Shown here piece by piece: positions 1 through 64,000 of a stretch of 64,000 nt of DNA. The notes under the pieces were generated by a model that had not been told where the DNA came from, did no database searches, and saw only the letters and a program-made list of their open reading frames with translations. Within the stretch, counting starts at the first letter, position 1. Each line of letters begins with the position of its first letter. Origin of the DNA: Heptranchias perlo (taxonomy: Eukaryota); contig NW_027139217.1 in NCBI RefSeq assembly GCF_035084215.1, positions 248,001 through 312,000 on the forward strand. The letters are read 5' to 3'. The translations under genes were made by a program, and so were the position numbers.

Positions 1-1315
1 AACCAGCGAAAAGCATTTCCCAACCAGAATCCGCCCCCAGCAGGTTCAATAAATGAAATCCCATTGGACAATATCCCATGGGGGGAACGACCCCGGTGTT
101 GGGACGATGAGCCCTTCCCCCGAGCTCCATCGTCATCACCAGAGAGAAGGGGCCGACAGCAATTGAGAGGGAGACGACTATCTCTCCCTGCCCAGGATGT
201 CATTAAAGGGGAAGCGATCCTGGGGACAACCCTTATGAGGTTCCGAAGGGAAAGAGAGGGAGGATCAGGGATTAACAAAGAACAGCCATTACTGCCCGTG
301 TTTTCTCTTTCTCCTGATGTGTAGACTGTTAAAGACCAAGTCTCCTGGGGTGGCTGTTCAACATGAAACGATCAACACTTCTCAATATCTCCATCTGGGT
401 CTACGGATACACAACGTCCTAAGTCAGACCACTTCTGCCCACTGGGACTCTCCACAACTGATACACCCCCCAAATGTTTGGAGATCATGAAGGGTGGAGA
501 TTGTTTATAACATTGGACAATATCCGTGGGTCAGGATCACATCGATGTTGTTATTGATAATTCAGATTGGACTGGTGATTGTTGCACTCGGGATTTTTAA
601 ATCGACCTGACACAGACAGAGACAAATAGTCCCTGCTCGACAACAAGTGGAAATGGAACGGTGATATGGCTTCCACCAATGATCATCCTTTGTCTAATGT
701 CCTGTTAGATACTGCACAAGTGTGAGTATCCGTTCGTTCAGACTGTACGAGCACTCGACAATCAGCGATGATCAGATCACTCATTAAAAGTGGATCTGGA
801 TCAATCTGATCCACTCGAGGAGGGAGTGTCGAGATTGATGAATAAAAGGACTGAAGGGAAATGTTGAAGGTCAGCATGCTGGTGCATCATGGGATATTTG
901 ACCATGTTGTGCTCCACTGTGTTGAGCGAGAGACATTCTTTGTAAATTTAACAGTGACCTTGTCTTCGAGCGATCCTGTGGAAACTTAATGTGGGACAGA
1001 AACCGCCTACGAGGAAGAAGAGCTCAGACGCGTGTGGGGGAACCTCCAGAGATGGAGGGAGCTGATCACTCCTTGATTCTGGGTGCAGTACAGTCCGAAC
1101 AAAGGTTGCATGGATTTGGCCACTGAATGATATTGTAAATTTAGTTACTGAGTTTTGTTAAACTCTGTAATCGAAATTGGGATTGTGTATTGAGTATTTA
1201 TTTTTGTTTTAATAAAGTGAACAAAAAGGGAAGTACTCTTTGCGTCTGACTAATTTTATCTCTAAGTTTATCTAAGTTGAGCCGAGCCTCACAGGGTTAA
1301 TGGGAAACTCCGACA
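1..1315 (+). mobile_element. 3' end of the paralogous ERV-like element, with 3' LTR at 1053-1315
   Basis: Duplicate of 44540-45889; the LTR is 35 bp shorter through deletions. Confidence 0.85.
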
Positions 1316-1510
1316 CTGGGGATTGACTCTGGGCCCTGCCTGGTGTGTGACTCAGAGAGTTCACCCAGTCAGTAGCTGAGCCCAGGGACAATCCCCAGTC
1401 TGCAATCCCCCATCGGAGAACTCATCTCTTCCCCTTTCTGTTCCTCACTATCACCCGTCACTAATCACAAAACACACACTTACTGAGTTTTCCTCCACAT
1501 TTATTTCCAG

Positions 1511-1545
1511 ATGTTAAACTTCTCACATTTGAGGTGTTGAAATAA
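1511..1545 (+). CDS. Paralogous candidate tail exon DVKLLTFEVLK* of the preceding unit's class I gene
   Basis: Duplicate of 46085-46119 with the same acceptor. Confidence 0.3.
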
Positions 1546-2047
1546 CGTGACTCTTAAAACATACAAAGATACGAGAAATGACGGCCAGGAAAAGACACTC
1601 TGGTCCATCAAGCCTGACCCACAACTACCAAGCCTTGTGTATCACAATATATCGACTCCCCACCCCACCCGAGACCACGTGATCTCCTGGGAGAGGCAGA
1701 AAAACAGATTAAAAACACAGGCAATTTGGGGAAATAAATCGGGGAAATTCCTCTCCGACCCCCTTAGGCGATGGGAACTCGTCCAGGAGATCACTCTGGC
1801 CCTGATACGGCCCTGCATTACAAGGCGATTGCTTTTCCACTCCTACTCTGCGGACACCATCTGAACACAGGGTCTCGGAGCCTGGTCTCCGACCATCTCC
1901 AGTCCAGCTCTGTCCCAGCAGACACTCCCTGAACATTCGGCAATGATTGAAACCAGTCGGTGGATTGTCCAGAGTTCCCACTTCCGTCTCGTGACAGCTT
2001 GAACAAAAACTCTCCCAATCTTTCTTTTAAAGTGTTTACTGTAATAT

Positions 2048-2632
2048 CCTTTAATCCACCGGGATCTGATCCCATTCCATTAATTCACCGGGATCTGATC
2101 CCATTCCATTAATTCACCGGGATCTGATCCCATTCCATTAATTCACCGGGTTCTGATCCCATTCCTTTAAATCAACGGGATCTGATCCCATTCCATTAAT
2201 TCACCAGGATCTGATCCCGTTCCATTAATTCACTGGGATCTGATCCCATTCCTTTAATTCACCGGGATCTGATCCCATTCCTTTAATTTACTGGGATCTG
2301 ATCCCATTCCTTTAATTCACTGGGATCTGATCCCATTCCTTTAATTCACCGGGATCTGATCCCACTCCTTTAATTCACCGGGATCTGATCCCATTCCTTT
2401 AATTCACCGGGATCTGATCCCATTCCTTTAATTCACCGGGATCTGATCCCACTCCTTTAATTCACCGGGATCTGATCCCATTCCTTTAATTCACCGGGAT
2501 CTGATCCCATTCCTTTAATTCACCGGGATCTGATCCCATTCCATTCATTCACCGGGATCTGATCCCATTCCTTTAATTCACTGGGATCTGATCCCATTCC
2601 ATTAATTCACCGGGATCTGATCCCGTTCCTTT
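2048..2632. repeat. 29-bp minisatellite (copy B at 46620-47522 is longer)
   Basis: Unit gggatctgatcccattcctttaattcacc. Confidence 0.95.
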
Positions 2633-2901
2633 CGGCCGTGCTGTGCTCAGTGGATTGGAATTCAGTTACTGAGCCAGCAATGATTGGATGGAACATCAGC
2701 TCCTGACCATTGACGGGCCGAATGGGGCAGAATGTGAATCTAATCATCGGGATCTTTCCCATTTGTTGGGAATCTCTTCAAGCGTGAACTCCTTTTTGAG
2801 ACATTTTTTAGACCGCCTAAATTTGGAGGGCCGACCACATGTTTTTCCACAAACTCCCCGGCTCCCGTACAGTGTTCACTTTTAGCACAACCCAGAACTC
2901 A

Positions 2902-3066
2902 ATCAGGGTGGGTTACAGAGCAGGAGAGTGTGGGTCACCCACTGGTCAGGGTGGGTTACAGAGCAGGAGAGTGTGGGTCACCCACTGGTCAGGGTGGGTT
3001 CCAGAGCAGGAGAGTGTGGGTCACCCACTGGTCAGGGTGGGTTACAGAGCAGGAGAGTGCGGGTCA
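2902..3066. repeat. 43-bp tandem repeat, ~3.7 copies (copy B ~47795-47959)
   Basis: Unit ggtcagggtgggttacagagcaggagagtgtgggtcacccact. Confidence 0.9.
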
Positions 3067-3099
3067 TACTGTCTGTCTGGAGACACACTGAGACCCCCA

Positions 3100-4745
3100 C
3101 ACCCAGTCTGAAAGTGGATAATGTCCTATTGGACCGTTCACACCTCGGGCCTGTTGAAATGCCAAGTGAACCCACCCTTGTCCACTGGTCCAGAAGCCCG
3201 TTGATCCTGAATGAGGCCTCCCGCCCATATGTCGAAGCATTATCTGAAGAGCCTGATGGCTGTAGCCCAACCCCTGGAGAACACTGTGCTCCCAGGACAA
3301 CCAGCTCGAGTTCAGATGCTGTGACAAAGGAGACCTGTGGAAACATTACTGGTGGAGCGAGGCTCAACTGGAGAAATATCCCCACCAGTTGGTCCTTCTG
3401 GATGACGAAACTGACTGTGACTCTCACTCACTCTCTCAGTGTGGATGGGAGAAGACCCTGATCTCACCTATCAGTTCACCCACTGGTAGATAGTTCCTCT
3501 GGTGGTCAAACCAAACCACATTGTGAAAACACAGAGACTCAAGCTGCTAATGCCGAGGATTCTCACTACTCCTGGTCTCCTGGACCCAAGTGTCCAGAGT
3601 GATCCACGTCCACATGGAAGGACTGGAAATGGCCCACCATCCAGATCTGTGGTGGGCTATCAAGGCAGGAATCACTGCTTGGGGAGGTGGAGCTGGACAG
3701 GGTCTCGAAGGTTACTTGTTGTGATCTCCCTGTATTCCAGGTCCTAATCTGGAATGACGGGCTGGCCTGGAACAAAGGACATTGGGGTCCGGTTAAAGCC
3801 TTGAAAAGGCTGCTGTCCCTGAAGGGGTCTCTAGATGGGGGGTGGGCTAAGCTACAAAGTGAGACTGTGCCCCCTTGGGTGCCAATCTGGGAGTGCCTGA
3901 AGGTTCTGCTGGAGATGCTTGTTGCCCTGCAGCAGCTCCTCCACTTGCTCACCACAGAAGCCCTCAGCATCGAATGGCAGCTGCAGTCGTTGCTGCTCCA
4001 GTTCCTGAAGGAACCCCAAGGTGCACAGACAAGCTAATTGGCGATACAAGATCCACTGGACGATGGACAGTGCTCCTACATCGAGGGCACACACACGGCC
4101 TGCTGCTGCAGTGATGCTCTCTGAAGGTGGTCCTCACTCTGTGGCAGGGATTCCTCCCTCAACTCACCTGCGAGACATTAACCTGCTGATAATAAAGCCG
4201 GCCCCAGTGGATTTGGTTCAGGGAACACGGGATATGCCCCAAACCCTGCAGGAAGGTCCACCAGACCCACATGTCCCACCATTTGGATTGTGGTGGGTGG
4301 AACAGGACCAGTTTCCTGGGCGGTGACCTTCCTTCTGATGTTTTCAGGACTGAAGTTCACCAGGGGGATCAGTGAACTGCAAGGTGTGACGCAGGGTGGT
4401 GGAGGCACTATGGACACTGTCCACCTTGGCCATAACCGGAGGCTGCTTATCAAGTCTGCCCAAACTGCCCTGGAGATTGGTGGGACGAATCCAGCAAAGG
4501 TCGGTGCCAGAGGCCTTTACAAGACCCCCAGTAAAGACTCAACCCCCCGGGTGCAGGGACTTGTGGAACTGAGAGTTTCAGACTCTGGGTCACACTTGTG
4601 TTGAAGAGATGAAGAAGCCTCAGTGACTGGAGGTCGTGGTCTGAATCAGGCTCCCAACTGGGCTTCCGAAGGTGGGAAGCCTCCGGGCAGCTTCCTCGGG
4701 CTGAACCGACAGGGCGGCTACATCAGCACCGAGTTCATGAACACA
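3100..4745 (-). mobile_element. Probable decayed DIRS-like retrotransposon fragment
   Basis: LQLPFDAEGFCGEQVEELL (gag-like), VGHFQSF..WITLDTWVQE (RT N-terminus-like) and ELELVVL...SDNAST (RNase H-like) in DIRS order; recognised by eye only. Confidence 0.45.
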
Positions 4746-4749
4746 AGGG

Positions 4750-7700
4750 CTGATCGAGTTACACCCTGGAGACATGAGCCCTGTCACTCTGAGACTACTG
4801 AACGAGTTAAACCGTGGAGACATGAGCCCTGTCACTCTGAGAGTACTGATCGAGTTAAACCCTGGAGACATGAGCCCTGTCACTCTGAGAGTACTGATCG
4901 AGTTACACCCTGGAGACATGAGCCCTGTCACTCTGAGAGTACTGATCGAGTTAAACCCTGGAGACATGAGCCGTGTCACTCTGAGAGTACTGATCGAGTT
5001 AAACCCTGGAGACATGAGCCCTGTCACTCTGAGAGTACTGATCGAGTTAAACCCTGGAGACATGAGCCCTGTCACTCTGAGAGTACTGATCGAGTTAAAC
5101 CCTGGAGACATGAGCCGTGTCACTCTGAGAGTACTGATCGAGTTAAACCCTGGAGACATGAGCACTGTCACTCTGAGAGTACTGATCGAGTTACACCCTG
5201 GAGACATGAGCCCTGTCACTCTGAGTACTGATCGAGTTAAACCCTGGAGACATGAGCCCTGTCACTCTGAGAGTACTGATCGAGTTAAACCCTGGAGACA
5301 TGAGCCCTGTCACTCTGAGAGTACTGATCGAGTTACACCCTGGAGACATGAACCGTGTCACTCTGAGAGTACTGATCGAGTTAAACCGTGGAGACATGAG
5401 CCCTGTCACTCTGAGAGTACTGATCGAGTTAAACCGTGGAGACATGAGCCCTGTCACTCTGAGAGTACTGATCGAGTTAAACCCTGGAGACATGAGCCCT
5501 GTCACTCTGAGAGTACTGATCGAGTTAAACCCTGGAGACATGAGCCGTGTCACTCTGAGAGTACTGATCGAGTTAAACCCTGGAGACATGAGCCCTGTCA
5601 CTCTGAGAGTACTGATCGAGTTAAACCCTGGAGACATGAGCCCTGTCACTCTGAGAGTACTGATCGAGTTAAACCCTGGAGACATGAGCCCTGTCACTCT
5701 GAGTACTGATCGAGTTAAACCCTGGAGACATGAGCCCTGTCACTCTGAGAGTACTGATCGAGTTAAACCGTGGAGACATGAGCCCTGTCACTCTGAGAGT
5801 ACTGATCGAGTTAAACCCTGGAGACATGAGCTCTGTCACTCAGAGTACTGATCGAGTTAAACCGTGGAGACATGAGCCCTGTCACTCTGAGAGTACTGAT
5901 CGAGTTAAACCCTGGAGACATGAGACCTGTCACTCTGAGAGTACTGATCGAGTTAAACCCTCGAGACATGAGCCCTGTCACTCTGAGAGTACTGATTGAG
6001 TTAAACCCTGGAGACATGAGCCGTGTCACTCTGAGAGTACTGATCGAGTTAAACCCTGGAGACATGAGCCCTGTCACTCAGAGTACTGATCGAGTTAAAC
6101 CCTGGAGAGATGAGCCCTGTCACTCTGAGTACTGATCGAGTTAAACCCTGGAGACATGAGCCCCGTCACTCTGAGAGTACTGATCGAGTTAAACCCTGGA
6201 GACATGAGCCCTGTCACTCTGAGTACTGATCGAGTTAAACCCTGGAGACATGAGCCCTGTCACTCTGAGAGTACTGATCGAGTTAAACCCTGGAGACATG
6301 AGCCCTGTCACTCTGAGAGTACAGATCGAGTTAAACCCTGGAGACATGAGCCCTGTCACTCTGAGAGTACTGATCGAGTTAAACCCTGGAGACATGAGCC
6401 CTGTCACTCTGAGAGTACTGATCGAGTTAAACCCTGGAGACATGAGCCCTGTCACTCTGAGAGTACTGATCGAGTTACACCCTGGAGACATGAGCCCTGT
6501 CACTCTGAGTACTGATCGAGTTAAACCCTCGAGACATGAGCCCTGTCACTCTGAGAGTACTGATCGAGTTAAACCCTGGAGACATGAGTCGTGTCACTCA
6601 GAGTACTGATCGAGTTAAACCCTGGAGACATGAGCCCTGTAACTCTGAGAGTACTGATCGAGTTAAACCCTGGAGACATGAGCCCTGTCACTCTGAGAGT
6701 ACTGATCGAGTTAAACCCTGGAGACATGAGCCCTGTCACTCTGGGAGTACTGATCGAGTTAAACCGTGGAGACATGAGCCCTGTCACTCTGAGAGTACTG
6801 ATCGAGTTAAACCCTGGAGACATGAGCACTGTCACTCTGAGAGTACTGATCGAGTTACACCCTGGAGACATGAACCGTGTCACTCTGAGAGTACTGATCG
6901 AGTTAAACCGTGGAGACATGAGCCCTGTCACTCTGAGAGTACTGATCGAGTTAAACCGTGGAGACATGAGCCCTGTCACTCCGAGAGTACTGATTGAGTT
7001 AAACCCTGGAGACATGAGCCCTGTCACTCTGAGAGTACTGATCGAGTTAAACCCTGGAGACATGAGCCCTGTCACACTGAGTACTGATCGAGTTAAACCC
7101 TCGAGACATGAGCCCTGTCACTCTGAGAGTACTGATCGAGTTAAACCCTGGAGACATGAGCCGTGTCACTCTGAGAGTACTGATCGAGTTACACCCTGGA
7201 GACATGAGCCGTGTCACTCTGAGAGTACTGATCGAGTTAAACCGTGGAGACATGAGCCCTGTCACTCTGAGAGTACTGATCGAGTTAAACCCTGGAGACA
7301 TGAGCCCTGTCACTCTGAGAGTACTGATCGAGTTAAACCCTGGAGACATGAGCCCTGTCACTCTGAGAGTACTGATCGAGTTAAACCCTGGAGACATGAG
7401 CCCTGTCACTCTGAGAGTACTGATCGAGTTAAACCCTGGAGACATGAGCCCTGTCACTCTGAGAGTACTGATCGAGTTAAACCCTGGAGACATGAGCCCT
7501 GTCACTCTGAGAGTACTGATCGAGTTAAACCCGAGAGACATGAGCCTTGTCACTCTGAGAGTACTGATCGAGTTAAACCCTGGAGACATGAGCCCTGTCA
7601 CTCTGAGAGTACTGATCGAGTTAAACCCTGGAGACATGAGCCCTGTCACTCTGAGAGTACTGATCGAGTTAAACCCTGGAGACATGAGCCCTGTCACTCT

Positions 7701-8347
7701 GATTACTGATCGAGTTAAACCCGAGAGACATGAGCCCTGTCACTCTGAGAGTACTGATCGAGTTACACCCTGGAGACATGAGCCCTGTCACTCTGAGAGT
7801 ACTGATCGAGTTAAACCCTGGAGACATGAGCCCTGTCACTCTGAGAGTACTGATCGAGTTAAACCCTGGAGACATGAGCCCTGTCACTCTGAGAGTACTG
7901 ATCGAGTTAAACCCTGGAGACATGAGCCCTGTCACTCTGAGAGGACTGATCGAGTTAAACCCTGGAGACATGAGCCCTGTCACTCTGAGAGTACTGATCG
8001 AGTTAAACCGTGGAGACATGAGCCCTGTCACTCTGAGTACTGATCGAGTTAAACCGTGGAGACATGAGCCCTGTCACTCTGAGAGTACTGATTGAGTTAA
8101 ACCCTGGAGACATGAGCCCTGTCACTCTGAGAGTACTGATCGAGTTAAACCCTGGAGACATGAGCCCTGTCACTCTGAGAGTACTGATCGAGTTAAACCC
8201 TGGAGACATGAGCCCTGTCACTCTGAGAGTACTGATCGAGTTACACCCTGGAGACATGAGCCCTGTCACTCTGAGTACTGATTGAGTTACACCCTGGAGA
8301 CATGAGCCCTGTCACTCTGAGTACTGATTGAGTTAAACCCTGGAGAC
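4750..8347. repeat. 48/46-bp minisatellite, ~75 units
   Basis: Unit gatcgagttaaaccctggagacatgagccctgtcactctgagagtact. Confidence 0.97.
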
Positions 8348-8574
8348 CCTGTAAACTGTAATGACCACACTTGGTGCAGCCGAGATCAGCACAGAGACTG
8401 AACTTGGAGTGTTGCTGGTCTGTTGAGCTCAGTCACACGCTGCATTGTGCACTTACCGACTGAAGGACTGTGTGAGCTCGCAGAACAGGTACCCAGCAGA
8501 CCTTTGGAGAAATTGCTCAGATGCCCTGTCACTCTGAGTCATTCTGTTTTTTGGTCAGCCGGGTGTCTGACCGA

Positions 8575-11500
8575 ATTTATTTAATGATGTAGCTTCCACA
8601 GCTTCCTGGGGCAGCAAATTCCACAGACCTACTACCCTCTGAGTGAAGAAGTTTCTCCTTATCTCAGTTTTGAAAGAACAACCCCTTGTTCTAAGATTAT
8701 GCCCCTAGTTCTAGTTTCACCCATCCTTGGGAACATCCTTACCACATCCACCCGATCAAGCCCCTTCACAATCTTATATGTTTCAATAAGATCGCCTCTC
8801 AATCTTCTGAACTCCAATAAGTGGAGTCCCAATCTACTCAACCTCTCCTCATATGTCCGCCCCCTCATCCCAGGGATTAACCGAGTGAACCTTCTTTGTA
8901 CTGCCTCGAGAGCAAGTATGTCTTTTCTTAAGTATGGAGACCAAAACTGTATGCAGTATTCCAGGTGCGGTCTCACCAATACCTTATATAACTGCAGCAA
9001 TACCTCCCTGTTTCTTTATTCTATCCCCCAAGCAATAAAAGCCAACATTCCGTTGGCCTTCTTGATCACCTGCTGCACCTGCATACTAACTTTTTGATTT
9101 TCTTGCACTAAGACCCCCAGATCCCTTTGTACTGCAGTACTTTCCAGTTTCTCGCCATTAAGATAATAACTTGCTCTCTGATTTTTCCTGCCAAAGTGCA
9201 TAACCTCACATTTTCCAATATTATATTGCATCTGCCAAATCTCCGCCCACTCACCCAGCCTGTCTATATCCCCCTGTAGGTTTTTTATGTCCTCCTCACT
9301 CTCCACTTTCCCTCCCATCTTTGTATCATCTGCAAACTTTGATATGTTACACTCGGTCACCTCCTCCAAATCGTTAATATAGATTGTAAAGAGTTGGGGA
9401 CCCAGCACCGACCCCTGCGGAACACCACTGGCTACTGGTTACCAGTCCGAGGATGAACCATTTATCCCAACTCTCTGCTTCCTGTTAGATAACCAATCCT
9501 CCACCCATGCCAGAATATTACCCCCAATCCAGTGATTCTTTATCTTGAGCAATAATCTTTTATGTGGCACCTTGTCAAATGCCTTCTGGAAGTCTAAATG
9601 CACTACGTCCACTGGTTCCCCTTTATCCACCCTGTACGTTATGTCCTCAAAGAACTCAAGCAAATTTGTCAGACATGACTTCCCCTTCGTAAAGCCATGC
9701 TGACTTTGTCCTATTAAATTATGTTTATCCAAATGTTCCACTACTGTCTCCTTAATAATAGATTCCAAAATTTTACCCACCACAGATGTTCGGCTAACTG
9801 GTCTGTAATTTCCAGCCTTCTGCCCACTCCCATTTTAAATAAGGGTGTTACATTGGCAGTTTTCCAATCTGCCGGGACCTTTGCCGAGTCCAGAGAATTT
9901 TGGAAAATTATTACCAAAGCATCCACAATCCCTACTGCCACTTCCCTCAAGACCCTAGGATGTAAGCCATCAGGTCCAGGGGATTTATCCGCCTTGAGTC
10001 CCATTATTTTACTGAGTACCAATTCCTTAGTGATTTTAATCGTATTTAGCTCCTCCCCCCCTAGTGCCCCCTGTTTGTCCAATGTTGGGATATTCTTAGT
10101 GTCCTCTACCGTAAAGACTGAAACAAAATATTTGTTCAGCATTTTTGCCATCTCCATGTTTCCCACCATTAATTTCCCGGTCTCATCCTCTAAGGGACCT
10201 ATGTTTGCCTTTGCCACCCTTTTTCTTTTTATATAACTATAGAAACTCTTGCTATCTGTTTTTATATTTTTTGCTAATTTATTTTCATAATCTATCTTCC
10301 CTTTCTTAATCAATCCTTTAGTTACTTTTTGCTGTCTTTTGAAGACTTCCCAATCTTCTATCCTCCCACTAAGTTTGGCTACCTTATATGTCCTTGTTTT
10401 TAGTCGGATACTATCCTTAATTTCTTTACTTAGCCACGGATGGCTGTCATTTCTTTTACACCCTTTTTCCTCAGTGGAATATATTCTTTTTGAAAGTTGT
10501 AAAATAACTCCTGAAATGAACACCACTGCTCATGTACCGTCTTACCCTTTAATCTATTTTCCCAGTCCACTTTAATCAATTCCGCTCTCATACCATCACA
10601 GTCTCCTTTATTCAAGCTCAGTACGCTTGTTTGAGAACCAACCTTCTCACCATCTAATTGGATATGGAATGTAACCATGTTATGGTCACTCATTCCAAGG
10701 GGATCCTTAACTAGGACATTATTAATTAATCCTGGCTCATTACACAGGACCAGGTCCAAGGTTGCTTGCCCCCTTGTAGGATCAGTTACATACTGCTCAA
10801 GAAATCCATCCCTAATACACTCTTCCTCAAGGCTGCCCTGCCCAATTTGATTTGTCCAGTTAATATGATAGTTAAAATCCCCCATAATTATAGCTGTTCC
10901 CTTATTACATGCCCCGACTATTTCCTGATTAATACTTCTTCCAGCAGAGTTGCAGCTATTAGGAGGCCTATATACTACGCCCACTAGTGTTTTTTCCCCC
11001 TTATTATTCCTTATCTCTGCCCAAACTGTTTCATTATCCTGATCCTTTGTCCCAATATCATTTCTCTGTGTTACAGTGATTCATTCCTTTATTAACAGAC
11101 CCACCCCACCTCCCCTTCCTTCCTGCCTGTCCTTCCTGATTGTTAAATACCCTGGCATATTTAATTCCCAGTCATTGTCACCCTGCAGCCATGTTTCTGT
11201 AATGGCCACAAGATCATACCCATACGTAGTTATTTGTGCCGTTAACTCGTCCATTTTGTTACGAATGCTACGTGCATTCAGATAAAGAACTTTCAAATAT
11301 GTTTTGTGACACTTAGTTCCTGCTTTTTCCTTTTTTAACACTTTACCTTTTACTCCATACCTTCTGTCCCTTCCTGACACGCTTTCCTCTGTCTCCCTGC
11401 TCAGGTTCCCAACCCCCTGCCACAGCTTTGATGCTGGGTTAATCGCCTTACGCCTTCTAGTTTTTATTTTATCTGTCGTGCCTAATGTACACTTTCTTTC

Positions 11501-13170
11501 CGCTGCTCTACGCTTTTCCCTCTCACTTGTACTTGAACAACTGTTTGTACTATCTGTATTGTAGATTTCCCCTGGGTCTTCCCCTCTCTTGCTGCTCTCA
11601 ACTTTATTCCCTTCTGACTCCCCACTCAGGTTCCCATCCCCCTGCCATTCTAGTTTAAACCTTCCTCAACAGCACTAGCAAACACCCCCGCGAGGACATT
11701 GGTCCCGGTCCTGCTCGGGTGTAATCCGTCACGCTTGTACAGGTCCCACCTTCCCCAGAACCGGTCCCAATGTCCCAGGAATCTAAATCCCTCCCTCCTA
11801 CACCATCCCTGCAGCCACGCATTCATCCAGTCTATTCTCCTGTTCCTATACTCACTAGCACGTGGCACTGGTAGTAATCCTGAGATCACTACCTTTGAAG
11901 TCCTGCTTTTTAATTTCTCTCCTAACTCCTTAAATTCACCTTGCAGGACCTCATCCCTTTTTTTACCTGTGTCGTTGGTACCAATATGGACAATGACTAC
12001 TGGCTGTTCACCCTCCCCCTCCAGAATGCCCTGCAGCCGCTCTGTGACATCCTTGACCCTAGCACCAGGGAGGCACATACCATCCTGGAGTCACGTTTGC
12101 GGCCGCAGAAACACCTATCTGTTCCCCTTACAATCGAATCCCCTATCACTATAGCCCTGCCACTCTTCTTCCTCCCCTCCTGTGGAGCAGAGCCACCCGT
12201 GGTGCCCCGAACCTGGCTCTTGCTGCATTCCCCTGATAAACCATCTCCCCCAACAGTATCTAAAGCAGAATATCTGTTTGAGAGGGAGATGGCCCCAGGG
12301 GACTCCTGCTCTACCTGCCTCGTCCTTTTACTCTGCCTGGCGGTCACCCATTTCCTTTCTGCCTGTGTAATCTTTACCTGCGGTGTGACCACCTCACTGA
12401 ACGTGCTATCCACGATAGTCTCAGCATCGCAGATGCTCCACAGTGAATCCACCCGCAGCTCCAGCTCCGAAATGCGGTTAGCCAGTAGTTGCAGCTGGAC
12501 ACACTTCCTGCACACATGGTCGCCAGGGACACTGGTAGTGTCCATGACTTCCCACATAGTGCAGGAGGAGCATATCACGGGTGCGAGCTGTGCTGCCATG
12601 ACTTGCCTTAGACTCTCAGACTCTCCTCCCGCTCTCGGTCTCTCCTTTTATACTGTGCTCACCTCTCGGACTCTCCTGCTTCACTGGTGACGTCGCACAG
12701 TCGTTGTCTCTTTTTGCAGGTCTGCTGCTGCTTTTATTCCCCAATCTCAGTCTTCTACTCTCAGGCCCACTGCCGCTCTGGGGAAAAAGTTAGGAAAAGC
12801 AAGGCAGAGCAGCACCTCCTTCCACCAACTCCCTCACGTATCAAACTCTCCGTTCACACTGTGTATCCGCACACCGTGCTGTTCGCACTGACAGGCCCCT
12901 GTATTTCTACAGTTTGTGACTCAGATGAGTCAGGCCTGCCCCACCCTCAGGTACCAGTTTAATCTAGCCAACCAATTAACTTGCTACAGCAGCTCTCTCT
13001 GCTGAAGCCTGACAGAAACTTAAAAATTTAAACTTTAAAATTGAACTTAAACAGTTAATAGCAATTGAACTTAAAGAGTTGAAAGCAATATGCACTAGAT
13101 TTTAAAGAGATTAACCCTTAAACTCCCACACGTACCAAACTCTCCATTCACACTGTGTTGTCCGCACATT
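8575..13170 (-). mobile_element. Near-full-length CR1-clade LINE, frameshifted
   Basis: ORF1 with CxxC/CxxC, coiled coil and SGNH esterase motifs (GDSIVRG, HIGTND, DGLH). ORF2 with APE endonuclease (YLNARSI, ITETW, GDFN, SDH) and RT (LDFQKAFDKV, KFADD, LVRPHLEYC). The 3' tail is missing. Confidence 0.95.
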
Positions 13171-14078
13171 CATCAATTGATAATAGATTCATCAATTGAT
13201 ATCAGATTCATCAATTGATATCAGTTTCATCAATTGATATCAGTTTCATTAATTGATATCAGATTCATTAATTGAGATCAGATTCATTAATTGATATCAG
13301 ATTCATTAATTGAGATCAGATTCATTAATTGATACCAGATTCATTAATTGAGATCAGATTCATTAATTGATACCAGATTCATTAATTGAGATCAGATTCA
13401 TTAATTGATATCAGTTTCATTAATTGATATCAGATTCATTAATTGAGATCAGTTTCATTAATTGATATCAGATTCATTAATTGATCAGTTTCATTAATTG
13501 ATCTCAGATTCATTAATTGATACCAGATTCATTAATTGATCAGATTCATTAATTGATATCAGATTCATTAATTGATCAGTTTCATTAATTGATACCAGAT
13601 TCATTAATTGATCAGATTCATTAATTGATATCAGATTCATTAATTGATCAGTTTCATTAATTGATCTCAGATTCATTAATTGATACCAGATTCATTAATT
13701 GATCAGATTCATTAATTGATATCAGATTCATTAATTGATCAGTTTCATTAATTGATACCAGATTCATTAATTGATCAGATTCATTAATTGATATCAGATT
13801 CATTAATTGATCAGTTTCATTAATTGATCTCAGATTCATTAATTGATACCAGATTCATTAATTGATCAGATTCATTAATTGAGATCAGATTCATTAATTG
13901 ATCAGTTTCATTAATTGATACCAGATTCATTAATTGATACCAGATTCATTAATTGATACCAGATTCATTAATTGACCAGATTCATTAATTGATACCAGAT
14001 TCATTAATTGACCAGATTCATTAATTGATACCAGATTCATTAATTGATCAGATTCATTAATTGATACCAGATTCATTA
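13168..14078. repeat. AT-rich 17/19-bp minisatellite (copy B 58555-59650)
   Basis: Unit attcattaattgatatcag and variants. Confidence 0.95.
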
Positions 14079-15099
14079 AGGGGACAGGACTCCTTTTCCC
14101 AGCCTCTCTCCTGAAGTTTTTTCCCAGTCGAGAGGGGCAGGTGACCAAAGTAACGGGATTCGGTGAATCGTCTGTCCCGCTCCTTGGTGACCTGGTGTTA
14201 GAATTGGGCGCACTCACCGCCCGGTCCGATTCTCACTCAGGGAATTAACTTTACAAAACTGTCGTCAACCCATTTAATTAATGACATGAAACTAATTAAA
14301 GTCTATGAAAAGATGAACCATTTTTGGAATCCCCATGAATCAACCTGTAACTTTGTGTTGCGGACTGAAGGAAACGCTGACCTGGTTACCGAGTGAGGGG
14401 AAAATGTAAGAATGTTTGTGTTTTGTTTGTGAGACACTTTCCCGACTGTATTTAGGAGTCGGGTTAAAAATGCTGAGTCTTTCTGACCCCAGGGATGTGT
14501 TAAATGAAGAGGAACAGCCGATTGCCGCCCGCTTTCCAGAGGAGAAGGAACTCTCCCCGGAGCAAGTTGCAACATAATGAAAGATTTGCACCCGAATCAA
14601 ATCAAGGAGCTTTGAGGAGTGAGGCCAGAGTGAGAATCGTTCGAGTCCGGAAAGCTCAGCATCTTCAGTGTTTGTAGAAATGGTCAGTGTTTCTCAGCCC
14701 AGGAATCTGGGGCAACCTTTGTTCAATTGAACAGGAGCGGGGCTTTGGATCAAACAAGAGTTTAGCAGCAAACAGTGTTCTTACTGGGAGTGGTGGGACT
14801 GAGAAATCCTTAAACAGCGGCAACCCTGGAAAGCAGAGCTCCAAATCTCGGCTTCAATAAAGTGCTGAACTGAGAGAGCGGAGGGCAGATGGGCATTGGA
14901 TTCAATCCCAACTCACTGGATCGAAACAAGGCAGTGAGTGTGGGCGGAGTGGGATTCCGGGACCTGTGTCTGAGCTGCACCTCGATCCGTCCCGTTCAGT
15001 AAAGAGAGAGCGGCAGACGGCTCCCAGACACGGCCCAGACCGGGAGCGGGAGCGGGAGCGGCTGCATTGGAGAGCGGGGATCCTGCGCTGGGGTTGCGG

Positions 15100-15503
15100 C
15101 TGGCTGGCTGTCTGAGTCTGTGTCTGGCTGGTCTGTCTCTGTCTGGTCTCTCTGTCTGTCTGTCTGAGTCTGGCTGTCTGAGTCTGTGTCTGTCTCTGTC
15201 TGTCTGTGTCTGTGTCTGTCTGGTCTCTCTGTCTGTCTGTCTGAGTCTGTGTCTGTCTGGTCTCTGTCTGTCTGTGTCTGTGTCTGTCTGGTCTCTCTGT
15301 CTGTCTGTCTGAGTCTGAGTCTGTGTCTGTCTGGTCTCTCTGTCTGTCTGTCTGAGTCTGTGTCTGTCTGGTCTCTGTCTGTCTGTGTCTGTGTCTGTCT
15401 GGTCTCTCTGTCTGTCTGTCTGAGTCTGAGTCTGTGTCTGTCTGGTCTCTCTCTCTGTCTCTCTGTCTGTCTGTCTCTGTCTGGTCTCTCTGTCTGTCTG
15501 TCT
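15100..15503. repeat. Compound TCTG/TCTGAG microsatellite (copy B ~60680-60976)
   Basis: Direct inspection. Confidence 0.9.
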
Positions 15504-15524
15504 GCTCCAGCTTCCCCCCCCCCC

Positions 15525-18500
15525 CCCCCGGGGAGACCCGGCCAATGCCCAAGTGATGATCGCCCTGGTGGAGCGACAACTCGCTGACGAGCTTTGGTCA
15601 GATCTCCGACGTTCCCCAGGCTGTGTAACCCTGGGCGACCCCCGAGTCCGAAGAACGGGATCGAATTTCCAGCCGATAATAAAATCAACCAGGGAGCGGA
15701 GGGAGGATAAAGCAAGAGGCCGGAGGGAGGAGGAGCCCAGAGCTTTAGGAGGGGACCAGACCCTATTCCCTCTGCTTCTCCACCCCCAGTGATGGAGCCA
15801 GGGCCTGGGACAGAGGGAAGATCCTCCGGGCTGCCTCCCAGGAGAGCACGGGCTCAATTTCGAGGGACTCAATCTGGATCTTTCAGACTTCCAACAGGAG
15901 CAGATAAATGATGCAGTCCTCCAAATCATAAAACAAGAGGTAGTAGTGAGAAGTGGGCACCCCACTGAGGGTAAAACAAAAGGTGCGGGGCCTTATTATC
16001 CGGTAAAGAATGACCTTCTATACAGGGAGAGTGCGGGGCAGCAGCAGGAAGTTGACCAGTTGCTGGTGCCACGGACACAGAGGCAGATAGTCCTTGACTT
16101 GGCCACAAGCAACTATTCAGAGCTCACCTGGGGATAGAGCAAACTCGGGAGGGGCTGTTGAGGTGGGTCTTGTGGCCAGGGGTGGATGAAGTGATCCGGG
16201 GGTTCTGTCCCTCCTGTCCACAGTGTCAGCTGTGTGGGCCCAGGCCTCACTATCACGCTCCATTAATCCCTCTCCCCGGAATTGAGGGGCCTTTCGAAAG
16301 GATCGGGATGGACCAGTGGGCCCGCTGGAGGGGTCAGCGCGAGGTCACCAATATATGTTGGGAGTTGTTGCCTGTTCCAGGCCCGATCCTGAGGCGATTC
16401 CACCGAGGATCACGGCCCCTAAAACCATAGCGGGCGGGTCAGTGAGAGCGTTCCCCGGGGTAGGGATCCCAAAGGACCAGGGACTCCCTCTGTGTCCACA
16501 CTGATGAAGGGCCTCTGTCCCCTCCTCCATATTAAAAGTCTGAGGCCCTCCGTGGATCAACCCTCAAACCGAGGGCCGTGTGGAGAGGGTCAGTGGGACC
16601 CGCGAGTATGTTCAAAAAGGCCCGGCATAAAGATGGGTCAAATCGGGATCCTTCACTGCCCCGTCTCAGGCCTGCAGTCGGGGAGGGAGGGGCCTCGGTC
16701 GGGGAGGGAGGGGCCTCGGTCAGGGAGGGAGGGGCCTCGGTCGGGGAGGGAGGGGCCTCGGTCAGGGAGGGAGGGGCCTCGGTCAGGGAGGGAGGGGCCT
16801 CGGTCGGGGAGGGAGGGGCCTCGGTCGGGGAGGGAGGGGCCTCGGTCAGGGAGGGAGGGGCCTCGGTCGGGGAGGGAGGGGCCTCGGTCGGGGAGGGAGG
16901 GGCCTCGGTCGGGGAGGGAGGGGCCTCGGTCGGGGAGGGAGGGGCCTCGGTCGGGGAGGGAGGGGCCTCGGTCGGGGAGGGGCCTCGGGGGAAGGAGGGG
17001 CCTCGGTCGGGGAGGGAGGGGCCTCGGTCGGGGAGGTGCCTCGGGGGAGGGAGGGGCCTCGGTCGGGGAGGGAGGGGCCTCGGTCGGGGAGGGAGGGGCC
17101 TCGGTCGGGGAGGGAGGGGCCTCGGTCGGGAGGGAGGGGCCTCGGTCGGGGAGGGCGGGGCCTCGGTCGGGGAGGGAGGGGCCTCGGTCGGGGAGGGAGG
17201 GGCTTCGGTCAGGGAGGGAGGGGCCTCGGTCGGTCGGGGAGGGCGGAGCCTCGGTCGGGGAGGGAGGGGCCTCGGTCAGGGAGGGAGGGGCCTCGGTCGG
17301 TCGGGGAGGGAGGGGCCTCGGTCAGGGAGGGAGGGGCCTCGGTCGGGGAGGGAGGGGCCTCGGTCGGGAGGGAGGGGCCTCGGTCGGGGAGGGAGGGGCC
17401 TCGGTCGGGGAGGGAGGGGCCTCGGTCGGGAGGGAGGGGCCTCGGTCGGGGAGGGCGGGGCCTCGGTCGGGGAGGGAGGGGCCTCTGTCAGGGAGGGAGG
17501 GGCCTCGGTCGGGGAGGGAGGGGCCTCGGTCAGGGAGGGAGGGGCCTCGGTCGGTCGGGGAGGGAGGGGCCTCGGTCGGTCGGGGAGGGAGGGGCCTCGG
17601 TCGGGGAGGGAGGGGCCTCGGTCGGGGAGGGAGGGGCCTCGGTCGGGGAGGGAGGGGCCTCGGTCGGTCGGGGAGGGAGGGGCCTCGGTCGGGGAGGGAG
17701 GGGCCTCGGTCGGTCGGGGAGGGAGGGGCCTCGGTCGGGGAGGGAGGGGCCTCGGTCAGGGAGGGCGGGGCCTCGGTCGGGGAGGGCGGGGCCTCGGTCG
17801 GGGAGGGAGGGGCCTCGGTCGGGGAGGGAGGGGCCTCGGTCGGGGAGGGAGGGGCCTCGGTCGGGGAGGGAGGGGCCTCGGGCGGGGAGGGAGGGGCCTC
17901 GGTCGGGGAGGGAGGGGCCTCGGTCGGGGAGGGAGGGGCCTCGGGCGGGGAGGGAGGGGCCTCGGTCGGGGAGGGAGGGGCCTCGGTCGGGGAGGGAGGG
18001 GCCTCGGGCGGGGAGGGAGGGGCCTCGGTCGGGGAGGGAGGGGCCTCGGTCGGGGAGGGGCCTCGGGCGGGGAGGGAGGGGCCTCGGTCCTCCAATAATA
18101 TTATTGAGCACAGAGTGAAGATGGGGCGCGGATTGAGGCGGTTCCCCCCATAGTGAGGGCTCATTTAGAGAGGGTGCAGGAAGAGCAGAGAGCCCAGTGT
18201 AAGAGAGGCTGCAGTCAGGAGGTTCCGACCAGGAGACCGAGTTACGGTCCTCGTTCCCACACCTGAAACAAGCTCTTTGCAGGGTGGCAGGGACTTTAGG
18301 AGGTTCTAGAGGCTGTGGGCCCAGTGAACTATAAGGTCAGGCAACCTCAGAGAAGGAAGCCTGACCAGAAAGACCATGTGCCCCTCCTGAAGCCATGGAG
18401 AGAGAGAGGCCCTCGCAGTGATGGAGAAAGCACTAGGGGGGCCCTGGCTCCAAGGTACAAAGCCCAGTTCACCTCTCTAGTGAGCTGCCTGAGGATCAGT

Positions 18501-20030
18501 GCAGGCAGGCTCAGCACCTGGGAGATGGAACCTGCAATGTATTCACATCTGGGCCTGGGAGGACGGGGGCCATCTGCTCTCACCTGGTGACACCACCAGG
18601 AGTGACAACAAAGGTCAGACCGGACCGAATCCCAGAAGCCAAACGGAGGGAGGTTCGCCAGGAGATTCCGAGGGTGTTGATCTTCGGGGTGATTGAAGAA
18701 TCACGGTGAACGGAGCAGCCCCATTGTGTTGGTTCTGAATCCCGATGGGAATTGGCGATTCTGAAATGACTTTCGGAAACTGAATGAGGATTGAAATCCG
18801 ATGCTTTCCCGATGCCCCGGGGGGATGAGTTGATTGAGAGATTGGCGAAGGCCCCTTTGATCTTACCCCCTTCGATCTGACCAAGGGGTGCTGGCAGATC
18901 CCTTTAACAGAGGCTGCAAAAGGAAACCCGTGTTTCGGGGTTCCCGAGGGGCTCTCCCATTCACCGTCATGGCATTTGGATTCCATGGGGGCCCAGTCAT
19001 CTTCCAAAGGCTCATGGACCAAGTGTTGAGACCCCCATACCCGGGGTGCAGCCTCATATCTGGATGATGCCATTATTTATAGTACAGACTGGTGATCCCA
19101 TTTACCTGGAGTAGAGGCTGGATTACACAGCCTAAGAAAGATTGGGCTCACGGCAAACCCGGCCAAGGGCCACCTGGTGTTGTCGGAGGCCGACTACCGA
19201 GGGTGGACTGTAGGAGGAGGGGTGGTGAAGTCTCAGGTAAATAGAGTTGAACCTATAAAAGCCTGGCCCTGACCGAGGAATAAGCAAGTCGGGGCTTTCT
19301 TGGGCATCGTTGGTTACTCCTGCCGCTTTATTCCTGCCTTTCTCCCCGAGCCGCGCCCCCCACTTAATGAGCGGAGTAAAGCAGAGGCACTGAACCTTGT
19401 ACGGTGGGACCCTGAGGCGGAGACTGCTTTCAGGGACCTGAACCAAACACTGTGAATGATCCTGAGCTCATGGTCCCAGACTTTAGTCCAAAATTTGTCT
19501 TGCAAACCGCTGCCTCCGAGGTGGGTTTGGGGGCCGTCCTCTCTCAAATGGTGAAGGGGGAGGAAATCCTGTGCTCGACCTGAACAGAAAGCTGTTGCCC
19601 AGGGGGCAGCGACACACTACGGCAGAGAAGGAGTGCCCACCAATTAAATGGGCGGTAGAAACCCTTAAAACACCACCTGTTGGGGTACCAGCTTCTCCTC
19701 GTGACCAATCACGTGCCCCTCAAATGGATGTGGTCCAACAGTGAGAAAAATGCCCGGGTTACCCGGTGGATTTCGTCACTCCAGCCCGATTGTTTCGAGG
19801 TGGAACACCGGGCGGGAGTGGCACACGGTAACTCCGATGCCCTCTCCCGGGAGTATTGCCTCGCGGAGCGAGCAGCTGGAGCCGAGGGGTCTATGATGGG
19901 GGGGGAGGATGTGTAAGGGAGGGCCCTGATCCCCAAATAAGGGAGTGGCCTTTTAAGGAGACCTCCCCTTTAAGAGGAAGGGTGTGGTCCTTTTAATGGG
20001 AACACCACCACCCGCACGTTCCCCTCCAAA
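15525..20030 (+). mobile_element. Decayed Gmr1-like Ty3/gypsy LTR retrotransposon (INT-RT-RNH order)
   Basis: Integrase (WPG...CPSCPQC...PFERIGMD; GPVNYKV...LLKPW) precedes RT (YLDD at 19057-19068) and RNase H (ASEVGLGAVLSQ...HGNSDALSR). Polypurine tract ~19895-19909, then TG at 19912. Confidence 0.88.
16677..18088. repeat. 21-bp G-rich minisatellite inside the Gmr1-like integrase (copy B 62162-63131)
   Basis: Unit ggggagggaggggcctcggtc. Confidence 0.95.
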
Positions 20031-20925
20031 TCGCACACCATCCCGACTTGGAAATATATCACCGTTCCTTCATCGTCACTGGGTCAAAATCCTGGAACTC
20101 CCGAACAGCACTGTGGGAGAATCTTCACCACACGGACTGCAGTGGTTCAAGAAGGCGGCTCACCACCACCTTCTCAAGGGGCAATTAACGATGGGCAATA
20201 AATGCCGGCCTCGCCAGCGACGCCCACATCCCATGAATGAATTTTTTTTAAAAGCACGGAAGACCATTTGACCCTTCTGCCTCTGGAAACAGTTTCTCTT
20301 TATTTACTCTCTCAAAACCCTTCATGATTTTGAACACCTCTATTAAATCTCCCCTTAACCTTCTCTGCTCGAAGGAGAACAACCCCAGCTTCTCCAGTCT
20401 CTCCACATAACTGAAGTCCCTCATCCCTGGAACCATTCCAGTAAATCTCCTCTGCACCCTCTCTGAGGCCTTCACATCCTTCCTAAAGTGCGGTGCCCAG
20501 AATTGGACACAATACTCCAGCTGAGGTCTAACCAGTGTTTTATAAAGGTTTTGGTTGAGGGGTTTATAATGTTCACAGGATTCGATAGGGTAAGACGGAG
20601 AAACTATTTCCTCTGGTGGGGGAGTCAAGAACGAGGGGACATCATCTTAAAATTAGAGTGAGGTCATTTAGGAGGGAAATCAGGAATCCCATTTTCACAC
20701 AAAGGGAAGTGGAAATCTGGAACTCTCTCCCCCAAAAGGCTGTGGATGTCGGGACAATTGGAGCTTTTAAGACTGCGATTGATCAGAGTTTTGTTGGGTA
20801 ACGGGATCAAGGGACACGGAGCAAAGCGGGAAAATGGAGATGAGGTACAGATCAGCCATGATCTGATTGAATGGAGGAGCAGGCTCGAGGGGCTGAATGG
20901 CCTCCTCCTGTTCCTATGTTCTTCT
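20030..20925. mobile_element. Three LINE (CR1-type) 3' fragments: + 20030-20250, - 20260-20550, + 20555-20925
   Basis: LVRPQLEYCVQFW, FTQREVEIWNSLP, and a gaatggcctcctcctgttcctatgttc tail. Confidence 0.85.
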
Positions 20926-20946
20926 CTCTGTCACTTTCTGCAACAA

Positions 20947-21038
20947 ACTACTTTCAGTTCCTTGTTTAATGATCAAATCCTGTTCAGTTCATTCTCCCTG
21001 GCAACTGAACATGTACCGAGCAGTATTTCTCTGATTGG
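20947..21038 (+). promoter_or_regulatory. MHC promoter: ISRE-like site plus X1 and Y boxes of an SXY-type module
   Basis: ctttcagttcc at 20951; X1-like ccctggcaactga at 20996; Y box ctgattgg at 21031. X-Y spacing matches the HLA-DRA module as I recall it. Further CCAAT motifs near 21135 and 21162. Confidence 0.75.
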
Positions 21039-21199
21039 ACGGTTCAGGATATTTGGACAGTTTATTTTTACACCGACACAAACTCTCTGGGACTCCTCTG
21101 GCCGGAGTTTGCTGATTCACAGGCTGCTTTCATTCTGATTGGGCACAAACTGACTGTCGAACCAATCAATATGGAGGTGACTGAGTGACTGAGAGAGAG

Positions 21200-22536
21200 G
21201 GAGAGAGGGAGAGACCAGGAGGTACAGTGTTAGCACAGGGACAGAGAGAGGGAGAGACCAGGAGGTACAGTGTTAGCACAGGGACAGAGAGAGGGAGAGA
21301 CCAGGAGGTACAGTGTTAGCACAGGGACAGAGAGAGGGAGAGACCAGGAGGTACAGTGTTAGCACAGGGACAGAGAGAGGGAGAGACCAGGAGGTACAGT
21401 GTGAGCACAGGGACAGAGAGAGGGAGAGACCAGGAGGTACAGTGTTAGCACAGGGACAGAGAGAGGGAGAGACCAGGAGGTACAGTGTTAGCACAGGGAC
21501 AGAGAGAGGGAGAGACCAGGAGGTACAGTGTTAGCACAGGGACAGAGAGAGGGAGAGACCAGGAGGTACAGTGTTAGCACAGGGACAGAGAGAGGGAGAG
21601 ACCAGGAGGTACAGTGTTAGCACAGGGACAGAGAGAGGGAGAGACCAGGAGGTACAGTGTTAGCACAGGGACAGAGAGAGGGAGAGACCAGGAGGTACAG
21701 TGTTAGCACAGGGACAGAGAGAGGGCGAGACCAGGAGGTACAGTGTTAGCACAGGGACAGAGAGAGGGAGAGACCAGGAGGTACAGTGTTAGCACAGGGA
21801 CAGAGAGAGGGAGAGACCAGGAGGTACAGTGTTAGCACAGGGACAGAGGGAGGGAGAGACCAGGAGGTACAGTGTTAGCACAGGGACAGAGAGAGGGAGA
21901 GACCAGGAGGTACAGTGTTAGCACAGGGACAGAGAGAGGGAGAGACCAGGAGGTACAGTGTTAGCACAGGGACAGAGAGAGGGCGAGACCAGGAGGTACA
22001 GTGTTCGCACAGGGACAGAGGGAGGGAGAGACCAGGAGGTACAGTGTGAGCACAGGGACAGAGAGAGGGAGAGACCAGGAGGTACAGTGTTAGCACAGGG
22101 ACAGAGAGAGGGAGAGACCAGGAGGTACAGTGTTAGCACAGGGACAGAGAGAGGGAGAGACCAGGAGGTACAGTGTTAGCACAGGGACAGAGAGAGAGAG
22201 AGACCAGGAGGTACAGTGTTAGCACAGGGACAGAGAGAGGGAGGGACCAGGAGGTACAGTGTTAGCACAGGGACAGAGAGAGGGAGAGACCAGGAGGTAC
22301 AGTGTTAGCACAGGGACAGAGAGAGGGAGAGACCAGGAGGTACAGTGTTAGCACAGGGACAGAGAGAGAGAGAGACCAGGAGGTACAGTGTTAGCACAGG
22401 GACAGAGAGAGGGAGAGACCAGGAGGTACAGTGTTAGCACAGGGACAGAGAGAGGGAGGGACCAGGAGGTACAGTGTTAGCACAGGGACAGAGAGAGGGA
22501 GAGACCAGGAGGTACAGTGTTAGCACAGGGACAGAG
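21200..22536. repeat. 43-bp minisatellite between promoter module and ATG, ~31 units
   Basis: Unit gagagaccaggaggtacagtgttagcacagggacagagagagg. Confidence 0.97.
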
Positions 22537-22601
22537 GAGACCGTCTCCTGGAAAAGGATTTCCCACAAACTGCTCATCCCAGCCTGTCGAGGGAAGCAGC
22601 A

Positions 22602-22650
22602 ATGATTGGACTGATAGTTCTGGTCGTTCTGTGTGGAGGGGTCTCTGCAG
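22602..22650 (+). CDS. MHC class I exon 1, signal peptide MIGLIVLVVLCGGVSA
   Basis: ATG at 22602 (gcaATGa), 16-aa hydrophobic peptide ending VSA, donor G|gtgagt at 22651, phase 1. Confidence 0.9.
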
Positions 22651-23217
22651 GTGAGTAATGGGGTCTGAGAGGGGCTCAGTGCCAGGCTGGGTATTGGGGC
22701 ATTAACCCTCGGTCAGTGGGTAATGGGGTCTGAGAGGGGCTCAGTGCCAGGCTGGGTATTGGGGCATTAACCCTCGGTCAGTGGGTAATGGGGTCTGAGA
22801 GGGGCTCAGTGCCAGGCTGGGTATTGGGACATTAACCCTCGGTCAGTGGGTAATGGGGTCTGAGAGGGGCTCAGTGCCAGGCTGGGTATTGGGGCATTAA
22901 CCCTCGGTCAGTGGGTAATGGGGTCTGAGAGGGGCTCAGTGCCAGGCTGGGTATTGGGGCATTAACCCTCGGTCAGTGGGTAATGGGGTCTGAGAGGGGC
23001 TCAGTGCCAGGCTGGGTATTGGGGCATTAACCCTCGGTCAGTGAGTAATGGGGTCTGAGAGGGGCTCAGTGCCAGGCTGGGTATTGGGGCATTAACCCTC
23101 GGTCAGTGGGTAATGGGGTCTGAGAGGGGCTCAGTGCCAGGCTGGGTATTGGGGCATTAACCCTCGGTCAGTGGGTAATGGGGTCTGAGAGGGGCTCAGT
23201 GCCAGGCTGGGTATTGG
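22651..23217. repeat. 65-bp minisatellite starting exactly at the intron 1 donor, ~8.7 units
   Basis: Unit gtg(a/g)gtaatggggtctgagaggggctcagtgccaggctgggtattggggcattaaccctcggtca. Confidence 0.97.
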
Positions 23218-23319
23218 AGAGAGAGAGACCATGATTGAAGGGGTGCTGGAAACAGTGTGATAGAGGGAGAGACCATGGGGTGGAGTGAGGGATGGGGGGA
23301 CACGGACACACGCAGCACA

Positions 23320-24152
23320 ACTCCATTTTCCCCCTTTGCTCCATATCCCTTGATGTCCTGACCCAACAAAAATCGATCAATCTCAGTTTTGAAAGCTCCA
23401 ATGAACCCCCAGAATGCTCAGCCTTTTGGGGGAGAGAGTTCCAGATTCCCACCACCCTTTGTGTGAAGAAATGCTTCCTGGTTTCACCCCTGAACGGCCT
23501 GGCTCGAATTTGAAGATTCCGTCCTCTTGTTCTTGTCTCCCCGACTGGACGAAGTAGTTTCTCCGTATCTACCCTATAAAATCCTTTTAACATTTTAAAC
23601 ACCCTCGATCAGATCACCCCTCAATCTTCTAAACTCGAGGGAATACAAGCCTCGTCTGTACAACCTGTCCTCGTAATTTAACCCTTTTAGCCCCGGGATC
23701 ATTCTGGTGAATCTGGGCTGCACCCCCTCCAAGGCCAATCTATCCTTCCTGAGGTGCGGTGCCCAGAACTGAACACAGTCTCCAGATGTGGTCTGACCAG
23801 AGCTCTGCACAGCTGGAACATAACTTCCTCCCCTTTGTATTCCAGCCCCCGAGATAAAGACCAACGTTCCATTAGCCTTTCCCAATCCTTTTTGTATCTC
23901 CACTGGCTTTTAATGATTTCTGGACTTGGACTCCCAAATCTCTCTGTTCCTCTCCAGTTCCTAGTTTCTCACCGTGTAGAAAATACTCTGATTTATCTTT
24001 CTTCGGTCTAAAGTCGATGACCTCACACTTTCCCACATTGAACTCCATTTGCCCCAGTTTTGCCCACTCACTTAATCTGTCTCTGTCCCTTCACAACTCC
24101 CTGCTCCCGTCTACACTATTTCCTGTCCCTCCTAATTTAGTGTCGTCAGCAA
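23320..24152 (-). mobile_element. CR1 RT 3' fragment in intron 1
   Basis: CVQFWAPHLRKD...RRLRGDLIE; FFTQRVVGIWNSLP. Confidence 0.88.
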
Positions 24153-26405
24153 ACCCAGGCCCCTCTCCCTCAGTCTGTCAGGGGGTGTGTTACCCCAGGC
24201 CCCTCTCCCTCAGTCCCTCAGTGGGTGTGTTACCCCAGGCCCCTCTCCCTCAGTCTGTCAGGGGGTGTGTTACCCCAGGCCCCTCTCCCTCAGTCTGTCA
24301 GGGGGTGTGTTACCCCAGGCCCCTCTCCCTCAGTCTGTCAGGGGGTGTGTTACCCCAGGCCCCTCTCCCTCAGTCTGTCAGTGGGTGTGTTACCCCAGGC
24401 CCCTCTCCCTCAGTCTGTCAGGGGGTGTGTTACCCCAGGCCCCTCTCCCTCAGTCTGTCAGTGGGTGTGTTACCCCAGGCCCCTCTCCCTCAGTCTGTCA
24501 GTGGGTGTGTTACCCCAGGCCCCTCTCCCTCAGTCTGTCAGTGGGTGTGTTACCCCAGGCCCCTCTCCCTCAGTCTGTCAGGGGGTGTGTTACCCCAGGC
24601 CCCTCTCCCTCAGTCTGTCAGTGGGTGTGTTACCCCAGGCCCCTCTCCCTCAGTCTGTCAGGGGGTGTGTTACCCCAGGCCCCTCTCCCTCAGTCTGTCA
24701 GTGGGTGTGTTACCCCAGGCCCCTCTCCCTCAGTCTGTCAGGGGGTGTGTTACCCCAGGCCCCTCTCCCTCAGTCTGTCAGTGGGTGTGTTACCCCAGGC
24801 CCCTCTCCCTCAGTCTGTCAGGGGGTGTGTTACCCCAGGCCCCTCTCCCACAGTCTGTCAGGGGGTGTGTTACCCCAGGCCCCTCTCCCTCAGTCTGTCA
24901 GTGGGTGTGTTACCCCAGGCCCCTCTCCCTCAGTCTGTCAGTGGGTGTGTTACCCCAGGCCCCTCTCCCTCAGTCCCTGTCAGGGGGTGTGTTACCCCAG
25001 GCCCCTCTCCCTCAGTCTGTCAGTGGGTGTGTTACCCCAGGCCCCTCTCCCTCAGTCCCTGTCAGTGGGTGTGTTACCCCAGGCCCCTCTCCCTCAGTGG
25101 GTGTGTTACCCCAGGCCCCTCTCCCTCAGTCTGTCAGGGGGTGTGTTACCCCAGGCCCCTCTCCCTCAGTCTGTCAGTGGGTGTGTTCCCCCAGGCCCCT
25201 CTCCCTCAGTCCCTGTCAGTGGGTGTGTTACCCCAGGCCCCTCTCCCTCAGTGGGTGTGTTACCCCAGGCCCCTCTACCTCAGTCTGTCAGTGGGTGTGT
25301 TGCCCCAGGCCCCTCTCCCTCAGTCCCTCAGTGGGTGTGTTACCCCAGGCCCCTCTCCCTCAGTCTGTCAGTGGGTGTGTTACCCCAGGCCCCTCTCGCT
25401 CAGTCTGTCAGGGGGGGTGTTACCCCAGGCCCCTCTCCCTCAGTCTGTCAGGGGGTGTGTTACCCCAGGCCCGTCTCCCTCAGTCTGTCAGTGGGTGTGT
25501 TACCCCAGGCCCCTCTCCCTCAGTCTGTCAGGGGGTGTGTTACCCCAGGCCCCTCTCCCTCAGTCTGTCAGTGGGTGTGTTACCCCAGGCCCCTCTCCCT
25601 CAGTCTGTCAGGGGGTGTGTTACCCCAGGCCCCTCTCCCTCAGTCTGTCAGGGGGTGTGTTACCCCAGGCCCCTCTCCCTCAGTCCCTCAGTGGGTGTGT
25701 TACCCCAGGCCCCTCTCCCTCAGTCTGTCAGGGGGTGTGTTACCCCAGGCCCCTCTCCCTCAGTCTGTCAGGGGGTGTGTTACCCCAGGCCCCTCTCCCT
25801 CAGTCTGTCAGAGGGTGTGTTACCCCAGGCCCCTCTCCCTCAGTCCCTCAGTGGGTGTGTTACCCCAGGCCCCTCTCCCTCAGTCCCTCAGTGGGTGTGT
25901 TACCCCAGGCCCCTCTCCCTCAGTCTGTCAGTGGGTGTGTTACCCCAGGCCCCTCTCCCTCAGTCTGTCAGGGGGTGTGTTACCCCAGGCCCCTCTCCCT
26001 CAGTCCCTCAGTGGGTGTGTTACCCCAGGCCCCTCTCCCTCAGTCTGTCAGTGGGTGTGTTACCCCAGGCCCCTCTCCCTCAGTCCCTCAGTGGGTGTGT
26101 TACCCCAGGCCCCTCTCCCTCAGTCCCTCAGTGGGTGTGTTACCCCAGGCCCCTCTCCCTCAGTCTGTCAGTGGGTGTGTTACCCCAGGCCCCTCTCCCT
26201 CAGTCTGTCAGGGGGTGTGTTACCCCAGGCCCCTCTCCCTCAGTCTGTCAGGGGGTGTGTTACCCCAGGCCCCTCTCCCTCAGTCTGTCAGGGGGTGTGT
26301 TACCCCAGGCCCCTCTCCCTCAGTCTGTCAGTGGGTGTGTTACCCCAGGCCCCTCTCCCTCAGTCTGTCAGGGGGTGTGATACCCCAGGCCCCTCTCCCT
26401 CAGCC
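24153..26405. repeat. 40-bp minisatellite, ~56 units
   Basis: Unit taccccaggcccctctccctcagtctgtcagggggtgtgt. Confidence 0.97.
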
Positions 26406-26419
26406 TGTGTTGTGTTGAT

Positions 26420-26545
26420 GTGGAGATGCCGGTGATGGACAGGGGTTGACAATTGTAAACAATTTTACAACACCAAGTTATAGTCCAGCAATTTTATTTT
26501 AAATTCACAAGCTTTCGGAGACTTCCTCCTTCCTCAGGTAAATGT
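26420..26545 (-). mobile_element. Penelope-like element terminus
   Basis: Minus strand ...cctgaggaaggaggaagtctccgaaagcttgtgaatttaaaataaaattgctggactataacttggtgttgtaa...; hammerhead-like motif followed by AATAAA. Confidence 0.65.
26503..26543 (-). ncRNA. Minimal type I hammerhead ribozyme-like motif
   Basis: AUUUAC-CUGAGGA-A-GGAG(gaagu)CUCC-GAAA-GCUU-GUGAAU: stem I, core, stem II and palindromic AGCU stem III. Confidence 0.6.
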
Positions 26546-26601
26546 TCAGGGACTCTGTGTTGTGTTGGGGATTATTTACAGGGAGTCTGTGTTATTTTGT
26601 T

Positions 26602-27709
26602 GGTTCATGCCCTGATCTCTCTCTCTCTCTCTCTCTGGGGTTGGTGTTTTGGGGTTGGTGTTTTGGGGTTCATGCCCTGATCTCTCTCTCTCTGGGGTTG
26701 GTGTTTTGGGGTTCATGCCCTGATCTCTCTCTCTCTCTGGGGTTGGTGTTTTGGGGTTCATGCCCTGATCTCTCTCTCTCTCTGGGGTTGGTGTTTTGGG
26801 GTTCATGCCCTGATCTCTCTCTCTCTGGGGTTGGTGTTTTGGGGTTCATGCCCTGATCTCTCTCTCTCTCTGGGGTTGGTGTTTTGGGGTTCATGCCCTG
26901 ATCTCTCTCTCTCTGGGGTTGGTGTTTTGGGGTTCATGCCCTGATCTCTCTCTCTCTGGGGTTGGTGTTTTGGGGTTCATGCCCTGATCTCTTTCTCTCT
27001 CTGGGGTTGGTGTTTTGGGGTTCATGCCCTGATCTCTCTCTCTCTGGGGTTGGTGTTTTGGGGTTCATGCCCTGATCTCTCTCTCTCTCTGGGGTTGGTG
27101 TTTTGGGGTTCATGCCCTGATCTCTCTCTCTCTCTGGGGTTGGTGTTTTGGAGTTGATGCCCTGATCTCTCTCTCTCTCTGGGGTTGGTGTTTTGGGGTT
27201 CATGCCCTGATCTCTCTCTCTCTCTCTGGGGTTGGTGTTTTGGGGTTCATGCCCTGATCTCTCTCTCTCTCTCTGGGGTTGGTGTTTTGGGGTTCATGCC
27301 CTGATCTCTCTCTCTCTCTGGGGTTGGTGTTTTGGGGTTCATGCCCTGATCTCTCTCTCTGGGGTTGGTGTTTTGGGGTTCATGCCCTGATCTCTCTCTC
27401 TCTGGGGTTGGTGTTTTGGGGTTCATGCCCTGATCTCTCTCTCTCTCTGGGGTTGGTGTTTTGGGGTTCATGCCCTGATCTCTCTCTCTGGGGTTGGTGT
27501 TTTGGGGTTCATGCCCTGATCTCTCTCTCTCTCTGGGGTTGGTGTTTTGGGGTTCATGCCCTGATCTCTCTCTCTCTCTGGGGTTGGTGTTTTGGGGTTC
27601 ATGCCCTGATCTCTCTCTCTCTCTGGGGTTGGTGTTTTGGGGTTCATGCCCTGATCTCTCTCTCTCTGGGGTTGGTGTTCTGGGGTTCATGCCCTGATCT
27701 CTCTCTCTG
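26602..27709. repeat. ~40-50-bp minisatellite with variable (CT)n, abutting the alpha1 acceptor
   Basis: Unit ggggttggtgttttggggttcatgccctgat(ct)n. Confidence 0.96.
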
Positions 27710-27717
27710 TGTTTCAG

Positions 27718-27978
27718 GCTCTCACTCTCTCCGGTATTTTCTGACCGCAATGACCCCGATCCCTGGTCTGCCGCAGTTTGTTGCTGTCGGGTATGTGGAC
27801 GAGGCCCAGTTTGTGATGTACGACAGCGAGCGGAGGGAGTTGATCCCACGGCTGTGGTGGATGGAGGAGAGGGAGGGGCCCGAGAACTGGGAGCGGAAGA
27901 AACAGCTGGTGCGAGGCGAGGAACAGTGGATGAAGGATTATATTCAGATCCTCCTGACCCGGACCAACCAGTCGGTCG
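27718..27978 (+). CDS. MHC class I exon 2, alpha1 domain
   Basis: Acceptor tttcag|, 261 nt, GSHSLRYFLTAMTPIPGLPQFVAVGYVDEAQFVMYDS...EGPENWER...LTRTNQSV, donor G|gtgagt. Confidence 0.97.
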
Positions 27979-28019
27979 GTGAGTTCACTCCCTCCCAACG
28001 CACTCGGGCTCTTCCTGCG

Positions 28020-28530
28020 GAGTCAGGGGGCGGAGAGCGGGGTCAGGGAGCGGGGAGCGGGGTCAGGGAGCGGGGAGCGGGGTCAGGGAGCGGGGAGCGG
28101 GGTCAGGGAGCGGGGAGCGGGGTCAGGGAGCGTGTCGGGGAGCAGGGTCGGGGCGGGGAGCGGGGTCAGGGGTCGTGGTCGGGGAGCGGGGTCGGGGCGG
28201 GGTCAGGGGTCAGGGAGCTGGGGCGGGGAGATGGGTCGGGGAGTGGGGTCGGGGTGGGGAGCGGCGTCAGGGGGCGGGGAGTGGGGTCAGGGGGCATGGA
28301 GTGGGGTCAGGGAGTGAGGTCAGGGGCAGGGAGCGGGGTCAGGGAGCGGGGTCAGGGGGCGGGTAGTGGGTCAGGGAGCGAGGTCAGGGTGCAGGGAGCG
28401 AGGTCAGGGGGCAGGGAGCGGGGTCAGGGGGCGGGGAGTGGGGTCAGGGGGCATGGAGCGGGGTCAGGGAGCGAGGTCAGGGGGCAGGGAGCGGGGTCAG
28501 GGGGCAGGGAGCGGGGTCAGGGGGCGGGGC
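28020..28530. repeat. G-rich degenerate repeat
   Basis: gggagcggggtca motifs. Confidence 0.9.
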
Positions 28531-28632
28531 CAGGGGTTGACATGCGATATTCTGACGGTCATGGACTCGGACCAACCAGTCGGGCGGTGAGTCCTCGGCC
28601 TCAAACCGCACTCGGGCTGATCCCGGGGTCAG
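28531..28632 (+). pseudogene. Remnant 3' end of a second, diverged alpha1 exon with its donor and intron start
   Basis: QGLTCDILTVM(+1 nt)TRTNQSG|gtgagt...cgcactcgggct parallels QWMKDYIQILLTRTNQSV|gtgagt...cgcactcgggct of the main exon. Confidence 0.85.
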
Positions 28633-28692
28633 GAGTGGGCAGGGCTGCTCCCCCTGGAAGTGAGGAAGTTCCACCCCCTCCCCCACTGTGTG

Positions 28693-31335
28693 ACATAAGA
28701 ACATAAGAAATAGGAGCAGGAGTAGGCCATCCGGCCCCTCGAGCCTGCTCCGCCATTCATAGAATCATAGAATTATAGAATCGTAGAAAATTTATGGCAC
28801 AGAAGGAGGCCATTCGACCCATCGTGTCCGTGCCGGCCAAAAATGTGCCACCCAGCCTAATCCCACTTTCCAGCACTTGGTCCGTAGCCCTGTAGGTTAT
28901 GGCACTTCAGGAGCACATCCAGGTACTTTTTAAATGAGTTGAGGGTTTCTGCCTCTCCCACCCTCTCAGGCGGTGAGTTCCAGACCCCCACCACCCTCTG
29001 GGTGAAAAAAATTCACCTCAGCTCCCCTCTAATCCTTCTACCAATTACTTTAAATCCATGCCCCCTGGGCATTGACCTCTCTGCTAAGGGAAATAGGTCC
29101 TTGCCCCTCATAATTTTATACACCGGGGAACATAGGAACATAGGAACAGGAGTAGGCCATTCAGCCCCTCGAGCCTGCTCCACCATTTGATAAGATCATG
29201 GCTGATCTGTGATCTCACTCCATATACCTGCCTTTGGCCCATATCCCTTAATACCTTTGGTTGCCAAAAAGCTATCCATCTCAGATTTAAAATTAGCAAT
29301 TGAGCTAGTATCAATTGCCGTTTGCAAAAGAGAGTTCCAAACTTCTACCACCCTTTGTGTGTAGAAATGTTTTCTAATCTCACTCCTGAAAGGTCTGGCT
29401 CTAATTTTTAGACTGTGCCCCCGACTCCTAGAATCCCCAACCAGCGGAAATAGTTTCTCTCTATCCACCCTATCTGTTCCTTTTAATATCTTATAAACTT
29501 CGATCAGATCACCCCTTAACCTTCGAAACTCTAGAGAATACAACCCCAATTTGTGTAATCTCTCCTCGTAACTTAACCCTTGAAGTCCGGGTATCATTCT
29601 AGTAAACCTACGCTGCACTCCCTCCAAGGCCAATATGTCCTTCCGAAGGTGCGGTGCCCAGAACTGCTCACAGTACCTCAATTAAATCTCCCCTCAGCCT
29701 CCTTTGTTCAAAAGAAAACAACCCCAGCCCATCCAATCTTTCCTCATAGCTAAAATTCTCCAGTCCTGGCAACATCCTCGCAAATCTCCTCTGTACCCTC
29801 TCTAGTGCAATCACATCTTTCCTGTAATGTGGTGACCAGAACTGTACACAGTACTCAAGCTGTGGCCTAACCAATGTTTTATACAGTTCCAGCATAACCT
29901 CCCTGCACTTATATTCGATGCCTTGGCCTAATAAAGGAAAGTATTCCATCTGCCTTCTTAACCACCTTATCTGTCCTGCTACCTCGGGGATCTGTGGACA
30001 TGCACTCCAAGGTCCCTCTCTTCCTCGACACCTCTCAGTATCCTCCCATTTATTGTGTGCTCCCTTGCCTTGTTTGCCCTCCCCAAAGGCACTACCTCAC
30101 ACTTCTCTGGATTGAATTCCATTTGTCACTTTTCTGCCCACCTGACCAGTCCATTGATATCTTCCTGCAGTCTACAGCTTTCCTCCTCACTATCAACCGC
30201 ACGGTCAATTTTTGTATCATCTGCAAACTTCTTAATCATGGCCCTACATTTAAGTCCAAATCATTAATATATATCAAAAAAAGCAAGAGACCCAGTATCG
30301 AGCCTTGTGGAACCCCACTGGAAACAGCCTTCCAGTCACAAAAACACCCGTCGACCATTTCCCTTTGCTTCCTGCCACTGAGCCAATTTTGGATACAATT
30401 TGCCACTTTCCCTTGGATCCCATGAGCTTGTACTTTTTTGACCAGTCTGCCATGTGGGACCTTGTCAAAAGCCTTGCTAAAATCCATGTATTCTACATCA
30501 AACGCACTACCCTCATCGACCCTCCTTGTTACCTCCTCAAAAAATTCAATCAAGTTGGTCAGACATGACCTTCCCTTAACAAATCCATGCTGACTGTCCT
30601 TGATTAACCCGTGCCTTTCTAAGTGACGGTTTATCCTGTCCCTCACAATTGATACCAATAATTTGCCCACCACTGAGGTTAGACTGACTGGCCTATAATT
30701 ACTCGGTCTCTCTCTTTCTCCCTTTTTAAACAACAGTAGAACGTTAGCAGTCCTCCAATCCTCCGGCATCACGCCTGTATCCAGGGAGGATTGGAAAATG
30801 ATGGTCAGAGCCTCCGCTATTTCCTCTCTTGCTTCTTTCAACAACCTGGGATACATTTCATCCGGGCCTGGTGATTTGTTTACTTTCAAAGATGCTAATC
30901 CCCTTAATATTTCCTCTCTCACTGTTTATCCCATCCAATATTTCACACTCCTCCTCCTTAACTACAATCTCTGCATCGTCCCTCTCCTTTGTGAAGACAG
31001 ACGCAAAGTATTCATTAAGAACCAAACCCACATCTTCCCCCTCCACACACAGGTTACCTTTTTGGTCTCAATCAGATCATGACTGATCTTCGACCTCAAC
31101 TCCACTTTGCCGCCCGATCCCCATATCCCTTGTTTCCATCCCAGCCTCGAATATATTCAATGACTGACCATCCACAGCTCTCTGGGGGAGAGAATTCCAA
31201 AGATTCACAGCCCGCTGAGTGAAGAAATTCCTCCTCATCTCAGTCTTGAATGGCCAACCCTGAATCCTGCGACAATGCCCCCGAGTTCTAGACTCTCACA
31301 GGGGGAAACAATCTCTCAGCATCTACACTGTCAAA
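28693..31335 (-). mobile_element. Stack of about five co-oriented CR1 fragments in intron 2
   Basis: Repeated tails (acataaga, atagaatc, acatagga on +) and RT pieces (SNYRPVSLTSVVGK, DFSKAFDKV, SGVPQGS). Confidence 0.9.
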
Positions 31336-31363
31336 CTCCCTCTACTCCCCACCCCCCCCGCAG

Positions 31364-31912
31364 CCCGTGTCTCTCTATTCCCCCTGTGTCTCTCTATTCC
31401 CCCTGTGTCTCTCTATTCCCCCCCGTGTCTCTCTATTCCCCCCCCGTGTCTCTCTATTCCCCCCCCGTGTCTCTCTATTCCCCCCCCGTGTCTCTCTATT
31501 CCCCCCCCGTGTCTCTCTATTCCCCCCCGTGTCTCTCTATTCCCCCCCCGTGTCTCTCTATTCCCCCCCCCCCGTGTCTCTCTATTCCCCCCCCCGTGTC
31601 TCTCTATTCCCCCCCCCCGTGTCTCTCTATTCCCCCCCCGTGTCTCTCTATTCCCCCCCCCGTGTCTCTCTATTCCCCCCCCCGTGTCTCTCTGTTCCCC
31701 CCCGTGTCTCTCTGTTCCCCCCCGTGTCTCTCTGTTCCCCCCCGTGTCTCTCTATTCCCCCCGTGTCTCTCTATTCCCCCCCCGTGTCTCTCTATTCCCC
31801 CCCCGTGTCTCTCTATTCCCCCCCCGTGTCTCTCTATTCCCCCCCCGTGTCTCTCTATTCCCCCCCCCCGTGTCTCTCTATTCCCCCCCGTGTCTCTCTA
31901 TTCCCCCACCCC
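31364..31912. repeat. C-rich ~21-26-bp minisatellite
   Basis: Unit gtgtctctctatt(c)n. Confidence 0.93.
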
Positions 31913-32165
31913 GTGAAGTTAAGAAACACTTCGACACTCAAAGGGTGGGAGAAGTTTGGAAACTCTCCTCCGCAAATGGCAGTTGGTGCGAGCTCAATTC
32001 GTAATTTTAAATCTGAGATTGATAGATTTTTGTTCACCAAAGATATTAAGGGATGTGGGGCTAAGGCGGGGATATGGACTCAGGTCACAGATCAGCCATG
32101 ATCTCATCGAATGGCGGAACAGGCTCGAGGGGCCAAATGGCCTCGTCCTGTTCCTTTGTTCCTGT
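31913..32165 (+). mobile_element. CR1 3' end
   Basis: FKSEIDRFL..., with a gatcagccatgatctcatcgaatggcggaacaggctcgagggg tail region. Confidence 0.8.
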
Positions 32166-32589
32166 AATAAAGTTTCAATACTCAACAGGGAGCGGGCTGG
32201 TTTAGTTGACAGGCAACAGCAAGGGCACTGGCGAAGTGGCAGGGATGGGACAGGAGTGCTGTCATCCTGAGAGTGGACACTCGGTTCATGTTCCATGGAG
32301 CCACTGCCACTTGTTGTCTCCTGTTATGCACCACCTTCTCCTGCAAGAAAGTGGGACGTGTGTCGGTGAGTGTCCTGCAAGATGTTTGGGTGATGAGCCT
32401 GTCATGGTTGAATAGCTAGTGCGTGTGGCCTGTGTGTTGTGGGTGGGTGGCTTGCAGCAGTGGTAATGTGTGAGGGTGAGAGGAAGCTTCTGGTGGGAAG
32501 AGTTGAGTACTGATGGAAAGAGTTTGTTGGTATGTGGGTGATGGGGGTGTCGTGTGTGGGGCAGTTGGTTGGAGACACCACTGGACAGT

Positions 32590-32830
32590 TGACCTCACTC
32601 ACCTTGACCACTCATGTCAGAGCATTGAACTTCTTCCTGCACTGCGTCCATGTTCATGATGCTGTGGGCCTGGCATTGACTTCGTCCCCCGCTGCCTTGG
32701 GAGCATATATCTGGAGGGCCTCTTGACCCCCCGCGGATATAGGATGTCCCTCCTTCTGTCCACCTCTTGCACCAAGGTCTCTCGTGCATCATCAGAGAAC
32801 CTTGGTGCACGCACTCTCACAGGCCTGGTA
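32590..32830 (-). mobile_element. Myb/SANT-like domain fragment, PIF/Harbinger type
   Basis: RAPRFSDDARETLVQEVDRRRDILYPRG..., then after a frameshift EVNAR...TWTQCRKKFNAL. Confidence 0.65.
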
Positions 32831-33427
32831 CCAACTCAGATCGGCAGATTGGTGAGGTCTGACCTGCAGATTGGAGGATGTGGGATTTAGTAATGTGCAA
32901 CCTTTATTCAATGTTTTAACATAACTCAACCGTTTGTAAACATAGGGAGGGGACCTGTATCTGTGTTTTACGTGTGCGATGTCTGATCTCCGTTCAGACT
33001 CTGTCCGAACCCGTATCTTATATTTTGCAAATATCAGAGTCCCTCAAACGTTGAGCAGCCCAGTTGTTGCTCATTAAAAATTCCACAGTTCCCATCATCA
33101 TCGTGTTTCACGATATTGCAGCACAGATTCACTTCACCATTGACTTCCTCCACTTCCTGCAGACACACTGCACCTTCCCTTTAAGTGGTGCGAGCCACTC
33201 GTGATATCTGGGCCCCTGCTGGTGAGCAGCCACTCACAGTGCAGGGAGTGCTGGCTGGACGCAGCAATCAGGTAAATCACCAGGCAGCACGAATGTTACG
33301 TTCTTCCCACATCTCACCGACCGGGCACGGGTTCATCACGACCCGTGGAAGTGGTTTTCTCGGGCGGACCGAAAACACACCTCTTACTATAAGTTCAGGA
33401 ACGATCGGGACACTCGCTGGGAGCACG

Positions 33428-34893
33428 GGGGGTCCTTTAAATACACAGATTGTGGTCCAGGGGGTCCTTTAAATATATAGATTGAGGTTCGGGGGTCCTT
33501 TAAATACACTGATCGGGGTCCGGGGGTCCTTTAAATACACTGATCGGGGTCCGGGGGGTCCTTTAAATACACTGATCGGGGTCCGGGGGGTCCTTTAAAT
33601 ACACTGATCGGGGTTCGGGGGGTCCTTTAAATACACTGATCGGGGTCCGGGGGGGTCCTTTAAATACACAGATCGGGGTCCGGGGGTCCTTTAAATACAC
33701 TGATCGGGGTCCGGGGATCCTTTAAATACACAGATCGGGGTCCGGGGGTCCTTTAAATACACTGATCGTGGTCCGGGGGTCCTTTAAATACACTGATCGG
33801 GGTCCGGGGGATCCTTTAAATACACTGATCGGGGTCCGGGGGTCCTTTAAATACACAGATCGTGGTCCGGGGATCCTTTAAATACACTGATCGGGGTCCG
33901 GGGATCCTTTAAATACACTGATCGTGGTCCGGGGATCCTTTAAATACACTGATCGGGGTCCAGGGATCCTTTAAATACACTGATCGGGGTCCGGGGGGTC
34001 CTTTAAATACACTGATCGGGGTCCGGGGATCCTTTAAATACATTGATCGGGGTCCGGGGGTCCTTTAAATACACTGATCGGGGTCCGGGGGTCCTTTAAA
34101 TACACTGATCGGGGTCCGGGGGTCCTTTAAATACACTGATCGAGGTCCGGGGGGTCCTTTAAATACACTGATCGTGGTCCGGGGGGTCCTTTAAATACAC
34201 TTATCGGGGTCTGGGGGTCCTTTAAATACATTGATCGAGGTCCGGGGGTCCTTTAAATACATTGATCGGTGTCCAGGGGGTCCTTTAAATACACTGATCG
34301 GGGTCCGGGGGTCCTTTGAATACACTGATCGGGGTCCGGGGGTCCTTTAAATACACTGATCGAGGTCCGGGGGATCCTTTAAATACACTGATCGGGGTCC
34401 AGGGGGTCCTTTAAATGCACTGATCGGGGTCCGGGGGATCCTTTAAATACACTGATCGGGGTCCAGGGGTCCTTTAAATACACTGATCGGGGTCCGGGGG
34501 TCCTTTAAATAAACTGATCGGGGTCCGGGGGTCCTTTAAATACACTGATCGGGGTCCAGGGGTCCTTTAAATACACTGATCGGGGTCCGGGGGTCCTTTA
34601 AATACACTGATCGGGGTCCGGGGGGTCCTTTAAATACACTGATCGGGGTCCGGGGGTCCTTCAAATAAACTGATCGAGGTCCGGGGGTCCTTTAAATACA
34701 TTGATCGGTGTCCAGGGGGTCCTTTAAATACACTGATCAGGGTCCGGGGGTCCTTTAAATACACTGATCGGGGTCCGGGGGATCCTTTAAATACACTGAT
34801 CGGAGTCCGGGGGTCCTTTAAATACACTGATCGGGGTCCGGGGATCCTTTAAATACACTGGTTGGGGTCCGGGGGGTCCTTTAAATACACTGA
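33428..34893. repeat. ~31-33-bp minisatellite upstream of alpha2
   Basis: Unit tcctttaaatacactgatcggggtcc(g)n. Confidence 0.95.
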
Positions 34894-35037
34894 TTGTCTC
34901 CGTAACCCATCTGCCCACTGCCCCCCTCCCCCCACCCCCGGCTTCCCAGCTGATTTCCGACTGTGAGCTGGGTGGTGATGGGATGGTGGACGGGGTCTCG
35001 GACTGGGTCTGACTGACCCCCTGTGTTTGATTGACAG

Positions 35038-35310
35038 GAATCCACATGATCCAGCAGATGACCGGCTGTGATCTGGGGGATGATGGGATCACCAGTGGGT
35101 TCTTTCAGTACGCCTGGGACGGGGAGGATTTCATCAACTTCGACAGGGATCAGATGGTGTGGGTAACACCGGTACAGTGGGGAGAGATCACCAAGAACAA
35201 GTGAGACCAGGACACGCCCCGGAACCAAGGGGTGAAGGGATACCTGGAGGGGGAGTGCATCGAGTGGCTGAGGAAATACCTCGAGTACGGAGAGAGGGAA
35301 CTGAGGGCCG
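35038..35310 (+). pseudogene. MHC class I exon 3, alpha2 domain with premature stop
   Basis: Acceptor gacag|, 273 nt, GIHMIQQMTGCDLGDDGITSGFFQYAWDGEDFINFDRDQMVWVTPVQWGEITKNK*DQDTPRNQGVKGYLEGECIEWLRKYLEYGERELRA, donor G|gtgagt. Confidence 0.95.
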
Positions 35311-35740
35311 GTGAGTGAGGGGGGAGTGAGAGTCGGTGAGTGAGGGGGGAGTGAGAGTCGGTGAGTGAGGGGGGGAGTGAGAGTCGGTGAGTGAGGGGGG
35401 AGTGAGAGTAGGTGAGTGAGGGGGGGAGTGAGAGTCGGTGAGTGAAGGGGGGGACTGAGAGTCGGTGAGTGAGGGGGGAGTGAGAGTCGGTGAGTGAAGG
35501 GGGGGACTGAGAGTCGGTGAGTGAAGGGGGACTGAGAGTCGGGGAGTGAGGGGAGGAGTGAGATTCGGTGAGTGAGGGGGGGGAGTGAGAGTCGGTGAGT
35601 GAGGGGGGGGAGTGAGAGTCGGTGAGTGAGGGTGGGAGTGAGAGTCAGTGAGTGAGGGGGGGACTGAGAGTCGGTGAGTGAGGGGGGAGTGAGAGTCGGT
35701 GAGTGAGGGGGGAGTGAGAGTCGGTGAGTGAGGGGGGGAC
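35311..35740. repeat. ~24-27-bp minisatellite starting at the alpha2 donor
   Basis: Unit gtgagtga(g)nagtgagagtcg. Confidence 0.95.
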
Positions 35741-36029
35741 TGGGGTCTGATCCCCAATTTAAAGGGGTTTGTCCCGTTCCCTGGGGTCTAATCCCCAGTT
35801 TAAAGGGGTTTGTCCCGTTCCCTGGGGTCTCATCCCCAGTTTAAAGGGGTTTGTCCCGTTCCCTGGGGTCTAATCCCCAGTTTAAAGGGGTTTGTCCCGT
35901 TCCCTGGGGTCTAATCCCCAGTTTAAAGGGGTTTGTCCCGTTCCCTGGGGTCTAATCCCCAGTTTAAAGGGGTTTGTCCCGTTCCCTGGGGTCTAATCCC
36001 CAGTTTAAAGGGGTTTGTACCGTTCCCTG
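35739..36029. repeat. 41-bp minisatellite before alpha3, ~7 units
   Basis: Unit ctggggtctaatccccagtttaaaggggtttgtcccgttcc. Confidence 0.95.
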
Positions 36030-36067
36030 TCTCACACTGACTCGGCTCTGATCTGTTTTACTCTCAG

Positions 36068-36343
36068 TTACTCCCCAAGTGTTTCTTTCTGTGGACAAGG
36101 CCTCAGACTCTAAACCGGCCCAACTCTCCTGCCTGGTCACGGGGTTTTACCCTCGAGATATCGAACTCACCCTCCTGAGAAATGGACGGCCGATCTCAGA
36201 CACTGATTCCACTGGCATCCTGCCCAACCACGATGGCACCTACCAGATCAAGAGATGGGTTGAGATCGGGCCCGAGGACGGAGCCACCTACTCCTGTCAG
36301 GTGGATCACAGCAGCAAAGCAGGAGTGGAGACCCGAGACTGGG
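36068..36343 (+). CDS. MHC class I exon 4, alpha3 (Ig C1-set) domain
   Basis: Acceptor ctctcag|, 276 nt, LSCLVTGFYPRDI...GILPNHDGTYQ...YSCQVDHSS, donor G|gtaaga. Confidence 0.97.
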
Positions 36344-36394
36344 GTAAGAGGATCAGTGAGTGCAGGGGGAGAGTCTGAGGCTGAGGATTAAAGA

Positions 36395-36590
36395 TGTTTC
36401 TATCACCTCTCCTCATTCTTCCTTCCAAAATACATCACTTCACACTTCTCTGTGTTAAATTTCATCTGCCATGTGTCTGCCCATTTCACCAGTCTGTCTG
36501 TGTCCTCCTGAACTCTGTTACTATCCTCCACATTGTTTACTACATTTCCGAGTTTCGTGTCAGCTGCAAACTTTGAAATTATACCCTCTG
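36395..36590 (-). mobile_element. Short CR1 RT fragment in intron 4
   Basis: Minus strand ISKFAAD...WQMKFNTEKCEVM-like sequence. Confidence 0.65.
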
Positions 36591-37120
36591 TACCTGTGAC
36601 GGGGAAATTTTATTCAGAAATACAAGAGATTTCCAAACCTGCCTGTCTATAATGAGCAGCACCATATACCTGGGTTACACTGAGTTATTGACTGGCTGGG
36701 ATCTGTGTGTCAGGTGAAGGAGGCCGTTAGTCCATTGAACTCCTCAACCTTCCATAGAAAGGCCGTATCACCCATCACTATACTTCCACCAGCCGACTCT
36801 GAGACTGTGCTGGGGATTCATCACTTGTGGAGGGGACTAGTAATGACTTTGGACTGATGGGTAATTCCAATATCTGCAGACAAGCAACAACTTGTATTTA
36901 TAAAGTGCCTTTAATGGAGAGAAACGTCCCAAAGTGCTTCCCAGGAGTGGAATCAAAGCCACGCTGAACTTTCTAACCTCCAACTTGCTCTGATCAGACT
37001 GCCCATCACATCGCAGACTCGAATCGAACTCAGTCTCAGGCACAGCTTTGGTCTCATTACTTCCTAATCAGCAGCGACTGTCGTTATTCATTTCTCTCCT
37101 CCTCCTTATTCCCCCCACAG

Positions 37121-37257
37121 ATGGGACGTTCCGAGTGACTCCGGGATCTTCAGAGGGACCGAATCTGGGTTTAATTGTTGGAATTGTTCTTGCTGCCATC
37201 GCCCTGATTGCTCTCGTCATTGGTGCCGTTGTCTGGAAGAAGAGAGGTAGGAAATGA
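37121..37257 (+). CDS. MHC class I exon 5, connecting peptide and transmembrane segment
   Basis: Pyrimidine tract then cacag|; DGTFRVTPGSSEGPNLGLIVGIVLAAIALIALVIGAVVWKKR. Possible donor G|gtagga at 37247, or read-through GRK-TGA ending 37257. Confidence 0.92.
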
Positions 37258-37374
37258 GGACAGGATCTGTCCCACACGGGGATGAGCAGGTTCAAATGTT
37301 ACAGCACAAATGGCAGAACATTAGAGACTTCCCATAGACATGTGGGAAACTCCGACACAGTCCAGTGATGGACA

Positions 37375-38871
37375 GGGACCCGTGCAGGGAGTGAAGGGAC
37401 CGGGGACCCGTACAGGGAGTGAAGGGACCGGGGCCCCGTACAGGGAGTGAAGGGACCGGGGCCCCGTACGGGGAGTGAAGGGACCGGGGCCCCGTACGGG
37501 GAGTGAAGGGACCGGGGCCCCGTACGGGGAGTGAAGGGACCGGGGCCCCGTACAGGGAGTGAAGGGACCGGGGCCCCGTACGGGGAGTGAAGGGACCGGG
37601 GCCCCGTACGGGGAGTGAAGGGACCGGGGCCCCGTACAGGGAGTGAAGGGACTGGGCCTGATTGGGGAGTGAAGGGACCGGGGCCCCGTACGGGGAGTGA
37701 AGGGACCGGGGCCCCGTACATGGAGTGAAGGGACCGGGGCCCCGTACATGGAGTGAAGGGACCGGGGCCCCGTACATGGAGTGAAGGGACCGGGGCCCCG
37801 TACGGGGAGTGAAGGGACCGGGGCCCCGTACGGGGAGTGAAGGGACCGGGGCCCCGTACGGGGAGTGAAGGGACCGGGGCCCCGTACGGGGAGTGAAGGG
37901 ACCGGGGCCCCGTACGGGGAGTGAAGGGACCGGGGCCCCGTACATGGAGTGAAGGGACCGGGGCCCCGTACGGGGAGTGAAGGGACCGGGGCCCCGTACA
38001 GGGAGTGAAGGGACCGGGGCCCCGTACATGGAGTGAAGGGACCGGGGCCCCGTACAGGGAGTGAAGGGACCGGGCCCCGTACGGGGAGTGAAGGGACCGG
38101 GGCCCCGTACAGGGAGTGAAGGGACCGGGGCCCCGTACAGGGAGTGAAGGGACCGGGGCCCCGTACGGGGAGTGAAGGGACCGGGGCCCCGTACAGGGAG
38201 TGAAGGGACCGGGGCCCCGTACGGGGAGTGAAGGGACCGGGGCCCCGTACGGGGAGTGAAGGGACCGGGGCCCCGTACAGGGAGTGAAGGGACCGGGGAC
38301 CCGTACATGGAGTGAAGGGACCGGGGCCCCGTACGGGGAGTGAAGGGACCGGGGCCCCGTACAGGGAGTGAAGGGACCGGGGCCCTGTACATGGAGTGAA
38401 GGGACCGGGGCCCCGTACAGGGAGTGAAGGGACCGGGGCCCCGTACAGGGAGTGAAGGGACCGGGGCCCCGTACAGGGAGTGAAGGGACCGGGGCCCCGT
38501 ACAGGGAGTGAAGGGACCGGGGCCCCGTACAGGGAGTGAAGGGACCGGGGCCCCGTACAGGGAGTGAAGGGACCGGGGCCCCGTACATGGAGTGAAGGGA
38601 CCGGGGCCCCGTACGGGGAGTGAAGGGACCGGGGCCCCGTACAGGGAGTGAAGGGACCGGGGCCCCGTACAGGGAGTGAAGGGACCGGGGCCCCGTACAG
38701 GGAGTGAAGGGACCGGGGCCCCGTACAGGGAGTGAAGGGACCGGGGCCCCGTACAGGGAGTGAAGGGACTGGGGCCCCGTACAGGGAGTGAAGGGACCGG
38801 GGCCCCGTACAGGGAGTGAAGGGACCGGGGCCCCGTACAGGGAGTGAAGGGACCGGGGCCCCGTACAGGGA
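37375..38871. repeat. 28-bp minisatellite after the TM exon, ~53 units
   Basis: Unit gggagtgaagggaccggggccccgtac(a/g). Confidence 0.97.
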
Positions 38872-39145
38872 ATGGGAGGCGGACAAGAGGCACAATTTGG
38901 AGGAACGCAGAGATCTCGGAGGGTTGTAGGGCTGGAGGAGGTTACAGAGATAGGGAGGGGGCGAGGGCCATGGAGGGATTTGAAAACAAGGATGAGAATT
39001 TTAAAATCGAGGCGTTCCCGGACCGGGAGCCAGTGTAGGTCAGTGAGCACAGGGGGTGATGGGAGATCGGGACTTGGTGTGAGTTAGGATACGGGAGCAG
39101 AGTTTTGGATGAGTTGAAGTTTACGGAGGGTGGAAGATGGGAGGA
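38870..39145 (-). mobile_element. L2-clade LINE fragment
   Basis: LTDLHWLPVRERLDFKILILVFKSLHG. Confidence 0.8.
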
Positions 39146-39443
39146 TGTAGGGAGCTGATCACTCCTTGATTCTGGGTGCAGTACAGTCCGAACAAAGGTT
39201 GTGTGTATTTGGCGACTGAATGATGGAGTAAATTTAGTTACTGAGTATTGTTAACATCTTTAATCGAAATTGGGATTGTGTATTGAGTATTTATTTTTGT
39301 TGTAATAAAAGGAACAAAAAGGGAAGTACTCTTTGTGTCTGTGACTAAGTTTGTCTAATTTTATCGACGTTTATCGAAGTTTCTCTCTCCACTCTGTACC
39401 TTGTTTAAGCCGAGCCTCACAGGGTTAATGAGAAAATGCTTCA
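39146..39443 (+). repeat. 5' LTR
   Basis: tgtagggagctgatcactcc...agggttaatgagaaaatgcttca; AATAAA at 39304; homologous to 45592-45889. Confidence 0.8.
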
Positions 39444-40683
39444 GGTTTCAGTGCGTGACGTGGATCCTGAGTTTAAAAGGAGTGTAAACTACCGCAGACA
39501 GTGAGCTCTGTCTGAGCTCAGTGCTGTTATGGCCGATATGGAAGGACAAATATCTGCCCATATAGCTGAGAAACTTCCGAAGTGGGAGGAAGAGTTTCAG
39601 GGCATGGAAAGCCAGGCAGACACGATGAGGGCGTGTCAGGGGAGATTTCATCAATTAATTCAGGACAAGGAACTTAAAGAGAAACAAGAGAAAGCCGTAT
39701 GGTTCTTAGCGATGGGCATTCAGTCCAAAACAAGGACGGAGCGGCAGGAGAAGAAGGTTGTTTTTCGGACTGGAGGGAGGTGGAGCACCGAAACAACGGG
39801 CGATACACGGGCCAATTTAGCGCCCAGAGGGTTTTGAAAAAGAACTGGGAATGAAGGAAGAGATTTTTAAACAGGAGCAGAGAGACAAGGAAAAGGCTTT
39901 GGACAAAGAGGGGAAGAATAAAGAGATGGTGGAGAGACGAGTCCAGTCTCTCGAAAACCACGTTGAGTATTTCCAGACAAAGGTTCTCAGTGAGGACAGA
40001 GAACTTGAGAGATTTAAAGCTCTGAATAATAATCAGGAACTCTTGTGTTTGAAATTGCGAAGAGAACATGATGATTTCTGAGCAACAGTGAGAAGCCAGT
40101 TTGAGTTGGTTAAACAGGTTGGGGAGGGAGATGAAGTGAGTCGCACTCACTGTCAGCGAGAGACACTAAAGTTCCCGGCGGTGTTGAGAGTAAAAGGGGG
40201 GATAGTGTGAACGATAGTGCCGCCTGGTGAAGAGGGGGAAGGAAGGGAGTTGGATGAGGGAGACTGGGAAGATTTGGCAGGGAAGGCAGCACAGTCCCAT
40301 AGTGGGGATTGTGAGCCCAGACTCAGAGAGCTGCCCCCACCTATGGAGCCAGTGATTCAGGTAAAGAGAGAGGACGCAGACAGAGACCCAGGAGAGGGAG
40401 TGAGTCACTATGTAGGACTGGATAGTCAGCAGGTCCTTCAGGAACGAGCCAAACAAGTCCCCGAGTTTGACAGGAAAGGGGACGTGATGAGACATTGTGT
40501 AGAAGGGGAACAAACGGCTGTGCCCAGCGGCATGGATGATGGGGGGAAGTGAGATTGTTACCGTGGACCTTGGGGGGGCTGTTTGGAGCGCTGACAGCAA
40601 ACCGTAAAAATGGTTCCGGGGATTGGCGACAAACACAGGAAGCTGGATTAACAGCGATCGGGTTTAATAGAAGGGAACACACC

Positions 40684-41210
40684 GAGGGTCTAAAAATACC
40701 ATCAGGGGCCCACTGAGGGTCTAAAAATACCATCAGGGGCCCACTGAGGGTCTAAAAATACCATCAGGGGCCCACTGAGGGTCTAAAAATACCATCAGGG
40801 GCCCACTGAGAGTCTAAAAATACCATCAGGGGCCCACTGAGCGTCTAAAAATACCATCAGGGGCCCACTGAGAGTCTAAAAATACCATCAGGGGCCCACT
40901 GAGGGTCTAAAAATACCATCAGGGGCCCACTGAGGGTCTAAAAATACCATCAGGGGCCCACTGAGGGTCTAAAAATACCATCAGGGGCCCACTGAGAGTC
41001 TAAAAATACCATCAGGGGCCCACTGAGGGTCTAAAAATACCATCAGGGGCCCACTGAGGGTCTAAAAATACCATCAGGGGCCCACTGAGGGTCTAAAAAT
41101 ACCATCAGGGGCCCACTGAGGGTCTAAAAATACCATCAGGGGCCCACTGAGAGTCTAAAAATACCATCAGGGGCCCACTGAGGGTCTAAAAATACCATCA
41201 GGGGCCCAGT
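40684..41210. repeat. 31-bp minisatellite in ERV gag, ~17 units
   Basis: Unit gagggtctaaaaataccatcaggggcccact. Confidence 0.96.
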
Positions 41211-41814
41211 GAATATCGCGAGGTGTTTGCCAATCGATTATAACGACTCTATGATCGGGTGTACGGTCCAGGATTGAACGGTGGGTCTTCGGGCAGCGTC
41301 CCACAGTGAGCCACTGGTTTAGAAGCCTGAACGGTCAGGCCCGACCCTATTTGCCGTCTGCCCTTGTGGGATTCGATCCCAGAGGAGGCGAACCAGAGTG
41401 AGGCGTGGGTCCTTCAGAGAATGACCCGAACCTGGGAAAACCGGAAAGTGGGTGGTGAGCCCGGGGTAAGTCTGGTCACAGCTCGGAAAAATGAGGGACC
41501 AGGGACTCAGAAACAGGGTCAGGATAAGAAAGGGAGCGGGAAACCAACAGAAAAACCCATAAATACAAGTGTCAGGGTGAGAGGGAGCAGTGGGATGAAA
41601 TGTTCCAACTGTAGGGAGACGGGACACCTTGCTCGGGACTGTGGGCAGGACTGGAAGGGAGATCAGGCTGGTGAGGAAAGAGGCCGGGCAGGATTGGACC
41701 CTGACTTGGCAGAGTTTGGGAGAGAGCTCGATAACACATTCCATGGGGCGATTCCGAGTGTCCCCGGCACCAGGATCACTGATGGAGGGAGACAGGAGAG
41801 GAGACAAAGAGACG

Positions 41815-42566
41815 GGGTCCGGGCACAGTGACCCGGGGGGAGGGGGGTCACAGTGACCCGGGGGAGGGGGGGGTCACAGTGACCCGGGGGAGGGGGGGGG
41901 TCACAGTGACCCGAGGGAGGGGGGGGTCACAGTGACCCGGGGGGGGGGGGTCACAGTGACCCGGGGGGGGGGTCACAGTGAACCGGGGGGGAGGGTCCGG
42001 TCACAGTGACCCGGGGGGGAGGGTCCGGTCACCGTGACCCGGGGGAGGGGAGAGTCACAGTGAACCGGGGGGGGGGGTCACAGTGACCCGGGGGGGGTCA
42101 CAGTGACCGGGGGTGGGGGGGGTCACGGTGACCCGGGGGGGGAATGTCCGGTCACAGTCACCCGGGGGGGGGTCACAGTCACCCGGGGGAGGGGGGGGGT
42201 CACAGTGACCCGGGGGAGGGGAGGGTCCAATCACAGTGACCGGGGGGAGGGGAGGGTCCGATCACAGTGACCGGGGGGAGGGGAGGGACACAGTGACCCG
42301 GGGGAGGAGAGGGTCCGGTCACAGTGACCCGGGGGAGGGGGGGGTCACAGTGACCCGGGGGAGGGGAGGGTCCAATCACAGTGAACGGGGGGAGGGGAGG
42401 GTCCGGTCACAGTGACCCGGGGGAGGGGAGGGTCACAGTGACCCGGGGGAGGGGAGGGTCCAATCACAGTGACCGGGGGGAGGGGAGGTTCCGGTCACAG
42501 TGACCCGGGGGAGGGGAGGGTCCGGTCACAGTGACCCGGGGGAGGGGAGGGTCACAGTGACCCCGG
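41815..42566. repeat. G-rich minisatellite in the ERV with a hairpin core
   Basis: ggtcacagtgacc followed by variable G runs. Confidence 0.93.
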
Positions 42567-44039
42567 GCGGGGTGGGGGGAGGATGGGAAAAGCAGAGCCC
42601 GAGGGAAAGGACAAACACTGCCGGAGTTCCCCAGGCTCCCTCAGTAAAGGTGGTCCCATCTTTCCTGGGTTCGGGTGGGTATTGGAGGGACTGGACAGCA
42701 GACTCTGTGACTCTCAGCACTCCCTTATTTGCCTTGCTAAAGACGGATGCGCCCTGGGACTGGACGCCTGCCTGCACAGAGGCAGTGGGGAAACTAAAAG
42801 CTGCTCTTCACACAGCTCCCGTCTTACAACAGCCACCCCAGAAGGCCCTTCCTCACTCCAAGTGGCAGTTTCCGAGTTTGCTCTGCCAGCTGGATTGCTG
42901 CAGGAGACACCGGGGAAGTTGTGTCCTGTAGCGTGTGTCTCCTGGGTCCTAAGGCCGGTCCAGGTTAATTATTCAGCAGGTGAAGGGCACGTCTCAGCCA
43001 CATTCTGGACCGGTGCAGCTTTTCACTGACATCATTGGCCGAGCATTTGTTCACATCTCACTCCCCGACCGAGTTATTGTTCGATGGGAGATTGAAAGAT
43101 GGGTCAGTCTCAATAACTGACCAGTGAGGTGGACCTTCCTCCTCCAGGGTAGAGATACCGTGGACAAACACACCAGAGACTGACCCGAACTGACCCGGAA
43201 AGCTGCTGTATCAGGGTCGGCCCCACCGTTATAAGGTAACCACCGATCTGGGGAATGGACCGATTCAAGGCCCAGAAAATTCCCAACTCTACTCCAGTGT
43301 TTGTTGGCGGCTCCTGACGAGCAAAGAGAGGGGTTACACCTAACTGGCTGTGGGATATATTTCCACAACAGGGAAAGGAGATCTCCCGACTGTGACCATC
43401 CCCGCTCTGGGCTCAAACAGCTGAATCAGCAGTGATTATCGAGATGATGACCCAGATGAGCCAGGTTCAGCTCCCAGCCGCCATCGATTCAGATTCCCGG
43501 ACGGAATCCTCACCCATCTGGGAAAAGAGAGGTTTTCCATCAGCGGATGGGAAGCTTTTCCCATCGGCCCCCCCCACGACTTCAGTCCGTTTCCTCACAC
43601 ATTAAATCGTACGCAGGGCAAATTACATCACAGAAAGTTAAAGCTCACACCAGGAACGGGAGTGGGTGGGAAGGAAATGAGAGGGCAGAGCAGTTGGTCA
43701 AAGAAGGGGGAGAGAATGGAATTCAGTGGGACCCTCGAACGAGAGCTTCCCCAGCAGAGATTGTGACCTTCCTGAAAGATCCTCTGACTCTGGGGGATTT
43801 GAAGGAGACGCAGGCTGAGGAGATCCAAATCCAGCAAGTGATTAATTCACTGGAGGAGGGAATCTCCCCTCCGAGCCCGGGTGAAGAGAGAAAGGGATTA
43901 ACAGTTAAGGCTGGTTTATTATTCCGGGTCGGAGCATGGGTCGGACTGGAGGGCTTAAGGAATCACTTCCTTTATCAGGCACACCAGGCACCTACAGTGT
44001 GACATTCTGGTCCAGTCACAACTCTCACCCCATTAAAGG

Positions 44040-44295
44040 GGCAGTCTGGTGATCTGGCAGTCTGGTGATCTGGCAGTCTGGTGATCTGCCGGTCTGGTGA
44101 TCTGGCAGTCTGGTGATCTGGCAGTCTGTTGATCTGGCAGTCTGTTGATCTGGCAGTCCGGTGATCTGCCGGTCTGGTGATCTGGCGGTCTGGTGATCTG
44201 GCGGTCTGGTGATCTGGCGGTCTGGTGATCTGGCAGTCTGGTGATCTGGTGGTCTGGTGATCTGGCAGTCTGGTGATCTGACAGTCCGGTGATCC
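44040..44295. repeat. 16-bp minisatellite in the ERV integrase region
   Basis: Unit tctggtgatctggcag. Confidence 0.95.
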
Positions 44296-45591
44296 ATTGA
44301 TTCAGACCAAGGAAGTCATTTCACCGGGGAGGAGATGCAGCACGCTGGGGGTTAAAATGTACGTTGATGGAAAAGTGCGGCCTATGGAATGGGACAGATC
44401 GGCCAACAGGTTCTGGTCAAGACTTATGACCAGACCGGCCCATTCTCTGCGACCTATCAAGGCCCAGACCCATAGTGGACAAGGCCAGCCCATCGCTGTA
44501 CAAGGTGATGATGGGCAAAAGGAAAAGTGGTTCCATGTTAACCAGCGAAAAGCATTTCCCAACCAGAATCCGCCCCCAGCAGGTTCAATAAATGAAATCC
44601 CATTGGACAATATCCCATGGGGGGAACGACCCCGGTGTTGGGACGATGAGCCCTTCCCCCGAGCTCCATCGTCCTCACCAGAGAGAAGGGGCCGACAGCA
44701 ATTGAGAGGGAGACGACTATCTCTCCCTGCCCAGGATGTCATTAAAGGGGAAGCGATCCTGGGGACAACCCTTCTGAGGTTCCGAAGGGAAAGAGAGGGA
44801 GGATCAGGGATTAACAAAGAACAGCCATTACTGCCCGTGTTTTCTCTTTCTCCTGATGTGTAGACTGTTAAAGACCAAGTCTCCTGGGGTGGCTGTTCAA
44901 CATGAAACTATCAACACTTCTCAATATCTCCATCTGGGTCTACGGATACACAACGTCCTAAGTCAGACCACTTCTGCCCACTGGGACTCTCCACAACTGA
45001 TACACCCCCCAAATGTTTGGAGATCATGAAGGGTGGAGATTGTTGATAACAATGGACAATATCCGTGGGTCAGGATCACATCGATGTTGTTATTGATAAT
45101 TCAGATTGGACTGGTGATTGTTGCACTCGGGATTTTTAAATCGACCTGACACAGACAGAGACAAATAGTCCCTGCTCGACAACAAGTGGAAATGGAACGG
45201 TGATATGGCTTCCACCAATGATCATCCTTTGTCTAATGTCCTGTTAGATACTGCACAAGTGTGAGTATCCGTTCGTTCAGACTGTACGAGCACTCGACAA
45301 TCAGCGATGATCAGATCACTCATTAAAAGTGGATCTGGATCAATCTGATCCACTCGAGGAGGGAGTTTCGAGATTGATGAATAAAAGGACTGAAGGGAAA
45401 TGTTGACGGTCAGCGTGCTGGTGCATCATGGGATATTTGACCATGTTGTGCTCCACTGTGTTGAGCGAGAGACATTCTTTGTAAATTTAACAGTGACCTT
45501 GTCTTCGAGCGATCCTGTGGAAACTTAATGTGGGACAGAAACCGCCTACGAGGGAGAAGAGCTCAGACGTGTGTGGGGGAACCTCCAGAGA

Positions 45592-45889
45592 TGGAGGGAG
45601 CTGATCACTCCTTGATTCTGGGTGCAGTGCAGTCCGAACAAAGGTTCCGTGGATTTGGCCACTGAAAGATATTGTAAATTTAGTGACTGAGTTTTGTTAA
45701 ACTCTGTAATCGAAATTGGGATTGTGTATTGAGTATTTATTTTTGTTTTAATAAAGTGAACAAAAAGGGAAGTACTCTTTGTGTCTGACTAATTTTATCT
45801 AATTGTATCTCTAAGTTTATCTAAGTTGATCACTCTGCTCAGTAACTTGTTTAAGCCGAGCCTCACAGGGTTAATGGGAAACTCCGACA
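45592..45889 (+). repeat. 3' LTR
   Basis: tggagggagctgatcactcc...gggttaatgggaaactccgaca; visibly diverged from the 5' LTR. Confidence 0.8.
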
Positions 45890-46084
45890 CTGGGGATTGA
45901 CTCTGGGCCCTGCCTGGTGTGTGACTCAGAGAGTTCACCCAGTCAGTAGCTGAGCCCAGGGACAATCCCCAGTCTGCAATCCCCCATCGGAGAACTCATC
46001 TCTTCCCCTTTCTGTTCCTCACTATCACCCGTCACAAATCACAAAACACACACTTACTGAGTTTTCCTCCACATTTATTTCCAG

Positions 46085-46119
46085 ATGTTAAACTTCTCAC
46101 ATTTGAGGCGTTGAAATAA
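46085..46119 (+). CDS. Candidate cytoplasmic-tail exon DVKLLTFEALK*
   Basis: Pyrimidine-rich acceptor ttttcctccacatttatttccag|; phase-1 compatible with the TM donor at 37247; lies just beyond the ERV. No homology check possible. Confidence 0.35.
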
Positions 46120-47989
46120 CGTGACTCTTAAAACACACAAAGATACGAGAAATGACGGCCAGGAAAAGACACTCTGGTCCATCAAGCCTGACCCACAACT
46201 ACCAAGCCTTGTGTATCACAATATATCGACTCCCCACCCCACCCGAGACCACGTGATCTCCTGGGAGAGGCAGAAAAACAGATTAAAAACACAGGCAATT
46301 TGGGGAAATAAATCGGGGAAATTCCTCTCCGACCCCCTTAGGCGATGGGAACTCGTCCAGGAGATCACTCTGGCCCTGATACGGCCCTGCATTACAAGGC
46401 GATTGCTTTTCCACTCCTACTCTGCGGACACCATCTGAACACAGGGTCTCGGAGCCTGGTCTCTGACCATCTCCAGTCCAGCTCTGTCCCAGCAGACACT
46501 CCCTGAACATTCGGCAATGATTGAAACCAGTCGGTGGATTGTCCAGAGTTCCCACTTCCGTCTCGTGACAGCTTGAACAAAAACTCTCCCAATCTTTCTT
46601 TTAAAGTGTTTACTGTAATATCCTTGAATTCACCGGGATCTGATCCCATTCCATTAATTCACCGGGATCTTATCACGTTCCATTAATTCACCGGGATCTG
46701 ATCCCGTTTCTTTAATTCACCGGGATCTGATCCCATTCCATTAATTCACCTGGATCCTATCCCATTCCATTAATTCACCAGGATCTGATCCCATTCCATT
46801 AATTCACTGGGATCCGATCCCATTCCTTTAATTCACCGGGATCTGATCCCATTCCTTTAATTCACTGGGATCTGATCCCATTCCATTAATTCACTGGGAT
46901 CCGATCCTATTCCTTTAATTCACCGGGATCTGATCCCATTCCTTTAATTCACCGGGATCTGATCCCATTCCATTAATTCACCAGGATCTGATCCCGCTCC
47001 ATTAATTCACCGGGATCTGATCCCATTCCTTTAATTAACCGGGATCTGATCCCATTCCTTTCATACACCGGGATCTGATCCCATTCCATTAATTCACTGG
47101 AATCTGATCCCATTCCTTTAATTCACCGGGATCTGATCCCATTCCTTTAATTCACTGGGATCTGATCCCATTCCATTAATTCACTGGGATCTGATCCCAT
47201 TCCTTTAATTCACCGGGATCTGATCCCATTCCTTTAATTCACCAGGATCTGATCCCATTCCATTAATTCACTGGGATCTGATCCCATTCCTTTAATTCAC
47301 CGGGATCTGATCCCACTCCTTTAATTCACCGGGATCTGATCCCATTCCTTTAATTCACCGGGATCTGATCCCATTCCTTTCATTCACCGGGATCTGATCC
47401 CATTCCTTTAATTCACCGGGATCTGATCCCATTCCATTAATTCACCGGGATCTGATCCCATTCCTTTAATTCACTGGGATCTGATCCCATTCCATTAATT
47501 CACTGGGATCTGATCCTGTTCCTTTTGGCCGTGCTGTGCTCAGTGGATTGGAATTCAGTTACTGAGCCAGCAATGATTGGATGGAACATCAGCTCCTGAC
47601 CATTGACGGGCCGAATGGGGCAAAATGTGAATCTAATCATCGGGATCTTTCCCATTTGTTGGGAATCTCTTCAAGCGTGAACTCCTTTTTGAGACATTTT
47701 TTAGACCGCCTAAATTTGGAGGGCCGACCACATGTTTTTCCACAAACTCCCCGGCTCCCGTACAGTGTTCACTTTTAGCACAACCCAGAACTCAATCAGG
47801 GTGGGTTACAGAGCAGGAGAGTGTGGGTCACCCACTGGTCAGGGTGGGTTACAGAGCAGGAGAGTGTGGGTCACCCACTGGTCAGGGTGGGTTCCAGAGC
47901 AGGAGAGTGTGGGTCATCCACTGGTCAGGGTGGGTTACAGAGCAGGAGCGTGCGGGTCATACTGTCTGTCTGGAGACACACTGAGACCC

Positions 47990-49675
47990 CACACCCAGTC
48001 TGAAAGTGGATAATGTCCTATTGGACCGTTCACACCTCGGGCCTGTTGAAATGCCAAGTGAACCCACCCTTGTCCACTGGTCCAGAAGCCCGTTGATCCT
48101 GAATGAGGCCTCCCGCCCATATGTCGAAGCATTATCTGAAGAGCCTGATGGCTGTAGCCCAACCCCTGGAGAACACTGTGCTCCCAGGACCACCAGCTCG
48201 AGTTCAGATGCTGTGACAAAGGAGACCTGTGGAAACATTACTGGTGGAGCGAGGCTCAACTGGAGAAATATCCCCACCAGTTGGTCCTTCTGGATGACGA
48301 AACTGACTGTGACTCTCACTCACTCTCTCAGTGCGGATGGGAGAAGACCCTGATCTCACCTATCAGTTCACCCACTGGTAGATAGTTCCTCTGGAGGTCA
48401 AACCAAACCACATTGTGAAAACACGGAGACTCAAGCTGCTAATGCCGAGGATTCTCACTACTCCTGGTCTCCTGGACCCAAGTGTCCAGAGTGATCCACG
48501 TCCACATGGAAGGACTGGAAATGGCCCACCATCCAGATCTGTGGTGGGCTATCAAGGCAGGAATCACTGCTTGGGGAGGTGGAGCTGGACAGGGTCTCGA
48601 AGGTCACTTGTTGTGATCTCCCTGTATTCCAGGTCCTAATCTGGAATGATGGGCTGGCCTGGAACAAAGGACAATGGGGTCCGGTTAAAGCCTTGAAAAG
48701 GCTGCTGTCCCTGAAGGGGTCTCTAGATGGGGGATGGGCTAAGCTACAAAGTGAGACTGTGCCCCGTTGGGTGCCAATCCAGGAATGCCTGAAGGTTCTG
48801 CTGGAGATGCTTGTCGCCCTGCAGCAGCTCCTCCACTTGCTCACCACAGAAGCCCTCAGCATCGAACGGCAGCTGCAGTCGTTGCTGCTCCAGTTCCTGA
48901 AGGAACCCCAAGGTGCACAGACAAGCTAATTGGCGATACAAGATCCACTGGACGATGGACGCTGCTCCTACATCGAGGGCACACACACGGCCTGCTGCTG
49001 CAGTGATGCTCTCTGAAGGTGGTCCTCACTCTGTGGCAGGGATTCCTCCCTCAACTCACCTGCGAGACATTAACCTGCTGATAAGTAAAGCCGGCCCCAG
49101 TGGATTTGGTTCAAGGAACACGGGAGATGCACCAAACCCTGCAGGAAGGTCCACCAGACCCACATGTCCCACCATTTGGATTGTGGTGGGTGGAACAGGA
49201 CCAGTTTCCTGGGCGGTGACCTTCCTTCTGATGTTTTCAGGACTGAAGTTCACCAGGGGGATCAGTGAACTGCAAGGTGTGACGCAGGGTGGTGGAGGCA
49301 CTATGGACACTGTCCACCTTGGCCATAACCGGAGGCTGCTTATCAAGTCTGCCCAAACTGCCCTGGAGATTGGTGGGACGAATCCAGCAAAGGTCGGTGC
49401 CAGAGGCCTTTTCAAGACCCCCAGTAAAGACTCAACCCCCCGGGTGCAGGGACTTGTGGAACTGACAGTTTCAGACTCTGGGTCACCCTTGTGTTGAAGA
49501 GATGAAGAAGCCTCAGTGACTGGAGGTCGTGGTCTGAATCAGGCTCCCAACTGGGCTTCCGAAGGTGGGAAGCCTCCGGGCAGCTTCCTCGGGCTGAACC
49601 GACAGGGAAGGTTGATAGGGAACCCTGGGAACAGGGATGAGGGCGGCTACATCAGCACCGAGTTCATGAACACAA
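47990..49675 (-). mobile_element. Duplicate DIRS-like fragment
   Basis: Copy of 3100-4745 with an extra ~33 bp near 49608-49640. Confidence 0.45.
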
Positions 49676-49679
49676 GGGC

Positions 49680-52600
49680 TGATCGAGTTACACCCTGGAG
49701 ACATGAGCCCTGTCACACTGAGAGTACTGAACGAGTTACACCCTGGAGACATGAGCCCTGTCACTCTGAGTACTGATCGAGTTAAACCCTGGAGACATGA
49801 GCCCTGTCACTCTGAGAGTACTGATCGAGTTAAACCCTGGAGACATGAGCCCTGTCACTCTGAGAGTACTGATCGAGTTACACCCTGGAGACATGAGCCC
49901 TGTCACTCTGAGAGTACTGATCGAGTTAAACCCTGGAGACATGAGCCCTGTCACTCTGAGAGTACTGATCGAGTTACACCCTGGAGACATGAGCCCTGTC
50001 ACTCTGAGTACTGATCGAGTTACACTCTGGAGACATGAGCCCTGTCACTCTGAGAGTACTGATCGAATTAAACCCTCGAGACATGAGCCCTGTCACTCAG
50101 AGTACTGATCGAGTTAAACCCTGGAGACATGAGCCCTGTCACTCTGAGAGTACTGATCGAGTTACACTCTGGAGACATGAGCCCTGTCACTCTGAGAGTA
50201 CTGATCAAGTTAAACCCTGGAGACATGAGCCCTGTCACTCTGAGAGTACTGATCGAGTTAAACCCTGGAGACATGAGCTCTGTCACTCTCAGTACTGATC
50301 GTGTTAAACCCTGGAGACATGAGCCCTGTCACTCTGAGAGTACTGATCGAGTTAAACCCTGGAGTCATGAGCCCTGTCACTCTGAGAGTACTGATCGAGT
50401 TAAACCCTGGAGACATGAGCCCTGTCACTCTGAGAGTACTGATTGAGTTAAACCCTGGAGACATGAGCCCTGTCACTCTGAGTACTGATCGAGTTAAACC
50501 CTGGATACATGAGCCCTGTCACTCTGAGTACTGATCGAGTTAAACCGTGGAGACATGAGCCCTGTCACTCTGAGAGTACTGATCGAGTTACACTCTGGAG
50601 ACATGAGCCCTGTCACTCTGAGAGTACTGATCGAGTTAAACCCTGGAGACATGAGCCCTGTCACTCTGAGAGTACTGTTCGAGTTAAACCCTGGAGACAT
50701 GAGCCCTGTCACTCTGAGAGTACTGATCAAGTTAAACCCTGGAGACATGAGCCCTGTCACTCTGAGAGTACTGATCAAGTTAAACCCTGGAGACATGAGC
50801 CCTGTCACTCTGAGAGTACTGATCGAGTTAAACCCTGGAGACATGAGCTCTGTCACTCTGAGTACTGATCGAGTTAAACCCTGGAGACATGAGCCCTGTC
50901 ACTCTGAGAGTACTGATCGAGTTAAACCCTGGAGACATGAGCCCTGTCACTCAGAGAGTACTGATCGAGTTAAACCCTGGAGACATGAGCCCTGTCACTC
51001 TGAGAGTACTGATCGAGTTAAACCCTGGAGACATGAGCCCTGTCACTCTGAGAGTACTGATCGAGTTAAACCCTGGAGACATGAGCCCTGTCACTCTGAG
51101 AGTACTGATCAAGTTAAACCCTGGAGACATGAGCCCTGTCACTCTGAGAGTACTGATCGAGTTAAACCCTGGAGACATGAGCTCTGTCACTCTGAGTACT
51201 GATCGAGTTAAACCCTGGAGACATGAGCCCTGTCACTCTGAGAGTACTGATCGAGTTAAACCCTGGAGACATGAGCCCTGTCACTCTGAGAGTACTGATC
51301 GAGTTAAACCCTGGAGACATGAGCCCTGTCACTCTGAGAGTACTGATCGAGTTAAACCCTGGAGACATGAGCCCTGTCACTCTGAGAGTACTGATCGAGT
51401 TAAACCCTGGAGACATGAGCCCTGTCACTCTGAGAGTATTGATCGAGTTACACCCTGGAGACATGAGCTCTGTCACTCTGAGTACTGATCGAGTTAAACC
51501 GTGGAGACATGAGCCCTGTCACTCTGAGAGTACTGATCGATTTAAACCCTGGAGACATGAGCCCTGTCACTCTGAGTACTGATCGAGTTAAACCGTGGAG
51601 ACATGAGCCCTGTCACTCTGAGAGTACTGATCGAGTTAAACCCTGGAGACATGAGCCCTGTCACTCTGAGTACTGATCGAGTTAAACCCTGGAGACATGA
51701 GCCCTGTCACTCTGAGAGTACTGATCGAGTTAAACCCTGGAGACATGAGCCCTGTCACTCTGAGAGTACTGATTGAGTTAAACCCTGGAGACATGAGCCC
51801 TGTCACTCTGAGTACTGATCGAGTTAAACCCTGGATACATGAGCCCTGTCACTCTGAGTACTGATCGAGTTAAACCGTGGAGACATGAGCCCTGTCACTC
51901 TGAGAGTACTGATCGAGTTACACTCTGGAGACATGAGCCCTGTCACTCTGAGAGTACTGATCGAGTTAAACCCTGGAGACATGAGCCCTGTCACTCTGAG
52001 AGTACTGTTCGAGTTAAACCCTGGAGACATGAGCCCTGTCACTCTGAGAGTACTGATCAAGTTAAACCCTGGAGACATGAGCCCTGTCACTCTGAGAGTA
52101 CTGATCAAGTTAAACCCTGGAGACATGAGCCCTGTCACTCTGAGAGTACTGATCGAGTTAAACCCTGGAGACATGAGCTCTGTCACTCTGAGTACTGATC
52201 GAGTTAAACCCTGGAGACATGAGCCCTGTCACTCTGAGAGTACTGATCGAGTTAAACCCTGGAGACATGAGCCCTGTCACTCAGAGAGTACTGATCGAGT
52301 TAAACCCTGGAGACATGAGCCCTGTCACTCTGAGAGTACTGATCGAGTTAAACCCTGGAGACATGAGCCCTGTCACTCTGAGAGTACTGATCGAGTTAAA
52401 CCCTGGAGACATGAGCCCTGTCACTCTGAGAGTACTGATCAAGTTAAACCCTGGAGACATGAGCCCTGTCACTCTGAGAGTACTGATCGAGTTAAACCCT
52501 GGAGACATGAGCTCTGTCACTCTGAGTACTGATCGAGTTAAACCCTGGAGACATGAGCCCTGTCACTCTGAGAGTACTGATCGAGTTAAACCCTGGAGAC

Positions 52601-53731
52601 ATGAGCCCTGTCACTCTGAGAGTACTGATCGAGTTAAACCCTGGAGACATGAGCCCTGTCACTCTGAGAGTATTGATCGAGTTACACCCTGGAGACATGA
52701 GCTCTGTCACTCTGAGTACTGATCGAGTTAAACCGTGGAGACATGAGCCCTGTCACTCTGAGAGTACTGATCGAGTTAAACCCTGGAGACATGAGCCCTG
52801 TCACTCTGAGTACTGATCGAGTTAAACCCTGGAGACATGAGCCCTGTCACTCTGAGAGTACTGATCGAGTTAAACCCTGGAGACATGAGCCCTGTCACTC
52901 TGAGAGTACTGATCGAGTTAAACCCTGGAGACATGAGCCCTGTCACTCTGAGAGTACTGATCGAGTTACACCCTGGAGACATGAGCCCTGTCACTCGGAG
53001 TACTGATCGAGTTACACCCTGGAGACATGAGCCCTGTCACTCTGAGTACTGATTGAGTTAAACCCTGGAGACATGAGCCCTGTCACTCTGAGAGTACTGA
53101 TCGAGTTAAACCCTGGAGACATGAGCCCTCTCACTCTGAGAGTACTGATCGAGTTAAACCCTGGAGACATGAGCCCTGTCACTCTGAGCACTGATCGAGT
53201 TAAACCCTGGAGACATGAGCCCTGTCACTCTGAGAGTACTGATCGAGTTAAACCCTGGAGACATGAGCCCTGTCACTCTGAGTACTGATCGAGTTAAACC
53301 CTGGAGACATGAGCCCTGTCACTCTGAGAGTACTGATTGAGTTCAACCCTGGAGACATGAGCCCTGTCACTCTGAGAGTACTGATCGAGTTAAACCCTGG
53401 AGACATGAGCCCTGTCATTCTGAGTACTGATCGAGTTAAACCCTGGAGACATGAGCCCTGTCACTCTGAGAGTACTGATCGAGTTAAACCCTGGATACAT
53501 GAGCCTTGTCACTCTGAGTACTGATCGAGTTAAACCCTGGAGACATGAGCCCTGTCACTCTGAGAGTACTGATCGAGTTAAACCCTGGAGACATGAGACC
53601 TGTCACCCTGAGTACTGATTGAGTTAAACCCTGGAGACATGAGCCCTGTCACTCTGAGAGTACTGATCGAGTTAAACCCTGGAGACATGAGTTCTGTCAC
53701 TCTGAGTACTGATCGAGTTAAACCCTGGAGA
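49680..53731. repeat. 48/46-bp minisatellite copy B, ~85 units
   Basis: Same unit, different variant order. Confidence 0.97.
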
Positions 53732-53959
53732 CCCTGTAAACTGTAATGACCACACTTGGTGCAGCCGAGATCAGCACAGAGACTGAACTTGGAGTGTTGC
53801 TCGTCTGTTCAGCTCAGTCACACCCTGCATTGTGCACTTACCAACTGAAGGACTGTGTGAGCTCGCAGACCAGGTACCCAGCAGACCTTTGGAGAAATTG
53901 CTCAGCTGCCCTGTCACTCTGAGTCATTCTGGTTTTTGGTCAGCCGGGTGTCTGACCGA

Positions 53960-56900
53960 ATTTATTTAATGATGTAGCTTCCACAGCCTCCTGGGGCAGC
54001 AAATTCCACAGACCTACTACCCTCTGAGTGAAGAAGTTTCTCCTTATCTCAGTTTTGAAAGAACAACCCCTTATTCTAAGATTATGCCCCTAGTTCTAGT
54101 TTCACCCATCCTTGGGAACATCCTTACCACATCCACCCGATCAAGCCCCTTCACAATCTTATATGTTTCAATAAGATCGCCTCTCAATCTTCTGAACTCC
54201 AATAAGTGGAGTCCCAATCTACTCAACCTCTCCTCATATGTCCGCCCCCTCATCCCAGGGATTAACCGAGTGAACCTTCTTTGTACTGCCTCGAGAGCAA
54301 GTATGTCTTTTCTTAAGTATGGAGACCAAAACTGTATGCAGTATTCCAGGTGCGGTCTCACCAATACCTTATATAACTGCAGCAATACCTCCCTGTTTCT
54401 TTATTCTATCCCCCTAGCAATAAAAGCCAACATTCCGTTGGCCTTCTTGATCACCTGCTGCACCTGCATACTAACTTTTTGATTTTCTTGCACTAAGACC
54501 CCCAGATCCCTTTGTACTGCAGTACTTTCCAGTTTCTCGCCATTAAGATAATAACTTGCTCTCTGATTTTTACTGCCAAAGTGCATAACCTCACATTTTC
54601 CAATATTGTATTGCATCTGCCAAATCTCTGCCCACTCACCCAGCCTGTCTATATCCCCCTGTAGGTTTTTTATGTCCTCCTCACTCTCCACTTTCCCTCC
54701 CATCTTTGTATCATCTGCAAACTTTGATATGTTACACTCGGTCACCTCCTCCAAATCGTTAATATAGATTGTAAAGAGTTGGGGACCCAGCACCGACCCC
54801 TGCGGAACACCACTGGCTACTGGTTACCAGTCCGAGGATGAACCATTTATCCCAACTCTCTGCTTCCTGTTAGATAACCAATCCTCCACCCATGCCAGAA
54901 TATTACCCCCAATCCAGTGATTCTTTATCTTGAGCAATAATCTTTTATGTGGCACCTTGTCGAATGCCTTCTGGAAGTCTAAATACACTACGTCCACTGG
55001 TTCCCCTTTATCCACCCTGTACGTTATGTCCTCAAAAAACTCAAGCAAATTTGTCAGACATGGCTTCCTCTTCGTAAAGCCATGTTGACTTTGTCCAATT
55101 AAATTATGTTTATCCAAATGTTCCACTACTGTCTCCTTAATAATAGATTCCAAAATTTTACCCACCACAGATGTTCGGCTAACTGGTCTGTAATTTCCAG
55201 CCTTCTGCCCACTACCATTTTAAATAAGGGTGTTACATTAGCAGTTTTCCAATCTGCCGGGACCTTTGCCGAGTCCAGAGAATTTTGGAAAATTATTACC
55301 AAAGCATTCACAATCCCTACTGCCACTTTCCTCAAGACCCTCGGATGTAAGCCATCAGGTCCAGGGAATTTATCCGCCTTGAGTCCCATTATTTTACTGA
55401 GTACCAATTCCTTAGTGATTTTAATCGTATTTAGCTCCTCCCCCCCTAGTGCCCCCTGTTTGTCCAATGTTGGGATATTCTTAGTGTCCTCTACCGTAAA
55501 GACTGAAACAAAATATTTGTTCAGCATTTTTGCCATCTCCATGTTTCCCACCATTAATTTCCCGGTCTCATCCTCTAAGGGACCTATGTTTGCCTTAGCC
55601 ACCCTTTTTCTTTTTATATAACTATAGAAACTCTTGCTATCTGTTTTTATATTTTTTGCTAATTTATTTTCATAATCTATCTTCCCTTTCTTAATCAATC
55701 CTTTAGTTACTTTTTGCTGTCTTTTGAAGACTTCCCAATCTTCTATCCTCCCACTAAGTTTGGCTACCTTATATGTCCTTGTTTTTAGTCGGATACTATC
55801 CTTAATTTCTTTACTTAGCCACGGATGGCTGTCATTTCTTTTACACCCTTTTTCCTCAGTGGAATATATTCTTTTTGAAAGTTGTAAAATAACTCCTGAA
55901 ATGAACACCACTGCTCATGTACCGTCTTACCCTTTAATCTATTTTCCCAGTCCACTTTAATCAATTCCGCTCTCATACCATCACAGTCTCCTTTATTCAA
56001 GCTCAGTACGCTTGTTTGAGAACCAACCTTCTCACCATCTAATTGGATATGGAATGTAACCATGTTATGGTCACTCATTCCAAGGGGATCCTTAACTAGG
56101 ACATTATTAATTAATCCTGGCTCATTACACAGGACCAGGTCCAAGGTTGCTTGCCCCCTTGTAGGATCAGTTACATACTGCTCAAGAAATCCATCCCTAA
56201 TACACTCTTCCTCAAGGCTGCCCTGCCCAATTTGATTTGTCCAGTTAATATGATAGTTAAAATCCCCCATAATTATAGCTGTTCCCTTATTACATGCCCT
56301 GACTATTTCCTGATTAATACTTCTTCCAGCAGAGTTGCAACTATTAGGAGGCCTATATACTACGCCCACTAGTGTTTTTTCCCCCTTATTATTCCTTATC
56401 TCCACCCAAACTGTTTCATTATCCTGATCCTTTGTCCCAATATCATTTCTCTGTGTTACAGTGATTCCTTCCTTTATTAACAGACCCACCCCACCTCCCC
56501 TTCCTTCCTGCCTGTCCTTCCTGATTGTTAAATACCCTGGCATATTTAATTCCCAGTCATTGTCACCCTGCAGCCATGTTTCTGTAATGGCCACAAGATC
56601 ATACCCATACGTAGCTATTTGTGCCGTTAACTCGTCCATTTTGTTACGAATGCTACGTGCATTCAGATAAAGAACTTTCAAATATGTTTTGTGACACTTA
56701 GTTCCTGCTTTTTCCTTTTTTAACACTTTACCTTTTACTCCATACCTTCTGTCCCTTCCTGACACGCTTTCCTCTGTCTCCCTGCTCAGGTTCCCAACCC
56801 CCTGCCACAGCTTTGATGCTGGGTTAATCGCCTTACGCCTTCTAGTTTTTATTTTATCTGTCGTGCCTAATGTACACTTTCTTTCCGCTGCTCTACGCTT

Positions 56901-58555
56901 TTCCCTCTCACTTGTACTTGAACAACTGTTTGTACTATCTGTATTGTAGATTTCCCCTGGGTCTTCCCCTCTCTTGCTGCTCTCAACTTTATTCCCTTCT
57001 GACTCCCCACTCAGGTTCCCATCCCCCTGCCATTCTAGTTTAAACCTTCCTCAACAGCACTAGCAAACACCCCCGCGAGGACATTGGTCCCGGTCCTGCT
57101 CGGGTGTAACCCGTCACGCTTGTACAGGTCCCACCTTCCCCAGAACCGGTCCCAATGTCCCAGGAATCTAAATCCCTCCCTCCTACACCATCCCTGCAGC
57201 CACGCATTCATCCAGTCTATTCTCCTGTTCCTATACTCACTAGCACGTGGCACTGGTAGTAATCCTGAGATCACTACCTTTGAAGTCCTGCTTTTTAATT
57301 TATCTCCTAACTCCTTAAATTCACCTTGCAGGACCTCATCCCTTTTTTTACCTATGTCGTTGGTACCAATATGGACCACGACTACTGGCTGTTCACCCTC
57401 CCCCTCCAGAATGCCCTGCAGCCGCTCTGTGACATCCTTGACCCTAGCACCAGGGAGGCACATACCATCCTGGAGTCACGTTTGCGGCCGCAGAAACACC
57501 TATCTGTTCCCCTTACAATCGAATCCCCTATCACTATAGCCCTGCCACTCTTCTTCCTCCCCTCCTGTGGAGCAGAGCCACCCGTGGTGCCCCGAACCTG
57601 GCTCTTGCTGCATTCCCCTGATAAGCCATCTCCCCCAACAGTATCTAAAGCAGAATATCTGTTTGAGAGGGAGATGGCCCCAGGGGACTCCTGCTCTACC
57701 TGCCTCGTCCTTTTACTCTGCCTGGCGGTCACCCATTTCCTTTCTGCCTGTGTAATCTTTACCTGCGGTGTGACCACCTCACTGAACGTGCTATCCATGA
57801 TAGTCTCAGCATCGCGGATGCTCCACAGTGAATCCACCCGCAGCTCCAGCTCCGAAATGCGGTTAGCCAGTAGTTGCAGCTGGACACACTTCCTGCACAC
57901 ATGGTCGCCAGGGACACTGGTAGTGTCCATGACTTCCCACATAGTGCAGGAGGAGCATATCACGGGTGCGAGCTGTGCTGCCATGACTTGCCTTAGACTC
58001 TCAGACTCTCCTCCCGCTCTCGGTCTCTCCTTTTATACTGTGCTCACCTCTCGGACTCTCCTGCTTCACTGGTGACGTCGCACAGTCGTTGTCTCTTTTT
58101 GCAGGTCTGCTGCTGCTTTTATTCCCCAATCTCAGTCTTCTACTCTCAGGCCCACTGCCGCTCTGGGGAAAAAGTTAGGAAAAGCAAGGCAGAGCAGCAC
58201 CTCCTTCCCCCAACTCCCTCACGTACCAAACTCTCCGTTCACACTGTGTATCCGCACACCGTGCTGTTCGCACTGACAGGCCCCTGTATTTCTACAGTTT
58301 GTGACTCAGATGAGTCAGGCCTGCCCCACCCTCAGGTACCAGTTTAATCTAGCCAACCAATTAACTTGCTACAGCAGCTCTCTCTGCTGAAGCCTGACAG
58401 AAACTTAAAAATTTAAACTTTAAAATTGAACTTAAACAGTTAATAGCAATTGAACTTAAAGAGTTGAAAGCAATATGCACTAGATTTTAAAGAGATTAAC
58501 CCTTAAACTCCCACACGTACCAAACTCTCCATTCACACTGTGTTGTCCGCACATT
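53960..58555 (-). mobile_element. Duplicate of the CR1 LINE
   Basis: Same ORF fragments and frameshifts; endonuclease region open (55815-56765). Confidence 0.95.
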
Positions 58556-61009
58556 CATTAATTGATAATAGATTCATCAATTGATATCAGATTCATCAAT
58601 TGATATCAGTTTCATTAATTGAGATCAGTTTCATTAATTGATCAGTTTCATTAATTGAGATCAGATTCATTAATTGATCAGTTTCATTAATTGAGATCAG
58701 TTTCATTAATTGAGATCAGATTCATTAATTGATACCAGATTCATTAATTGATCAGTTTCATTAATTGATACCAGATTCATTAATTGATCAGTTTCATTAA
58801 TTGATATCAGATTCATCAATTGATATCAGTTTCATTAATTGAGATCAGTTTCATTAATTGATCAGTTTCATTAATTGAGATCAGATTCATTAATTGAGAT
58901 CAGTTTCATTAATTGATATCAGTTTCATTAATTGATATCAGTTTCATTAATTGAGATCAGATTCATTAATTGAGATCAGTTTCATTAATTGAGATCAGAT
59001 TCATTAATTGATATCAGTTTCATTTATTGATATCAGTTTCATTAATTGAGATCAGTTTCATTAATTGATCAGATTCATTAATTGATATCAGATTCATTAA
59101 TTGAGATCAGTTTCATTAATTGATCAGTTTCATTAATTGAGATCAGATTCATTAATTGATCAGTTTCATTAATTGAGATCAGATTCATTAATTGAGATCA
59201 GTTTCATTAATTGATACCAGATTCATTAATTGAGATCAGTTTCATTAATTGATACCAGATTCATTAATTGATCAGTTTCATTAATTGAGATCAGATTCAT
59301 TAATTGATATCAGTTTCATTAATTGATACCAGATTCATTAATTGATCAGTTTCATTAATTGAGATCAGATTCATTAATTGATATCAGTTTCATTAATTGA
59401 TACCAGATTCATTAATTGATCAGTTTCATTAATTGATACCAGATTCATTAATTGATCAGTTTCATTAATTGATCTCAGATTCATTAATTGATACCAGATT
59501 CATTAATTGATCAGATTCATTAATTGACCAGATTCATTAATTGATCAGATTCATTAATTGATACCAGTTTCATTAATTGATACCAGATTCATTAATTGAT
59601 ATCAGTTTCATTAATTGATATCAGATTCATTAATTGATACCAGATTCATTAAGGGGACAGGACTCCTTTTCCCAGCCTCTCTCCTGAAGTTTTTTCCCAG
59701 TCGAGAGGGGCAGGTGACCAAAGTAACGGGATTCGGTGAATCGTCTGTCCCGCTCCTTGGTGACCTGGTGTTAGAATTGGGCGCACTCACCGCCCGGTCC
59801 GATTCTCACTCAGGGAATTAACTTTACAAAACTGTCGTCAACCTATTTAATGAATGACATGAAACTAATTAAAGTCTATGAAAAGATGAACCATTTTTGG
59901 AATCCCCATGAATCAACCTGTAACTTTGTGTTGCGGACTGAAGGAAACGCTGACCTGGTTACCGAGTGAGGGGAAAATGTAAGAATGTTTGTGTTTTGTT
60001 TGTGAGACACTTTCCCGACTGTATTTAGGAGTCGGGTTAAAAATGCTGAGTCTTTCTGACCCCAGGGATGTGTTAAATGAAGAGGAACAGCCGATTGCCG
60101 CCCGCTTTCCAGAGGAGAAGGAACTCTCCCCGGAGCAAGTTGCAACATAATGAAAGATTTGCACCCGAATCAAATCAAGGAGCTTTGAGGAGTGAGGCCA
60201 GAGTGAGAATCGTTCGAGTCCGGAAAGCTCAGCATCTTCAGTGTTTGTAGAAATGGTCAGTGTTTCTCAGCCCAGGAATCTGGGGCAACCTTTGTTCAAT
60301 TGAACAGGAGCGGGGCTTTGGATCAAACAAGAGTTTAGCAGCAAACAGTGTTCTTACTGGGAGTGGTGGGACTGAGAAATCCTTAAACAGCGGCAACCCT
60401 GGAAAGCAGAGCTCCAAATCTCGGCTTCAATAAAGTGCTGAACTGAGAGAGCGGAGGGCAGATGGGCATTGGATTCAATCCCAACTCACTGGATCGAAAC
60501 AAGGCAGTGAGTGTGGGCGGAGTGGGATTCCGGGACCTGTGTCTGAGCTGCACCTCGATCCGTCCCGTTCAGTAAAGAGAGAGCGGCAGACGGCTCCCAG
60601 ACACGGCCCAGACCGGGAGCGGGAGCGGGAGCGGGAGCGGCTGCATTGGAGAGCGGGGATCCTGCGCTGGGGTTGCGGCTGGCTGGCTGTCTGAGTCTGG
60701 CTGTCTGTCTGTCTCTGTCTCTGTCTGGTCTCTCTGTCTGTCTGTCTGAGTCTGGCTGTCTGAGTCTGTGTCTGTCTCTGTCTGTCTGTGTCTGTCTGGT
60801 CTCTCTGTCTGTCTGTCTGAGTCTGTGTCTGTCTGGTCTCTGTCTGTCTGTGTCTGTGTCTGTCTGGTCTCTCTGTCTGTCTGTCTGAGTCTGAGTCTGT
60901 GTCTGTCTGGTCTCTCTGTCTGTCTGTCTGAGTCTGAGTCTGTCTGTGTCTGTCTGGTCTCTCTGTCTGTCTGTCTGCTGCAGCTTCCCCCCGTCCCCGC
61001 CTCCACCCC

Positions 61010-64000
61010 CCCCCGGGGAGACCCGGCCAATGCCCAAGTGATGATCGCCCTGGTGGAGCGACAACTCGCTGACGAGCTTTGGTCAGATCTCCGACGTTCC
61101 CCAGGCTGTGTAACCCTGGGCGACCCCCGAGTCCGAAGAACGGGATCGAATTTCCAGCCGATAATAAAATCAACCAGGGAGCGGAGGGAGGATAAAGCAA
61201 GAGGCCGGAGGGAGGAGGAGCCCAGAGCTTTAGGAGGGGACCAGACCCTATTCCCTCTGCTTCTCCACCCCCAGTGATGGAGCCAGGACCTGGGACAGAG
61301 GGAAGATCCTCCGGGCTGCCTCCCAGGAGAGCACGGGCTCAATTTCGAGGGACTCAATGTGGATCTTTCAGACTTCCAACAGGAGCAGATAAATGATGCA
61401 GTCCTCCAAATCATAAAACAAGAGGGAGTAGTGAGAAGTGGGCACCCCACTGAGGGTAAAACAAAAGGTGCGGGGCCTTATTATCCGGTAAAGAATGACC
61501 TTCTATACAGGGAGAGTGCGGGGCAGCAGCAGCAAGTTGACCAGTTGCTGGTGCCACGGACACAGAGGCAGATAGTCCTTGACTTGGCCACAAGCAACTA
61601 TTCAGAGCTCACCTGGGGACAGAGCAAACTCGGGAGGGGCTGTTGAGGTGGGTCTTGTGGCCAGGGGTGGATGAAGTGATCCGTGGGTTCTGTCCCTCCT
61701 GTCCACAGTGTCAGCTGTGTGGGCCCAGGCCTCACTATCACGCTCCATTAATCCCTCTCCCCGGAATTGAGGGGCCTTTCGAAAGGATCGGGATGGACCA
61801 GTGGGCCCGCTGGAGGGGTCAGCGCGAGGTCACCAATATATGTTGGGAGTTGTTGCCTGTTCCAGGCCCGATCCTGAGGCGATTCCACCGAGGATCACGG
61901 CCCCTAAAACCATAGCGGGCGGGTCAGTGAGAGCGTTCCCCGGGGTAGGGATCCCAAAGGACCAGGGACTCCCTCTGTGTCCACACTGATGAAGGGCCTC
62001 TGTCCCCTCCTCCATATTAAAAGTCTGAGGCCCTCCGTGGATCAACCCTCAAACCGAGGGCCGTGTGGAGAGGGTCAGTGGGACCCGCGAGTATGTTCAA
62101 AAAGGCCCGGCATAAAGATGGGTCAAATCGGGATCCTTCACTGCCCCGTCTCAGGCCTGCAGTCGGGGAGGGGCCTCGGTCAGGGAGGGAGGGGCCTCGG
62201 TCAGGGAGGGAGGGGCCTCGGTCGGGGAGGGAGGGGCCTCGGTCAGGGAGGGAGGGGCCTCGGTCAGGGTGGGAGGGGCCTCGGTCAGGGAGGGAGGGGC
62301 CTCGGTCAGGGAGGGAGGGGCCTCGGTCAGGGAGGGAGGGGCCTCGGTCAGGGAGGGAGGGGCCTCGGTCGGGGAGGGGCCTCGGGGGAGGGAGGGGCCT
62401 CGGTCGGGGAGGGAGGGGCCTCGGTCGGGGAGGGAGGGGCCTCGGTCGGGGAGGGCGGGGCCTCGGTCGGGGAGGGAGGGGCCTCGGTCGGGGAGGGAGG
62501 GGCCTCGGTCGGGGAGGGGCCTCGGGGGAGGGAGGGGCCTCGGTCGGGGAGGGAGGGGCCTCGGTCGGGGAGGGAGGGGCCTCGGTCGGGGAGGGCGGGG
62601 CCTCGGTCGGGGAGGGAGGGGCCTCGGTCGGGGAGGGAGGGGCTTCGGTCAGGGAGGGAGGGGCCTCGGTCGGTCGGGGAGGGCGGAGCCTCGGTCGGGG
62701 AGGGAGGGGCCTCGGTCAGGGAGGGAGGGGCCTCGGTCGGTCGGGGAGGGAGGGGCCTCGGTCAGGGAGGGAGGGGCCTCGGTCGGGGAGGGAGGGGCCT
62801 CGGTCGGTCGGGGAGGGAGGGGACTCGGTCGGGGAGGGAGGGGCCTCGGTCGGGGAGGGAGGGGCCTCGGGCGGGGAGGGAGGGGCCTCGGTCGGTCGGG
62901 GAGGGAGGGGCCTCGGGCGGGGAGGGAGGGGCCTCGGTCGGGGAGGGAGGGGCCTCGGGCGGGGAGGGAGGGGCCTCGGGCGGGGAGGGAGGGGCCTCGG
63001 TCAGGGAGGGAGGGGCCTCGGTCGGGGAGGGAGGGGCCTCGGTCGGGGAGGGAGGGGCCTCGGTCGGGGAGGGAGGGGCCTCGGTCGGTCGGGGAGGGAG
63101 GGGCCTCGGGCGGGGAGGGAGGGGCCTCGGTCCTCCAATAATATTATTGAGCACAGAGTGAAGATGGGGCGCGGATTGAGGCGGTTCCCCCCATAGTGAG
63201 GGCTCATTTAGAGAGGGTGCAGGAAGAGCAGAGAGCCCAGTGTAAGAGAGGCTGCAGTCAGGAGGTTCCGACCAGGAGACCGAGTTACGGTCCTCGTTCC
63301 CACACCTGAAACAAGCTCTTTGCAGGGTGGCAGGGACTTTAGGAGGTTCTAGAGGCTGTGGGCCCAGTGAACTATAAGGTCAGGCAACCTCAGAGAAGGA
63401 AGCCTGACCAGAAAGACCATGTGCCCCTCCTGAAGCCATGGAGAGAGAGAGGCCCTCGCAGTGATGGAGAAAGCACTAGGGGGGCCCTGGCTCCAAGGTA
63501 CAAAGCCCAGTTCACCTCTCTAGTGAGCTGCCTGAGGATCAGTGCAGGCAGGCTCAGCACCTGGGAGATGGAACCTGCAATGTATTCACATCTGGGCCTG
63601 GGAGGACGGGGGCCATCTGCTCTCACCTGGTGACACCACCAGGAGTGACAATAAAGGTCAGACCGGACCGAATCCCAGAAGCCAAACGGAGGGAGGTTCG
63701 CCAGGAGATTCCGAGGGTGTTGATCTTCGGGGTGATTGAAGAATCACGGTGAACGGAGCAGCCCCATTGTGTTGGTTCTGAATCCCGATGGGAATTGGCG
63801 ATTCTGAAATGACTTTCGGAAACTGAATGAGGATTGAAATCCGATGCTTTCCCGATGCCCCGGGGGGATGAGTTGATTGATAGATTGGCGAAGGCCCCTT
63901 TGATCTTACCCCCTTCGATCTGACCAAGGGGTGCTGGCAGATCCCTTTAACAGAGGCTGCAAAAGGAAACCCGTGTTTCGGGGTTCCCGAGGGGCTCTCC
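61010..64000 (+). mobile_element. Duplicate Gmr1-like element, cut by the window end
   Basis: Near-identical to 15525-18957. Confidence 0.88.

Follow-up and report, generated by a model that had tools for sequence, protein, structure and literature searches.

The window, by which we mean the whole 64,000-nucleotide stretch of DNA analyzed here, carries a 44.5-kb tandem unit with a tail-less MHC class I gene, and transcripts from this gene family splice to a site within an LTR element. We consider it rather probable that the intact sister genes make a tail-less, nonclassical and probably hybrid protein, and that the copy in the window is itself dead.

Self-BLAST and block alignment of the whole window reveal that positions 1 to 18957 (copy A, which holds part of the upstream and of the central unit) are colinear with positions 44540 to 64000 (copy B), both on the forward strand, with a period of 44,539 nt at the left end. 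From there the offset between the copies rises to 45,573 and then drops to 45,043; length differences in five minisatellites between copy A and copy B (586/905, 3598/4054, 912/1100, 405/283, and 1421/967 nt) account for nearly all of this drift. Minisatellites occupy 18,604 of the 44,539 nt of the period (42%). Outside the minisatellites, the seven unique blocks differ by 98 substitutions over 11,824 aligned bases (0.83%), 54 of them transitions and 44 transversions, which bears out the original prediction of a colinear recurrence with few substitutions. The seven blocks are unevenly diverged (chi-square p 0.017), with 0.98% in the left four and 0.39% in the right three on a split that was picked post hoc, and this unevenness would fit patchwise conversion or crossover. 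The predicted youth of the duplication holds in a relative sense only and was overstated, because at the epaulette shark mutation rate of 7 x 10^-10 per generation given in one genome study (PMC10587355), a divergence of 0.83% would take about 6 million generations to build up if the copies were free of conversion.

The copies were also expected to share transposon insertions and lesions, and they do. Both carry a LINE, a Gypsy-type relic and the terminal part of an LTR element, with nearly identical stops. The decayed LINE (approximately 8550 to 12700, reverse strand) matches GDSL esterase, endonuclease and reverse transcriptase families of Pfam, and its stops in the three frames coincide at 225 positions, out of 230 in copy A or 234 in copy B. 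The decayed Gypsy-type relic (approximately 15500 to 19900, forward strand) retains integrase pieces (Pfam Integrase_H2C2 and Integrase_p58_C) and is interrupted by a 21-mer minisatellite. Rfam gave no match over positions 1 to 46000, and no zinc-finger gene was detected in the 44.5-kb unit.

The period holds one MHC class I gene on the forward strand, with five exons bounded by AG/GT ends and matched by Pfam MHC_I and C1-set, and tblastn found no second set of class I exons in the 64-kb window. Exon 1 (22602 to 22650) encodes the leader and is 16/16 identical to Heptranchias perlo models. Exon 2 (27718 to 27978; exon mapping and Pfam) encodes alpha-1, which is UBA-like in the domain trees and has N at the Y59 position; exon 3 (35038 to 35310; exon mapping and Pfam) encodes alpha-2. 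Exon 4 (36068 to 36343) encodes alpha-3 and is identical at 91 to 92 of 92 positions to the array and classical-type models of H. perlo, and exon 5 (37121 to 37246), placed by exon mapping and read contigs, encodes the connecting peptide and the transmembrane segment and is the last host exon of the unit. Upstream, a pattern scan run without a chance control marked a putative class I promoter at 21000 to 21200 (forward strand), with ATTGG at 21034 and 21138, CCAAT at 21162 and an ISRE-like CTTTCATT at 21127, all patterns that we presume to be typical of class I promoters; a 1.3-kb minisatellite stands between this region and the ATG. The gene shows the leader, alpha-1, alpha-2, alpha-3 and transmembrane exons of a classical-type gene, together with the class I fold, which was confirmed by an AlphaFold model of the array protein P0034 (pLDDT 70.6; top Foldseek match 6lup_A). 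As to the eight residues that we take to anchor the peptide ends (Y7, Y59, R84, T143, K146, W147, Y159, and Y171, in the numbering we assume), seven are kept in P0034, which has N59, six in the window copy, which has N59 and a stop at 147, and all eight in P0014 and 6LUP.

The window gene has its closest relatives among the RefSeq models of a sevengill shark, Heptranchias perlo. The nearest protein cluster has six members, and a single H. perlo contig of 612,036 nt carries them all under consecutive accessions, which adjoin, by number, a classical-type model. They represent five gene models if two isoforms are counted once; four of the five differ from the window gene at 3 to 7 residues and the fifth at 38, and none is identical to it. 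A true tandem class I array is likely, in which the window would take its place on the 612-kb contig by virtue of these identities. Tandem class I genes under birth-and-death evolution are textbook knowledge, and the six-protein contig, the sisters only a few residues apart and the stop codon in the window copy support the expanding array of this kind that had been proposed. The proposal that another gene ends upstream is likewise implied by a copy of the LTR-element acceptor at 325, to which nothing else in the window compares as evidence of such a gene end, and the ATG of the next unit is extrapolated to about 67,645. Contig depths in the DNA run X1 were 12.2 for array-type exon 3, 5.7 for classical-type exon 3 and 25 to 33 for exons 4 and 5, values that are not interpretable as copy number.

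The major departure from a classical gene lies at the 3' end. The classical-type H. perlo models and the array model P0034 have a 25-residue cytoplasmic tail with a conserved tyrosine. Among the six array proteins, one (P0034) has this tail and one ends after alpha-2, and the remaining four stop 2 to 3 residues past the transmembrane exon with KRGRK or KRDC (P0031 ends KKRDC). A search of the window for the start of exon 6 gave no match at 3 mismatches, with a best score of 18/26 against 16 to 17 for 10 shuffled queries, and tblastn of six tails against the window gave no match below E 0.6. The tail with its conserved tyrosine, a feature of classical class Ia, is absent from the unit.

In intron 5 the unit has a decayed LTR element instead (39146 to 45867, forward strand), recognized from Pfam and from the comparison of its two LTRs (39146 to 39421 and 45592 to 45867), which are 88 to 89% alike. 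Pfam detected a zinc knuckle, a tether domain of the RNase H-like type and, as a weak match, a second RNase H, an arrangement that we take to be retrovirus-like, and neither protease nor reverse transcriptase in the searched pieces of the element. Since its LTRs are 11 to 12% apart, either the element long predates the duplication or two copies recombined to form it. At the TG..CA ends, direct reading of the sequence showed no target-site duplication; together with the diverged LTRs, this suggests that the duplication junction may fall inside the element. A 4-nt candidate target-site duplication, one among 75 boundary-length combinations, was rejected for its position away from the TG..CA ends. 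A 16-nt match of intron 5 to the DNA past the 3' LTR, first spotted by eye, was set aside after 2 of 200 shuffles reached it. Inside the element, 7,617 nt past exon 5, the acceptor at 44864 opens a captured terminal exon (44864 to 45867, forward strand, with a provisional 3' end) that adds D-C-stop to exon 5, matches RefSeq P0031 and is backed by read contigs; AATAAA at 45380 and 45750 are candidate polyadenylation signals. Only one pyrimidine-rich acceptor per unit yields D-C-stop, namely 44864 and its counterpart at 325. By sequence match, the latter and the 3' LTR at 1053 to 1293 would form the terminal exon of the upstream gene (325 to 1293, forward strand).

Use of this acceptor was observed in read contigs. 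We compared all contigs of four runs, out of 22 listed, with positions 34895 to 37374. X5 and X6 were taken as RNA solely from their spliced joints and exon-bound depth, and they stem from one sample, possibly the source of the assembly, and count as one observation. One contig in each of them runs on from 37246 with a sequence that occurs at 325 and 44864 and nowhere else. Exon 5 is joined in RNA to the acceptor of the LTR element, giving KKRDC-stop, in a junction that is not assignable to a particular copy; a host donor pairs with an acceptor that the element supplies, as in a retroelement splice trap. X5 and X6 also contain GT..AG joints between exons 3 and 4 and exons 4 and 5, plus an array-type exon 2-3 junction, and six X5 contigs run into the normal exon 6 of tailed genes. 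The array-type contigs have depths of 1,204 and 2,744 against 2-5 x 10^5 in the exon bins, depth being a poor measure here. The X5 and X6 contigs that read through into intron 5 have 37336 A>C, which is missing from the X1 contig, so that they are no evidence of the KRGRK form for the array copies. Run X9, from organism B, spans exon 4 to intron 5 and is uninformative on array-type exons.

It may be asked whether such transcripts matter. The array could be real and its tail-less units mere by-products, with the tailed sister alone functional, the other genes decaying duplicates and the splicing into the LTR leakage. We regard this as a real possibility, if a somewhat unlikely one. The stop in one copy, the model that ends after alpha-2, the shallow array-type RNA contigs and the near-identity of the copies, which carries no sign of selection yet, are all in keeping with it, but three tail-less gene models are open through the transmembrane segment, one of them the model 38 residues from the window gene, and a stop right after the captured acceptor would in principle escape nonsense decay. 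Short-tailed class I proteins do exist, HLA-G being an example (PMC4950430).

The separate domains of the gene give different affiliations. Domain trees were computed from 36 rows, hand-picked from 57 aligned, with constraint groups named after a first tree. In the alpha-1 tree, the array groups with 11 UBA-like rows at a support of 99/98, including AAC60347, to which the supplement of PMC10751288 gives the UBA label, and forcing the array alpha-1 together with the H. perlo classical-type alpha-1 was rejected (p-AU 0.022). The alpha-2 tree places the array among H. perlo classical-type rows (95/85), with five of seven diagnostic sites classical, and a UBA grouping was not rejected (p-AU 0.37). 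Alpha-3 is classical-type at 37/37 diagnostic sites and UBA-type at 0/37, and its tree agrees. Moreover, intron 2 contains, from 570 nt into the intron, a relic of another exon-2 3' end with its donor site (28546 to 28633, forward strand); it matches classical-type alpha-1 ends at 11, 11, and 10 of 13 positions, against 7/13 for the array, and may be the scar of an alpha-1 graft. These comparisons partly support a hybrid of a UBA-like alpha-1 and a classical-type alpha-3, which we consider fairly likely. Alternatively, no hybrid would have formed, and alpha-1 could represent an old UAA lineage, allelic or paralogous, whose likeness to UBA stems from shared ancestry or from convergence after relaxed selection. 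The mean alpha-1 identity of the array is indeed 0.67 with H. perlo classical-type rows and lower, at 0.63, with UBA rows, the array alpha-1 is sister to the UBA rows and not nested among them, and P0034 is UBA-type at 4, classical at 2 and neither at 5 of the 11 diagnostic alpha-1 sites; UBA is also said, in PMC12562908, to descend from UAA. Given the strongly supported UBA grouping, the rejection of the classical one, the 6 of 11 UBA-type sites in P0002 and the relic exon end, this alternative appears possible and somewhat doubtful.

Beyond the probable hybrid, one could go further and propose that a hexanchiform shark made a new nonclassical family, with a UBA alpha-1 grafted on a classical gene, a retrovirus-like splice trap replacing the tail and amplification under selection, as the shark counterpart of the short-tailed HLA-G. 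We offer this extended reading tentatively and find it unlikely as it stands.

The frame of the window copy has a single stop, the TGA at 35202 to 35204 at the conserved W147, and the copy is likely a pseudogene; the unit does contain one class I gene, as in the original prediction, but this gene is not a complete one, having this stop codon and no tail exons. None of the X1, X5 and X6 contigs carries the stop allele, and all those that cover 35204 read G there (14.1/14.1 in X1, full depth in X5 and X6), as would be expected if the TGA were an assembly error and the window copy intact. We consider such an error improbable: the absence of the allele is weak evidence, because X1 also drops the window letters at 36109 and 37198, which are present as a minority in X5 (depths of about 1,265 and 1,716) and are encoded by RefSeq model P0035. 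The window letters at 34950 and 36669 are missing from the X1 contigs too, and these two positions have no matching control of this kind. In addition, the window gene equals none of the six listed proteins, as expected for a copy annotated as a pseudogene.

A mistake on the scale of the whole repeat would be a join of haplotypes. The 42% minisatellite content invites mis-joins, and a divergence of 0.83% is within the reach of MHC haplotypes. However, the five array models and the distinct window copy make six sequences. Provided that the window comes from the same animal, a diploid can hold that many only with at least three loci, and two haplotypes then cannot account for the whole set. That the assembler joined two haplotypes of one locus in tandem is very improbable, since the divergence is also four times the mean diversity of 0.002 given for the epaulette shark (PMC10587355) and the join would need to delete the tail exons as well, yet the tail-less form is found in RefSeq and in RNA.

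Returning to the reading we prefer, a tandem array whose intact sisters make a tail-less and probably hybrid protein, its history may have run as follows. A classical-type gene would have gained a UBA-like alpha-1 exon through recombination or conversion, leaving the relic in intron 2. The sequence itself shows a retrovirus-like element in intron 5, which lies in the sense direction and offers a strong acceptor. Unequal crossing-over, perhaps through two LTR copies, would then have copied a segment that starts upstream of the promoter, extends into intron 5 and stops short of exon 6, leaving most units without tail exons, with one listed sister retaining them. The RNA contigs, which lead from exon 5 to the element's acceptor and KKRDC-stop, suggest how units without tail exons could finish their transcripts. 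Intact tail-less copies are predicted to be membrane-anchored heavy chains with seven (or six) of the eight anchor residues and no tail motifs; the protein would reach the surface without the conserved tail tyrosine and serines and would be internalized more slowly, with slower turnover, and the loss of Y59 would relax binding of the peptide N terminus. The nonsense codon in one assembled copy may represent the death part of a birth-and-death process.

Class I arrays that evolve by birth-and-death are known, as is LTR exonization, and the array resembles these in its tandem paralogues with a likely pseudogene and in the transposon sequence in the 3' part of its transcript. In exon layout and fold it is like elasmobranch classical Ia (UAA; nurse shark 6LUP) and the MHC-Ia-like genes, and in alpha-2, alpha-3 and transmembrane sequence the window gene is like the H. 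perlo classical-type models. Unlike UAA, the array is multicopy in 44.5-kb units, has lost Y59, has an alpha-1 outside the classical group and lacks tail exons; its multicopy state speaks against classical Ia, defined as a single gene beside the TAP and PSMB genes. It is like UBA (AAC60347) in the grouping of alpha-1, in forming a multicopy tandem cluster and in the loss of Y59, and unlike UBA in that alpha-2 prefers, and alpha-3 clearly follows, classical-type H. perlo genes and T143 is kept; the listed UBA rows mostly have a tail, whereas the array is mostly tail-less. PMC10751288 reports a single Ia gene with Ia-like neighbors in varying number near it and multicopy UBA and UEA clusters, with the UBA cluster flanked by c4 and rxrb. 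In mammals, the class I tail is described as dispensable for surface delivery and as controlling endocytosis and cross-presentation, and the HLA-G tail is only six residues long and exon-7-less splice forms exist (PMC4950430). Like HLA-G and the exon-7-less forms, the array proteins have few residues inside the membrane and have lost the conserved tail tyrosine and serines; unlike HLA-G, the duplicated unit has no tail exons, a retroelement acceptor supplies the end and the gene was then amplified. The nurse shark UAA-NC1 is reported to have a retrotransposon in its 3'UTR (PMC1513397), whereas the element in the array replaces coding tail exons, and this state is common to the amplified units.

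A listing-level literature search returned no report of this array, of a class I gene with a tail captured from an LTR element or of a hybrid between UBA and UAA; shark papers in J Immunol (2020 and 2021) and a thesis may bear on novelty. The KRGRK ends of the RefSeq models and the copy counts in this region call for long-read caution. The origin of nonclassical from classical class I genes is usually inferred from old and diverged products, and in this single locus, from a shark that branched off early, the steps can still be read: near-identical units, tailed and tail-less sisters, an acceptor used in RNA, a probable alpha-1 graft with its relic and a copy with a stop. The tailed and tail-less sisters, about five residues apart outside the tail, form a natural pair for testing the role of the ancient tail.

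A promoter-like, GC-rich stretch with a CGGGAG repeat occurs in both copies of the tandem unit (14900-15100 and 60480-60690), and the divergence between these copies is only 0.2%. In the Gypsy-type relic at 15500-19900, which we take to be Gmr1-like, reverse-transcriptase-like sequence seems, from an order read by eye, to lie 3' of the integrase pieces. The LTR element in intron 5 (39146-45867) has the same nine bases directly 3' of each LTR, and no target-site duplication was seen at its TG..CA ends. Recombination between two copies may have produced this element.

Intron 2 contains a relic of the 3' end of a classical-type exon 2 together with its own splice donor (28546-28633). Among the RefSeq models of H. 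perlo, a classical-type class I model on another contig of 333,102 nt (P0037, P0038, P0040) also lacks the normal 25-residue cytoplasmic tail; it has three alternative ends, and six residues of one of them match a LINE relic that lies in the window. The classical-type alpha-1/alpha-2 domains of H. perlo are accompanied by two deeply different alpha-3 types (P0018 versus P0014, P0036, P0037 and P0039), both of which are also present in other sharks.

Three minisatellites adjoin exon ends (22651-23217, 26602-27708 and 35302-35739) and repeat splice-site-like sequence within them, namely the donor after exons 1 and 3 and the pyrimidine tract before exon 2. A 43-mer minisatellite of 31 copies, 98% pure (21201-22536), lies between the CCAAT/ISRE-like motifs and exon 1, and its length could affect expression.

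Follow-up and report, generated by a model that had tools for sequence, protein, structure and literature searches.

An intron of an MHC class I gene in this shark genome carries what reads as the end of a second alpha1 exon, which raises the question of whether the remnant preserves the breakpoint of a hybrid gene or has another origin. The window, that is, the whole stretch of 64 kb analysed here (C1050:248001-312000), holds a single MHC class I heavy-chain gene with leader, alpha1, alpha2, alpha3 and transmembrane (TM) exons joined by phase-1 GT-AG junctions. Its features, including the alpha1 remnant (stub 1) and a second remnant further downstream (stub 2), are as follows:

22602..22650, + strand: leader exon, spliced onto alpha1 in contigs of three of four runs
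27718..27978, + strand: functional alpha1 exon (PF00129, E 4.6e-22; best PDB match 6LUP, nurse shark class I, E 1.1e-28)
28017..28535, + strand: G-rich degenerate minisatellite, adjoining stub 1 and varying in length between copies
28531..28586, + strand: stub 1, the 3' end (56 nt) of another, diverged alpha1 exon, carrying one inserted nucleotide
28587..28640, + strand: donor of stub 1 and homologous intron start (about 50 nt, ending at about 28640)
31364..31907, + strand: 21-bp minisatellite, 2.8-3.3 kb downstream of stub 1
33407..34894, + strand: UAA-type intron-2 segment, a 20-nt unique flank plus a 31-bp minisatellite, about 90% identical to UAA-like paralogs
34946..34983, + strand: stub 2, a decayed copy of alpha2 nt 13-50, with a UAA-type Glu codon
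35004..35037, + strand: acceptor region of the true alpha2 exon, the same sequence as in the five UAA-like paralogs
35038..35310, + strand: alpha2 exon, mostly UAA-like, with UBA-like codons 8 and 11
36068..36343, + strand: alpha3 exon, 99.6-100% identical across 11 loci
37121..37246, + strand: TM exon, with no cytoplasmic exon after it in the window copy

A genome DNA search with the alpha1 exon returned 11 loci. Five are near-identical tandem copies on C1050 (98-99% identical to the query), the window gene among them, which we denote R; one is a sister gene at C1050:382 kb (M382, 89%); and five are UAA-like genes (M51, C1161, C1654, C1057 and C1438; 78-81%), which we denote U. The five-fold amplification of R is recent, with an intron divergence of 0.5%. 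The window copy is interrupted by a TGA at 35202-35204 (W147), and the reading frame is open in the other four R copies. A cytoplasmic exon follows the TM exon in only two of the five copies; in the three that lack it, read-through would end a few residues past the TM segment. Classical class Ia (UAA) genes are marked by high allelic polymorphism and tight linkage to TAP/PSMB. Of the eight peptide-anchoring residues given in the available text of PMC4364491 (Y7, Y59, R84, T143, K146, W147, Y159 and Y171), the intact copy at C1050:317 kb has seven, with N instead of Y at residue 59 of the functional alpha1.

The surroundings of the array are themselves rearranged. Two inverted class I genes bracket the five forward copies, one UAA-like (C1050:51 kb) and one of the R alpha1 lineage (C1050:382 kb), and their flanks are 96-100% identical. 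At C1050:162834-200966, a 38-kb array of about 1750 copies of a 22-bp unit breaks the tandem gene units at the site expected for a sixth copy. The amplified unit of ~44 kb also includes decayed retroelement-like sequence (window positions 39400-44600), in which gag-, RT- and RNase H-like pieces were recognised by eye and which is interrupted by minisatellites, with a further decayed piece at about 18100-19900. Elsewhere in the assembly, an alpha3 exon of the same type with a deletion (C20, L128:7720-7974; 79% DNA identity) has no alpha1 or alpha2 within the 50 kb examined and is likely an orphan fragment, and about 20 more distant class I alpha1 or alpha2 exons on C1101, C1105, C1097, C1080, C1772, C1486, C1406 and C1424, many with equal scores, represent other multicopy class Ib lineages.

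Stub 1 translates as QGLTCDILTVM, followed by one extra base and TRTNQSG, and its GTGAGT donor lies at 28587-28592, 608 nt past the true alpha1 donor (27979). A genome search with stub 1 matched the alpha1 ends of other class I genes (E 8.6e-11 to 2.8e-7), and alignment of alpha1 exons to intron 2 gave scores of 58.5 and 50, which none of 200 dinucleotide shuffles reached in either case (maxima 34 and 36). The resemblance of stub 1 to alpha1 is not due to chance. The preceding G-rich minisatellite arose by expansion of a seed at the start of the intron, and because array and exon are both G-rich, the left edge of the stub is fuzzy by about 10 nt. An earlier preliminary description, made from the sequence of the window, had reported an alpha1 end of ~56 nt with a 1-nt insertion some 600 bp past the donor, with its own GTGAGT donor and homologous intron start and joined to the G-rich repeat, and our analysis bears it out on each of these points. 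As to whether other units carry the remnant, a matter raised in the same description, stub 1 is present in all five tandem R copies on C1050 (176/176 identical) and absent from intron 2 in all six other paralogs.

Several comparisons bear on the ancestry of stub 1. Over the exon end and intron start it matches its own R alpha1 at 76/106 positions, M382 at 67/106 and the five U genes at 62/94 to 74/106, and R alpha1 and M382 match each other at 86/108. Over the exon part alone the values are 39/56 to its own alpha1, 29/56 to M382 and 35-39/56 to UAA-like genes, and the widest distances among the UAA-like genes themselves are 35-51/56. A maximum-likelihood tree placed stub 1 on the branch between R plus M382 and U (97/97, 99/97), a placement that rests on 107 columns only. 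Among the several AU tests run on this alignment, sisterhood with its own R alpha1 was rejected (p-AU 0.039), as was sisterhood with each of four of the five U genes (p-AU 0.010-0.023); pairings with M382 (0.080) and with M51 (0.075) were not rejected.

The signals within stub 1 point to both lineages. Its UAA-like marks are a Gly codon and the donor context, the first 17 intron nucleotides being UAA-type (16-17/17), and its peptide profile score is -7.3, where UAA-like sequences range from -33 to 0.1 and UBA-like ones from 2.9 to 26. Intron nucleotides 18-52, on the other hand, match the R lineage at 24-25/33 and UAA-like genes at only 14-19/33. Of its states at informative sites, 14 are common with the R lineage and 10 with UAA-like genes, and only two sites are common to stub 1 and its own R alpha1 alone. 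We considered a mosaic structure within the stub itself and set it aside, the clustering of these sites being not significant (runs test, p 0.18). An intact source gene for stub 1 was not found by genome search of the assembly, and the tree therefore cannot name the source paralog; a more distant source was also considered and rejected, other alpha1 exons on C1101 and C1080 being just 25-35% identical to the sister alpha1. Since stub 1 is equidistant from its own alpha1 and from UAA-like paralogs, its origin would lie in a third, vanished alpha1. On these alignments, stub 1 was copied neither recently from the resident alpha1 nor from any gene now in the assembly, in agreement with the earlier proposal that the remnant comes from a diverged alpha1 and is not a recently decayed duplicate of the gene's own exon.

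We then examined whether the domains of the gene share one ancestry. Synonymous distances (pS) between R and the UAA-like paralogs are 0.24-0.31 in alpha1, 0.07-0.10 in alpha2, where 90-93% of synonymous sites are alike, and about 0 in alpha3; the contrast between alpha1 and alpha2 is significant by Fisher's test for four of five paralogs (p<0.02; 0.076 for the fifth), although these comparisons are non-independent. The internal branch is likewise 0.25 for alpha1 and 0.026 for alpha2. In protein trees of hand-chosen shark sequences (55 of 116 plus 20 database matches, most non-chondrichthyans and near-duplicates being left out), the alpha1 sequences of R and M382 branch off as sister to a trans-order clade with 26 members (94/94; 97/90 in another tree) that spans galeomorph sharks, a sawshark and a ray. 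Among its members are AAC60347 from nurse shark and AAC60348 from horn shark, which we take to be the UBA-lineage clones of Bartl 1997, and we use the clade name UBA on the same assumption. The alpha2 of R and M382 nests instead among the U genes of its own genome (99/93), apart from the 26-member clade (100/98), and the alpha3 of R falls in another group than the UBA-like clade (99/99). For domains this short, AU tests on protein alignments rejected the alternatives neither for alpha1 (0.084, 0.12) nor for alpha2 (0.258, 0.197), the last value being that for forcing alpha2 into the UBA-like clade.

At the residue level, alpha2 codons 8 and 11 encode T and D in both R and M382. T is found in 12/24 UBA-like sequences and 0/24 others, and D in 21/24 versus 0/24, whereas alpha2 positions 50, 51 and 54 are U-type. 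Several alpha1 residues typical of the clade (E45, Q46, V29 and V49) are missing in R. These trees and distances suggest that the functional alpha1 belongs to a UBA-like lineage and that the gene carrying the stubs traces back to a non-classical lineage of UBA-like type, and by the same comparisons the gene is a domain mosaic in the sense of discordant alpha1 and alpha2 ancestry. We discarded an argument for intron orthology from a LINE segment 92% alike with M382, as 35 of 40 scored genome hits were unrelated copies at 92-93%. Another gene of the family, C1438 (422-15811), has an alpha1 and alpha2 like those of other U genes and an alpha3 of another type (73% DNA identity) 14 kb downstream; judged from its exons, it is a second case of domain discordance, across intron 3.

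Does stub 1 then mark the point at which the lineages switch? Among the matches listed, R, M382 and U are 93-100% identical over non-repeat stretches of the promoter and of intron 1, and the 61 nt ending with the leader exon are identical (61/61) across all seven class I genes on C1050. The leader therefore does not come from a different gene than alpha3; with both gene ends homogenised, alpha1 is an island. Furthermore, lineage-specific intron sequence continues for 3.3 kb past stub 1, as far as the end of the 21-bp array at 31907, and all 50 exact genome matches of the two-unit pattern of this array lie in intron 2 of R or M382. Unique UAA-type intron sequence was not found between stub 1 and 33407, where a segment begins whose flank (19/20) and 31-bp array match M51 and C1654. 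The UBA-like codons 8 and 11, followed by U-type positions 50, 51 and 54, indicate that the coding switch seemingly lies inside alpha2, and M382 is equally mosaic without stub 1. We thus found no single lineage switch inside intron 2 at the remnant. The lineage switch seems to lie inside alpha2, and stub 1 is probably not the point at which it occurred.

The hybrid gene of the preliminary description consequently survives in part. Its mosaic nature stands, by the distances of the separate domains and the near-identity of alpha3; its origin of the leader in another gene than alpha3 does not. The discordance for which it had proposed separate domain trees as a check appears in the alpha1 and alpha2 protein trees and is not matched by an incongruent alpha2 DNA topology, in which R groups with M382 weakly (59/41), the same split as in alpha1, so that only depth differs. 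Its central idea, a preserved breakpoint between leader plus alpha1 and alpha2 plus alpha3 plus TM, is not supported, in view of the 21-bp array, the late start of UAA-type intron sequence, codons 8 and 11, and M382.

Intron 2 holds a second remnant, which the preliminary description had missed. Stub 2 lies 54 nt ahead of the true alpha2 exon, shows 31-32/38 identity to alpha2 nt 13-50 (E 1.5e-5) and was not matched by any of 200 shuffles in each of three tests. It is present in all five R copies and was found nowhere else in a genome search. Its similarity is 32/38 to four of the five UAA-like genes versus 30-31/38 to the R lineage, and it comes after the UAA-type intron segment. In the other four R copies, it is preceded by a C-rich tract and reads CAG/G, acceptor-like and out of phase with alpha1. 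The two stubs stand in intron 2 in their native order, alpha1 end and then alpha2 start, which rules out one simple tandem duplication.

The transcript evidence comes from four runs of one sample; none is recorded as RNA, and they count as transcript-derived solely on account of the exon joins in their contigs. Contigs of all four runs splice alpha1 (27978) to alpha2 (35038), bypassing both stubs; leader-alpha1 joins occur in contigs of three runs and alpha2-alpha3 joins in all four. No join at the AG of stub 2 was seen in the contigs, and unspliced contigs cover stub 2 in two of the four runs. Contigs are blank over 27987-28030 in the four runs, and such a blank carries no evidential weight. 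In the four R copies whose database gene models were examined, the models contain no stub residues. That stub 1 is kept because it serves as an alternative donor or regulates splicing could be argued from its intact GTGAGT and from 160 nt that are invariant across five copies, against a 0.5% pairwise difference in the next 2.6 kb, but this invariance is weak evidence because only about 0.8 differences per pair are expected. Moreover, the donor offsets of 608, 640 and 648 nt place stub 1 out of frame in two copies, the three in-frame copies hit a stop at codon 228, none of the five (0/5) gives an open in-frame read-through, and the contig ends listed at the alpha1 boundary all use the first donor for the join to alpha2. 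We consider a splicing role highly unlikely; stub 1 is best read, from these frames and joins, as silent, non-coding debris that alters no protein.

We somewhat favor an origin of both stubs as scars of old out-of-register recombination with a class I paralog, in which stub 1 is not the lineage switch point. The starting point would be a UBA-like non-classical gene among a local UAA-like family, in which repeated gene conversion by UAA-like neighbors would have replaced the leader, intron 1, alpha3, TM and most of alpha2. A tract of a lost paralog, from alpha1 end to alpha2 start, would have been joined at G-rich microhomologies, out of register, in the exchange-prone intron 2, either as one pasted tract or by two successive unequal exchanges. 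Both exon edges would have been left as non-coding stubs without function, and the later five-fold amplification of the unit would have spread them passively. The two stubs may share a common origin in one event. A narrower version, which we hold only tentatively, takes them as the two ends of one mis-registered conversion tract from a classical-type gene, the ancient UBA lineage surviving in this species only as an alpha1 module on a classical-type alpha2 and shared alpha3, expressed from a recently amplified array. Against a UAA-type tract stands the lineage-specific 21-bp array between the stubs, which a pure tract of that kind leaves unexplained unless M382 later lost both stubs.

Two other explanations compete with recombination with a lost paralog. 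The stubs could stem from two old duplications in tandem, each of a local exon-intron boundary (alpha1 end and donor; acceptor and alpha2 start), in the ancestor of R and M382, whose copies then decayed and were lost by M382. The family readily duplicates splice junctions, as in the intron-3 minisatellite (35302-35739), which begins inside alpha2 and repeats the exon end and GTGAGT donor 17 times as an array of decoy donors, and in the intron-1 array (22651-23217), which begins at the donor; the closeness of stub 1 intron nucleotides 18-52 to the R lineage and the lineage-specific 21-bp array that comes after stub 1 also fit. Only two sites, however, are shared by stub 1 and its own alpha1 alone, and the rejection of their sisterhood requires that any local duplication predate the split of R and M382; in addition, the exon part of stub 1 is far from M382 (29/56) and scores as UAA-like, and the sequence ahead of stub 2 aligns poorly to the acceptor. 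Local duplication is possible, though we doubt it. A single unequal crossover at 28531, joining leader and alpha1 to the alpha1 end, intron 2, alpha2, alpha3 and TM of a diverged UAA-like paralog, appears improbable. It would agree with the UAA-like exon part and donor context of stub 1, with the overlap between the distances of stub 1 to UAA-like genes and their own widest distances, and with the mostly UAA-like alpha2 and shared alpha3, and recombination between the two intron starts could have removed the stub from M382 if that gene derives from an R-like one. But the leader and intron 1 are homogenised as much as alpha3, unique UAA-type intron sequence is missing from stub 1 to 33407, alpha2 codons 8 and 11 are UBA-like, intron nucleotides 18-52 of the stub are far less similar to UAA-like genes than the alpha2 synonymous sites are, and stub 2 goes unexplained.

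The locus is a new instance of known MHC processes, namely conversion and homogenisation. Shuffling of alpha1 and alpha2 through intron 2, together with species-specific homogenisation of alpha3, is described for class I genes of the teleost U lineage (trout and salmon UBA, zebrafish, medaka) in the available text of PMC6523485 and PMC4364491. The shark gene resembles these accounts in its old alpha1 lineage on a younger alpha2, its within-species alpha3 homogenisation and its long, repeat-rich intron 2. It differs in that the teleost cases, in that same text, are in-register exchanges among classical alleles or loci with no mention of exon stubs, whereas in the shark alpha1 is seemingly of non-classical lineage, the intron retains exon edges and the switch seemingly lies inside alpha2. 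As in the concerted evolution of mammalian class Ib and class Ia genes described for HLA-E/H2-Qa1 in the available part of PMC1403747, lineage-specific groove residues persist alongside homogenisation, within the species, of alpha3 and of parts of alpha1-alpha2. Compared with the mammalian case as given there, homogenisation in the shark is more complete (alpha3 99.6-100%, leader 100%) and covers most of alpha2.

With respect to the lineage that we take to be elasmobranch UBA, the gene is similarly multicopy, and its alpha1 is placed, in trees whose alternatives the AU tests did not reject, as sister to the 26-protein clade with AAC60347 and AAC60348; it differs in that most of alpha2 and all of alpha3 fall outside that clade and that E45, Q46, V29 and V49 are missing. 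The accessible portions of PMC10751288 and PMC12562908 describe elasmobranch UBA as a multicopy, MHC-linked, UAA-derived class Ib lineage, its shark cluster flanked by c4 and rxrb (PMC10751288), and the latter, a review, cites Bartl 1997 for UBA. No paper on exon remnants in class I intron 2 or on this locus was found in our literature search, which is weak evidence, most subscription papers lying outside it.

Evidence for domain shuffling and conversion in class I genes normally takes the form of trees that disagree. If recombination with a lost paralog is the true origin of the stubs, these intron-borne exon edges are physical traces of how an exchange was joined, out of register and at G-rich microhomology. 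Sharks are the oldest vertebrate group with an MHC, and if the two stubs are the ends of one tract, the locus is a fossil of peptide-groove exon shuffling in a shark, with a groove that is half non-classical and half classical. For shark immunogeneticists, the lineage mosaicism may matter more than the stub: all UBA-like alpha1 exons found in the assembly sit on a UAA-like alpha2 and a shared alpha3, an arrangement that would mislead lineage assignment from whole proteins.
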